Shown here: positions 1 through 32,000 of the stretch, piece by piece
How positions within the stretch are numbered: the first letter of the stretch is position 1
How the letters are laid out: each line of letters begins with the position of its first letter
Assembly: GCA_900234795.1 (NCBI GenBank)
Contig: LT962688.1
Coordinates: 4,620,001-4,652,000, forward strand
Source of the DNA: Methylorubrum extorquens
GTDB taxonomy: Bacteria > Pseudomonadota > Alphaproteobacteria > Rhizobiales > Beijerinckiaceae
Length of the DNA stretch: 32,000 bases
Reading direction: 5' to 3'
The notes under the pieces: generated by a model
What the model was told of the DNA's origin: nothing
The model's input: only the letters and a program-made list of their open reading frames with translations
Database searches by the model: none
Translations under genes and position numbers: made by a program

Positions 1-874
1 CGCCGACGGCATGAAGACCGGCTTCATCTGCTCGGGCGGCTTCAACGTGGTGGCGACCGCGACCCGCGGCGGCCGACGCATCATCACCGTGGTGATGGGC
101 CAGCCGAGCGCACGCGAGCGCGACATCAAGGCCGCCGATCTGTTCGATTACGGCTTCGGCCAGTCGGCGGGCTGGACCGCGCCGACGCTCGAATCGCTGC
201 CGCCCTCCAACGTCGCCGCCCCGCCGGACATGCGGCCCTACATCTGCGACAAGCGCAAGCCGATGCCGGTGGACGAAGGCCCCGGCGCGCTGACCGCGAG
301 CGGCCCCGGCGCCAGCAGCGCGACGACGCAGCTCCTCGGCTCGGCGACCCCGGACGCCACCAACCTCGCCTTCGCCGCGCTCAGCAGCGCCAACGTCCGC
401 GGACGCACCCTGCCGCCGCGGGCGCCGCTTCAGCCGATCCCGGTCTGGATCGGCAGCAGCCCCACGGAAGGCGCGATGGCGCTGGCTCGCGAGGAACAGG
501 AGGCGCAGGCGTCCAAGCAGGCGGCCCGTCAGGCCGCGCTGGAGGCTGCCCAGCGCAAGCGCGCGGAAGCCAAGGCCACCAAGGACGCCGCCCGAGAGGC
601 CGCCAGGCAGGCCGCCTCGGAGAAAGCAGCCAAGGCCCGCGCCGCCGCCGTGACCGCGCCCAAGCCCGCCACGAAGACCGCCGCCGGCCGGGAGAAGAGC
701 GTGCCGGCCACGACCAGCGCCTACACGGCGGTGGAGCCCGCTCCGAAGGCGGCCGCGAAGCCGGCGCACAAGCCGGCCGCCAAGAAGCCCGAAGTGACAA
801 AGCCCGAGGCGGCCAAGCCCGCCGCCAAGAAGGCGGACAAGAAGCCCGCCAAGGCCAAGAACGACGAGTCGTAA
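1..874 (+). CDS. D-alanyl-D-alanine carboxypeptidase (PBP5/6-type serine peptidase), 3' part; 5' end lies outside the window; long Ala/Lys/Pro/Glu-rich tail
   Basis: The frame is open from nt 2 with no upstream stop. It begins in the KTG box (DG-M-KTGF), followed by a PBP5-like C-terminal region (VVATATRGGRRIITVVMGQPSARERD). The last ~120 aa are low-complexity A/K/P repeats. Stop TAA at 872-874. Confidence 0.7.
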   Translation, partial: ADGMKTGFICSGGFNVVATATRGGRRIITVVMGQPSARERDIKAADLFDYGFGQSAGWTAPTLESLPPSNVAAPPDMRPYICDKRKPMPVDEGPGALTASGPGASSATTQLLGSATPDATNLAFAALSSANVRGRTLPPRAPLQPIPVWIGSSPTEGAMALAREEQEAQASKQAARQAALEAAQRKRAEAKATKDAAREAARQAASEKAAKARAAAVTAPKPATKTAAGREKSVPATTSAYTAVEPAPKAAAKPAHKPAAKKPEVTKPEAAKPAAKKADKKPAKAKNDES

Positions 875-940
875 GGGGTTTTCGAAGGGCCCCGGCATCG
901 TCATATCGTTGCCGAGACGCACGCTGCGGTGACGGCTGAT

Positions 941-966
941 CCCCTCGCCCCTGCCGGGGAGAGGGG
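941..966 (+). terminator. Terminator-like GC hairpin downstream of the carboxypeptidase gene
   Basis: CCCCTCGCCCC (941-951), loop TGCC, GGGGAGAGGGG (956-966). The 11-bp stem has one mismatch and there is no T-tract. Confidence 0.3.
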
Positions 967-1005
967 GGAACCGCGAGCGGCTCAGACTTCGAAAGCCGTT
1001 CCACG

Positions 1006-2106
1006 ATGCCTCAGACCGAACAACCCGGCCGCCCCGCGCCGATCCCGCTCACCGTGCTCACGGGCTTCCTCGGCGCGGGCAAGACCACGCTGCTGAACCG
1101 CCTCCTCGGCGATCCGGCGCTCGCCGACACGGTGGTGATCGTCAACGAGTTCGGCGAGATCGGGCTCGACCACCTGCTGATCGAGACGGTCGATGAGGGG
1201 ATGATCCTGCTCGGCGCCGGCTGCCTGTGCTGCACCGTGCGCGGCGACCTAATCTCGACGCTCGAAGATCTCCTGCGCCGCCGCGACAACGGCCGCATCA
1301 ACCCGTTCCGCCGGGTGGTGATCGAGACCACGGGGCTCGCCGATCCGGCGCCGATCCTCCACGCGCTGATCTATCACCCCTATCTCGCGATCCGCTTCCA
1401 GTTGCAGGGCGTGGTGACGGTGATCGATGCGGTCAACGGCGCCGCCACCCTCGACGCGCACGGCGAGGCCCTGCGGCAGGCAGCGGTCGCCGACCATCTC
1501 GTGGTGACCAAGGCCGACCTGCCCGGCGCCGAGGCGGAGGCGCTGACCCAACGGCTCGCTGCCCTCAATCCGGGGGCCCGGATCCACGGGCCCGACGTGC
1601 CGGCCGAGCGCCTGCTCGGCGGCCTGTTCGGCCTCGACGGCAAGGGGGACGACGTGCGCGCTTGGCTCGGCGCGGAAGAGCACGCGCACGGCCATCACCA
1701 CGACCATGGTCACCATCATCACGACGTGAACCGGCACGACGCGGCGATCCGCGCCTTTCACCTCACCAGCGACGAACCGGTGCCGCGCCCGACCTTCGAG
1801 ATGTTCCTGGATCTTCTGCGTTCGGCACACGGGCCAAAACTGCTGCGCCTCAAGGGTCTCGTGGCGCTCGCCGACGATCCCGAGCGGCCGGTCGTGGTGC
1901 ATGGGGTGCAGCACGTCGTCCACACGCCCGTGACACTGCCGGCTTGGCCCGACGCGGATCGCCGCTCACGGCTCGTGCTGATCGTGCGCGACCTCGACCC
2001 GGCCTTCGTCCGCCGGATCTGGGATGCCTTTCTCGGCAAGCCTGCCCTGGACACGCCGGACCGGGCAGCGCTCACCGACAATCCGCTGGCGATCCCGGGA
2101 GGGTAA
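1006..2106 (+). CDS. COG0523 / CobW-family G3E metallochaperone GTPase with His-rich insert
   Basis: P-loop GFLGAGKTT, CxCC motif (GCLCCT), His-rich stretch HAHGHHHDHGHHHHD and a CobW-type C-terminal domain. High GC3 throughout. Confidence 0.85.
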   Translation: MPQTEQPGRPAPIPLTVLTGFLGAGKTTLLNRLLGDPALADTVVIVNEFGEIGLDHLLIETVDEGMILLGAGCLCCTVRGDLISTLEDLLRRRDNGRINPFRRVVIETTGLADPAPILHALIYHPYLAIRFQLQGVVTVIDAVNGAATLDAHGEALRQAAVADHLVVTKADLPGAEAEALTQRLAALNPGARIHGPDVPAERLLGGLFGLDGKGDDVRAWLGAEEHAHGHHHDHGHHHHDVNRHDAAIRAFHLTSDEPVPRPTFEMFLDLLRSAHGPKLLRLKGLVALADDPERPVVVHGVQHVVHTPVTLPAWPDADRRSRLVLIVRDLDPAFVRRIWDAFLGKPALDTPDRAALTDNPLAIPGG

Positions 2107-2238
2107 GGCGTCGTCCCGGCGAGGTGTCGGGCGTGTTCACGTCGCGCGAGGACACGCCGCGCCCTCGTCTTGGCACGCCCTGAGACGCAGCAAGCCGGGA
2201 GCCGAAACGGTCGTCGGCGCCGCCTCGTCCGGGGCCGA

Positions 2239-2922
2239 TCAGTCGAGGTGGTCGCCGTAGCGCTGGACGTGGTCGGCGAGGCCGAGGCCGTGGTCGCGCA
2301 CGAGCCGCTCGGCGCGATCCGCGTCGCGAGCCTCCAAAGCCTCGATGATCTGCACATGCTCCTCGATCGATTTCGAGGCGCGGTCGCCCTGGCGGAGCGC
2401 CGTGTTGCGGATGCCGCGCACATGCATCAGCAGGTTGCTGGTCAGGTCCGTGATCACCGCGCTGTGGCCGAGCGCAATGATCTTCTGATGGAAACGGATA
2501 TTGGCTTCCGAGTACTCGTCGAGATGCTCGTAGGGCTGGCCGTCGAAGAACTCAGGGAAGGAGCGGCGCAGGCAAGCCAGATCCTCGTCCGAGGCGGCGG
2601 TGCAGGCGAGCCGCGCCGCCATGCTCTCCAGCGCCGCCCAGGCCTGGATCATGCCGACGATCTCGCGCTTCGTCTTCTTGACGACGAACACGCCGCGCCG
2701 GGGCTCGTTGCGGACGAAGCCTTCCTGCTCCAGCACCGTCAGCGCCTCGCGGATCGGCGTGCGGCTCACGCCGAGCGTCTGCGACAGGCCGCGCTCATCG
2801 AGCCGCACATCCCCGGTCTGGCCGTAGATGTCCATGTTGGTGATCGCGGATTTCAGCGCCTCGTAGGCCAGCGTCCGCAGGCTCGTCGCCGGAACGATCG
2901 GCTTGATCGAGAGATTTTCCAT
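2239..2922 (-). CDS. GntR-family transcriptional regulator, FadR/FCD subfamily
   Basis: Winged-helix signature LSQTLGVSRTPIREALTVLEQEGFV plus an all-helical FCD-type C-terminal domain. Start placed at ATG 2922 (MENLSIK...). The ORF-track start at 2991 would add 23 non-conserved residues. Divergent from frc. Confidence 0.85.
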   Translation of the reverse strand: MENLSIKPIVPATSLRTLAYEALKSAITNMDIYGQTGDVRLDERGLSQTLGVSRTPIREALTVLEQEGFVRNEPRRGVFVVKKTKREIVGMIQAWAALESMAARLACTAASDEDLACLRRSFPEFFDGQPYEHLDEYSEANIRFHQKIIALGHSAVITDLTSNLLMHVRGIRNTALRQGDRASKSIEEHVQIIEALEARDADRAERLVRDHGLGLADHVQRYGDHLD

Positions 2923-3110
2923 CACTTCGGATCGACCTTGATGCCGATGGGGTTGCGGGTCCGGAGTGGAAGCATCGAGCCGCGAGAGCATGGCGTCTCA
3001 TCCTTCGGAAGACAAGGCAGCCCGCACTCCGGCGTCCCGGCTCTCCCCGCGGAATCCGCACGAGAACATGCGGATCTTCGGTTTCCGGCCCGAAATGTTG
3101 ACCTCTGGCA

Positions 3111-3124
3111 TCTGGTATGCCAGA
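3111..3124. promoter_or_regulatory. Candidate GntR/FadR-type operator, site A (TCTGGTATGCCAGA), in the gntR-frc divergent intergenic region
   Basis: Near-palindrome TCTGG-N4-CCAGA. It overlaps a second perfect inverted repeat, GGCAT-N5-ATGCC (3107-3121). The 14-mer is identical to site B. Confidence 0.5.
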
Positions 3125-3326
3125 AGAAAACCGGGGAGTCGATGCCGGCGGCATTCGCCGGGTGCAGGGCAGCCTCGCTCATGGTGCCCTGAGCTGCGCT
3201 CACGTCGCGCATGCCAGCCGTACCGGAAGCCCAAGACCGGCACGGAACCCTACGGGCGCATACGGCCGACGCCATCGGCCGATCAGCGCCTGGCAACATG
3301 CCACTCTCCTGGGGAGGAGACCTGCG

Positions 3327-4616
3327 ATGAGCAAGGCACCGGGCAAGGCCCTCGAGGGCGTTCGCATCCTCGATTTCACCCATGTTCAATCGGGGCCGAC
3401 CTGCACGCAATTGCTCGCGTGGTTCGGGGCCGACGTCATCAAGGTCGAGCGGCCGGGTGCGGGCGACGCGACGCGTCAGCAGCTTCAGGACCTCCCCGGC
3501 GTGGACAGCCTCTATTTCACGATGCTGAACCACAACAAGCGTTCGATTACGCTCGACGGCAAGAACCCCAAGGGCAACGCGATCCTCTGGCGGCTCATCG
3601 CCGAGTGCGATGTGCTGGTCGAGAACTTCGCCCCCGGTGCGCTCGATCGCATGGGGCTGACCTGGGAGAAACTGCAGGCCGCCAATCCGGGCCTGATCCT
3701 GGCCTCGGTGAAGGGCTTCGGGCCCGGCCGCTACCAGGATTGCAAGGTCTACGAGAACGTCGCCCAATGCGTCGGCGGCGCGGCCTCCACCACCGGCTGG
3801 CGCGACGGCGTGCCGATGGTGTCGGGGGCGCAGATCGGCGATTCCGGCACCGGCCTGCATCTGGCGCTCGGCATCGTCACGGCCCTCTACCAGCGCACCC
3901 AGACCGGGCAGGGCCAGCGCGTCGATTGTGCCATGCAGGATGGGGTGCTCAACCTCTGCCGGGTGAAGCTGCGCGACCAGCAGCGCCTCGCCCACGGCCC
4001 GCTGATGGAATACAGCCAGTACGGCGAGGGCGTCCCCTTCGGCGAGGCGGTGCCGCGGGCCGGCAACGATTCCGGCGGGGGGCAGCCCGGCCGCATCCTG
4101 AAGTGCAAGGGCTGGGAGCAGGATCCCAACGCCTACATCTACTTCATCACGCAGGGCGCGGTTTGGGGACCGATCTGCGACATCATCGGCGAGCCGGACT
4201 GGAAGACCGATCCGGCCTACGCGACGCCGAAAGCCCGCTTGCCGCATCTCAACGAGATCTTCACGCGCATCGAAGCGTGGACGATGAAGCACGACAAACT
4301 CGAGGCGATGGAGATCCTCAACGCCTACGAGATCCCGTGTGGACCGATCCTGTCGATGCGGGAGATCGCCGAGGATCCGATGCTGCGGGCGAACGGCACG
4401 GTCGTCGAGGTCGAGCACCCGACCCGCGGCGCCTATCTAACGGTGGGCAACCCGATCAAGCTGTCGGCGAGCCCCACCGAGATCACCCGCGCGCCGCTGC
4501 TCGGCGAGCATACCGACGAGATCCTGCGCGAGGTGCTGGGCTGCACCGATACGGAAATCAGCGACATCCTCGGTTCGGGCGCGGTGGGCGGCGTCCACCG
4601 CATCGCCGCGGAGTAG
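3327..4616 (+). CDS. frc: Formyl-CoA:oxalate CoA-transferase, paralogue 1 (class III CoA-transferase)
   Basis: 429 aa. N-terminus [36 protein letters not shown], catalytic-Asp context IGDSGTG, Gly loop [35 protein letters not shown] at 3311-3320 precedes ATG 3327. The ORF-track start at 3117 is an upstream extension. Confidence 0.95.
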
Positions 4617-4669
4617 CACACGGCACTATTCTGCCGAACACCAGAGGAGCTGGAACTTGATTTCCTTCT

Positions 4670-4683
4670 TCTGGTATGCCAGA
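4670..4683. promoter_or_regulatory. Candidate GntR/FadR-type operator, site B (TCTGGTATGCCAGA)
   Basis: Same 14-mer as site A. It also forms TGGTAT-N5-ATACCA (4672-4688). It lies 75-88 nt upstream of the small ORF start at 4758. Confidence 0.5.
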
Positions 4684-4757
4684 TACCAATGCAGACAGGC
4701 GAGACCCGATACGGCGGCGTTGCGCACCGTTCGGGCCGGCGACCGGAGGATACGGTG

Positions 4758-4982
4758 ATGGCCGAAAACGTCTCTGATCACGCCGCGGACCGCGCTCTGG
4801 CGGATCTCGTGGACGCGTTCGGTCACTACTCCGATGCCGAGATGCAGGCCTTTCTCGATGCGACGCCGTTCGAGGCCGAGATGCGCTGCGGAGTCTCGCC
4901 CGCCAAACCGGTCGAATCCGAATGGCTGGCTGCCGCGGGATTTGCTGCCGGCGAGATCGTGATTCAGGCGGCGCGGGCGTAG
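4758..4982 (+). CDS. Hypothetical small acidic protein (74 aa)
   Basis: RBS GGAGG about 8 nt upstream of ATG 4758. GC3 about 76%, lower than neighbouring genes. No recognisable domain. Operator-like site B lies upstream. The 3' end overlaps the convergent small ORF by 19 nt. Confidence 0.4.
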   Translation: MAENVSDHAADRALADLVDAFGHYSDAEMQAFLDATPFEAEMRCGVSPAKPVESEWLAAAGFAAGEIVIQAARA

Positions 4983-5131
4983 CGGTCGGCGGTCTCCAGC
5001 GCCTCGGTGCCGCGGCCCTTCGGGGCATCCTGGGCGGCGCTCGAGACGGTCAGCCGGTCAGCCAGCTTGACGACGAACAGAGCCTGCACGGCGACGAGGA
5101 AAACGAGCGCGGCGAGCCAAGTGGCGAGCAT
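4964..5131 (-). CDS. Hypothetical small membrane protein (55 aa, one N-terminal TM helix); below the length cut-off of the ORF track
   Basis: My translation: MLATWLAALVFLVAVQALFVVKLADRLTVSSAAQDAPKGRGTEALETADRYARAA. GC3 about 91% (50 of 55 codons end in G/C). RBS GGAGA 5 nt upstream of ATG (5131). Operator-like site C lies 76-89 nt upstream. Confidence 0.55.
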   Translation of the reverse strand: MLATWLAALVFLVAVQALFVVKLADRLTVSSAAQDAPKGRGTEALETADRYARAA

Positions 5132-5206
5132 GATAGTCTCCGTCGGTGCGGACTATGGTGCGGTGCGAACGAATCCGAGATAGGCCGCGCGTTTTGGGAT
5201 ATGAAG

Positions 5207-5220
5207 TACAAAATACCAGA
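5207..5220 (-). promoter_or_regulatory. Candidate operator, site C (minus strand TCTGGTATTTTGTA)
   Basis: The left half-site is identical to sites A, B, E and G. The right half resembles site E (TCTGGTATATTGTA). Located upstream of the 55-aa membrane protein ORF. Confidence 0.35.
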
Positions 5221-5350
5221 TACGCGCATGCGTCACGTGCATGTGAGTGGCGCGCCGTGATCTGACGATGTGCGAATCCGGCTGCAATCCCTGCGGCCGA
5301 CGACGGTGTAACAGACGCAACTCGATGTCGCACCGCAGCATGGCTGCGGT

Positions 5351-7207
5351 TCAGGAGTTCGCCCGGCCGACCTCCGGACCCCATGCGCCGAGGGTCGAGG
5401 TTTCGTCCGGGCAGAGAACCTCGTCGAGCGGCGCGATGCTCTCAGTCTGCTCCGTCAGGCCCGTCGCTGCGAGCGCCCGCACGGTCCCGGCGTCGCGGCA
5501 TGCGGCGGCGAGACCCGCCGGGTCGAGGCCGACGAGACGACCGCTCTCGAAGCGCGCGAAGACCCGCCCCGATGCCCGGTCGGCGAAGCGCACCACCGAG
5601 ACCTGCCGCAAGGCCTCCCGAAGAAAACGCGCCTCGGCCTCCGGCGCGTCGGCGACGCCGCGATAGACATCGGCCGCCGCGCGGGCGCTGATATCGATCC
5701 GCCGGTAGCGCTCGATCGCCAGCAGGGCTTTGGCATCGAGGATCGTCATCGCGTCGTTCGTGCCGAAGGCGATGGTAAGCGGGCGCGCGCCCTTGGGCAC
5801 GCTGTTGTCGAGGAATTCGTAAGTGACCGGCCGGTCCCGGCGCAGCGCCCAGGTGAAGAACAACCGCGGCATGCCGGTGAAGGCCTCGACATTGTGCGCG
5901 AGCAGATCCTCGACCGCCTTGTAGCGCCCGAACTCCTCGCCCCGCTTCCAGGCCCGCTCCACGGTTTCCTCGGGCGGCGTGATCATGAACTGCAGGTAGA
6001 CGCGCTGACCGAACCGCGTGAGGAGCTGGCCCGCACCGTCGCTGCCGGCCTCCGTCGAGAAGCTGTCGAAGCGGAAGCGATCGATCAGCAGGTGCGAGAG
6101 GCGGCCGCCGGCTGCCTTGCGGGTGATGTAGCGGTCGAGCTTGGCATCGATGATCTCCACCTCGTGCCCGGTCAGCGGCCCGGCATAGCGGCGCGCTTCG
6201 CCCAAGCTGTCATAGTCCAGCAGGAACTTGCGCCAGACGTCGGGTGTGATGACGGCGAAGTCCTGCCATTGCGCGCCGATCCGTCCGGCGAGGTCGCGCT
6301 GATACGGACGAATCGTGCTCTTGCCCGAGGCCGAAGCGCCCTTGACGGTCATCACCACCGGCTGCGCTTGCGGCGCGGGCCGGTGGTAGCCCTGCGCCGC
6401 GGCGACCGCCTCGATCCAGGGCGCGATCAGCGCGCCGATCCGGTCGCTGCCGCAGCGGTTGGTGACGAGGATGCTGGCAAGCCGCCGCAGCAGCGTGCGG
6501 TCGCGGATCAGCATGCCCTGGCGGGCGATGACGTGCCCGAACACCGTGCGCAGGGCCTCGCGGGCGGCGCTCTCCATGCTCTCGGGCTCGCTCGCGGACG
6601 CGCATCGTTCGTCGAGGCGGGCAAGGATGCGAGCCTGCCCGTCGCCGGCTGGAGAAGGGGAAGGGGAGGGCGGCTCGCGCGGGCCGAGGCGGCGGAGCCA
6701 TCCGGCCCAGCCGGAGATCGGTTCGGGCGGCGGCGCGGGCGCCTCGTCGAACAGGGCCGACAACTCGCATTCCAGCGCCGCATCGGCCTCGGCGCGGACC
6801 GCGTCCAGGGTCGCCGCGACCGCGTCGAGGCGGTGCATCACGCCCTCGCGCAGCAGCGTGCCGACGATGCGCCGGAAGTTCAGTCCGAGATCGGCATAGA
6901 CTTCGCCGACGGGGACCGAGATGTCGGCCATGACCCGGATCAGCACCTCGTGGACCGCGAGGCGCTCGGGCCGGAAGGGGGCGAGCTGCGTCGCGGGCAG
7001 GCCGCTGACATCGGACAGTTCGAGGATTTCGGAAAAGGGCAGGCGGACGTTCTCGGGCCGGAACACCGTCGCGAGCGGGCGCATCGCCCGCGGCAGGCCG
7101 GGTTCGAGGCCGGGATTCCAGGCGTGGAAGGCCGGCTCGTCCGCGCGGGCGGTGCCGGCGGCCTCGGCCGGAAACTTGCCAGAGAGGGGCGGCGCGGCGT
7201 CGCTCAT
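5351..7207 (-). CDS. Zeta-toxin-like / AAA_33-type P-loop kinase-domain protein with an uncharacterised ~290-aa N-terminal domain (618 aa)
   Basis: Walker A VKGASASGKST is followed by AVITPDVWRKFL and LLIDRFRF, which resemble zeta-toxin/UDP-GlcNAc-kinase-type P-loop kinases. Strong RBS GGGAGG 8 nt before ATG 7207. The ORF-track start at 7453 is an Arg/Ser-rich extension that overlaps the upstream gene. Confidence 0.7.
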   Translation of the reverse strand: MSDAAPPLSGKFPAEAAGTARADEPAFHAWNPGLEPGLPRAMRPLATVFRPENVRLPFSEILELSDVSGLPATQLAPFRPERLAVHEVLIRVMADISVPVGEVYADLGLNFRRIVGTLLREGVMHRLDAVAATLDAVRAEADAALECELSALFDEAPAPPPEPISGWAGWLRRLGPREPPSPSPSPAGDGQARILARLDERCASASEPESMESAAREALRTVFGHVIARQGMLIRDRTLLRRLASILVTNRCGSDRIGALIAPWIEAVAAAQGYHRPAPQAQPVVMTVKGASASGKSTIRPYQRDLAGRIGAQWQDFAVITPDVWRKFLLDYDSLGEARRYAGPLTGHEVEIIDAKLDRYITRKAAGGRLSHLLIDRFRFDSFSTEAGSDGAGQLLTRFGQRVYLQFMITPPEETVERAWKRGEEFGRYKAVEDLLAHNVEAFTGMPRLFFTWALRRDRPVTYEFLDNSVPKGARPLTIAFGTNDAMTILDAKALLAIERYRRIDISARAAADVYRGVADAPEAEARFLREALRQVSVVRFADRASGRVFARFESGRLVGLDPAGLAAACRDAGTVRALAATGLTEQTESIAPLDEVLCPDETSTLGAWGPEVGRANS

Positions 7208-7229
7208 CGCTCGCCCCTCCCGGTCTCGA

Positions 7230-7523
7230 TCAGGCGGCGGAGGCGTTCTCGATCGCCTCGAACCGGATCTGGTAGGCCTCGCCCCATAGGCTCGCCGCCC
7301 GCTCGTGCCACGCGGTGTCGAAGAACAGCTTGGCGCAGAACGAGCTGCGCCAGATGCACACCGCGATGATGCGCTCGTCCAGAACGCGGATGTGGCGGCT
7401 CTCCAGCCCGCCGGCGATGCCAAGACGGGGCAACATGTCGATGCTCGAAGCACCGAATTCGTTCTCGCCCGGGAAGACGATCGGGCATTCGATGACGGTC
7501 AGATGTTTCATCGGGTTTTCCAT
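7230..7523 (-). CDS. Hypothetical 97-aa protein, immediately upstream of and probably co-transcribed with the P-loop protein
   Basis: MENPMKHLTVIECPIVFPGENEF... with no recognisable domain. The stop lies 22 nt before the P-loop gene start. Alternative start at 7511 (MKH). Confidence 0.55.
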   Translation of the reverse strand: MENPMKHLTVIECPIVFPGENEFGASSIDMLPRLGIAGGLESRHIRVLDERIIAVCIWRSSFCAKLFFDTAWHERAASLWGEAYQIRFEAIENASAA

Positions 7524-7677
7524 GGCGGACGCCTTTTCTCGGACTCGTCTTCCGACCTGTTCCGGATCGTTCTCGCACAACGCTCGGTGAACGGTGCCTG
7601 CTCCCGGCAGGCATGAATCCGTAACGAGATGCGTCGTGTCCGGCGCTCCATTTGCGCTCACTGTGAGCCGTGCGCCT

Positions 7678-8118
7678 TCACGTATGCGGCAATGCCGGCG
7701 GGTTCGTCGCCCGTGCTTGGCCAATATCCTGGCCGACTCCTTGGCCAGCGCAGTCCCAGATACTCAGGATCGCGCTGATGCGGCAGGATTCCATCAGGGC
7801 GATGTGATCGACCTTCCGCTCGCAGAAGGTCTTCAGCCGCTCCTGCGCCGAGGCGCCGACATCGACTGCGGGAAAGTCGTGATCGGTGATGAGCCAGACG
7901 CTGCGGTTGTAGATTTCGGGGCCCTCGGTCGCCACCGCGCGGAAGATGTCGCGCTGGGTCAGCAGACCCGTCACCGTGGCGTCGGCATCGCCCTCGACGA
8001 CGACGAGCGCGCCCGTTCCCGGCTCGGCGAGGAGTTGGGCCGCCTCGGCCACGGATCGGTCCCGGTGGATGGTGCGGACGCCACCGGCATCCGGCTCACG
8101 GCGCATCGTTCCAAACAC
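7678..8118 (-). CDS. CBS-pair domain protein (146 aa)
   Basis: Two CBS motifs (VRTIHRDRSVAEAAQLLAEPGTGALVVVEGD...GLLTQRDIFRAV, and a second around FPAVDVGASAQERLKTFCERKVDHIALME). Start assigned to GTG 8118, preceded by RBS GGAGGAG (complement of 8123-8129). The ORF-track start at 8241 adds an Arg-rich extension. Confidence 0.7.
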   Translation of the reverse strand: MFGTMRREPDAGGVRTIHRDRSVAEAAQLLAEPGTGALVVVEGDADATVTGLLTQRDIFRAVATEGPEIYNRSVWLITDHDFPAVDVGASAQERLKTFCERKVDHIALMESCRISAILSIWDCAGQGVGQDIGQARATNPPALPHT

Positions 8119-8168
8119 GGCGCTCCTCCATCGGCATGCCTCTCGGACGGGGCCGCCTTGGACTGCAG

Positions 8169-8182
8169 GCTGGTATACAGCA
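8169..8182. promoter_or_regulatory. Candidate operator, site D (GCTGGTATACAGCA; also GGTAT-N5-ATACC, 8172-8186)
   Basis: CTGGTAT core with a degenerate right half. Located 51-64 nt upstream of the CBS gene start. Confidence 0.35.
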
Positions 8183-8659
8183 TACCTATTGTCAATCCTG
8201 CGTTTTGAATTATGGTGCCGCCGTCTGGGCGGGATTGGCAAGATTGAGCCGCCAAAATCGATCCGCTTAGACGTCCTCCGTTCGGCCGGTGCGGCATGAT
8301 CCGAGGCAGGTCCTGCCCCCTGATCCAGGGCTGCACGAATGCTTCGCGCTCGTCCTCGTAGGGTGTCCCCGGGAACCGGCAGAGCTCATCCGCGGCGGTG
8401 CCTTTCGGCTTCGTCAGCGCATTCTGACGAGGTGGCAGTCGGTTCGTCGAAACTCGGCGCGTTGAAACGAGGGTCCTGATCCGCCGATCCGATGTGATCG
8501 AGTTGGATGCGACTTCAAGAATTCACCGGACGAACGCGATGGTCTGCTCACGCAGTCATTCCGCGTCAGCGAATATTTAAAGTCATATTCAAAAAAATAA
8601 TCGAGAAATTGAGCGACCAAAAAGCTCGGAAAAATCGAGCGTACACTGGAGATACGTCC

Positions 8660-9970
8660 ATGACCCAACCTACGACAACATACGTTCCACCACCGACGAG
8701 CCGATGGCTGCAATTGGTGTTCGGCATCGTCTGCATGTGCATGATCGCCAACATGCAGTACGGCTGGACGTTCTTCGTCAACCCGATGCAGGAACGGCAC
8801 GGCTGGGACCGCGCCGCGATCCAAGTCGCCTTCACCCTGTTCGTTCTCACCGAGACCTGGCTGGTGCCGATCGAGGGCTGGTTCGTCGACAAGTACGGCC
8901 CGCGGGCCGTGACGCTCGTCGGCGGCCTGTTGTGCGGGCTGGCCTGGGTGATCAACGCCTACGCCGACACGCTCTGGCTGCTCTATGTCGGGGCGGCCGT
9001 TGGCGGCACCGGTGCGGGCGCGGTCTACGGTACCTGCGTCGGCAACTCGCTGAAGTGGTTCCCCGACCGGCGCGGTCTGGCCGCCGGCCTCACCGCCATG
9101 GGCTTCGGCGCGGGCTCGGCACTCACCGTCGTGCCGATCCAGGCGGTGATCCACCATTACGGCTACGAGGCCGCCTTCTTCTGGTTCGGGATCGGCCAGG
9201 GCCTGATCGTGATGCTGATCGCCCTGTTCCTCGTCGCGCCGAAGAAGGGGCAGGTGCCCGAGATCGCCCGCGTCAGCCAGAGCCGGCGTGACTTCACGCC
9301 CGGCGAGATGGTGCGCACCCCGATCTTCTGGGTGATGTACGCGATGTTCGTGATGATGGCGGCCGGCGGCCTGATGGCCACCGCCCAGCTCGGCCCCATC
9401 GCCAAGGACTTCCATATCGCCGACGTGCCGGTGAGCCTGCTGGGGATCACCCTGCCGGCGCTGACCTTCGCCGCCACGATCGACCGGGTGCTCAACGGCG
9501 TGACGCGCCCGCTCTTCGGCTGGATCTCTGACCATATCGGCCGTGAGAACACGATGTTCCTCTCCTTCGGCATCGAGGGCGTGGGCATCTACCTGCTGAG
9601 CCAGTTCGGCCAGGACCCGATCCTGTTCGTGATCCTCACCGGTCTGGTGTTCTTCGCCTGGGGCGAGATCTACTCGCTGTTCCCGGCGACCTGCGGCGAC
9701 ACCTTCGGCTCGAAATACGCCGCCACCAATGCCGGCCTGCTCTACACGGCCAAGGGCACGGCGGCGCTGATCGTGCCCTATACCAGCATCCTCACGACGA
9801 TGACGGGGAGCTGGCACGCGGTGTTCCTGGCGGCCGCCGCGCTCAACATCCTCGCGGCGCTGATGGCGATCTTCGTCCTCAAGCCGATGCGGCAGGCCTA
9901 CACGCGGCAGGAGTCGACCGTCTTGGAGGCCAACTTGGAGGCCAAGCCGAAGACGGTCTCCGCCCACTGA
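8660..9970 (+). CDS. oxlT: MFS transporter, oxalate:formate antiporter (OFA) family, paralogue 1
   Basis: 436 aa, 12-TM MFS pattern. WLQLVFGIVCMCMIANMQYGWTFFVNP and GDTFGSKYAATNAGLLYTAKG. ATG 8660 with upstream GGAGA. About 60% identical by eye to the downstream paralogue. Confidence 0.9.
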   Translation: MTQPTTTYVPPPTSRWLQLVFGIVCMCMIANMQYGWTFFVNPMQERHGWDRAAIQVAFTLFVLTETWLVPIEGWFVDKYGPRAVTLVGGLLCGLAWVINAYADTLWLLYVGAAVGGTGAGAVYGTCVGNSLKWFPDRRGLAAGLTAMGFGAGSALTVVPIQAVIHHYGYEAAFFWFGIGQGLIVMLIALFLVAPKKGQVPEIARVSQSRRDFTPGEMVRTPIFWVMYAMFVMMAAGGLMATAQLGPIAKDFHIADVPVSLLGITLPALTFAATIDRVLNGVTRPLFGWISDHIGRENTMFLSFGIEGVGIYLLSQFGQDPILFVILTGLVFFAWGEIYSLFPATCGDTFGSKYAATNAGLLYTAKGTAALIVPYTSILTTMTGSWHAVFLAAAALNILAALMAIFVLKPMRQAYTRQESTVLEANLEAKPKTVSAH

Positions 9971-9981
9971 GGCCGCGCACG

Positions 9982-10004
9982 GGCCGGGCCGCCGCCCGGC
10001 CTTT
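9982..10004 (+). terminator. Intrinsic terminator candidate after oxlT paralogue 1
   Basis: GGCCGGGC (9982-9989), loop CGCC, GCCCGGCC (9994-10001), followed by TTT. Confidence 0.5.
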
Positions 10005-10155
10005 CGAAGAATGTCGGCGCGTGCCGGGCTCAGACGCCCGGTGCGCGCCGACGCGTTTTTCCGATCCCGACGCCGTGCATTCTTTGACCTGCTCCCGCCG
10101 ACGCGGTCGCTCCGGTGTGCCGGGTTGCCGCACCGCCACGCTTGGACTTTGCTGC

Positions 10156-10169
10156 TCTGGTATATTGTA
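10156..10169. promoter_or_regulatory. Candidate operator, site E (TCTGGTATATTGTA; also GGTAT-N5-ATGCC)
   Basis: Located 67-80 nt upstream of the oxlT paralogue 2 ATG (10236). Shares the TCTGGTAT core. Confidence 0.4.
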
Positions 10170-10235
10170 TGCCTAGCATCATTGTGCATGATGCGGCGCC
10201 AGGGGAGCACGAGAAACGTTCAGGGAGAGAACCGG

Positions 10236-11561
10236 ATGGTACACCAACCGGCAGAGCAACACGTGCCACTCCAGGCGCCTCCGGATGCGCCTTCCGCCAA
10301 GTGGTGGCAACTCGCCTTCGGCGTGCTCTGCATGGCCATGATCGCCAACCTTCAGTACGGCTGGACGCTCTTCGTCGATCCGATCGATGCGCAGCACCAA
10401 TGGGGGCGCACGGCGATCCAGTTCGCCTTCACGATTTTCGTCGCCACCGAAACCTGGCTGGTTCCGATCGAGACGTGGTTCGTCGATCGCTACGGGCCGA
10501 GCATCGTGGTGGGCTTCGGCGGCGTCATGATCGCCTTGTCCTGGACCTTGAACGCCTACGCCGATTCGCTTTCCCTGCTCTACGCCGCGGCGGTGATCGG
10601 CGGGATCGGCGCTGGCTCGGTCTACGGCACCTGCGTCGGCAACGCCCTGAAGTGGTTCCCGGATCGCCGCGGCCTGGCGGCGGGCGCGACGGCGGCGGGC
10701 TTCGGCGCGGGAGCGGCGGCCACCGTGGTGCCGATCGCCCACATGATCGCCGCGAGCGGCTACCAGAAGGCCTTCCTCGTCTTCGGGCTCGGACAGGGAT
10801 TAGTCGTCGTCCTGCTGTCCTTCCTGCTGCGCAAGCCGTCGGTCGCCGTGCCGATCCGGCGCAAGAACCTGCGCCTGCCCCAGACCAAGATCGACCGCAG
10901 CCCGAAGGAAGCGGTGCGCACCCCCGTGTTCTGGACGATGTACGCGATGTTCGTGATGGTCGCCTCCGGCGGCCTGATGGCGGCGGCGCAGATCGCGCCG
11001 ATCGCCCACGACTTCAAGGTCGCCGACGTGACGATGAACCTGTTCGGCCTGCAGATGGCCGCACTCACCCTGGCGATCTCGCTCGACCGCATCTTCGACG
11101 GGTTCGGCCGGCCCTTCTTCGGCTGGGTGTCCGACAACATCGGCCGCGAGAACACGATGTTCATCGCCTTCGTGATCGCCGCGACGGCCTGCATTCTGCT
11201 CCTCGGCTACGGGCGTAATCCGCTCGTCTTCGTTCTGTGCACGGCGATGTATTTCGGCGTGTTCGGGGAGATCTACTCGCTGTTCCCGGCCACCTGCGGC
11301 GACACGTTCGGCTCGAAATACGCCGCCAGCAACGCCGGCCTCCTCTATACGGCCAAGGGGACGGCGGCCTTCCTCGTCCCCTTGGCCAGCGTGCTGTCGG
11401 CCTCCTACGGCTGGTCGGCGGTGTTCGGCCTCATCATCGGGCTGAACATCCTGGCCGCGGCGCTGGCGGTCTTCGTGCTGAAGCCGATGCGGCGGCGCTA
11501 CCTCGCGGCGGAGGCCGAGATCGCCGACGCGGCGGAGGCTCGCGCGGTGAAGCTGGCCTAA
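10236..11561 (+). CDS. oxlT: MFS transporter, oxalate:formate antiporter (OFA) family, paralogue 2
   Basis: 441 aa. WWQLAFGVLCMAMIANLQYGWTLFVDP and GDTFGSKYAASNAGLLYTAKG. RBS GGGAGAG precedes ATG 10236. Confidence 0.9.
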   Translation: MVHQPAEQHVPLQAPPDAPSAKWWQLAFGVLCMAMIANLQYGWTLFVDPIDAQHQWGRTAIQFAFTIFVATETWLVPIETWFVDRYGPSIVVGFGGVMIALSWTLNAYADSLSLLYAAAVIGGIGAGSVYGTCVGNALKWFPDRRGLAAGATAAGFGAGAAATVVPIAHMIAASGYQKAFLVFGLGQGLVVVLLSFLLRKPSVAVPIRRKNLRLPQTKIDRSPKEAVRTPVFWTMYAMFVMVASGGLMAAAQIAPIAHDFKVADVTMNLFGLQMAALTLAISLDRIFDGFGRPFFGWVSDNIGRENTMFIAFVIAATACILLLGYGRNPLVFVLCTAMYFGVFGEIYSLFPATCGDTFGSKYAASNAGLLYTAKGTAAFLVPLASVLSASYGWSAVFGLIIGLNILAAALAVFVLKPMRRRYLAAEAEIADAAEARAVKLA

Positions 11562-11581
11562 GGACCTCGAACGATGGTCCG

Positions 11582-11608
11582 CCGCCTCGACGGCTCGCGT
11601 CGAGGCGG
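11582..11608 (+). terminator. Terminator-like hairpin after oxlT paralogue 2
   Basis: CCGCCTCGACG, loop GCTCG, CGTCGAGGCGG. Perfect 11-bp stem, no T-tract. Confidence 0.4.
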
Positions 11609-11733
11609 CGGCCGCCCCAGCCGAATTCCCAGCCATTGAATTTCCCGCCCCACCCCGACGGCTGACGAAATGACGTCTGGCCGCCTGCCGGAACCGAGGC
11701 CGGGACTGACCCTCGTGCGGGAAGAAGTAAAGC

Positions 11734-11768
11734 CGCTGGTTGGTGTGCACAAATCGGCGCAACCAGCG
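11734..11768. promoter_or_regulatory. 9-bp inverted repeat CGCTGGTTG-N17-CAACCAGCG upstream of the oxidase gene
   Basis: Perfect arms at 11734-11742 and 11760-11768. The spacer contains the palindrome TGTGCACA. An AT-rich stretch follows, and the gene start (11860) is 92 nt downstream. Confidence 0.3.
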
Positions 11769-11859
11769 CGGCAGATTGCTGAGTTGCGATCTAAACCTAT
11801 GTTTCATTTCTAATCATTGTGAGAAGGAAGTCTCCCATCGTCATCGGGAGATTCGCAGG

Positions 11860-14205
11860 GTGTCGGACTTCACTTTTCACCGTGTCGGCCGGCTTGTGAC
11901 GGCCCTGGTCTTGATGGCGGTGCCCGGTTCGTCGTTCGCGCAGGTCGCCATCGGCAACGAACCGGACCCGCTCGTGGACAACCTCCGGGTCGGGCCCAAC
12001 GCCTCCGTGGTGGGAATGTGGTCGCCGGTGAAGGGCTGGCCGCTGGTCGGCATCCACGCGACGCTGATGCCCTCCGGCACCGTCATGACATACGGCACCG
12101 CCCTCGGCGGGGACGTGCATGACGGGCGCACCTTCGACCTGTGGGACCCGGCCCGGGGCCTCGACGATCCCGCCGCGCACTACACCCTGCCGAACGCGCA
12201 GTTCATCGACAGCTTCTGCAGCGCAGCCGCCTTCCTCAAGACGGGCGCGATGCTGATCTCCGGCGGCAGTGCCGTGAGCAACAATTACTCGTCGCGGGCC
12301 AGCACCCTGTTCGACCCGAAGACCGCGACGCCGACGGCCGCCGCCTCGCAGCTCGCGTATCAGCGCTGGTACGCCTCGATGCTGACCCTGACGGATGGCC
12401 GCATCCTCATTACGGGCGGCGGCGCTCCCTACGTCGTGAACGCCTTCAGGGGGCCTGCCACCGCGATCGCCCAGGGCGACGTCTCGATGACGCCGGAAAT
12501 CTACACGCCCGGCGCCGGCTGGAGCACGCTGCCCGGTGCGACCAGTCGCGACGCGTTCGGGCCCGACTTCAATCGGTGGTGGTATCCGCGGATGTGGGTT
12601 GCGCCGAACGGCCGGGTCTTCGGGATCTCGGCCGATAAGATGTGGTCGCTCGATCCGAACGGCCGCGGCGCCACCAGAACGCTCGGCAACTTCAAGACCG
12701 GCTTCAATGCCTTCCGGCGACCGAATACCGGCCCGACCTCGACGGCGGCGATGTTCGATGTCGGGCGGATCCTGCAGGTAGGCGGCAACGGGGCCTCGAA
12801 CGAGCATGCCACGCCCTCGAGCGCGGCCGCGACGGTGATCGACATCCGCGGCGCGGCACCCGTCCTCACCGAGGTGGCGCCGATGGCCAACCCGCGGCAA
12901 TGGGCGAACTCGACAATCCTCCCCGACGGCACGGTCGCCGTCACCGGCGGCACCCGCTTTGCCGACAATGCGGGCGCCGACGCCGTCTACCCGGCCGAGC
13001 TCTGGGATCCCCGCACCGGCCGCTGGAAAACGGGCGCGAGCGCAGCCACCTATCGCGGCTACCACTCGGCGGCGGTGCTCCTGCCCAACGCCACCGTTCT
13101 GGTGACCGGCGGGGGCGTTCCCGGACCGGTCACGAACTTCAACGCGGAGATCTACTATCCGCCCTACCTGTTCAGGGCGGACAACGGCCGGCAGGTGCTC
13201 GCGCCGCGTCCGCGTGTTGCCAGCGTCGATGCCAAGACCATCGACTACGGCGCGCGGCTGACGGTCTCGCTCGCGGGCGACGACAGCATTTCCAGGGTCG
13301 CCCTCGTCGCCCTCGGGACGGCGACGCACAGCTTCGACAGCAGCCAGCGCTACATCCCGGCAGCCTTCTCCCAGACCGGCCGGACGGTGTCGGTGGTGAT
13401 GCCCGGCAGCCCCAACATCGCTCCTCCGGGCTACTACATGGCCTTCCTCCTCGACGCGGCCGGAGTTCACTCGAACGGCATCATCGTCTCGATCGGCGGG
13501 ATGGCCGCGCCCGTCGCGGGGCCGGCCGGGAAGGGGCCGATCAAGGCGCAGATCGGCGAGCTTTCGAAGCGCGTCTCGCGCGGCCGCGATGGCACGACCG
13601 TTGTCGTGAACGCCCAGGCCGGGACGCTCTGGCGGCTGACGGGCGGCCAGACCGCCGCGCCGATCCCCGCTCCGAAGCCGATGACGGACGTGGCCGTCGT
13701 GACGGCCAACAGCATCTACGGTTTGGCCACCGATGGAAGCATCCTGCGCTACAACGGCAATGCGTGGAAGCAGGTCGGGCATGGCGGCCGGACGATCTCG
13801 GCCTCGGAGGACGGGACGGTCGCCATCACGAACATCGAGGACAACATCTACGTCAAGAACGCCGACGACGACGTGGAGGCCTGGAGCTACATGCCCGGCG
13901 CCGCGCTCCGGGTCGTGCCGATGAGCCGCCTTGCCTACTGGGCGATCGGGATGGACGGCAACGTCCACCGGATCGAGAAAAGCGGAAAATGGACGCAGGT
14001 CGGGGAGAGCGTCGGCGACCTCGCGACAGCCGGAGATGGCCGCATCGCCGTCACCAACAAGTTCACCAACGAGATCTGGACGAAGGCCGGCGACGACGTC
14101 ATCCGGAACTGGCAGCACAATCCGACGAAGGCCATCAGCTTGGCGGTCGCGAGAGGGGGAAGCCTCATCACGGTCGGCCCGGACGGTAACGTCTATCGGG
14201 AGTAG
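11860..14205 (+). CDS. Secreted copper-radical oxidase (glyoxal oxidase/galactose oxidase-like, kelch + DUF1929) fused to C-terminal tectonin-like beta-propeller repeats
   Basis: GTG 11860 is preceded by GGGAG. Signal peptide (M)SDFTFHRVGRLVTALVLMAVPGSSFAQV. Cu-radical oxidase motif set: FCSAAAF (Cys), RWYASM (Tyr), YRGYHSAAV (Tyr-His), THSFD (His). DUF1929 region AEIYYPPYLF...PPGYYMAFLL. C-terminal repeats of the type W-x-[IVL]-x-x-DG-x-[IV]-[YH]-R. Confidence 0.85.
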   Translation: MSDFTFHRVGRLVTALVLMAVPGSSFAQVAIGNEPDPLVDNLRVGPNASVVGMWSPVKGWPLVGIHATLMPSGTVMTYGTALGGDVHDGRTFDLWDPARGLDDPAAHYTLPNAQFIDSFCSAAAFLKTGAMLISGGSAVSNNYSSRASTLFDPKTATPTAAASQLAYQRWYASMLTLTDGRILITGGGAPYVVNAFRGPATAIAQGDVSMTPEIYTPGAGWSTLPGATSRDAFGPDFNRWWYPRMWVAPNGRVFGISADKMWSLDPNGRGATRTLGNFKTGFNAFRRPNTGPTSTAAMFDVGRILQVGGNGASNEHATPSSAAATVIDIRGAAPVLTEVAPMANPRQWANSTILPDGTVAVTGGTRFADNAGADAVYPAELWDPRTGRWKTGASAATYRGYHSAAVLLPNATVLVTGGGVPGPVTNFNAEIYYPPYLFRADNGRQVLAPRPRVASVDAKTIDYGARLTVSLAGDDSISRVALVALGTATHSFDSSQRYIPAAFSQTGRTVSVVMPGSPNIAPPGYYMAFLLDAAGVHSNGIIVSIGGMAAPVAGPAGKGPIKAQIGELSKRVSRGRDGTTVVVNAQAGTLWRLTGGQTAAPIPAPKPMTDVAVVTANSIYGLATDGSILRYNGNAWKQVGHGGRTISASEDGTVAITNIEDNIYVKNADDDVEAWSYMPGAALRVVPMSRLAYWAIGMDGNVHRIEKSGKWTQVGESVGDLATAGDGRIAVTNKFTNEIWTKAGDDVIRNWQHNPTKAISLAVARGGSLITVGPDGNVYRE

Positions 14206-14509
14206 CCCCGCCCTTCGCCGACTCAGCCTTCAACGCTTTCGCTGTATCACGCGGGCCGGTGTCTCGGCCCGCAGCCGCTCTGGCCAGCTGCTTACGACGA
14301 GGCTGGGCACGCTTCAGGGCCGTGCCGAGTGTGATCCGAAGCCGCTGACGACAAGTCCGCGGTCGGCCCCACCTTCGGGGACCATGGCCGCCGGACGCCG
14401 GGCGGTCCGTCTCCCGACGCGTCGTCTCTGACACCCTGGATCCTGCCACTTCTTTTTCGACCGCTCCCCCGACGCTTCCCGCGTGCGGATGCAACGCCAT
14501 GCGTTTCGT

Positions 14510-14538
14510 TTGACCGGCCTGTTGGTATTTGGTATGCC
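14510..14538 (+). promoter_or_regulatory. Candidate sigma-70-type promoter of oxc (TTGACC-N17-TATGCC)
   Basis: TTGACC at 14510-14515, a 17-nt spacer, then TATGCC at 14533-14538. The -10 hexamer lies inside operator site F. Confidence 0.3.
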
Positions 14539-14541
14539 AGC
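14528..14541. promoter_or_regulatory. Candidate operator, site F (TTTGGTATGCCAGC), preceded by a second GGTAT at 14524-14528
   Basis: Matches sites A and B at 12 of 14 positions. Located 140 nt upstream of the oxc ATG. Confidence 0.45.
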
Positions 14542-14680
14542 TGTGTCGCAACAAGGCCGGCCGCCCGAGACCGGTCCGCACGCTGCGCGCGGCGCAGCAG
14601 CAGGCGCGAAACGAGCCCGGCCCGACGCCATCGGGCCCCGCGCCGGACAAGAGCATCCGCACCACAAGGGAGAACGCCGC

Positions 14681-16432
14681 ATGACCGTCCAGGCCCAGAA
14701 CATCGACGCGATCACCGCGGGCGCGATGCCCCACGAGGAGCCGGAGCTGACGGATGGCTTCCACCTCGTCATCGACGCGCTCAAGCTCAACGGCATCGAG
14801 ACGATCTACAACGTGCCCGGCATCCCGATCACCGATCTCGGCCGTCTGGCCCAGGCCGAGGGTCTGCGGGTCATCTCCTTCCGCCACGAGCAGAACGCGG
14901 GCAACGCCGCTGCGATCGCCGGCTTCCTCACCAAGAAGCCGGGCATCTGCCTCACCGTCTCGGCGCCGGGCTTCCTCAACGGCCTGACCGCGCTGGCCAA
15001 CGCCACCACCAACTGCTTCCCGATGATCCTGATCTCCGGCTCCTCCGAGCGCGAGATCGTCGATCTGCAGCAGGGCGACTACGAGGAGATGGACCAGCTC
15101 GCCATCGCCAAGCCGCTGTGCAAGGCCGCCTTCCGCGTGCTGCACGCCGCCGATATCGGCATCGGCGTGGCCCGCGCGATCCGCGCTGCCGTCTCCGGCC
15201 GGCCCGGCGGCGTCTATCTCGATCTGCCCGCCAAGCTCTTTTCGCAAGTCATCGATGCCGATCTCGGCGCGCGCTCGCTGGTCAAGGTGATCGATGCGGC
15301 CCCGGCCCAGCTCCCGGCCCCGGCCGCCATCGCCCGGGCGCTCGACGTGCTGAAGTCGGCCGAGCGTCCGCTCATCATCCTCGGCAAGGGCGCGGCCTAC
15401 GCCCAGGCCGACGAGGCGGTGCGTGCGCTCGTCGAGGAAAGCGGCATCCCCTACGTGCCGATGAGCATGGCCAAGGGCCTCCTGCCCGACACCCACCCGC
15501 TCTCGGCCGGTGCGGCCCGCTCCACCGCGCTCAAGGATTCCGACGTGGTGCTGCTGGTGGGCGCCCGCCTCAACTGGCTGCTCTCCCACGGCAAGGGCAA
15601 GACCTGGGGCGAGCCCGGCTCGAAGCGCTTCATCCAGATCGACATCGAGCCGCGCGAGATGGACTCGAACGTCGAGATCGTCGCGCCGGTGGTGGGCGAT
15701 ATCGGCTCCTGCGTCGAGGCGCTGCTCGACGGCATCCGCAAGGACTGGAAGGGCGCGCCCTCCAACTGGCTGGAGACGCTGCGGGGCAAGCGCGAGGCCA
15801 ACATCGCCAAGATGGCCCCGAAGCTGATGAAGAACTCCTCGCCGATGTGCTTCCACTCGGCCCTCGGGGCGCTCCGGACGGTCATCAAGGAGCGGCCCGA
15901 CGCGATCCTCGTCAACGAGGGTGCCAACACCCTCGATCTCGCCCGCGGCATCATCGACATGTACCAGCCGCGCAAGCGCCTGGACGTCGGCACCTGGGGC
16001 GTGATGGGCATCGGCATGGGCTTCGCCGTCGCGGCCGCCGTCGAGACCGGCAAGCCGGTGCTGGCCGTCGAGGGCGACTCGGCCTTCGGCTTCTCCGGCA
16101 TGGAGGTGGAGACCATCTGCCGCTACGAGCTGCCGGTCTGCATCGTCATCTTCAACAACAACGGCATCTATCGCGGCACCGACACCGATCCGACCGGCCG
16201 CGATCCGGGCACCACCGTCTTCGTCAAGAACTCCCGCTACGACAAGATGATGGAGGCTTTCGGCGGCGTCGGCGTGAACGTCACTACGCCGGACGAGCTG
16301 AAGCGGGCCGTCGATGAGGCGATGAATTCCGGCAAGCCGACTCTGATCAATGCGGAGATCGACCCGGCCGCCGGCAGCGAGAGCGGCAACATCGGCAGCC
16401 TCAACCCGCAGAGCACCTTGAAGAAGAAGTGA
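14681..16432 (+). CDS. oxc: Oxalyl-CoA decarboxylase (ThDP-dependent)
   Basis: 583 aa. [28 protein letters not shown], ThDP motif [43 protein letters not shown] precedes ATG 14681. The ORF-track start at 14483 is an extension. Confidence 0.95.
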
Positions 16433-16467
16433 GGCGGGCACTGCCCTCCCACCGCTTCGATTGAGCC

Positions 16468-16509
16468 GGACCGCGGTGCCCGAACTGGGCGCCGCGGTCC
16501 TTTTTTTTT
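16468..16509 (+). terminator. Rho-independent terminator of oxc
   Basis: GGACCGCGGTGCCC, loop GAAC, TGGGCGCCGCGGTCC (14-bp stem with one G-T pair), followed by T9 (16501-16509). Confidence 0.85.
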
Positions 16510-16528
16510 GTCCGGCAAGCCCTTCCGT

Positions 16529-16670
16529 CCCTCATGCTGAGGTGCGGAGCGAAGCGAACGCCTCGAAGCACGCACGACGAAAGCCCTGGGACAGCCTTTC
16601 CAGACACCGGGGAGGATCAGCGTTCCGGGTTGCTTCGAGGCCCGCCGTCGCGGGCACCTCAGCATGAGGG
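16529..16670. repeat. Nested inverted-repeat (REP/MITE-like) element
   Basis: Perfect 17-bp outer arms CCCTCATGCTGAGGTGC (16529-16545) and GCACCTCAGCATGAGGG (16654-16670). Inner 10-bp arms CCTCGAAGCA (16561-16570) and TGCTTCGAGG (16631-16640). No coding capacity. Confidence 0.6.
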
Positions 16671-16701
16671 GCGGCGTTGGGCTCCACCCGCGAGACGCCC
16701 C

Positions 16702-17421
16702 ATGTCATCCTCCGCCTTCGATCCGACGGTTGCCCTCGATCCCCGGCTCGCCGGCCGGCTCGCCTTCCTGCCGCGGCTGCCGGGTAAGCCGCCGCTGCCG
16801 CCGGGCCGCCATGCGCTCGGCCTGTTCGAGACCCGCGACGCGATGCTCCGCGTGCCCGAGCACATCGATCCACGCCTGCCGACGCCGCTCGTTGTCCTGT
16901 TCCATGGCGGCGGTGGCAGCGCCGAAAAGATCCTGCCGATGCTGGAGGCCCATGCCGACAAGCGCGGCTTCCTGCTGCTCGCGCCGCAATCGCTGCACCC
17001 GACCTGGGATCTCGTGATCGCCGGCAACGGGCCGGACCGCGAGCGGCTCGACCGGGCGCTCGCCGAGGTCGCAGATCGCTTCCTACTTGACCCAGGCCAT
17101 CTCGCTTTCGCGGGCCATTCGGACGGCGGCAGTTACGCGCTGTCCCTCGGGCTCACCAACGGTGACCGGGTCAGCCACCTGATCGTGTCGTCCGCCGGGT
17201 TCATGTCGGTCCAGGTGCAGGCGGGTGCGCCCAAAATCTTCCTGTCGCACGGCACCCGCGACGAGCAGATCCCGATCGACCGGAGCGCCCGCAACCACGC
17301 TCGGCTGCTTCGGGCGGCGGGCTACGACCTCACCTACGTCGAGTACGATGGCCCGCACGCCTACAATCCGGACGTGGTGGGCCAGGCCGTGGACTTCTTC
17401 CTGGGCGATTTCTTCGGTTAG
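16702..17421 (+). CDS. Alpha/beta hydrolase, phospholipase/carboxylesterase-type esterase
   Basis: 239 aa. Oxyanion region LVVLFHGGGGS, nucleophile elbow GHSDGG, late Asp/His (SHGTRDEQIP ... DGPHAY). ATG 16702. The ORF-track start at 16534 runs through the repeat element. Confidence 0.8.
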   Translation: MSSSAFDPTVALDPRLAGRLAFLPRLPGKPPLPPGRHALGLFETRDAMLRVPEHIDPRLPTPLVVLFHGGGGSAEKILPMLEAHADKRGFLLLAPQSLHPTWDLVIAGNGPDRERLDRALAEVADRFLLDPGHLAFAGHSDGGSYALSLGLTNGDRVSHLIVSSAGFMSVQVQAGAPKIFLSHGTRDEQIPIDRSARNHARLLRAAGYDLTYVEYDGPHAYNPDVVGQAVDFFLGDFFG

Positions 17422-17442
17422 GCGGCGCGGGCTTGTCGATAC

Positions 17443-17469
17443 GGCATCCGCTTCGATCAAGCGGATGCC
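17443..17469 (+). terminator. Terminator-like hairpin after the esterase gene
   Basis: GGCATCCGCTT, loop CGATC, AAGCGGATGCC (perfect 11-bp stem). Weak T content downstream (CTTCAAAG). Confidence 0.45.
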
Positions 17470-17628
17470 CTTCAAAGACCCGGACAACGAAAAACCGGAC
17501 CGACGGAGTCGGCCCGGGAAAGTCATCGGAGGAGGAAGAAACCCGGGCGTCATGCCCGGTCATGCGCTCCCGGGGCGATGCCCCGTCCCGGGAGGATCAT
17601 GGCCGAAAGAGACTGGCCATCCTGTACG

Positions 17629-17652
17629 GGCAGCGCGGAGATCCGCGCTGCC
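17629..17652 (-). terminator. Terminator-like hairpin downstream of frc paralogue 2
   Basis: GGCAGCGCGGA-GA-TCCGCGCTGCC, 11-bp arms, 10 nt after the TAA stop (17662-17664). No U-tract. Confidence 0.4.
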
Positions 17653-17661
17653 GCTTCCCCT

Positions 17662-18912
17662 TTAGACCGCGCGCGACTCGTGCATCGCGGCGATCTGCTC
17701 GGGCGAGTAGCCGAGGCCCGCGAGGACCTCGTCGGTGTGCTCGCCCAGAAGCGGCGAAGCCTTGATGTCGACCTTCAGGTCCGAGAACTTGATCGGGGAA
17801 CCGACGGTCAGATACGAGCCGAGCTTGGGATGCGGCACCTCGACGATGGTGCCGCTGGCGCGCAGCGACGGATCGGCGGCGATTTCCTTCATCGACAGCA
17901 CCGGCGAGCACGGGATGTCGAACTTGCGCAGGATATCGACGGCCTCGAACTTGGTCTTGTCGGCCAGCCAATCCTCGATGATGGCGAAGATTTCGAAGAT
18001 CTTGTCCTGGCGGGCGCGGGGCGTGTTGTAGGCCGGATCGTCGATCCACTCCTCACGGCCGAGCGCCTTGCAGATCGGGGCCCAGGCGTGGCCCTGGATC
18101 GTGAAGTAGATGTAGGCGTTGGGGTCCGTCTGCCAGCCCTTGCACTTGAGCACCCAGCCCGGCTGGCCGCCGCCGCCCGCGTTGCCGCCGCGCGGCACCA
18201 CGTCCGTGAACTCGCCGTGCGGGTATTGCGGGTATTCCTCGAGGTAGCCGATGGCATCGAGACGCTGCTGGTCGCGCAGCTTCACGCGGCAGAGGTTGAT
18301 CACCGAATCCTGCATCGACACGGCGACCTTCTGGCCCTTGCCGGTCTTGGTCTTCTGGTGCAGCGCCGTGAGGATGCCGATGGCCAGATGCATGCCGGTG
18401 TTCGAGTCACCGAGCGCGGCGGCCGACACGGTGGGCGGGCCGTCCCAGAAGCCGGTGGTCGAGGCGGCACCGCCCGCGCACTGGGCCACGTTCTCGTAGA
18501 CCTTCAGATCTTCGTAGTGGTGCCCGTCGGAGAAGCCCTTCACCGAGGCGAGGATCATGCCCGGGTTGAGCTCCTGGATGCGGGCCCAGGTGAAGCCCAT
18601 GCGATCAAGCGCGCCGGGGCCGAAATTCTCGACCATCACGTCGGATTCTTGGATCAGCTTTTCCAGGACTTCCTTGCCCTGCGGGTTCTTGGTGTCCAGC
18701 GTCAGCGAACGCTTGTTGGAGTTGAGCATCGTGAAGTAGAGCGCATCCGCGTCCTCGACGTGGCGAAGCTGGTTGCGCGTCACGTCGCCCGAGCCCGGAC
18801 GCTCGACCTTGATCACGTCCGCCCCGAACCACGCGAGGAGCTGGGTGCAGGCGGGGCCCGCCTGGACGTGGGTGAAATCGATGATTCTGATCCCGTCGAG
18901 CGGCTGGGTCAT
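17662..18912 (-). CDS. frc: Formyl-CoA:oxalate CoA-transferase, paralogue 2
   Basis: 416 aa. [43 protein letters not shown], canonical Gly loop [36 protein letters not shown] precedes ATG 18912. About 65% identical by eye to paralogue 1. Confidence 0.95.
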
Positions 18913-19012
18913 CTCGGTCTTCTCCCTATTTCGACTTCGTTGTGGGTCGTTGTTGGAAAATCGAAAAATATTAAGGCCGGTAATATTGCTGAATGGCTCA
19001 GGCGCCCCGCCT

Positions 19013-19462
19013 TCAGGCGCAGACGAGGGTGCCCAAAGCCTCTTCCAGCTCCGCCACGCGGCGGCGCAGGGAGCGCTCTTCCTGAAAGCGCTCGGTCTCG
19101 TCGCGGATGACCGCGGCGATGCCGGTGACCTCGCCCGCCGCGCCGTGCAGCAGCGCGACGGTGAAGGCGATCGACAGGGCCCGGCCATCCTTGTGCAGGG
19201 CCGGAACCTTGAGCAGCGACGTGCCGTAGCGGGTCTCGCCCGTGCGCATCGTCTTGGCGTAGCCGTCCCAGTGGCGTCGGCGGTGACGCTCCGGGGTGAT
19301 GAGGTCGAGGCTCTGCCCGAGCGCCTCGGCTTCCGAGAAGCCGAAGATCCGCTCCGCGGCCGGATTCCAGACGACGATCCGTCCGTCCGCGTCGGAGATC
19401 ACCACCGCGTCACCGATCGCCGCGACGAGGCCGGACGTGTCGAAGGTCTGCGATTGGGCCAT
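19013..19462 (-). CDS. Stand-alone PAS-domain protein with short C-terminal coiled-coil-like tail
   Basis: 149 aa. PAS S-box-like [41 protein letters not shown] and [15 protein letters not shown]. No output domain. Confidence 0.8.
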
Positions 19463-19632
19463 CGGTTGCCCCCCTTCCGCCGGTTGCTAGCCCTGAGGCC
19501 GCGCTGTGAGCGGAGAGATGCGATGTCTGTCGAGGATGCCGCGTTCGGTCATGGCAGGCGTTGCCTCCTTGGCTTCCCGGGTCTCGGGCCTTCCGGATCG
19601 AGATCGCTCTTTCCGGTGGCTCGTCATTGGCA

Positions 19633-19648
19633 TCTGGTATACCAGATA
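19633..19648. promoter_or_regulatory. Candidate operator, site G: perfect 16-bp palindrome ATCTGGTATACCAGAT
   Basis: Perfect dyad containing TGGTATACCA, which fits the GntR/FadR-type T.GT..AC.A pattern. It lies in the divergent PAS(-frc)/osmC intergenic region, 81 nt before the osmC ATG and 171 nt before the PAS ATG. Confidence 0.5.
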
Positions 19649-19728
19649 CGAATGGCAGGTCAAGGCACAGTGCGGGGCTCGAACGAGATCGCGCAAAGGT
19701 GGGTTGATAGGGAGGCGAGGAGGCCACG

Positions 19729-20172
19729 ATGTCGGACAAGCACAGCATTCGGATCCGGCAGATCGAGGCCTATGCCTTCCGAATCGACTTCGGCGAGAGC
19801 TTCGTGCCGCTGCTGACGGACGAGCCCGAGCCGATCGGCGGCGGCACCGGTCCCTCGCCGGAGCAGGTGCTGATCGCCGCCGTGAGCAACTGCCTGTGCG
19901 CGAGCCTCGCCTTCGCGCTCGGCAAGTACCGGCAGGAGGGTGGGGGCGTGAGCGCCGAGGCGATCGGGCGCGTGGCCCGCAATGCGGAAGGCCGCCTGCG
20001 CCTCGTCGGGATCGAGGTCGATATCGCGCTCGGTGCGCCCGCCGAGTCGATGGACCGGCTCGACCGCGTGCTCGCTCAGTTCGAGCAGTTCTGCACCGTG
20101 TCCGAGAGCGTCAAGGCCGGCGTTCCGGTGGCGGTCGCGGTGCGGGACGGCCAGGGCAACCGCCTGAAATAG
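19729..20172 (+). CDS. OsmC/Ohr-family protein (putative peroxiredoxin-like)
   Basis: 147 aa. EPIGGGTGPSPEQVLIAAVSNCLCASL and FCTVSESV, the two Cys regions typical of the OsmC fold. RBS GGGAGGCGAGGAGG upstream. Confidence 0.75.
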   Translation: MSDKHSIRIRQIEAYAFRIDFGESFVPLLTDEPEPIGGGTGPSPEQVLIAAVSNCLCASLAFALGKYRQEGGGVSAEAIGRVARNAEGRLRLVGIEVDIALGAPAESMDRLDRVLAQFEQFCTVSESVKAGVPVAVAVRDGQGNRLK

Positions 20173-20204
20173 ACAGGCCTGAAACAGACAGGGAGGAACG
20201 AGCG

Positions 20205-20573
20205 ATGAGCGAGACGCAGCGGGACGTGGCACGCGAGCCGGAGGATCTGGCCCGGCTCTTCAACGAACGCGCCAATGCCGGCGATGCCGAAGGGCTGGTC
20301 GCCCTGTACGAGCCGCAGGCGGTGGTGGCCGCGGGCGACATCGTGGCGACCGGCCACGACGAAATCCGCCGCTTCTATACCGATCTGCTCGCGCGCAAGT
20401 CGGACTTCCCCGAACCCGAGACCCTGCCGGCGATCCGCAACGGCGACCTCGCGCTGACCTTCGCGCGGCTGCCGAACGGCGCGCTCTCGGTCGAATCGGC
20501 CCGCCGCCAATCGGACGGGACGTGGCGCTGGGCCATCGACCAACTCAAGCTCAAGCCCATCGCCAAATCCTGA
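20205..20573 (+). CDS. NTF2-like / SnoaL-DUF4440-type small protein
   Basis: 122 aa. LFNERANAGDAEGLVALYEPQAVV...GHDEIRRFYTDLL and GTWRWAIDQ, typical of the NTF2-like fold. RBS GGGAGGAA precedes ATG 20205. 32 nt after osmC. Confidence 0.65.
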   Translation: MSETQRDVAREPEDLARLFNERANAGDAEGLVALYEPQAVVAAGDIVATGHDEIRRFYTDLLARKSDFPEPETLPAIRNGDLALTFARLPNGALSVESARRQSDGTWRWAIDQLKLKPIAKS

Positions 20574-20586
20574 CGGGCTCCAAAGC

Positions 20587-20695
20587 GGGTTTCGAAAGGA
20601 CAAGTTCTTTCGCGGGTCCAGGGCAGAGCCCTGGTGAAGGGACATCGGGGCGCTGCCCCGATGTCTCGCCAAACGAATGATCCCTTTGGAAACCC
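20587..20695. repeat. Nested inverted-repeat structured element between convergent genes (bidirectional terminator or REP-like)
   Basis: Outer arms GGGTTTCGAAAGG (20587-20599) and CCTTTGGAAACCC (20683-20695), 12 of 13 complementary. They enclose the hairpins CCAGGGC-AGA-GCCCTGG (20618-20634) and GACATCGGGGC-GCT-GCCCCGATGTC (20641-20665). Confidence 0.5.
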
Positions 20696-20696
20696 G

Positions 20697-21887
20697 TTAA
20701 TCCGCCGAGGCCGAGCGGCGCGGCGTGGCGTTGCGCCGGCTGGCGAAGACGCCGGGGGCCGTGCCGGGCACCACGACCAGGCGCCGGACCTCGCCGCTCA
20801 GATAGGCCTGGAGGAAGCGGGTGTAGTTCCGGAACACGACGCAGCCGTTCGAGGCGCCGCTCGGGCCCAGCATGTAGGTGTGGGCGAGGATGCCGTCGCG
20901 CCCGTGGATGGCGGCCGAGCCACCGACCGGATTGAGGCGGATCGCTCGCACCCCATGGAACAGCGCCTCGCGCTCCCGCAGGTCGTAGACCCCGGGCGGG
21001 GTGGCGCCGCGCATCCGGATATGAACGTGGTCCGGGTTGTCCTGGGCGACGCCGAGGCCGGAATGGGCTTCCAGCACCTCGCCGCTTGGCAGCGTCACGG
21101 TGGCGGCGCTGATGTCGTAGACGGCGACCCCCGGCTCAGAGACTGGGCCCGGCACGACGCGCCGCCGCGCGGCCGAATCGACCGCCCCGCTGTCGAGCCC
21201 GGCATAGGCCATCGCCTTGTCCGAGGACGGCGTGGGCGTCGAACCCGGCAGATCGAACATCTTCTCGAGGAAGTTGCGGTTATCGGTGACCGCGGCGCTG
21301 AACACGCTGCGGGTCGGCTCGGTGGAGGCGCGCGCCGTGGATGCGGTGGCGATCCGAGGCGTCGCCGCTCGGGCGGTCTGCGTGCGCGGCTCGTAGCGGA
21401 ATTCGTCGGGCCGCCGCACCGGCAACGGCACCGTGAGGGCGAGGCGGGCCGTCGGCGCGGCCGGGCGCGGTGTGATGGCGGGCGCGGCGTCGGCAGCCTG
21501 CTCCGCGGGGAGGGCGGCCAGGGTCGTGACCGGCTCCGATGGGGCAGGCTGCGACTTGGAAGGCTCCGCCACGGGTGGCGCCCGGAAGGCGGACACCTGC
21601 GCGGTCCGCGGGACGAAGCCGCCGGACGCGGTGTCGAGCACGGGGGTGGGGTCGAGCATCCAGGCCAGCGCGCCGGGCGCGGCCTGCACGGCCGCCGCCC
21701 CGTCGGCCTCGGCCGAGACCTGCGCGGTTTCCACGGGGGCGGGCGCGGCGCGATCCTGTGGTTGCAGGATCCCGGCGACCGCGAGACCCCCGAGGGCGGT
21801 CAGCGCGAGCGCCGCGACAGGCGGGCGGCGCCGACGGCGGATGACGGGCCGGGCGGAGCGACTCTGGACGAGCTCGGCGATGTCCAT
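20697..21887 (-). CDS. DUF2778 / Tlde1-like L,D-transpeptidase-fold protein with N-terminal membrane anchor and long Pro/Ala-rich linker
   Basis: C-terminal AIHGRDGILAHTYMLGPSGASNGCVVF (YkuD-like H...SxGC catalytic motif). N-terminal RRRRRPPVAALALTALGGLAVAGIL anchor. Start at ATG 21887. Confidence 0.7.
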   Translation of the reverse strand: MDIAELVQSRSARPVIRRRRRPPVAALALTALGGLAVAGILQPQDRAAPAPVETAQVSAEADGAAAVQAAPGALAWMLDPTPVLDTASGGFVPRTAQVSAFRAPPVAEPSKSQPAPSEPVTTLAALPAEQAADAAPAITPRPAAPTARLALTVPLPVRRPDEFRYEPRTQTARAATPRIATASTARASTEPTRSVFSAAVTDNRNFLEKMFDLPGSTPTPSSDKAMAYAGLDSGAVDSAARRRVVPGPVSEPGVAVYDISAATVTLPSGEVLEAHSGLGVAQDNPDHVHIRMRGATPPGVYDLREREALFHGVRAIRLNPVGGSAAIHGRDGILAHTYMLGPSGASNGCVVFRNYTRFLQAYLSGEVRRLVVVPGTAPGVFASRRNATPRRSASAD

Positions 21888-22334
21888 TGCGGGCGGTACT
21901 CGACAACGCGGATCCCACACGGCCTCCCGCCGTCATCCCCGGCTATCTGTGCCAGAATGACAAAACGAGATGGCTTCGCCGATTAGGGAAGGATCAACCT
22001 TAAGCCTTCGTCATTCAACGGGATCTTGGTTAATCTTGCCTAAAGCTCGGTCACGTCCTTCGAAAAACGTTCGATGCGGTTTCTCGACGGCTGCGCCGTG
22101 CTACGAGGCGGTAGCCTCTACCAACCGCCGCGGCGCAGTGCGCGCTCGATCACGGGATCGACCGGGCGATCGCCATCGTCTCGCGTTCCCGCCTTCAGGC
22201 CGATGCAGGAAGTGCAGCCGCCATGGGGCTTCTCGCCGAGCCCTTGTGCTCTACGGGCCACAGGTTGTGTGATGTTGTTACATTTCATTGGCCGGTCTGT
22301 TGACCCTGCGCCGCATCGCAGCGAAGTTGCTGCG

Positions 22335-22518
22335 GCCAAGGTTCCCCCGGATGCATGTCCGAGGGCTAAGAGGGAATTCGGTAAGCCCGTCCGGGCGAGG
22401 CCGAAGCTGCCCCCGCAACTGTGAGCGGCGAGCCACCGTCGTCGAAGGTCACTGGTGCCCTGCACCGGGAAGGCCGAGACGGGGGCGCTGACCCGTGAGC
22501 CAGGAGACCTGCCTTGGC
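22335..22518 (+). promoter_or_regulatory. Cobalamin (B12) riboswitch
   Basis: P1 arms GCCAAGG (22335-22341) and CCTTGGC (22512-22518). Conserved core AAGAGGGAATTCGGT (22368-22382), GAAGCTGCCCCCGCAACTGTGAGC (22404-22426), CACTGG...CCGGGAAGGC (22450-22473) and B12 box GAGCCAGGAGACCTGCC (22497-22513). Confidence 0.85.
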
Positions 22519-22636
22519 GCGACGATGTCCCCCGGGCGGGGTGCTCCGGCGGCGTGCCTGATCGGCGAGAGCGTTCCCCTGCGCTCCCGGCGGGGCACCC
22601 GCTCGGGCCCGCACCCGAACAGCCAGAGCGCGCCTT

Positions 22637-24832
22637 GTGACAGTTCGGACGATCCTGAACGCCATCGACGTCCCGGCCCGGCGCCCGCCTTGGATGCTCG
22701 CCGCGCTGCTCTGCGCCAGCCTGCACGGCCCGGAGGCGCGGGCGCAGGAATCGGTCACCCTGGAGGAACTGGCGGTCGAGGGCGAAGGCCGCGGCGTCGG
22801 CAACGGCGCATCGGACGGCCGGACCAGCGCCGCTGGCACGATCGGCCTGATCGGGCCGACGCCGGGCTACCGCGCCGACCGCGCGGTGAGCAGCACGAAG
22901 ACCGACACGCCCCAGCGCGACGTGCCCCAGATCGTCACGGTCGCCCCGCGCGAGGTCATCACGGATCTCGCCGCCACCCGCGTCGATCGCGTCTTCAACT
23001 ACACGCCGGGCGTGGCGCAGCAGAACAATTTCGGCGGCCTGTCGGTGTTCAGCTACGCCATCCGCGGCGTCACCACGTCCGAGATCTACAAGAACGGCTT
23101 TCCGCTCAACCGCGGCACGCCGCCCCCGCCCGACGCCCAGAACGTCGAGCGCGTCGAGGTGCTCAAAGGCCCCGGCGGCGGGCTGTTCGGGCGCAGCGAT
23201 CCGGGCGGGCTCGTCAATATCATCACCAAGCAGCCGACCGTCGAGCGCTTCGTCGAGATGGGCGGGTTGTGGGACTCGTTCGGGCAGTTCCGCGGCACGG
23301 TCGATTCCGGCGGCGCGCTGAACGAGGAGGGCACGCTCGCCTACCGCTTCAATCTCGCCGCCGGCCGCCAGGGCAGCTTTCGCGATTTCGTCGACAGCGA
23401 CCGGCTGCTCGTGGCGCCCGTCCTGAGCTGGCAGATCACGCCGGACACGCGCATCACCGTCGAGACCGAGTTCCTGCGCAACCGCATCGTCTTCGACCGC
23501 GGCGTCATCGCCCTCAACGGGCGGCTCGGGCTCTTGCCGATCTCGCGCTTCCTCGGCGAGCCGGGCCAGAGCACCTATCAGACCAACAACACGATGCAGG
23601 TCCGCGTCGATCACCGCTTCAACGCCGATTGGCAGATGCGGCTCGCCACCCACTTCAACACCGGCACGCTGGAGGGCGAATCCGCCGAGATCCGCGCCAT
23701 CGCCGCCGACAACCGCACCGTCGCGCGCGACCGCAACATCCGCGACTACCGCTGGGACGTGGCGATCGGCCAGGCGGAGGTGGTCGGGCGCTTCGACACC
23801 GCCGGAATCGGCCACACCATGCTGCTCGGCTTCGAGCGCGAGAGCACCGACAGCCGGGTCGTCTACAACCGCTCGAACTTCCGCACGAGCCCCTACGCGA
23901 TCGACATCTATGATCCGCGCTACGGCCAGCCGCTGCCGCCGATCACCATCCCGCGCAACAACCTCGAGCGGATCACCAACACCGCCCTCTATGCGCAGGA
24001 CCAGATCGTCCTCACGCCCGAATGGAAGGCGCTGCTCGGCGTGCGCTTCGACTTCTTCGAACAGTCGTTCCGCGAGCGCATCCCGCGGTCCCAGGTCGAT
24101 CAGACCTACTTTGCCGCGACGCCCCGCGCCGGCCTCGTCTATCAGCCGCTGCCCGAACTCTCCCTCTACGCCAATGTCGGCACGAGTTTCCGCCCCAATA
24201 TCGGTCCCGATGCCGCCGCCTCCGCCTCTGGGCCGTTCGCGCCGGAAACCGGGATCGGCTACGAGGTCGGCGCCAAGCTCGACCTCTATGGCGGCGCGCT
24301 GGCGCTGACCGGCACCGCCTTCCGGATCGACCGGGAGAACGTGCTGACGCCGGAGGCCAACGGCAGCGGTTTCTCCGTGGCGGTCGGCGGGGTGCGCAGC
24401 CAGGGCTTTGAGCTGACCGCCGCCGGCCAGATCACGCCGGAGATCAAGTTGCTGGCGGGCTATGTCTACGCGGAGGCCGTGGTCACCGAAGATCCGACCT
24501 TGCCGGCCGGCACGCCGCTCATCAACGTGCCGCGCCATTCCGGCAGCCTGCTCGCCGTTCACGAGGTGCAGGCCGGCCCGTGGAAGGGGCTCGGGCTCGG
24601 CGGCGGCGTGCGCGGCGTCGGCGAGCGAGCGGCGGACGCGGTCAACAGCTTCTCCCTGCCGGCCTATATCGCCGTCGATGCGCTCGCCTATTACCGCTAC
24701 GAGAACTTCCGCTTCGGGCTGAACATCGAGAACGTGTTCGACACCGAGTATTACGAGAGCTCCCTCAACCGCTTCCGGGTCTATCCCGGCGCGCCCCGGC
24801 GCTTCACCGGAACGATGACGGTGCGGTTCTGA
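22637..24832 (+). CDS. TonB-dependent outer-membrane receptor (siderophore-receptor-like architecture), B12-riboswitch controlled
   Basis: 731 aa. Signal peptide ...WMLAALLCASLHGPEARAQ, TonB-box-like VTLEELAVEG, plug motif TKTDTPQRDVPQIVTVAPREVI, VEVLKGPGGGLFG, terminal ...TMTVRF. GTG 22637 is preferred; alternative ATG at 22694. Confidence 0.9.
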   Translation: MTVRTILNAIDVPARRPPWMLAALLCASLHGPEARAQESVTLEELAVEGEGRGVGNGASDGRTSAAGTIGLIGPTPGYRADRAVSSTKTDTPQRDVPQIVTVAPREVITDLAATRVDRVFNYTPGVAQQNNFGGLSVFSYAIRGVTTSEIYKNGFPLNRGTPPPPDAQNVERVEVLKGPGGGLFGRSDPGGLVNIITKQPTVERFVEMGGLWDSFGQFRGTVDSGGALNEEGTLAYRFNLAAGRQGSFRDFVDSDRLLVAPVLSWQITPDTRITVETEFLRNRIVFDRGVIALNGRLGLLPISRFLGEPGQSTYQTNNTMQVRVDHRFNADWQMRLATHFNTGTLEGESAEIRAIAADNRTVARDRNIRDYRWDVAIGQAEVVGRFDTAGIGHTMLLGFERESTDSRVVYNRSNFRTSPYAIDIYDPRYGQPLPPITIPRNNLERITNTALYAQDQIVLTPEWKALLGVRFDFFEQSFRERIPRSQVDQTYFAATPRAGLVYQPLPELSLYANVGTSFRPNIGPDAAASASGPFAPETGIGYEVGAKLDLYGGALALTGTAFRIDRENVLTPEANGSGFSVAVGGVRSQGFELTAAGQITPEIKLLAGYVYAEAVVTEDPTLPAGTPLINVPRHSGSLLAVHEVQAGPWKGLGLGGGVRGVGERAADAVNSFSLPAYIAVDALAYYRYENFRFGLNIENVFDTEYYESSLNRFRVYPGAPRRFTGTMTVRF

Positions 24833-26028
24833 TGAGGGCTCGCCAAGGGGCGGCCATGGATGCGTCCGCACCGGCTCCCATCGCCGCGGGGGTCGCGCCA
24901 CGCACCCGCATCGGCGCCATCGATGCCCTGCGCGGGCTCGTGATGCTGCTGATGCTGGTCGATCACGCGCGGGAGTTCTTCTACCTGCACGCCCAGGTCA
25001 GCGATCCGGTGAACCTCGCGGCGACCCCGCCCGGCCTGTTCCTGACGCGGGCCGCCTCGCATTTTTGCGCCCCGGTCTTCCTGCTGCTGACCGGGCTCTC
25101 GGCGAGCCTCTACGGGCAGAAGCACGGCAGCCGCGCCGCGACCTCCGCCTTCCTCATCAAGCGCGGACTCTTCCTGGTCGCCCTTGAAGTGACCCTGGTG
25201 AACCTCGCCTGGACCCGTGCCCTGCTGCCGCCGATCCTCTACCTGCAGGTGATCTGGGCGATCGGTCTCAGCATGATGGCGCTCGCCGCGCTGCTCTGGC
25301 TGCCGCGTCCGGCGCTGATCGGCGTAGGCCTGGCGATCATGCTCGGGCACAACGCGCTCGACGGGATCGTGCTGACGCCCGATCAGCCGGGCTACGCCCT
25401 GTGGGCGGTGCTGCATCAGCGCGGCCTGATCCCGCTGCCCTGGGGCGCGGCGCGCACCTCCTATCCGGTGCTGCCCTGGATCGGCGTGATCACCGCGGGC
25501 TACGCGCTGGGGCCGCTCTACGGCACGGGCGTCGATCCGGGCACGCGCCGCCGACGCCTCGTCGCCCTTGGGCTCGCGAGCCTCGTCGCCTTCGCGATCC
25601 TGCGCGGCCTCAACGGCTACGGTGATCCGCATCCGTGGCAGGCGGGCAAGGATTGGGGCGCGGACGCCCTGTCCTTCGTCAACCTCACCAAGTATCCGCC
25701 CTCGGCCGACTTCCTCCTCGCGACCCTCGGTCCCGGCCTGCTGCTGCTCGCGCTGTTCGAGCGCCTGCCGGAACGGCGTCTAGGCTGGCTCACCGTCTTT
25801 GGCGGGGTGCCGCTGTTCTTCTACCTGCTGCACTTATGGGCCCTGCGCCTGACCTATGACGGCCTTGCCGCCTTCGGCCTTGCGGGTTCCTCCGGCCGGA
25901 TCGAAGTCGGCGCCCCGTTTCAGATCTGGCTGGTCGCGGCGCTGTTCGCGCTGGCCCTCTACCCGGCCTGCCTCTGGATGGTGCGGCTGAAGCGGCGCAG
26001 CCGGTGGCGGGGTCTGAGCTACCTCTGA
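24832..26028 (+). CDS. DUF1624 (heparan-alpha-glucosaminide N-acetyltransferase-like, COG3503) polytopic membrane protein
   Basis: 398 aa. RIGAIDALRGLVMLLMLVDHAREFF and about 9-10 predicted hydrophobic helices. The ATG overlaps the receptor stop (TGATG, 24830-24834). Confidence 0.7.
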   Translation: MRARQGAAMDASAPAPIAAGVAPRTRIGAIDALRGLVMLLMLVDHAREFFYLHAQVSDPVNLAATPPGLFLTRAASHFCAPVFLLLTGLSASLYGQKHGSRAATSAFLIKRGLFLVALEVTLVNLAWTRALLPPILYLQVIWAIGLSMMALAALLWLPRPALIGVGLAIMLGHNALDGIVLTPDQPGYALWAVLHQRGLIPLPWGAARTSYPVLPWIGVITAGYALGPLYGTGVDPGTRRRRLVALGLASLVAFAILRGLNGYGDPHPWQAGKDWGADALSFVNLTKYPPSADFLLATLGPGLLLLALFERLPERRLGWLTVFGGVPLFFYLLHLWALRLTYDGLAAFGLAGSSGRIEVGAPFQIWLVAALFALALYPACLWMVRLKRRSRWRGLSYL

Positions 26029-26043
26029 CCCCGCCCGCGCCGC

Positions 26044-27285
26044 CTACTGATATCCCTTCGGGAACGGGTTCGGCTCGATCAGCTCCGGGCTCTCGTAGAC
26101 CACGTCGAACTGCCCGTCCGGCCGGGCGCGGGCGACGCGGGTCTTGGCCCAGAGGTGATGGTTCTCGTGGATCTTCACGGCGCCTTCCGGTGCGTCCTTG
26201 ATCTCGAGGCCCGGTGAAACGGCGATCACCTTATCGACCTCGAAGGAACCAGCCTTCTCCACCGCCGCCTTCCACAGGAAGGGGCTGAGATAGGCGGCCT
26301 GGGTGATGTCGCCGATGACGGTCTTGTCGCCCCAGCGCTTCTTGAAGGCGGCGACGAAAGCCTCGTTGGCCGGGGTCTTGACCGACTGGAAGTACTTCAT
26401 GCAGCTATAGGCGTCGGCGATGTTCTCGCCGCCGATGCCGTCGACGTCATCCTCGGTCACGGACACCGTCACCAGCGTCTGCTTCTTGAGGTCGATGCCG
26501 GCCGCCTTGAGCTGCTTGTAGAAGGCGACGTTCGAGCCGCCGACGACGGTGGCGAAGATGACGTCCGGCTTCTTGAGCTTGATCTTGTTGATGACCGAGT
26601 TGAACTGCGTGTGCCCGAGCGGGAAGTATTCCTCGCCGACGATCGTGCCCTTGGTCACGTTGGTGATGTGCTTGGTCGCAATCTTGTTGGTGGTGCGCGG
26701 CCAGATATAGTCCGAGCCGACCATGAAGAAGGACTTGGCGCCCTTCTCCTTCGTCACCCAGTCGAGGGCGACGAGCGTCTGCTGGGTCGCCTCCTGGCCG
26801 GTGTAGATCACGTTCTTGGACTGCTCCAGGCCCTCGTAATAGGTCGGGTAGTACAGGAGGCCGTTATACTGCTCGAAGACCGGCAGCACGGCCTTGCGCG
26901 AGGCCGAGGTCACGCAGCCGAACACCGTCGCGCAATGGTCGTTGACGACGAGCTTGCGCGCCTTCTCGGCAAAGGTCGGCCAGTCGGAGGCACCGTCCTC
27001 CTGGATCACCTTCACCGTGCGGCCGAGGATGCCGCCGCTCGCATTGATCTGTTCGATGGCGAGCCTTTCCCCTTGCGTCGCCCCGGTCTCGGACATCGCC
27101 ATGGTGCCGCTGATCGAGTGCAGGATGCCGATGGTCACCTCCTTGTCGGTGACGGCGAGCGCGCCCGCGCCGGTCTGCGCAAGTGCACGTCCGGGCAGGG
27201 CACTTAGCAGCGGAGAGGCGGCAAGGCCGAGCAGAAGCCGGCGGCGGAGATGGAAGTGGGCGTCGTTTCGGTCACGCGAGCGCAT
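26044..27285 (-). CDS. Periplasmic substrate-binding protein, UrtA/FmdD (urea/short-chain amide) family; no cognate permease or ATPase genes in the window
   Basis: Tat-like signal RRRLLLGLAASPLLSALPGRALAQ. IGILHSISGTMAMSE, YYPTYYEGLE, DYIWPRTTN and the C-terminal ...EPNPFPKGYQ are typical of UrtA-type binding proteins. Alternative start at 27312. Confidence 0.85.
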   Translation of the reverse strand: MRSRDRNDAHFHLRRRLLLGLAASPLLSALPGRALAQTGAGALAVTDKEVTIGILHSISGTMAMSETGATQGERLAIEQINASGGILGRTVKVIQEDGASDWPTFAEKARKLVVNDHCATVFGCVTSASRKAVLPVFEQYNGLLYYPTYYEGLEQSKNVIYTGQEATQQTLVALDWVTKEKGAKSFFMVGSDYIWPRTTNKIATKHITNVTKGTIVGEEYFPLGHTQFNSVINKIKLKKPDVIFATVVGGSNVAFYKQLKAAGIDLKKQTLVTVSVTEDDVDGIGGENIADAYSCMKYFQSVKTPANEAFVAAFKKRWGDKTVIGDITQAAYLSPFLWKAAVEKAGSFEVDKVIAVSPGLEIKDAPEGAVKIHENHHLWAKTRVARARPDGQFDVVYESPELIEPNPFPKGYQ

Positions 27286-27306
27286 GTCTCTTCGAATTCC
27301 TTCGAA

Positions 27307-27335
27307 CGTCATTCGGCCAATCGGTCCGAATGACG
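27307..27335. promoter_or_regulatory. Inverted repeat CGTCATTCGG-N9-CCGAATGACG in the leader/upstream region of the binding-protein gene
   Basis: Perfect 10-bp arms at 27307-27316 and 27326-27335, directly upstream of the preferred start codon. Confidence 0.3.
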
Positions 27336-27474
27336 GCCCTGTGGCCGCCAGACGAGGCCGATGCCCCCGTGCGTATTTCGTCTCAGGAAACCGATTTGTA
27401 TCAAGGGGAATTGCTGGGCGGCCTGCCCATATTTCTCGCGATGTGCCGTCCGGCTGGTCGTTTCGGGGTAATCT

Positions 27475-28359
27475 CTACTTTCGGCGCCGGCCGGGGGCGC
27501 ACCCGCTCAAGACCTCGAACACGATCCGGAACACCGCATCCATGCCCGCCGACAGCGCACCGCCGTCCGGGGCAAGCAGGCGCAGGCCGAGTCCTGCGCC
27601 GTTGGGCAGCGGGCTCACGCCGGTCAGGCAGCCCGCCCCGTCAGCCGCCTGCCTCAGATGGAGGCCGGCCAGGCGCGCGTCGTCGGGGGCGCCGAGCACG
27701 ACCATCGTGCCGTAGGCGCGGTGAGGCCCCATCGGTGAATCCGGCGCCGTGAACGCCCTCCCGTCGATGCGGCTGCGCTCCCGCACCAGCGCGCGGCCCT
27801 CGGGGTCACGGATCGTCAGGCCGAGATCGAGCCGGTCGAACGGCCGGTCTTCGCCCGTGGGGTCGTGACAGGCGACGCTCTCGGTGACGATGGCGCGGGC
27901 GCCGGGCTCGGCGGTGATCTCGGTGAAGACAGCGAGATGGGCACCCGGAAACAGGATCAGCGGATCGGGATTGAGCGCCAGGAAGGCATCCGCGGCGATG
28001 GTGAGCCGCGTCTCCTGGCGCGAGGGTTCGGGGCCGCCGCGATGCACGACCGTGCCGGCCTGGGTCGTGACATGGACCCGCGCGCCGGACCGGGCCTGGA
28101 CCGCGAGGGTGAGGTGGTCGGCGGCGTAGAGGCCGCCCGAGGCCGATTGCAGGTAGAGGGTTGCGAGGTCGGGGCTCTCCGGATGCATCCGGAACGCGCG
28201 GGTGATGTGGAACGGGTAGGGCACGACCTGCCGCGACAGCACGGTGGTGCCCCCGCCGCGGGCGAAGACGAGGGACGCCTGCACCCGGCGCCCGACCGGA
28301 GGGGAAGGTGCCTCGGCCGGGGCGGGCTTTTCGGGAAGGCCATCCAGCGACAGGGCCAT
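27475..28359 (-). CDS. ureD: Urease accessory protein UreD/UreH
   Basis: 294 aa. [48 protein letters not shown]. The ATG overlaps the ureG stop (TGATG). Confidence 0.85.
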
Positions 28360-29003
28360 CAGGGCGCGAACAGCACGGCGCGGCAGATCGCGTCGGCCAC
28401 CGCCTCGACGCCCTCGCCGGAGCGGGCATTGGTGGCGGCCACGGGCTTCGCGCCCCGGACTCGGGCGGCCTCCGCCAGCATGCCGGGCAGATCGACGCCG
28501 ACATGGGGTGCGAGATCGGTCTTGTTGATGACGAGGAGGTCGCAGCGCAGCACGCCGGGGCCGCGCTTTCGCGGGATGTCGTCGCCACCCGCCACGTCGA
28601 TCACGAAGATCCACCAATCGACCAGATCGAGGGAGAAGGTCGAGGCGAGGTTGTCGCCCCCGGACTCGAAGATCAGGAGCTGGAGTCCCGGAAACTTCGC
28701 CTCGAGATCGTCGCCGGCGGCGATGTTGAGGGTCGGGTCCTCGCGGATGACGGTGTGCGGGCAGGCGCCGGCCTCCACCGCCTCGACCCGGGCCGGGTCG
28801 ATCAGCCCGGAGCGGCGCAGGCGCTCGGCATCCTCCTTGGTGACGAGGTCGTTGGTGACGACCGCGAGATCGACGCCGCGGGCCTGAAGCGCCGGGATCA
28901 GCCGCTCGATCAGCGCAGTCTTTCCCGAACCGACCGGGCCGCCGATGCCGATGCGGGCGGCGGTGACGGATTCAGGGAGGGCAGGGGAAGGGGAAGTGGT
29001 CAT
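28359..29003 (-). CDS. ureG: Urease accessory GTPase UreG
   Basis: 214 aa. [32 protein letters not shown]. The ATG overlaps the ureC stop (ATGA, 29000-29003). Confidence 0.95.
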
Positions 29004-30712
29004 CGCAGCATGTAGCGTTGGGCGAGCGGGAGGACGGTGGCGGGCTCGCAGGTGGCGAGTTCCCCGTCCACGAAGACCTCGAAGGTCTGCGGATCGACCC
29101 GGATATCCGGGCAGGCGTCGTTCCAGAGCATGTCGGCTTTGGTCAGCGTGCGGGTGCCGCGGGCCGGCAGCAGGCCTTTGCGAAGGCCAAGGCTCTCGCG
29201 CAGTCCCCCTTCGATGGCGAGCGGGTGGACGAAGCAGGCCGACAGGCCCTGCTTGGCCAGCCCGAACGCGCCCCATTGCGGGCGCATCAGCATCGGCTCA
29301 CAGGTCATCAGGGAGGCCGCGGAATCGCCCATGGCGCCCCAGGCGATGAAGCCGCCCTTGATCACGAGTTCCGGCTTGATGCCGAAGAAGGCCGGGCGCC
29401 AGATCACGATGTCGGCCATCTTGCCGGGCTCCAGCGAGCCGATGTGCTCCTGAATGCCGAAGGTGCGCGCGGCGTTGATCGTGTACTTGGCGATGTAGCG
29501 CTTGATCCGGGCATTGTCGCCGAAGCCCGGCCGTTCCTCCGGCAGGGCGCCGCGCTGGTCCTTCATCTTGGAGGCGAGCTGCCATGTCCGGCAGATCACC
29601 TCGTGGATGCGGCCCATGCCCTGGCTGTCGGAGCCGAGCATCGAGATCGCGCCGATATCGTGCAGCACGTCCTCGGCCGCGATGGTCTGCGCGCGGATGC
29701 GGCTCTCGGCGAAGGCCACGTCCTCCGGCAAAGCCGGGTTGAGGTGGTGGCACACCATCGTCATGTCGAGGTGCTCGTCGAACGTGTTGACCGTGTAGGG
29801 ATTGGTCGGGTTCGTCGAGGAGGGCAGGCAGTGGGGCAGCCCCGCCACGCGGATGATGTCGGGCGCGTGCCCGCCGCCCGCACCCTCGGTATGGTACATG
29901 TGGATCGTGCGGCCGCCGATCGCCGCCAGCGTGTCCTCCACGAAGCCCGACTCGTTGAGCGTGTCGGTGTGGAGCTGGACTTGGAAGTCGTATTCGTCGG
30001 CAAAGCCGAGGCAGGCATCGATCGCCGCCGGCATCGCCCCCCAATCCTCGTGGATCTTGAGGCCGAGCACGCCGGTCTCAAGCTGTTCCTTCAAGGCCGC
30101 CGGCTTGTGGGTGTTGCCCCTTCCCAAAAAACCGAAATTGACGGGCCAGGCTTCCGCCGCTTGGAGCATTTTTCCCGTGTTGAACGGCCCGCCGGAATCG
30201 ATGCCGACGGTGATCGGCCCGAGCGAGCCGCCGAGCAGCGTCGTGATCCCTGAGGCGATGGCGTGATCGGGCAGGCCGGCGGAATCGAAATGCACGTGAA
30301 CGTCGATGGCGCCGGGCGTCGCGATCAGCCCTTCGCAGTCGCGCACCGTGGTGCCGGCCGACACGATCAGGCGCGGATCGACGCCGTCCATGATCGCCGG
30401 ATTGCCGGCCTTGCCGAGGCCGACGATGCGCCCGTCCTTGATGCCGAGATCGCCCTTCACGATGCCGAGGACGGGATCGATGACGAGGACATTGCACAGC
30501 AGGAAATCGAGGGCTCCTTCAGCCGCCGTGACGCCCGGCGCGAGCCCGATGCCATCCCGAAGAGTCTTGCCGCCGCCATGGAGGCACTCGTCGCCGTAGA
30601 CCGCATGGTCGTGCTCGACCACCGCGATGAGCGAGGTGTCGGCGAGCCGCACGCCGTCGCCGGTGGTGGGGCCGTAGAGGGCGGCGTAATCGCGCCTTGG
30701 GATCGTGACCAT
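29000..30712 (-). CDS. ureC: Urease alpha (catalytic) subunit
   Basis: 570 aa. [32 protein letters not shown] and the rest of the canonical urease alpha signature. RBS GGGAGA upstream. Confidence 0.97.
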
Positions 30713-30727
30713 GTTTCCGCGTCTCCC

Positions 30728-31423
30728 TCAGGCGCCCTTGAAGCCACAGGCCTTGGCGCGCGCCAGCGCGTCGGCGCGGGCCGCGTCGGTGTCGAGTTTG
30801 CCCTGTGTCAGGTTGTTGAGGCCGGTGAGTTCCTTGGCGCCGCCGAAGCCCGTGAGCGTCACCGTCTTGCGCTGGCCCGGCTCGAACCGCACCGCCGTGC
30901 CCGCCGGGATGTCGAGGCGAAAGCCCAGCGCCTTGGCACGGTCGAAATCGAGCGCCCGGTTGACCTCGAAGAAGTGGTAGTGCGAGCCGATCTGAACCGG
31001 CCGGTCGCCGGTGTTGACGACATCGAGGCTCACCCGCGGGCGCCCGGCACCAAGCTCGATCTCGCCCTCCGCCGGCAGGATCGCGCCGGGTTCGAGGGTG
31101 TCGGGCTCCGCCCCTTCCGCAGGTCGGATCGGCTCGTGTACGGTGACGAGCTTGGTGCCGTCGGGGAAGACGCACTCGACCTGCAGGATCGGCATCATCG
31201 AGGCCACGCCCGGCATCACGTCACCGGTGGTCAGGATGGTCGAACCCCAGCCGATCAGGTCGGCGACGGTGCGCCCGTCGCGAGCCCCCTCCAGGATCTC
31301 GTCGGTGATGATCGCCACGGCTTCCGGGTAGTTCAGCTTGAGCCCCCGCGCCCGCCGCTTGCGGGCGAGTTCGGCGGCGGTGAAGATCGTGAGCCGTTCG
31401 AGTTCGGTCGGCGTCAGCAGCAT
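30728..31423 (-). CDS. ureAB: Fused urease gamma-beta subunit (UreA-UreB fusion)
   Basis: 231 aa. Gamma-type N-terminus [11 protein letters not shown]...[21 protein letters not shown] is joined through a short linker to a beta-type region [35 protein letters not shown]. Confidence 0.9.
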
Positions 31424-32000
31424 CGGCGCGGCTCCTTCAATTCGCGAACAGGCGGAGTTCGGCCTGGGCTTGGCGCATGGCGGCAATCTCGATCAGCGGG
31501 GGTGAAGCCGGTGAGTTCGATGGTGCCCGCCGGTTCCGGCACGGGCTGCTCCAGCAGTTCGGCGATCAGCGGCAGCGCGCCCCCCAGCACCCTTTGCGCC
31601 TCGATCGCCCCGATGGCGCCGAGCCGCACCGCGGCCGAGGTGAGCCCGCTGGCAAAGAGATAGCCGGAGACGGATGCGGCGGTACGCTCGTCGAGGCCGA
31701 GTGCCGGCCACAGCGCGCCTTGCACGGTGGGAAGATGCCCGAGCAGCCGGCCCGCCCGCACGGAAGCGCGCAGGTCGGCGGCGCCTGGCGTGCCAAGGCG
31801 GGCGTGCGAGGCCAGCAGCGAGGCACCGTTGCGGCGGCTGCCGACCCGCATCGGCTCGGCCAGTGAGGCCGCCTCGACCGCCGCGTCGATGGCCGCGAGG
31901 CGTTCGATGGCGCCGCCGGCTCGGTGGGCCAGGATCAGCGCGACCCGGTCGGTCTCGGCCCAGCGGAAGCGCAGGGCCGCCGCGACGGTGCGGGCGAGCG
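31414..32000 (-). CDS. ureF: Urease accessory protein UreF, 5' end outside the window; apparent frameshift near the 3' end
   Basis: The frame is open to the window edge (…[23 protein letters not shown]… [18 protein letters not shown]…). The canonical UreF C-terminus ([20 protein letters not shown], stop at 31437-31439) is found in the +1 frame after a C5 run (G5 on the plus strand, 31498-31502). The uninterrupted ORF instead ends at 31414. Confidence 0.75.

Follow-up and report, generated by a model that had tools for sequence, protein, structure and literature searches.

FadR-subfamily GntR proteins typically bind dyads of the form TGGT..ACCA. TCTGGTnnnACCAGA, the palindromic consensus of FadR, nearly matches the half-sites seen here, and the FCD-type regulators of small-carboxylate use GlcC, LldR, PdhR and CsiR bind operators of the TGGT/ACCA type, where repression of catabolic or transport operons is typically relieved by the carboxylate substrate. 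NanR binds its operator as several cooperating dimers, and its Zn site (D172, H176, H222 and H244) touches the effector, the zinc being bridged to the ligand carboxylate (PMC8012715). NanR and like FCD regulators of catabolic operons are repressors that are relieved by substrate (PMC8012715). According to a 2024 review, regulation of the oxalate genes frc, oxc and oxlT is understudied (PMC13409138). In the literature, we found neither a published description of the regulator and site system reported here nor a regulator assigned to the oxalate pathway via frc, oxc and oxlT. The sites and their neighbouring regulator would provide bacterial oxalate catabolism with a first candidate for its transcription factor and regulon.

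The locus analysed, a window of 32 kb from Methylorubrum extorquens, shares certain traits with these systems but also shows some differences. Escherichia coli FadR, of the FadR subfamily of the GntR superfamily, has the same winged-HTH GntR domain, a dimeric repressor/activator design and a CTGGT...ACCAG operator dyad, and its operators overlap promoters. The gap between half-sites, however, is 2 bp here (TGGT-AT-ACCA) and 3 in FadR, the C-terminal domain of our regulator is FCD (PF07729) and not the acyl-CoA-binding FadR_C, and the sites carry additional 7-bp direct repeats. E. coli NanR, likewise a GntR protein of the FCD type, represses a catabolic regulon (PMC8012715), repression being presumed in our case, and its operator (GGTATA)3 consists of repeated GGTATA-like units instead of a single dyad; the TGGTAT unit found here contains GGTAT. 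[quoted passage not shown] GlcC, LldR, PdhR and CsiR share the two-domain architecture, but none of them is an equivalog. The target pathway here is that of oxalate via frc, oxc and oxlT.

Motif enrichment and individual sites

The heptamer CTGGTAT, which a sequence-only reading had thought unexpectedly frequent, matched 8 times in the window, where dinucleotide shuffles predict 0.70, and none of 100 shuffles reached 8. Intergenic DNA alone (5,636 nt) held 7 matches (0.13 expected), and the single coding copy lies where it had been reported, at 9780-9786 on the minus strand. For TGGTATNCCA, 5 matches compared with 0.01 expected, a count equalled in 0 of 500 shuffles. With a symmetrised PWM, no other 14-mer in the 32 kb scored as high as sites A-G, all seven of them intergenic; this ranking is partly circular since the PWM was trained on the same seven sites. 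A repeat search independently grouped A, B, F and G into one family with four copies of 18 nt and found no longer flanks common to these copies in the window. Within the M. extorquens genome, the motif scan covers the 32-kb window.

All seven sites of the earlier reading exist (Table 1). Only G required a small shift: its 16-bp palindrome, ATCTGGTATACCAGAT, is indeed perfect but occupies 19632-19647 and not 19633-19648. Site D is present upstream of the CBS gene as described, with the correction that this gene is on the minus strand.

Table 1. Positions of the regulator gene, the sites and the genes of the proposed regulon within the window
Feature	Position	Strand	Remarks
gntR/FCD regulator gene	2239-2922	minus	227 aa; protein start MENLSIKP...
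Site A	3098-3124	plus	-35-like TTGACC 3098-3103, directly followed by array TCTGGCA TCTGGTA TGCCAGA 3104-3124
frc1, formyl-CoA transferase (family III CoA-transferase)	3327-4616	plus	Pfam CoA_transf_3, E = 2.5e-101
Site B	4657-4690	plus	TTGATT 4657-4662; array TCTGGTA TGCCAGA TACCAAT 4670-4690; 68 nt before orf74
orf74, small protein (74 aa)	4758-4982	plus	found only in Methylorubrum
orf55, small protein (55 aa)	4964-5131	minus	conserved motif Q.LL.VK.AD.LS
Site C	5193-5227	minus	degenerate array, towards orf55: GCGCGTA TCTGGTA TTTTGTA CTTCATA TCCCAAA
CBS / 93-aa / kinase-like three-gene operon	5351-8106	minus	cluster kept beside oxalate genes
618-aa protein, zeta-toxin/AvrRxo1-like P-loop kinase domain (predicted)	5351-7207	minus	AF2 + Foldseek
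Conserved 93-aa protein gene	7233-7511	minus	homologues in 12 loci
CBS-domain protein gene, downstream of site D	7678-8106	minus	Pfam CBS 32.7 bits
Site D	8169-8216		array GCTGGTA TACAGCA TACCTAT 8169-8189, abutting ATTGTCAAT
oxlT1, MFS oxalate/formate antiporter-like	8660-9970	plus	Pfam MFS_1
Site E	10156-10176	plus	array TCTGGTA TATTGTA TGCCTAG; 60 nt before oxlT2 start
oxlT2, oxlT1 paralogue	10236-11561	plus	73-78% nucleotide identity to oxlT1
Site F	14510-14541	plus	TTGACC 14510-14515; array GTTGGTA TTTGGTA TGCCAGC 14521-14541; 140 nt before oxc
oxc, oxalyl-CoA decarboxylase (ThDP enzyme)	14681-16432	plus	Pfam TPP_enzyme N, M, C domains
PAS-frc2 operon	17662-19462	minus	terminator 17517-17495
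frc2, second formyl-CoA transferase	17662-18912	minus	PAS-frc2 operon
Stand-alone PAS protein gene	19013-19462	minus	first gene of PAS-frc2 operon
Site G	19626-19663	minus	array ATTGGCA TCTGGTA TACCAGA TACGAAT 19626-19653
osmC-like gene	19729-20172	plus	Pfam OsmC 47.8 bits
SnoaL/NTF2-like gene	20205-20573	plus	SnoaL_2 26.7 bits, just short of cutoff 27

Site A, in the divergent gntR/frc1 region, is separated from the start of frc1 by 203 nt and from that of gntR by 182 nt, and it is kept in loci L001-L003 (e.g. gTTGACgtctggcatcTGGTATGCCAga). The same loci carry B-like sites 68-78 nt before their orf74 homologues, and in M. rhodesianum site B forms an island of identity amid diverged flanks. 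Around site C (62-96 nt before the orf55 start) the flanks have diverged as well, whereas the stretch TGGGATATGAAGTACAAAATACCAGAT is kept in M. rhodesianum save for one position. At site D, ATTGTCAAT presents TTGACA to CBS on the minus strand (8195-8190), while in the direction of oxlT1, on the plus strand, the reading is TTGTCA-N16-TATGGT (8189-8216); this entire block is kept in three Methylorubrum species while the remaining spacer is not, and CBS-proximal sites with TTGACA-N9-core occur in L011-L013 and L017. From TGGTATATTGTATGCCTAG onward, site E shows no difference in M. rhodesianum, whereas the DNA upstream, including TTGGAC, is not conserved; an E-like form (TCTGGCA TATTGTA TACCAGT) stands upstream of gntR-oxc-frc in Pseudolabrys-type loci. 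The F-like form TTGGTA TTTGGTA TGCCA precedes oxc in Methylobacterium, Ancylobacter and also L081, L083, L084 and L086. For site G, CTTGAC(C/A)-N10-11-TCTGGTATACCAGATGCCAA is kept in six further species.

Array architecture and promoter placement

As read from its sequence, the predicted operator extends further than first noted and consists of three or four 7-bp units in an array (nnTGGTA nnTGGTA TACCAnn). Among the 218 flanks of 109 unique sites, 80 held a TGGTA direct repeat (4/5 or better) exactly 7 bp out; the other offsets tested gave 0-2 each, except 14 bp with 16. In sites D and E, the inverted half is supplied by the third unit (TACCTAT and TGCCTAG, respectively). The two classes of site proposed earlier, with RCCAGA or WTTGTA right halves, thereby dissolve into registers of one longer array.

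In gene direction, TTGAC preceded the start of the core by 15-16 nt in 19 cases and by 11 nt in 8, and it almost never followed the core. At this fixed spacing, the operator would fall within the spacer and −10 region of the promoter. Arrays thus appear to lie usually between or over the −35 and −10 elements, a position that suggests repression. The promoter candidate TTGACC-N17-TATGCC noted previously at site F is correct, its −10-like TATGCC (14533-14538) sitting within the array. In beta-proteobacterial loci, the third unit itself would be the −10, as TTGAC-N6-TGATATACCA-CA-TACGTT. The −10 assignments at the arrays are nevertheless weak, because a strict sigma-70 consensus scan of the region yielded only one promoter, at site D. 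There, the array stands immediately ahead of the −35 in the candidate oxlT1 promoter, a position that is compatible with activation, too.

The regulator

The 227-aa protein encoded next to site A, identical (100%) to a Methylorubrum extorquens protein, exceeded the Pfam cutoffs for GntR (41.7 bits) and FCD (84.8 bits), its GntR domain beginning at about residue 18. Its gene is the sole GntR/FCD gene among the window ORFs scanned, as had been claimed. No NCBIfam equivalog was found, all scores being far under cutoff (best phnR_burk, 119 bits against 271.5; NanR, 68 bits against 260). The best PDB match had E = 2.9e-14, the closest solved structure being 7xp0. In the alignment with 7xp0, three invariant histidines (H145, H189 and H211) together with N141 fall on the FCD metal ligands D-x3-H...H...H. 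Metal dependence of the regulator is uncertain, because the canonical Asp ligand is Asn here.

The recognition helix, GVSRTP(I/V)REA(L/M/I/V), was near-invariant over 80 principal orthologues, its first V replaced by I or A in a few loci, which would match the conserved GTAT/ATAC core. Among these orthologues, we found no tie between changes in the helix and the split of half-sites into TGGTA in alphas and TGATA in betas.

Conservation across loci

Regulator orthologues with 56-96% identity were collected from 80 loci or genomes of Alpha- and Betaproteobacteria (Methylorubrum, Methylobacterium, Ancylobacter, Xanthobacter, Pseudolabrys, Cupriavidus, Paraburkholderia and Trinickia), and in 73 of the 80 an oxc, frc or oxlT homologue lay within 10 kb. 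With up to one mismatch, the core TGGTATACCA occurred at 8.1 per 10 kb within 400 nt upstream of the oxalate genes and at a 25-fold lower density elsewhere (0.32 per 10 kb); inside the mapped oxc, frc and oxlT genes of these loci, there were 0 core sites. Such a core was present in 52 of 80 loci, and those without it bear recognisable variants, e.g. TCTGGCA TAATGTA TTACAGT. The motif, with its TGGTAT/ATACCA core, precedes oxc, frc and oxlT orthologues in relatives out to Cupriavidus and Paraburkholderia, always with a GntR/FCD orthologue, and in many taxa a site directly precedes a gntR-oxc-frc operon. Six loci fetched via the PAS protein instead of the regulator contained 11 near-perfect sites, 11/11 of them in the osmC/PAS spacer or upstream of oxc/MFS genes. 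This co-occurrence of motif and regulator orthologue supports the GntR/FadR-type oxalate regulon put forward earlier, in which binding is predicted.

Probable mode of action and alternative readings

The seven sites, enriched, set at fixed distances from −35 elements, conserved and accompanied by the regulator over two proteobacterial classes, are in all probability operators of the adjacent GntR-superfamily FCD-type protein, which we infer to be the binder, acting as a repressor with an oxalate-type effector; its stoichiometry is inferred likewise. It would bind in dimeric form, and probably with at least two dimers cooperating, to three or four 7-bp units, with nnTGGTA direct repeats followed by inverted TACCAnn units at the end. 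Since the arrays would lie in or over the −35/−10 region of sigma-70-type promoters, the bound regulator would exclude RNA polymerase from frc1, oxlT1, oxlT2, oxc and PAS-frc2. Its own gene may be silenced too, as may those of the two small proteins, the CBS/93-aa/kinase-like operon and probably osmC-SnoaL. Derepression of the regulon would follow when a small ligand, most likely oxalate itself, occupies the His-rich, metal-type FCD pocket and lowers DNA affinity.

That the regulator binds the arrays mainly as an oxalate-dependent activator or dual regulator, and not as a simple repressor, seems unlikely to us. The −10 elements beneath the arrays are poor, and the array of site D ends at the start of the −35 of the conserved plus-strand promoter, which resembles a class II activator position. 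In most oriented cases, however, TTGAC 11-16 nt upstream of the core implies an array that occupies spacer and −10, the third unit coincides with the −10 in beta-proteobacterial loci, and characterised catabolic FCD regulators like NanR are substrate-relieved repressors (PMC8012715).

It is decidedly unlikely that the arrays, as true operators of the oxalate regulon, are bound by another transcription factor encoded elsewhere, the GntR/FCD protein being a mere neighbour. Binding by this protein is deduced from sequence, half-site variation does not follow the recognition helix, and the two side-by-side GntR paralogues of Ancylobacter loci make a paralogue ambiguity possible. Yet regulator orthologue and motif stand together beside oxalate genes in two classes and most of the 80 loci, including the sites directly upstream of gntR-oxc-frc; no second conserved DNA-binding protein was found in the clusters, and TGGT..ACCA dyads are what FadR-subfamily proteins are established to bind.

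A sigma-54 promoter (TGGCAC-N5-TTGC) in place of an operator is very improbable. Although the sequence of A, E, F and G in gene direction is TGG(C/T)AT-N5-ATGCC, i.e. GG-N10-GC, no more than 20 of the 84 oriented sites in the loci keep this pattern; the GC is missing in B, C, D, the oxc sites of L081, L083, L084 and L086 and all Cupriavidus sites, the clusters contain no sigma-54 activator gene, TTGAC of the sigma-70 type is at a fixed distance, and the spacing is explained by the two 7-bp units that separate TGG from TGCC. We give equally little credit to RNA hairpins (attenuators or processing sites) or dispersed repeat/MITE copies without protein-specific role: A, E, F and G can be folded (z-scores −1.7 to −4.3), but B and C fold no better than shuffles (−0.8 and +0.6), the sites are mostly at or upstream of the predicted −10, so that much of each should escape transcription, no T run follows them, no Rfam family matched, copies share no flanks past ~27 nt, and a direct-repeat period of 7 bp characterises DNA-binding sites rather than stems.

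Extent of the proposed regulon

The regulation by the FCD-type repressor proposed here would reach beyond frc, oxc and oxlT to two small proteins, the CBS operon and the OsmC/NTF2 pair, as anticipated by the sequence-only reading and now backed by phylogenetic footprints and conserved gene order. Homologues of orf55, whose hydrophobic N-terminal stretch is read as a putative single membrane helix, have an operator core 54-69 nt upstream in 13 Methylobacterium/Methylorubrum loci. For orf74, no Pfam or NCBIfam family matched; tblastn matches in L001-L003 show 63-67% identity over the N-terminal half and an in-frame 12-nt indel. The AF2 model of the 618-aa protein (pLDDT 80.7) gave 3q8x and 4z8v as best Foldseek matches. 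A strong terminator follows oxlT1 (10012-10053), and another follows oxc (16468-16500).

The divergent osmC-SnoaL/PAS-frc2 arrangement was found in 6/6 Methylobacteriaceae loci despite different outer neighbours, and the unit has one common site in six further species. Control of osmC is the least secure regulon assignment, because the −35 of site G (TTGACC, minus strand, 19663-19658) faces PAS-frc2. Linkage of the PAS gene with frc2 and oxc extends to Xanthobacter, Cupriavidus and Trinickia. In other taxa, sites precede genes for an ADP-forming acyl-CoA synthetase, a SucC-like CoA ligase and a TctC solute receptor, whose predicted functions would fit oxalate or dicarboxylate use.

Results

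The seven intergenic sites A to G, proposed by the sequence-only reading as operators with a TGGTAT/ATACCA core, were all found in place; only the 16-bp palindrome of site G had to be shifted, to 19632-19647. The suspected enrichment of CTGGTAT was borne out, with 8 copies in the window (68% G+C) against 0.70 expected, and 7 copies in its 5.6 kb of intergenic DNA against 0.13 expected. The longer motif TGGTATNCCA occurs five times where 0.01 copies are expected, a number reached in none of 500 shuffles. Scored with a symmetrised position weight matrix, trained on the sites themselves, A to G took ranks 1 to 7 among all 14-mers of the window, all intergenic; the next-best match, which overlaps the start codon of oxlT2, is ambiguous. 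An independent repeat search placed A, B, F and G together in an 18-nt family, and a regular expression for three units matched only these four sites in the window, C, D and E being degenerate.

The 14-bp dyad is only part of each site, the full site being an array of 7-bp units (see table). Among 109 unique sites, a TGGTA-like direct repeat stood exactly 7 bp outside the core half-site in 80 of 218 flanks; other offsets gave 0-2 flanks, except 14 bp, where 16 flanks formed a second peak. Since the arrays of the window can be read unit by unit in this way, the two site classes distinguished earlier dissolve into registers of a single array type. The form seen at site E (TCTGGCA TATTGTA TACCAGT) is the standard site 5' of gntR-oxc-frc in Pseudolabrys-type genomes. 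An operator of the NanR type has three or more closely spaced repeats, each required for several dimers to bind cooperatively; of this, the sequence shows arrays three or four units long that repeat every 7 bp. Both the window and at least 52 of 80 loci have a T.GT...AC.A dyad with the TGGTAT/ATACCA core 5' of the regulator gene and the oxalate genes. Five Ancylobacter loci (L023, L024, L036, L039, L044) carry two adjoining regulator paralogues; there, the standard GTTGGTA TTTGGTA TGCCA array stands 5' of both the second paralogue and oxc, and a longer palindrome, TGGTATGCAAAATTTTGCATACCA, was seen in the oxlT/gntR spacer about 150-190 nt 5' of oxlT.

These 80 loci were drawn from GTDB genomes, with an alignment of the regulator orthologues. 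Identity to the regulator of the window was 74-96% in Methylorubrum and Methylobacterium, 61-65% in Ancylobacter and Xanthobacter, 56-59% in Pseudolabrys and other alphaproteobacterial MAGs, and 56-59% in Cupriavidus, Paraburkholderia, Trinickia and betaproteobacterial MAGs. In tblastn maps, 73 of the 80 loci have an oxc (oxalyl-CoA decarboxylase), frc (formyl-CoA transferase) or oxlT (oxalate/formate antiporter-like) homologue no more than 10 kb from the regulator. Cores were counted at up to one mismatch in 10 bp. The expectation that the motif recurs upstream of orthologous oxalate genes held, with 8.1 cores per 10 kb in the 400 nt 5' of oxc, frc and oxlT homologues versus 0.32 in the remaining DNA, and the density inside those genes in relatives was zero. 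Most cores in the remaining DNA also lie 5' of plausible targets, among them orf55 homologues and genes for an HD_5 protein, an ADP-forming acyl-CoA synthetase, a SucC-like ligase and a TctC receptor, and loci lacking a near-perfect core have obvious variants. In six further loci, fetched via the PAS protein and thus independent of the regulator, every near-perfect site falls in the osmC/PAS spacer or before oxc or an MFS gene.

The sites hold a fixed position relative to promoter elements. Read in the direction of the downstream gene, TTGAC precedes the core by 15-16 nt in 19 cases and by 11 nt in 8, and almost never follows it; therefore, the array fills the spacer and the -10 region. In betaproteobacterial loci, the -10 coincides with the third unit (TTGAC-N6-TGATATACCA-CA-TACGTT). 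Site A directly follows TTGACC; at F and G this element lies 5 and 4 nt before the first array unit, respectively, and 11-12 nt before the central dyad, with a -10 (TATGCC or TATACC) within the array. Site D adjoins ATTGTCAAT, which offers TTGACA towards the CBS gene and TTGTCA-N16-TATGGT towards oxlT1; three species conserve this block in its entirety. A strict sigma-70 consensus scan returned the site D promoter only, so that the promoter assignments rest on the fixed TTGAC offset. Distances from operator or promoter to the start codon are long for frc1 (about 200 nt, 3125-3326), oxlT1 (about 440 nt, 8217-8659) and oxc (about 140 nt, 14542-14680), and none of these three leaders matched an Rfam family. 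The stretch from site A to the gntR start contains a hairpin with a 7-bp stem, ATCCGCACGAGAACATGCGGAT, probably as part of the gntR leader. The oxlT2 leader contains, between site E and the start codon, a conserved palindrome, GCATCATTGTGCATGATGC, identical in M. rhodesianum but for one loop base, which might form a hairpin in the 5'UTR or serve as a second site for a protein.

A regulon reaching beyond frc, oxc and oxlT had been suggested. Conserved sites sustain this for the small proteins and the CBS operon; osmC is the weakest link, because the -35 at site G faces PAS-frc2. In comparison of M. extorquens with M. rhodesianum, sites B and C stand out as islands of identity. The orf55 product has roughly 50-55 aa, conserved motifs and one hydrophobic N-terminal stretch, which we read as a putative membrane helix, and its start codon lies 54-69 nt 3' of the operator core in 13 loci. 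Its family shares a C-terminal GR(Y/F)AGIA-like motif (L005, L006, L008-L011, L013-L016, L018, L020, L021), and in several species the next gene encodes an HD_5-domain protein. At orf55 loci of many species, TTGC or CTGC follows the core by 2-3 nt, producing GG-N11-GC, one base off the sigma-54 spacing. The 74-aa orf74 is confined to Methylorubrum, always with a site 68-78 nt upstream; in the window it converges with orf55, their 3' ends sharing 19 nt (4964-4982). A PAS-like fragment after site B was discarded, as its 27-nt complementarity (4689-4715) to the PAS gene is matched by many chance pairs in this GC-rich DNA.

Site D does lie upstream of the CBS gene, as had been proposed; this gene is on the minus strand. 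It is the first of a three-gene operon, followed by a conserved 93-aa ORF and a 618-aa protein, and TTGACA-N9-core sites occur near CBS in several Methylobacterium species where oxlT has a separate site. The 93-aa ORF, just 5' of the 618-aa gene, is conserved in 12 Methylobacterium loci and received no family assignment in Pfam and NCBIfam scans. The 618-aa protein combines a large helical N-terminal half with a P-loop domain (AF2 model, pLDDT 80.7) whose nearest matches are zeta toxin PezT, AvrRxo1 and archaeal adenylate kinases (E about 1e-3); this structure search yielded no more than a generic P-loop match and gave no hint as to the substrate.

Linkage of the PAS gene to frc2 and oxc recurs in Xanthobacter, Cupriavidus and Trinickia. 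Stand-alone PAS and frc2 would be co-transcribed, as a putative operon, in both alpha- and betaproteobacteria. The osmC-SnoaL pair diverges from PAS-frc2 in all six extra Methylobacteriaceae loci, where outer neighbours differ and the osmC/PAS spacer, with a single palindromic array, can be as short as 170 nt.

The regulator matches an NCBI entry from M. extorquens at 100% identity and carries a GntR domain (41.7 bits, cutoff 27) and the all-helical, C-terminal FCD effector domain (PF07729; 84.8 bits, cutoff 24.3). It is the equivalog of no named regulator: the NCBIfam models PhnR_burk, LldR, GlcC, PdhR, CsiR and NanR all stayed below cutoff (best phnR_burk, 118.7 bits versus 271.5). The nearest solved structure is 7xp0 (E = 2.9e-14). 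H145, H189 and H211 are invariant in an alignment of 11 orthologues and correspond to histidines of 7xp0 at the metal-ligand positions of FCD proteins; the Asp of the D-x3-H...H...H motif is replaced by an invariant Asn (N141).

Discussion

The system would behave like a FadR-subfamily repressor, and the half-sites of FadR itself are close to those described here. The promoter geometry points to repression by occlusion: sitting on the arrays, the regulator would occlude the promoters, including that of its own gene via site A, and oxalate would be the inducer. The roles of the 227-aa protein as binder and as repressor, and of oxalate as inducer, are all three inferred. In NanR, the equivalent Zn site touches the carboxylate of the effector (PMC8012715); by this analogy oxalate, a chelating dicarboxylate, would be the most economical candidate effector. 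The repeat array also recalls the (GGTATA)3 operator of NanR (PMC8012715). NanR, however, has an N-terminal extension of about 32 residues for cooperativity, whereas the regulator has only about 17 residues before its GntR domain and its NCBIfam NanR score is under the cutoff.

Set against the promoter geometry, a regulator that is mainly an oxalate-dependent activator, or a dual one, rather than a simple repressor seems improbable. We likewise consider it improbable that a transcription factor other than the adjacent GntR/FCD protein binds the arrays, which accompany its orthologues across alpha- and betaproteobacteria. Hardly any variation occurs in the recognition helix among the orthologues, so co-variation between helix and half-site gives no information. 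Other explanations were rejected: for a sigma-54 promoter, only 20 of 84 oriented sites retain the GG-N10-GC seen at A, E, F and G; for an RNA hairpin or attenuator, folding is inconsistent across sites; and for a dispersed repeat (MITE or REP), copies share at most about 27 nt, have no common flanks and are confined 5' of oxalate-cluster genes.

Oxalate is a major carbon source from plants and fungi and a medically relevant toxin. Full-text searches turned up no description of an oxalate-specific GntR regulator and no transcription factor assigned to frc or oxc in Proteobacteria. A 2024 review calls the regulation of these marker genes understudied (PMC13409138). The repressor proposed here would be a specific, widely conserved candidate regulator of oxalotrophy, with a defined candidate operator open to mutation, reporter fusions and use in an oxalate biosensor, and with a list of conserved, putatively co-regulated genes of unknown function for knockout tests of growth on oxalate. 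After NanR, it would also be a second case of an FCD-type GntR protein with a putative short-period repeat-array operator instead of a single dyad.

More speculatively, and we regard it as rather doubtful, the regulator might be a metal-assisted oxalate sensor that forms NanR-like higher-order complexes on 7-bp arrays without the N-terminal extension of NanR, its uncharacterised targets being missing components of oxalate physiology. These components would then be the 55-aa membrane protein, the operon of CBS, 93-aa and zeta-toxin-like kinase genes, the stand-alone PAS, OsmC-SnoaL and an HD-domain protein; their possible roles include those of a transporter accessory subunit and of a kinase switch acting on a nucleotide or cofactor, as well as defence against peroxide or acid stress.

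Additional observations

Features of the window (gene order based on Pfam and NCBIfam scans) and arrays of sites A to G in 7-bp units
Feature	Position	Strand	Array
cobW	1006-2106	+	
gntR/FCD	2239-2922	-	
Hairpin ATCCGCACGAGAACATGCGGAT	3054-3075		
Site A			TCTGGCA TCTGGTA TGCCAGA
frc1	3327-4616	+	
Site B			TCTGGTA TGCCAGA TACCAAT
orf74	4758-4982	+	
orf55	4964-5131	-	
Site C (direction orf55)			GCGCGTA TCTGGTA TTTTGTA CTTCATA TCCCAAA
618-aa P-loop protein	5351-7207	-	
93-aa ORF	7233-7511	-	
CBS protein	7678-8106	-	
Site D			GCTGGTA TACAGCA TACCTAT
oxlT1	8660-9970	+	
Site E			TCTGGTA TATTGTA TGCCTAG
Palindrome GCATCATTGTGCATGATGC	10179-10197		
oxlT2	10236-11561	+	
GlxA-like copper oxidase	11740-14205	+	
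Site F			GTTGGTA TTTGGTA TGCCAGC
oxc	14681-16432	+	
Hydrolase	16534-17421	+	
frc2	17662-18912	-	
PAS	19013-19462	-	
Site G			ATTGGCA TCTGGTA TACCAGA TACGAAT
osmC	19729-20172	+	
SnoaL/NTF2	20205-20573	+	
Cobalamin riboswitch	22322-22530	+	
TonB-dependent receptor	22637-24832		
ureC	29000-30712		
Urease gamma-beta fusion	30728-31486	-	

Between oxlT2 and oxc lies a gene for a GlxA/glyoxal-oxidase-like radical copper oxidase with kelch and tectonin domains. No operator was found in front of it, and it is missing from that position in M. rhodesianum, where oxc directly follows oxlT2. Other Methylobacteriaceae (L081-L084) have a TM_HPP-CBS membrane protein after frc2 (about 8035-9390), which is missing at the matching place in the window. 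The only Rfam match in the whole window, away from the sites, was a cobalamin riboswitch (RF00174, 119.9 bits) directly 5' of a TonB-dependent receptor gene. The urease gamma and beta subunits form one fused ORF (Pfam Urease_gamma and Urease_beta) adjoining ureC.

Follow-up and report, generated by a model that had tools for sequence, protein, structure and literature searches.

The described proteins closest to the oxidase analysed here are the fungal AA5_2 enzymes (galactose oxidase, PDB code 1GOF; Colletotrichum AlcOx, 5C92; AAO, 6RYV) and the galactose oxidase of Pseudarthrobacter siccitolerans (9G43/9G8H), which are its best sequence and fold matches; like the oxidase, they have a kelch propeller followed by a C-terminal E-set domain, the Cys, Tyr, Tyr-His and His residues and, in the same chain as the catalytic core, an accessory module of carbohydrate- or protein-binding type. 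The AA5_1 enzymes (P. chrysosporium GLOX, F. graminearum FgrAldOx, 9N3U) combine Glyoxal_oxid_N and DUF1929 domains and have no N-terminal CBM32; some fungal members carry carbohydrate-binding WSC modules, and fungal glyoxal oxidase is able to turn glyoxylate into oxalate. The best-studied bacterial relative is Streptomyces GlxA (4UNM; SCO2837), which depends on a Sco chaperone. Tectonin lectins, such as Laccaria bicolor Tectonin 2 (5FSB/5FSC), carp fishelectin (4RUQ) and the lectins of Limulus and Physarum, are stand-alone six-bladed proteins of about 225 aa, and the classical ligands of this family are LPS and O-methylated bacterial glycans. A human tectonin protein is reported to bind LPS (PMC2707011). 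GlxA is required for glycan deposition (PMC11611005). FgrAldOx contains a consecutive W509-Y510 pair and W288 of GlxA takes the same second-shell position, while the stacking Trp of galactose oxidase is supplied by another loop (PMC13094651).

The gene studied here is located in a 32,000-nt window of Methylorubrum extorquens contig LT962688.1 (GCA_900234795.1, positions 4,620,001-4,652,000), and all coordinates given below are positions in this window (Table 1). The encoded protein of 781 aa is 99% identical to the 'putative galactose oxidase' ACS38886.1 of M. extorquens AM1, and a literature search found no paper on this M. extorquens oxidase-tectonin protein. In our reading, it is probably a Sec-exported copper-radical oxidase (CRO), tethered by its lectin module to a glycan surface, whose gene is an insertion in the oxalate locus.

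Table 1. Features of the oxidase gene and its surroundings (positions in the 32,000-nt window)
Feature	Position	Strand	Evidence
oxlT, oxalate/formate antiporter, second of two tandem copies, upstream neighbour	10236..11561	+	NCBIfam TIGR04259, 680 bits (cut-off 335)
2.9-kb block shared by M. extorquens and Leaf123, missing from M. populi and M. rhodesianum; insertion into the ancestral oxlT-oxc order	11564..14459		blastn, alignments, gene maps
Perfect 14-bp hairpin just 3' of the oxlT stop	11579..11611	+	-40.5 kcal/mol, z -3.2
Ribosome-binding site GGGAG, 9 nt 5' of GTG	11846..11850	+	read from sequence
CRO-tectonin fusion gene, 781 aa	11860..14205	+	GTG start, TAG stop
Putative Sec-type signal peptide, residues 1-27, probable cleavage between SFA and QV	11860..11940	+	sequence features; cleavage site inferred
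Predicted catalytic seven-bladed kelch-type propeller, residues ~45-445	11992..13194	+	Foldseek, phmmer, Pfam Glyoxal_oxid_N and Kelch_6
Cys120 codon, Cys of the Cys-Tyr cofactor	12217..12219	+	aligned to DMFC Cys in 6RYW, 9G43; 52/52 homologues
Trp170-Tyr171 codons, second-shell aromatic just 5' of the cofactor Tyr	12367..12372	+	alignment, 52 homologues
Tyr401-His402 codons, axial Tyr and equatorial His copper ligands	13060..13065	+	aligned to YH of RNYHS in 6RYW; 52/52
E-set/DUF1929 (GO-like_E_set) domain, residues 450-545	13207..13494	+	Pfam PF09118, 79.3 bits, E 2.8e-22
His490 codon, second equatorial His ligand	13327..13329	+	aligned to THS His in 6RYW; 52/52
Gly/Pro/Ala-rich linker GGMAAPVAGPAGKGP	13495..13539	+	sequence; pLDDT dips to 76
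Six-bladed tectonin beta-propeller, residues ~561-781	13540..14202	+	Pfam, phmmer, model, PDB fold matches
Operator-like motif TTGGTATTTGGTATGCCAG, conserved oxc promoter region, 3' of the oxidase gene	14522..14540	+	related sites 3105, 4671, 19627
oxc, oxalyl-CoA decarboxylase, downstream neighbour	14681..16432	+	NCBIfam NF006721, 1037 bits (cut-off 557)

The structural claims of the preliminary description, which had been made from the sequence without database searches, held when examined by profile searches and modelling. It had placed the gene between oxlT and oxc, and both neighbours pass the equivalog cut-offs of NCBIfam; it had proposed a signal peptide, and the N-terminus, VSDFTFHRVGRLVTALVLMAVPGSSFA followed by QV, has the n/h/c layout typical of a Sec signal peptide, with residues 1-25 being the sole disordered part of the model (pLDDT <50). 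The oxidase is probably exported to the periplasm or the surface; a Sec signal in a Gram-negative bacterium guarantees the periplasm only, and surface exposure is assumed here. The AlphaFold 2 model of the whole protein is confident (pLDDT 90.2, pTM 0.88), and Foldseek ranks galactose oxidase, alcohol oxidase, GlxA and FgrAldOx at the top (1GOF, E 1e-37; 5C92, TMt 0.86); the modelled core fold is a seven-bladed kelch propeller followed by the E-set domain, and the DUF1929 domain expected after the catalytic part was recovered by Pfam. The Glyoxal_oxid_N profile scores 47 bits (cut-off 37.5), and this match is partial, its best stretch covering profile positions 65-138 of 243.

By its sequence, the protein is a copper-radical oxidase with a complete ligand set. 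All four of the motifs named in the preliminary description are present (FC120S, RW170Y171AS, YRGY401H402S and TH490SF), and their aligned counterparts in the Colletotrichum copper oxidase (6RYV/6RYW/6RYX) are DMFC, RGYQ, RNYHS and THS, with the Cys of DMFC and the Tyr of RGY matching C120 and Y171 in 9G43 as well; C120, Y171, Y401-H402 and H490, which we take from galactose oxidase to be the Cys, cofactor-Tyr, Tyr-His and His positions, are invariant in 52 of 52 homologues. Residue 170 is W in 32 of these homologues and Y in the other 20. The second-shell Trp directly ahead of the cofactor Tyr, which serves to recognise AA5_1 (PMC13094651), is found in the oxidase sequence as W170-Y171.

The earlier term 'glyoxal-oxidase-type' fits only in part: Trp170 precedes Tyr171 as in FgrAldOx, but the closest characterised relatives in a phmmer search against PDB are not AA5_1. 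The AA5_2 group comes first (E 1.4e-39, for 6RYW, to 3.4e-30; 23-28% identity), followed by GlxA (1e-23) and 9N3U (8.9e-17). Unlike the AA5_2 enzymes, the oxidase has no N-terminal CBM32 or PAN domain, its accessory module being a C-terminal tectonin, and it has a Trp ahead of the cofactor Tyr (RWY in place of RGY). It shares with AA5_1 this Trp, the Glyoxal_oxid_N and DUF1929 pair and the lack of CBM32, but the sequence similarity is far weaker and the oxidase is bacterial and carries the tectonin module. It has in common with GlxA its bacterial origin, the W-Y second shell and the link of the family to a Sco-type copper chaperone, and the role of GlxA concerns a glycan; however, the phmmer match to GlxA is limited to residues 241-539, and the fold superimposes with an rmsd of 5.5-6.5 A. 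The W170-Y171 pair resembles that of aldehyde-oxidising CROs, so glyoxal, glycolaldehyde or glyoxylate may be among the substrates.

The C-terminal repeats described earlier as tectonin-like are indeed of this type: Pfam Tectonin PF19193 matches residues 570-744 with 35.3 bits (cut-off 30), and the phmmer match to Tectonin 2 (5FSB) has an E-value of 5.8e-7; the identity to the tectonin lectins is 22%. The 'five to six' blades number six in the model, in which this domain has a pLDDT of 94.7 and about 23 strands; among PDB entries it most resembles the sugar-binding Lb-Tec2 (5FSB/5FSC, TM 0.83-0.87) and carp fishelectin (4RUQ, about 0.8). Unlike these lectins, the domain is a module of an enzyme; it probably has lectin activity. 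The fusion had been thought undescribed, and the literature searched contains no paper with both 'copper radical oxidase' and 'tectonin', but the arrangement is common in sequence databases. Of the best 120 homologues, about 50 end in a tectonin module, about 32 in AbfB (PF05270) and about 33 in LamG (PF13385), and ricin also occurs in this place. All these modules are of carbohydrate-binding type, which argues for glycan targeting over a C2-acid pathway, and the substrates of the oxidase are probably glycan-associated.

The oxidase gene is a lineage-specific insertion into the oxlT-oxc spacer of the M. extorquens/Leaf123 lineage. The blastn homology to M. populi and M. rhodesianum stops at 11563 and restarts at 14460 and 14503, respectively, and in M. 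populi, M. rhodesianum, M. zatmanii, Methylobacterium sp. Leaf456 and M. komagatae oxlT is followed directly by oxc, with a spacer of 175-630 bp; M. populi, M. rhodesianum and M. zatmanii share the whole oxalate cluster without the oxidase gene. Nine M. extorquens-type genomes were inspected, and each of them has the gene at this site, in one case as a split copy (688 + 94 aa). Among 69 genome loci, adjacency to oxalate genes elsewhere was seen only in Leaf123 and on one MAG contig, and for orthologues and paralogues outside the M. extorquens/Leaf123 clade no oxc, frc or oxlT was found within 10 kb. The MAG adjacency (locus L003) was rejected, the contig being chimeric. The orthologues in Aureimonas, Prosthecomicrobium, Sphingobium and another alphaproteobacterium lie in unrelated gene contexts; a recurrent neighbour of the family is a Sco1/SenC copper-chaperone gene, which is directly upstream in 22 of 33 family loci.

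Synteny with oxc/frc across genomes had been named beforehand as a test that could refute a link with oxalate, and the adjacency turned out to be limited to M. extorquens-type genomes and Leaf123. The oxalate-catabolic system does not include the oxidase as a conserved part; the gene was inserted between oxlT and oxc in the M. extorquens lineage alone, so this placement speaks only weakly for an oxalate role. The proposal that this position reflects oxalate catabolism was not borne out, given the five species without the gene, the missing conserved synteny and the operator missing upstream. A palindromic operator, CTGGTATRCCAG, is common to the frc, oxc and PAS-frc2 promoters, and CTGGYATRCCAG occurs in the window at 3112, 4671, 14529 and 19634 (chance expectation 0.14), and the conserved oxc promoter and operator lie 3' of the oxidase gene. 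No operator motif was found in 11562-11859, upstream of the oxidase gene; as both oxlT genes also lack it, this absence is a weak test. The upstream region of the gene is AT-richer, and the hairpin after oxlT is possibly a terminator or transcript end, its function being only inferred because it has no U-tract. The gene is probably independent of oxalate regulation, although its retention at the site throughout M. extorquens makes read-through from oxlT or local co-regulation possible.

Taken together, these features suggest the following scheme. In the M. extorquens/Leaf123 lineage, the oxidase gene was inserted into the oxlT-oxc spacer, where it has its own ribosome-binding site and an AT-richer upstream region, with the hairpin standing between it and oxlT. 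The exported enzyme would use a mononuclear Cu and the Cys120-Tyr171 radical cofactor for oxidising a primary alcohol or a hydrated aldehyde while O2 is reduced to H2O2, and the tectonin propeller on its flexible linker would hold it at a glycan-bearing surface. Candidate anchoring glycans are LPS or exopolysaccharide of the producing cell itself, and glycans of plants or microbes. The substrates of the tethered oxidase would be located on this surface or close to it.

It is quite improbable that the protein is a periplasmic or extracellular glyoxal/glyoxylate oxidase recruited for turning aldehydes into oxalate or another C2 acid that feeds OxlT, Oxc and Frc. Such a function would suit a gene lying between bona fide oxlT and oxc in nine of nine M. 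extorquens-type genomes, the Glyoxal_oxid_N score above the threshold and the W-Y pair shared with the aldehyde oxidase FgrAldOx and, in the position of W288, with GlxA, as well as the capacity of fungal glyoxal oxidase for producing oxalate from glyoxylate. However, the same cluster works without the oxidase in three species (M. populi, M. rhodesianum and M. zatmanii), no gene separates oxlT from oxc in Leaf456 and M. komagatae either, and the survey of 69 loci gave oxalate neighbours only in Leaf123 and the chimeric contig; the operator CTGGTATRCCAG is missing upstream, the similarity to alcohol and galactose oxidases (E 1e-39) exceeds that to the glyoxal oxidase 9N3U (9e-17), one strain has the split copy, and a lectin module, or its AbfB, LamG and ricin alternatives, is ill-suited to a small-molecule C2 pathway. 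It is very unlikely that, once inserted next to oxlT, the oxidase with its lectin tether took on a new role in the M. extorquens lineage as an extracytoplasmic accessory of oxalotrophy, converting plant C2 aldehydes (glycolaldehyde, glyoxal, glyoxylate) to oxalate or glyoxylate at the cell or leaf surface for import by the adjacent antiporter, with H2O2 as a by-product. A passenger gene decaying in the spacer without a current function is extremely unlikely: the gene is lineage-restricted, split in one strain and evolves faster than its neighbours (90% amino acid identity with Leaf123, against 96-97% for OxlT and Oxc), but the frame of 781 codons is intact, the catalytic residues are all invariant, the structure model is confident, and dN/dS against Leaf123 is 0.28 (0.22 in the catalytic domain). 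Judging by this ratio and by retention at the site in eight of the nine strains inspected, the oxidase gene is functional.

Two other readings share with the preferred one, a lectin-tethered oxidase, a contact with glycans. A role similar to that of GlxA, in which the lectin module would attach to LPS or exopolysaccharide made by the same cell and the oxidase would modify this polymer or aid its deposition, with an effect on biofilm or surface properties, seems unlikely; the need of GlxA in glycan deposition, its dependence on a Sco chaperone together with the Sco genes flanking 22 of 33 family members, the same W-Y arrangement in the active site and the binding of LPS and O-methylated glycans by tectonin lectins would all agree with it, but the score against the NCBIfam GlxA equivalog NF052501 is 140.7 bits with a cut-off of 800, no cellulose-synthase-like glycosyltransferase (cslA) was found among the neighbours in the window, and the protein has a putative cleavable signal peptide in place of a membrane anchor. 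Perhaps the oxidase instead generates H2O2 against or with other organisms, docking on foreign O-methylated or LPS-type glycans or on plant cell-wall sugars in antagonism, signalling or the supply of a peroxidase or LPMO; this is decidedly improbable, since no partner peroxidase, LPMO or secretion-system gene adjoins the oxidase gene and the Sec signal guarantees the periplasm only, although the nearest structural relatives of the lectin module are defence lectins binding O-methylated fucose or mannose (5FSB/5FSC) and fishelectin, and the homologues are concentrated in genera that live on plant surfaces or in soil (Methylobacterium, Sphingomonas, Aureimonas, Leaf isolates, Polyangiaceae). Paired fungal CRO-peroxidase systems on plant surfaces are known (PMC9770985).

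Copper-radical oxidases are a known kind of enzyme, of which the oxidase-tectonin protein is an uncharacterised variant. If the lectin-tethered oxidase is the right explanation, the picture of oxalate metabolism would be unchanged, and the locus would be a caution against guilt by association, as a gene between pathway genes can be a recent insertion; a co-opted oxidation of C2 aldehydes, if true, would add a surface-targeted step, specific to the M. extorquens lineage, that feeds a carbon source central in the phyllosphere. The protein belongs to a large, wholly uncharacterised clade of bacterial copper-radical oxidases, enriched in leaf and soil Alphaproteobacteria and in myxobacteria, which unites a second shell (W-Y) of the aldehyde-oxidase type with a general resemblance to alcohol and galactose oxidases and has interchangeable lectin-type modules (tectonin, AbfB, LamG, ricin), often paired with a Sco copper chaperone. 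Because CROs serve selective alcohol and aldehyde oxidation, the clade is of interest for biocatalysis, and it may be relevant to the way in which bacteria of the phyllosphere deal with surface glycans and with H2O2.

Sequence and structure comparisons clearly indicate the relatedness of the protein encoded between oxlT and oxc to alcohol/galactose-type copper-radical oxidases (CROs), which gave the best matches among PDB sequences: the Colletotrichum copper oxidase 6RYW (E-value 1.4e-39), the bacterial galactose oxidase 9G43 (1.4e-36) and galactose oxidase 1GOF (3.2e-33); Streptomyces GlxA (4UNM, 9.6e-24) and the Fusarium glyoxal/aldehyde oxidase 9N3U (8.9e-17) were also matched. The motifs DMFC, RGYQ, RNYHS and THS of these proteins align with FC120S, RWY171, RGY401H402S and TH490S of the oxidase, positions which, as known for galactose oxidase, would supply the Cys-Tyr cofactor and three ligands of the copper; C120, Y171, Y401, H402 and H490 are invariant in the family alignment (n = 52 sequences). 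AlphaFold modelling from this alignment yielded a structure with a pLDDT of 90.2 and a pTM of 0.88, whose best PDB matches were galactose oxidase (E-value 1e-37), CgrAlcOx 5C92 (TMt 0.86), GlxA and FgrAldOx. Since the alignments, the invariance and this confident model with its copper-oxidase matches agree, the active-site motifs quoted in the preliminary description were read correctly.

Trp170 directly precedes the cofactor Tyr171, and position 170 is occupied by W in 32 and by Y in 20 sequences of the 52-sequence alignment. A consecutive W-Y pair (W509-Y510) is present in the aldehyde oxidase FgrAldOx, GlxA W288 fills the same second-shell position as the FgrAldOx Trp, and the stacking Trp290 of galactose oxidase comes from another loop (PMC13094651). 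Because the PDB matches favour AA5_2 while the W-Y second shell resembles that of aldehyde oxidases, the oxidase is a hybrid, closest to AA5_2 in overall similarity. Assignment as a GlxA orthologue was rejected (NCBIfam equivalog score of 140.7 bits versus a cut-off of 800).

The C-terminal domain, joined to the E-set domain by a Gly/Pro/Ala linker (see the table), was also modelled by itself, with a pLDDT of 94.7; its top PDB matches are carp fishelectin and Laccaria bicolor tectonin 2, the latter solved with bound O-methylated derivatives of fucose or mannose (5FSB/5FSC; TM 0.83–0.87, rmsd 2.4–2.7 Å, 22% identity). Tectonin 2 was matched at the sequence level as well (E-value 5.8e-7), and the tectonin assignment is sound. 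Of the "five to six" tectonin-like repeats proposed earlier, the type stands and the number becomes six, the blades predicted in the structure model for residues ~561–781; the count rests on the model because self-alignment scoring gave no repeat register, with no offset above the threshold. Sugar binding by this domain, as well as the sugar that would be bound, is inferred.

Features of the oxidase, its flanking genes and the compared loci (nucleotide positions are those of the window unless a locus is named)
Feature	Position	Strand	Details
GntR/FCD regulator	2239-2991	-	
Formyl-CoA transferase	3327-4616	+	above NCBIfam equivalog cut-off
Long ORF	5351-7453	-	up to 700 aa; sub-threshold Zeta_toxin/P-loop match only
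Oxalate/formate antiporter, copy 1	8507-9970		716 bits, TIGR04259 cut-off 335
Oxalate/formate antiporter, copy 2	10236-11561		680 bits, TIGR04259 cut-off 335
Oxidase ORF	11860-14205	+	intact, 781 codons, GTG start, TAG stop
Oxalyl-CoA decarboxylase	14681-16432		1037 bits, cut-off 557
Formyl-CoA transferase	17662-18912	-	above NCBIfam equivalog cut-off
Tlde1-domain protein gene	20697-21920	-	~400 aa, C-terminal Tlde1 domain
Operator-like sites	3105-3123, 4671-4689, 14522-14540, 19627-19652		close to the frc and oxc genes and to the PAS-frc2 unit
Glyoxal_oxid_N, oxidase protein			Pfam, 47 bits, cut-off 37.5
GO-like_E_set/DUF1929, oxidase protein	residues 450-545		Pfam, 79 bits, above cut-off
Gly/Pro/Ala linker, oxidase protein	residues 546-560		between E-set and tectonin domains
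Tectonin PF19193, oxidase protein	residues 570-744		Pfam, 35.3 bits, cut-off 30
Sco1/SenC gene, family locus L005	9238-9858		
Sco1/SenC gene, family locus L011	8992-9612		
Sco1/SenC gene, family locus L006	9217-9852		present also in 19 further loci

Judged by its sequence, the oxidase gene is evidently alive. Its dN/dS against the orthologue of Methylobacterium sp. Leaf123 is 0.28 overall (0.22 for the catalytic part and 0.33 for the tectonin part), and its GC3 of 0.90 equals that of the neighbours, a composition fitting the host. Its product shares 99% identity with ACS38886.1, annotated as "putative galactose oxidase" in Methylorubrum extorquens AM1. The N-terminus, VSDFTFHRVGRLVTALVLMAVPGSSFA followed by QV, resembles a Sec signal peptide, and residues 1–25 are the sole low-confidence stretch of the structure model. 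Older GenBank annotations start the protein 18 codons later (11914, Met19; 763 aa), within the hydrophobic core, and thereby truncate the signal peptide; newer annotations use the 781-aa start, which has a complete signal peptide and a ribosome-binding site (GGGAG, 9 nt 5' of the GTG). The spacer upstream (11562–11859) is AT-richer, with 61% GC versus 68% for the window. Neither a sigma-70-like promoter nor a canonical intrinsic terminator turned up in a consensus scan of the + strand. A perfect 14-bp hairpin without a U-tract lies just past the stop codon of oxlT (-40.5 kcal/mol, z -3.2), and the hairpin behind the oxidase gene does not stand out from shuffled sequence (z 0.13). In one of the M. 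extorquens-type genomes (GCA_029504475.1, locus L084, 3183–5530), gene calling splits the oxidase into ORFs of 688 and 94 aa, which breaks the tectonin domain; the split stems from a frameshift mutation or, alternatively, from an error in sequencing. The 90%-identity protein cluster represented by the oxidase also includes many oxalyl-CoA decarboxylases of 583–588 aa from Methylorubrum and Methylobacterium that have no sequence relationship to it. Their inclusion is probably an artefact of clustering, in which a fused gene call, or one reading through the adjacent genes, served as the bridge.

The flanking genes were judged by NCBIfam equivalog cut-offs, and because they pass them, the reported placement of the oxidase between oxlT and oxc is literally true. 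The tandem antiporter paralogues are 57–60% identical to each other (cross-comparison with Leaf123), and the duplication is common to all Methylorubrum genomes seen; M. komagatae has one copy, adjoining oxc. The long ORF between frc and the CBS gene is conserved, with 93% amino acid identity in Leaf123, and its counterparts in M. populi, M. rhodesianum, M. zatmanii and Leaf456 span 603–622 aa. The Tlde1 domain has an L,D-transpeptidase-like effector fold, and its gene keeps the same position, adjoining a TonB-dependent receptor gene, in all Methylorubrum clusters inspected.

In the genomes compared, the association of the oxidase with oxalate genes is confined to the M. extorquens/Leaf123 lineage. 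A family scan of one genome per species (GTDB), using the orthologue alignment as a query, yielded 69 loci, and tblastn searches with all window neighbours placed oxc, frc and oxlT beside the oxidase in only two of them: Leaf123, where the oxidase is 90% identical at the amino acid level and fully syntenic, and L003, a locus of a "Burkholderiales" MAG (JBASCW010000166.1) that carries CRO, oxc and frc and matches window positions 11583–16408. A sliding-identity scan of L003 showed 94–100% identity to the window up to position ~15180, inside oxc, and 62–81% beyond it, where the locus runs on into another frc; this pattern suggests an assembly chimera or a recombinant of M. extorquens-like DNA, and L003 was therefore rejected as an independent second adjacency. 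The Burkholderiales binning of its first half is doubtful. Unrelated genes surround the orthologues of Aureimonas (63%), Prosthecomicrobium (55%), Sphingobium (46%) and GCA_000379125.1 (60%).

Methylorubrum populi and M. rhodesianum possess the window's cluster gene for gene (cobW, gntR, frc, ~610-aa ORF, CBS, oxlT, oxlT, oxc, 239-aa hydrolase, frc2, PAS, OsmC, SnoaL, Tlde1, TonB receptor, acyltransferase), with oxlT followed directly by oxc; M. zatmanii shares the CBS-to-Tlde1 core, and oxlT is also directly followed by oxc in Leaf456 and M. komagatae. The blastn homology to M. populi ends at 11563, two bases past the oxlT stop, and restarts at 14460 (at 14503 for M. rhodesianum). Because sister species have oxlT directly followed by oxc and homology breaks at this point, the 2.9-kb block 11564–14459 was, by sequence comparison, inserted in the lineage of M. 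extorquens and Leaf123; no noteworthy flanking direct or inverted repeats and no mobile-element traces were found around it. An HPP-CBS membrane protein gene (390–409 aa, - strand; at 12799–14013 in locus L072), located between the 239-aa hydrolase gene and frc2 in M. populi, M. zatmanii and Leaf456, is absent from the window (~17422–17661), other M. extorquens genomes and M. rhodesianum, and is a second presence/absence polymorphism in the oxalate cluster.

The conserved oxc promoter region, with TTGGTATTTGGTATGCCAG at 14522–14540, lies downstream of the oxidase gene. Further copies of its palindromic core CTGGYATRCCAG stand at 3112, 4671 and 19634, close to frc and ahead of PAS-frc2, and the motif TTGGYATCTGGTATRCCAG (core CTGGTATRCCAG) occurs four times in the window versus 0.14 expected by chance; M. 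populi and M. rhodesianum retain the copy upstream of oxc. The GntR/FCD regulator gene adjoins motif sites, and the motif is probably the binding site of this regulator for the oxalate regulon. The window motif search did not find CTGGYATRCCAG in the oxidase upstream region.

Among the best 120 homologues, the catalytic core is constant and the C-terminal module varies: tectonin (~50), LamG/PF13385 (~33), AbfB/PF05270 (~32) and, sometimes, ricin or module combinations. Neighbour clustering across 33 family loci revealed a single recurrent partner, a ~205-aa gene that Pfam identifies as a Sco1/SenC copper chaperone. It immediately precedes the oxidase gene in 22 of these loci, among them those of Sphingobium, other Methylobacterium paralogues and Polyangiaceae, and is absent in the window's own orthologue group. 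The family occurs in Methylobacterium/Methylorubrum, Sphingomonas/Sphingobium, Aureimonas, Lichenibacterium, "Leaf" isolates and Polyangiaceae, typical leaf and soil bacteria. The combination of a copper-radical oxidase with a carbohydrate-binding module is well known, as with the CBM32 of galactose oxidase and the WSC modules of fungal glyoxal oxidases, and the gene studied here was already annotated as galactose-oxidase-like. The literature searched contained no paper combining "copper radical oxidase" and "tectonin", and none on the M. extorquens oxidase; a CRO review that was searched cites bacterial enzymes of Streptomyces and Stigmatella only (PMC11611005).

The preliminary description took the position of the gene to suggest that the oxidase generates oxalate, or another acid, from aldehydes outside the cytoplasm. 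All nine M. extorquens-type genomes inspected retain the oxidase at the oxlT-oxc site (one as the split copy), and read-through from oxlT or local co-regulation may therefore operate within M. extorquens; the lack of conserved synteny, the lineage-confined insertion and the missing upstream motif all stand against an oxalate-catabolic function and do not support the oxalate system that was proposed. One rival reading is a GlxA-like role in which the enzyme would act on glycan of the cell itself, and little weight is given to a lectin-guided source of H2O2 directed against other organisms. A decaying passenger gene, likewise of low weight, is at odds with the dN/dS ratio.

Most likely, the oxidase would leave the cytoplasm through Sec, receive its copper in the periplasm, form the Cys120-Tyr171 radical cofactor and oxidise a primary alcohol or a hydrated aldehyde, giving off H2O2, with the tectonin propeller on its flexible linker holding the enzyme at a glycan-bearing surface. 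Our comparisons show its architecture, ligand set and folds as well as the insertion and the missing conserved synteny; its localisation beyond the periplasm, lectin activity and substrate are what we infer here. The variation of the C-terminal modules and the pairing with Sco1/SenC point to a carbohydrate-targeted copper enzyme rather than to a C2-acid pathway.

Follow-up and report, generated by a model that had tools for sequence, protein, structure and literature searches.

The window, that is, the whole 32-kb stretch of DNA that was analysed, carries what can be read from its letters as a two-gene operon, in which the gene for a TonB-dependent receptor of the siderophore class is followed by an overlapping gene for a membrane protein of the HGSNAT fold, with a cobalamin riboswitch in the leader (Table 1). 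We regard this anatomy of riboswitch and operon as nearly certain. The receptor stop codon (TGA, 24830-24832) and the DUF1624 start codon (ATG at 24832) share the overlap TGATG, as the initial annotation had described, and the independent NCBI gene calls of CP021054.1 contain the identical gene pair with the identical overlap. The DUF1624 gene is followed on its 3′ side by urtA, in convergent orientation, and then by urease genes, and both the domain and family models and the CP021054.1 gene calls revealed no btuFCD after the operon, in keeping with the earlier statement that no such genes lie downstream.

Table 1. Features of the operon and its leader in the window
Feature	Position	Strand	Basis
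TGTG-N10-CACA inverted repeat (TGTGCTCTACGGGCCACA), shortly before the Zur-type box	22245..22262	+	leader alignment
Zur-type operator (candidate), ATGTTGTTACATTTC	22272..22286	+	motif match, PWM, congener conservation
-35-like TTGACC, candidate promoter with GAAGTT (22323-22328)	22300..22305	+	leader alignment
Cobalamin riboswitch aptamer, RF00174	22322..22530	+	full-length model match, 119.9 bits
Expression platform with Shine-Dalgarno-like GAG at 22626-22628	22531..22636	+	conserved blocks
TonB-dependent receptor, siderophore class, 731 aa, GTG start	22637..24832	+	Pfam Plug + barrel; TIGR01783
HGSNAT-fold polytopic inner-membrane protein (former DUF1624, Acyl_transf_3 clan), 398 aa	24832..26028	+	PF07786; PF01757

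The RF00174 (Cobalamin) match was the sole Rfam hit in the window, and it covered the model completely (positions 1-189) with a score far above the gathering score of 31.5 (E 8.4e-30). Both the P1 stem (GGCCAAGG/CCUUGGC) and the B12 box (GAGCCAGGAGACCUGCC at 22497-22513) matched the well-formed riboswitch described before, and its reported distance of about 120 nt to the receptor holds if the 3′ end of P1 is taken as the starting point (~119 nt), the 3′ end of the aptamer lying 106 nt from the receptor GTG. Orthologous aptamers scored 113-124 bits in loci L003, L008 and L012, and nhmmer identified the aptamer in 10 congeneric loci. In the expression platform, the blocks CCCGGGCGGGGTG and GAGCGCGCC..GTG are conserved, and the GTG start codon together with the GAG 8 nt upstream of it is invariant in 11 species. 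A search of this platform yielded no intrinsic terminator, its MFE z-score was only -1.65, and RNAalifold gave no sequestering helix common to both subgroups. Further upstream, TTGAC/TTGCT occurs at a fixed distance from the aptamer across the aligned leaders, and a consensus promoter scan of the leader returned no match. The TGTG-N10/11-CACA repeat keeps its position and form in 10/10 riboswitch-bearing Methylobacterium/Methylorubrum leaders, in which its flanks diverge.

The receptor contains Plug and TonB_dep_Rec_b-barrel domains and passes TIGR01783 ('TonB-dependent siderophore receptor') with 353 bits (cutoff 223.5), while its score with the BtuB model TIGR01779 is 45 bits against a cutoff of 599.7. 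Among solved structures, those closest to it are FoxA of P. aeruginosa, the enantio-pyochelin receptor and FhuA, and BtuB is absent from its solved relatives at E < 1e-10. These results rejected BtuB as its identity and agreed with its initial assignment to the siderophore type. The three nearest relatives outside the genus (44-49% identity) each carry a Zur box 40-70 nt upstream, which is the sole site in each locus; none of the three has a riboswitch, and their partners are an SBP_bac_5 Nik/Opp-type ABC importer or DUF4198.

The HGSNAT-fold partner

The 398-aa protein matched PF07786 (HGSNAT_cat, former DUF1624) with 50.2 bits (cutoff 22) and PF01757 (Acyl_transf_3) with 35.6 bits (cutoff 31), and sequence searches of the PDB, a profile search included, gave no match. 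In a Foldseek search with its AF2 model (pLDDT 80.5, pTM 0.82), the only significant matches were human HGSNAT chains (PDB 8vlv, 8vkj and 8jl4; probability 1.00, TM 0.53-0.57), and the best match other than HGSNAT had a TM of 0.20. The two proteins share HGSNAT_cat at ~14% identity, and the bacterial protein is devoid of the luminal domain and TM1 of HGSNAT. The CoA-contacting HGSNAT residues R275 and M282 have invariant counterparts in R34 and M41, and an invariant H45 takes the place of N286, while the catalytic dyad H297-D307 falls on V56 and P66 in the ungapped register; H53 and D58 lie near the dyad positions, in a poorly modelled loop. The human segment used for this alignment, which we take to be the HGSNAT sequence, was compared with PMC11199644 at five residue numbers only.

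Judged from the order of the model helices and the positive-inside rule, nearly all invariant polar residues of the protein face the periplasm. Together with the conserved acyl-CoA-contacting helix, this led us to speculate that the protein, instead of being a conventional permease, would draw on acyl-CoA from the cytoplasm to modify a substrate in the periplasm; for example, an imported chelator could be modified, freeing a metal for which reduction is not a means of release. We hold such an acyltransferase role to be somewhat less likely than not.

Could the protein instead be an inner-membrane permease for the metal or metal-chelate, with an HGSNAT-type pore repurposed? HGSNAT does have a central membrane-crossing pore (PMC11199644), the operon encodes no other inner-membrane component, true importers pair with the nearest relatives of the receptor, the HGSNAT dyad is unmatched in register, and many potential metal ligands are invariant or nearly so across the DUF1624 orthogroup (H45, H53, H77, C79, E119, H173, H195, H334, D44 and D58). 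However, the Foldseek result gives no similarity to a transporter fold, the invariance of R34 and M41 is hard to explain without acyl-CoA binding, and a limited literature search turned up no report of a transporter with this fold, so that we consider a permease unlikely. The initial annotation had likewise known the partner as neither a cobalt nor a cobalamin transporter, and no match to either kind emerged. A permease would concern the role of the partner only, and it is compatible with the cargo and regulation that we favour below.

A Zur-type operator and the distribution of the gene pair

A Zur-type operator precedes the riboswitch by 36 nt. It differs at 2 positions from ATGTTATTACATTAC, the reverse complement of a Zur motif from the alphaproteobacterium P. 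denitrificans that served in EMSA (PMC5387054); a gamma Zur consensus (PMC3516566) and EMSA-validated Caulobacter Zur promoters with predicted sites (PMC4176598) are also available. The site is unique in the 32 kb at ≤3 mismatches on both strands (expected 0.01) and is the top PWM hit (16.8 bits). A corresponding site was present upstream of the riboswitch or receptor in 11/11 Methylobacterium/Methylorubrum 13-kb loci as the best or only match, and in each of them it is the sole site within 4 mismatches.

We compared 80 DUF1624 loci, 11 of them congeneric and 69 from outside. Among the latter, 34 have a Zur-type site ≤200 nt upstream of DUF1624, compared with 0.66 (maximum 9) in composition-matched scrambles; the Bordetella and Achromobacter loci have exact 15/15 matches, and no box was found upstream of the gene in the myxobacterial and many Novosphingobium/Sphingobium loci. 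A receptor adjoins DUF1624 in 35/80 loci, in three orientations and from at least three receptor lineages, and about half of the DUF1624 orthologues are without one. The combination of riboswitch, receptor and DUF1624 occurs in 10/11 Methylobacterium/Methylorubrum loci, the exception being M. gossipiicola, which keeps the gene pair without the riboswitch. Beyond Methylobacterium, DUF1624 stands beside siderophore-type receptors in 24 further loci, with Zur boxes and without riboswitches, and every receptor-adjacent DUF1624 locus outside the genus is free of a riboswitch. Thus, the co-occurrence of B12 riboswitch, TonB receptor and DUF1624 held within the genus, but outside it the receptors beside DUF1624 come with Zur boxes and not with riboswitches, an outcome that the initial annotation had named as speaking against its interpretation. 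The comparison of these sequences showed that, in other proteobacteria, the lineages of both genes are marked by Zur boxes and have no riboswitch, and that the riboswitch overlay is confined to Methylobacterium/Methylorubrum.

Several features would fit a Zur-like element that does not work here, either a remnant or a binding site for a different regulator, in an operon responsive to cobalamin only. Both mismatches fall into core half-site blocks (GTTG for GTTA and TTTC for TTAC), and the adjoining second conserved inverted repeat may belong to another factor. With the conserved TTGACC-N17-GAAGTT as the promoter, the centre of the box would fall near -56, upstream of the -35 element, a position indicating activation rather than repression according to the Caulobacter study (PMC4176598). 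In addition, znuABC, COG0523 and ribosomal-paralogue genes adjoin none of the DUF1624 loci examined, and hence an in-genus positive control for the site is lacking. Nevertheless, the element is kept in 11/11 congeners despite diverging flanks, including the riboswitch-less M. gossipiicola locus, where a -10-like hexamer, TATAGA, was located by eye and the element overlaps the corresponding -35 position; it is also nearly identical in sequence to an element that precedes DUF1624 in Sphingomonas, and it occurs once in the 32 kb. These data make a non-working site improbable and argue that the operon is likely under Zur-type control. The initial annotation had proposed a B12-repressed uptake route; the riboswitch stands, but the operator had been missed, and B12 is therefore probably not the sole signal.

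Cargo and comparison with known systems

Our preferred reading, to which we assign a probability of about 0.45, is that the operon is an uptake module for a chelated metal, probably cobalt, under zinc and B12 control; we infer its regulation, its cargo and the role of its DUF1624 protein. Zur would adjust transcription to zinc, and the leader, once it has bound adenosylcobalamin, would then shut expression, probably at translation initiation because the platform has no terminator. The receptor would bring a metal-chelate complex into the periplasm. Cobalt would be the one cargo that fits both signals, because it is the metal of B12 and because its uptake is an experimentally supported part of a Zur-controlled zinc-shortage response in P. 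aeruginosa, in which cobalt spares zinc and a Zur-regulated siderophore-type receptor and an importer take up pyochelin-cobalt (PMC11481552). Moreover, growth of M. extorquens on methanol is cobalt-limited (PMC2732905). A joint requirement for low zinc and low B12 would be odd logic for either metal alone, which speaks against this reading. We find a metal-chelate a likelier cargo than a corrinoid by a good measure, and for cobalt as the relevant metal we put the odds at about even. Of the cargoes initially suggested (a corrinoid, a cobalt chelate or a precursor), the cobalt chelate fits best, and the corrinoid is made less likely by the class of the receptor, by the metal-type partners of the nearest receptor relatives and by the Zur context.

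A zinc chelate could be carried instead, if cobalamin lowers zinc demand, for example when MetH replaces the abundant zinc enzyme MetE. Both gene lineages are associated with Zur boxes, M. gossipiicola has kept the operon without the riboswitch, and 11 Pseudomonas loci have metE in convergent orientation to the DUF1624 gene; in Caulobacter, related Zur-regulated receptors support growth in zinc starvation, and the zinc-requiring MetE is up-regulated in a zur mutant (PMC4176598). However, the demand argument is speculation, the metE adjacency may reflect the inherited synteny of one Pseudomonas group, and the known cobalamin riboswitches govern B12 or cobalt supply or B12-independent isozymes, and not zinc uptake (PMC7689651), which leaves zinc with a small share of the probability. 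A non-orthologous corrinoid receptor that feeds a chromosomal BtuFCD, with DUF1624 modifying or handling the corrinoid, is less probable still: a TonB receptor behind a cobalamin riboswitch is the classic layout of btuB, the chromosomes of M. extorquens carry btuFCD but lack btuB (PMC3621897), and in two Pseudomonas loci (L064 and L075) the DUF1624 gene immediately precedes a BtuF/FecCD-type ABC system under riboswitch control, no terminator separating the two, but the receptor fails the BtuB model, its nearest relatives are Zur-boxed and riboswitch-free with metal-type partners, one congener is without the riboswitch, and a BtuF-like ABC system under a riboswitch may also import cobalt, as CbtJKL does (PMC7689651).

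A chelated-metal module of the kind that we prefer shares parts with several described systems. By arrangement, it resembles the predicted cobalt receptors, non-BtuB TonB receptors behind cobalamin riboswitches, of which none is yet confirmed as a cobalt-specific outer-membrane receptor; their partners are a NiCoT permease or CobW (both in Novosphingobium aromaticivorans; Rodionov 2006, summarised in PMC7689651), in contrast to the HGSNAT-fold protein and the upstream Zur-type operator here. By receptor class and regulation, it resembles P. aeruginosa PA2911-PA2914, a siderophore-type receptor system under a Zur box that imports the cobalt-metallophore pyochelin-cobalt in zinc shortage (PMC11481552), but has an ABC importer and neither riboswitch nor DUF1624. 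E. coli btuB likewise has a cobalamin riboswitch in a TonB-receptor leader without an intrinsic terminator, as in translational control, whereas the present locus is not linked to btuFCD and has, in addition, a Zur-type operator and an HGSNAT-fold gene that overlaps the receptor gene.

The Caulobacter crescentus Zur regulon combines TonB receptors (ZnuK/L/M) with an uncharacterised membrane protein, the 'new family' transporter ZrpW, all Zur-repressed through the same GTTA..TAAC operator type (PMC4176598). ZrpW (209 aa, no Pfam match) is followed by COG0523 and, unlike DUF1624 here, is not preceded by a receptor; the DUF1624 protein has no similarity to it (BLASTP E 0.87) and was rejected as its counterpart. 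In Methylobacterium extorquens AM1, of the same organism group, the icuAB genes, linked by experiment to cobalt-limited growth, also encode a TonB receptor overlapping its partner (by 4 bp; IcuA 704 aa, IcuB 243 aa, COG5266), and PMC2732905 makes no mention of a riboswitch for them. They are a different locus: in the window, the qPCR primer published for icuA matches nowhere, and the one for icuB has only a chance-level 2-mismatch match inside frc. A receptor relative in P. solani has a 242-aa DUF4198 gene behind it, an arrangement that is icuAB-like by order and size only.

Operon layout and riboswitch leader

Scanning the window with Rfam yielded a full-length match to the cobalamin riboswitch model RF00174 (119.9 bits against a gathering threshold of 31.5, E 8.4e-30, model positions 1-189 of 189), the only Rfam family detected across the 32 kb, and its P1 helix and B12 box coincided with those that the initial annotation had read from the sequence. 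The orthologous aptamers scored 113-124 bits with the same model. Downstream of the riboswitch, the TGA of the receptor gene overlaps the ATG of the gene for the 398-aa DUF1624 protein (TGATG), and the NCBI gene calls on the 5.6-Mb chromosome CP021054.1 agree with this gene pair. Since the next gene is a convergent urtA, followed by urease genes, the operon consists of two genes and does not include btuFCD; the first description of the locus, which had claimed the riboswitch, the overlap and the lack of btuFCD, held in every particular.

No terminator was found between the aptamer and the receptor gene. As for the expression platform, no sequestering helix appeared in the consensus, none was common to both subgroups, and the MFE z-score was weak. 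A consensus promoter scan of the leader returned no promoter, and the candidates picked by eye disagree on the position of a Zur-type box, located 36 nt upstream of the riboswitch, relative to the -35 element. Judged from its sequence, the cobalamin riboswitch is a putative ligand-dependent control element of the downstream gene. A G-rich block lies immediately 3' of the aptamer in the window and also in the Pseudomonas locus L064; it is common to these distant hosts and may be part of the expression platform or of a pseudoknot.

Coordinates of features in the window and in comparison loci
Feature	Locus	Coordinates (strand)	Sequence or species
Probable gene with Tlde1 domain	window	20697-21920 (-)
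Inverted repeat TGTG-N10-CACA	window	22245-22262
Zur-type box	window	22272-22286 (+)	ATGTTGTTACATTTC
Cobalamin riboswitch (RF00174)	window	22322-22530 (+)
B12 box	window	22497-22513
G-rich block	window	22533-22545	CCCGGGCGGGGTG
Receptor gene	window	22637-24832 (+)
Stop/start overlap TGATG	window	24830-24834
DUF1624 gene	window	24832-26028 (+)
Region with Zur-type box, operon without riboswitch	L006	3640-3800	box TGAACGTAATAACAT, M. gossipiicola
Extra small ORF	L008	5720-6000	M. brachiatum
Extra small ORF	L009	3578-3777	M. indicum
Extra small ORF	L010	5717-5971	M. terricola
Extra small ORF	L012	5840-6000	M. aquaticum
Extra small ORF	L016	5678-6000	M. alsaeris
Box, DUF1624 gene, riboswitch, ABC system	L064	5900-9521	Pseudomonas sp. 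1P02AnB
G-rich block	L064	7373-7390	CCGGCGGGGTGTCCGGG
Box, DUF1624 gene, riboswitch, ABC system	L075		Pseudomonadota MAG
metE convergent to DUF1624 gene	L031, L034, L039, L045, L050, L053, L058, L062, L068, L070, L079	~7200-10100 in most	Pseudomonas
zrpW operator, 209-aa ORF, COG0523 gene	L083	6288-8096	metagenome contig OFDC01001932.1

The Zur-type box and the synteny of both genes

A leader alignment of Methylobacterium revealed, upstream of the aptamer, a pair of conserved blocks, one of the form TGTG-N10/11-CACA and the other resembling a palindrome (GTGATGTTGTTACATTTCAT in the window). The DUF1624 orthologues of Pseudomonas (AATGTTATAGGATAACGTC), Acinetobacter (AATGTAATAGTATAACGTT), Sphingomonas (GTGATGATGTAACATTACG), Bordetella and Achromobacter were likewise preceded by elements similar to the latter. 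For gammaproteobacterial Zur boxes the consensus is AATGTTATAWTATAACATT, and EMSA showed A. baumannii Zur to bind the Zur-box probe of znuA/zur-znuCB, CGAAGCATGTTATAATATAACAAAGTTAC (PMC3516566). In the alphaproteobacterium Paracoccus denitrificans, Zur motifs include GTAATGTAATAACAT, and their promoters served for EMSA (PMC5387054), and in Caulobacter Zur-repressed promoters were validated by EMSA and reporter assays, with predicted sites being of the same type (PMC4176598). Set against the reverse-complemented Paracoccus site, the window box has 2 mismatches in 15 positions; it was the top PWM match and the sole match within 3 mismatches on both strands of the 32 kb, where 0.01 matches were expected.

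In all 11 congeneric loci, the best and only Zur-type match sits at the operon promoter; the genus-specific form of the box is about GTAAC-N3-RTTACATT. Outside the congeners, the 200 nt preceding the DUF1624 gene contained a Zur-type site in 34 of 69 loci, including exact 15/15 matches in Bordetella and Achromobacter. Composition-matched scrambles of the consensus gave 0.66 on average and 9 at most; palindromic scrambles averaged 1.33, with one value of 34 that most likely came from a permutation regenerating the real half-site. No canonical Zur gene was found beside any DUF1624 locus, leaving no in-genus positive control, and the neighbours encountered in this search encoded an MFS sugar transporter, LysE, an aminotransferase and MetE. 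On the strength of the operator match, the operon is a candidate member of the Zur regulon, for which Zur binding and a zinc response are predicted. In Caulobacter, a box near -56 goes with activation, not repression (PMC4176598); the window box would lie near -56 if TTGACC-N17-GAAGTT is the promoter. The other conserved block, an inverted repeat 9 nt upstream of the Zur-type box in the window, kept its form in 10 of 10 riboswitch-bearing congeneric leaders and could be a second operator.

To survey the DUF1624 side, we took one genome per species (80 of at least 563 DUF1624 loci) and searched for riboswitches with Rfam on a sample of the loci and with an nhmmer profile on all 80, Zur-type boxes being located by mismatch scans. 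The DUF1624 gene of the 11 Methylobacterium/Methylorubrum loci follows directly on a receptor orthologue (73-93% identity), the junction GTGCGGTTCTGATG is kept throughout, and the riboswitch is present in 10; the remaining species, M. gossipiicola, has the gene pair and lacks the riboswitch. Beyond the genus, a DUF1624 orthologue (48-60% identity) adjoins a siderophore-class receptor in 24 further loci. Sphingomonas and Acinetobacter have the receptor gene in divergent orientation, and in Novosphingobium, Sphingobium, Niveispirillum, Phenylobacterium and Altererythrobacter it follows the DUF1624 gene on the same strand. The receptors of these 24 loci share only about 35% identity with the window receptor and form separate lineages, and neither the Rfam sample nor nhmmer detected a riboswitch in the 24 loci. 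The co-occurrence of riboswitch, receptor and DUF1624 gene in other genomes, to which the initial annotation had looked, was thus found within the genus and not beyond it, where receptor neighbours come without the riboswitch.

On the receptor side, orthologues with at least 64% identity were confined to the genus, and the next relatives shared 49% (e.g., Belnapia) and 43-45% identity (Pseudomonas). Belnapia and a related contig have an SBP_bac_5 Nik/Opp-type ABC importer behind the receptor gene, and P. solani has the gene for a 242-aa DUF4198 protein there. Zcp, a periplasmic zinc-capture protein under Zur regulation, belongs to the DUF4198 family, and its crystals have been obtained with Zn, Cu, Co and Ni (PMC12663993). 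At each of the three loci, a strong Zur box precedes the receptor gene by 40-70 nt and is the sole such site, and a riboswitch is lacking throughout. Because Zur boxes accompany both lineages, the receptor and DUF1624 genes come independently from Zur-box-associated lineages, and the riboswitch, missing from these arrangements outside the genus, is a genus-specific overlay.

The only other riboswitches among the 80 loci were those of L064 and L075, where a Zur-type box and the DUF1624 gene are followed, 26 nt past the DUF1624 stop, by a cobalamin riboswitch (106.9 bits) that precedes a BtuF/FecCD-type (Peripla_BP_2, FecCD) ABC system. No terminator or promoter-like site was found between the DUF1624 gene and this riboswitch, and the two loci may represent a second, independent Zur-plus-B12 arrangement, recalling the Zur-boxed BtuF-like PFL_0643-0645 (PMC10393844).

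Several smaller features accompanied these loci. In M. gossipiicola, the Zur-type box lies ~45-75 nt upstream of candidate start codons and overlaps the -35 position of a TATAGA -10-like hexamer found by eye. In five species, an additional small ORF (~75-100 aa) starts at the conserved TGATG and separates the receptor gene from the DUF1624 gene; it contains ...LTRRG(I/V)PKPRGGRVWTPPDVRRLLSRL and only weakly resembles a recombinase-type HTH (HTH_62, 18.6 bits where the cutoff is 27). In 11 Pseudomonas loci, metE, encoding the cobalamin-independent methionine synthase, is convergent to the DUF1624 gene; MetE requires zinc and is up-regulated in a Caulobacter zur mutant (PMC4176598), and the adjacency may be inherited synteny.

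Candidate cargo of the receptor

The receptor (Plug 64.1 bits, barrel 214.4 bits) passed the TonB-dependent siderophore receptor model TIGR01783 with 353.2 bits (cutoff 223.5), whereas it failed the BtuB model TIGR01779 (the family also listed as PRK10641) with 45.3 bits against 599.7, only the plug region being covered, and no BtuB chain was among its PDB matches with E below 1e-10. These results bore out the earlier assignment to the siderophore rather than the BtuB type. The label 'Metal-pseudopaline receptor CntO' was not used, since depositors name one PDB sequence in two ways: the P. aeruginosa receptor sequence (6i96/6i97/6i98, 6z8a, 8b43) appears both as 'Ferrioxamine receptor FoxA' and under the CntO name. 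In UniRef, CntO is the name on Pseudomonas relatives of the window receptor (P0195, P0228, P0229), where it looks propagated and unreliable.

We reasoned that the operon most likely serves the uptake of a metal chelate, as a module of the zinc-starvation type with additional B12 control in this genus. Cobalt would be the cargo fitting both signals, because B12-riboswitch-controlled non-BtuB receptors are predicted cobalt receptors, with none of them, and no cobalt-specific outer-membrane receptor at all, confirmed in a 2021 review (PMC7689651), because a Zur-regulated siderophore-type receptor and an importer of P. aeruginosa take up pyochelin-cobalt, and cobalt can spare zinc (PMC11481552), and because growth of M. 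extorquens on methanol is cobalt-limited (PMC2732905). A riboswitch on a non-BtuB receptor is in itself of an already known, predicted kind; here it is found at a candidate cobalt receptor in a genetically tractable methylotroph. The arrangement suggests that one transcript combines the signals of zinc status (Zur) and B12 status (riboswitch). Cobalt supply would then be linked to zinc sparing, a link recently demonstrated for pyochelin-cobalt in Pseudomonas.

One alternative is a zinc chelate with a B12-dependent demand, which would suit the Zur-box association of both gene lineages. A corrinoid delivered to a chromosomal BtuFCD that lacks btuB would agree with the riboswitch and appears less probable, the receptor being far from the BtuB model and its relatives outside the genus carrying Zur boxes without a riboswitch.

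Identity with icuAB, the cobalt locus of M. extorquens, supposed to be a riboswitch-preceded receptor pair, was considered and rejected on size, family and primers; the window holds a different locus. The icuAB paper, which does not mention a riboswitch, gives a 704-aa IcuA and a 243-aa COG5266 protein, IcuB (PMC2732905), whereas the window encodes a 731-aa receptor and a 398-aa HGSNAT_cat partner. The published icuA primer had no match within 3 mismatches in the window, and the icuB primer had one chance-level match, inside a formyl-CoA transferase gene elsewhere in the window.

The HGSNAT-fold partner and its regulatory context

The DUF1624 protein matched PF07786 HGSNAT_cat (50.2 bits against a gathering threshold of 22, residues 26-233), the identical precomputed assignment being carried by its orthologues, and marginally PF01757 Acyl_transf_3 (35.6 bits against 31, residues 28-376), whose TM1 Arg/His motif is presumably represented by R34-x10-H45. 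Its closest homologue is from Methylorubrum extorquens (96% identity). The orthogroup has a mean column identity of 60% across alpha-, beta- and gammaproteobacteria and myxobacteria, with R34, M41, D44, H45, R47, D58, C79, E119, H173, N174, H195, R197, H334 and K387 among the invariant residues. A PDB profile search gave no match with E ≤ 1, and a single-sequence search gave spurious phytase matches only. The AlphaFold (AF2) model (pLDDT 80.5, pTM 0.82) had human HGSNAT as its only significant fold match (six chains, probability 1.00, TM 0.53-0.57), the next being NarK (E 0.12, TM 0.20). No transporter fold matched the model in this structure search; a permease role of the protein is a less probable alternative.

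Residues were compared in a tentative register, that of a human HGSNAT segment checked against five published residue numbers, all of which it reproduces. In HGSNAT, R275 and M282 are CoA-contact residues, N286 has an acetyl-stabilising role, and catalysis is assigned to the dyad H297-D307 (PMC11199644). R275 and M282 corresponded to the invariant R34 and M41, N286 to the invariant H45, and, in the ungapped register, the dyad to V56 and P66; H53 (21/23) and D58 (23/23) lie near the dyad positions, in a loop that has pLDDT below 50 in the model. With R34 and M41 at CoA-contact positions in this register, acyl-CoA binding is plausible, and a catalytic mechanism is only putative. From the helix order of the model and the positive-inside rule, nearly all invariant polar residues would be at the periplasmic face, and the basic residues R26, R34, R111, R239 and K387 at the cytoplasmic face, a predicted layout that matches that of HGSNAT.

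Cobalt and zinc cannot be released by reduction. In a joint proposal, to which we give about one chance in seven, the HGSNAT-fold partner would be a periplasm-facing acyltransferase that uses cytoplasmic acyl-CoA to modify the imported metallophore, freeing cobalt or zinc, and the operon would be gated by Zur (zinc) and the cobalamin RNA. If true, this would be a new route of metal release via metallophore modification, a two-input gate of a protein repressor and an RNA switch, and, for a cobalt-specific uptake route across the outer membrane, the first candidate accessible to experiment. That the box is simply non-functional, for which its two mismatches, both in core half-site positions, might speak, is a less probable alternative in view of its place at every congeneric operon promoter.

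A literature search found no publication on an HGSNAT-fold partner in such a context, on a Zur-type operator together with a riboswitch, or on a Zur association of the DUF1624 branch, and, in the papers searched, no relevant link of DUF1624, COG3503 or heparan-alpha-glucosaminide N-acetyltransferase to Zur or cobalamin, the 8 that name DUF1624 being unrelated. The idea that ZrpW is a DUF1624 protein, and the Zur link thus already published, was rejected: the exact published Caulobacter zrpW Zur operator occurs in L083, where it is followed by an unrelated 209-aa membrane ORF and a CobW/CobW_C COG0523 gene. This ORF has no Pfam family, the ZrpW family being without a Pfam model, and its BLASTP comparison with the DUF1624 protein gave E 0.87. 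The widespread and highly conserved bacterial HGSNAT/DUF1624 branch, Zur-box-associated in alpha-, beta- and gammaproteobacteria and often found beside TonB receptors, had no function or paper attached to it in the literature searched, and within that scope the locus gives it a first regulatory context.

Divergent from the receptor operon, the window also contains a probable gene that is uncalled in the NCBI record. Its product combines a membrane anchor at the N-terminus and a linker rich in Pro and Ala with a Tlde1 (L,D-transpeptidase-like) domain at the C-terminus (PF10908, 100.5 bits, cutoff 30.1). The gene has a GC3 of 0.89, and conservation of the region across five Methylorubrum species is 79-84%.
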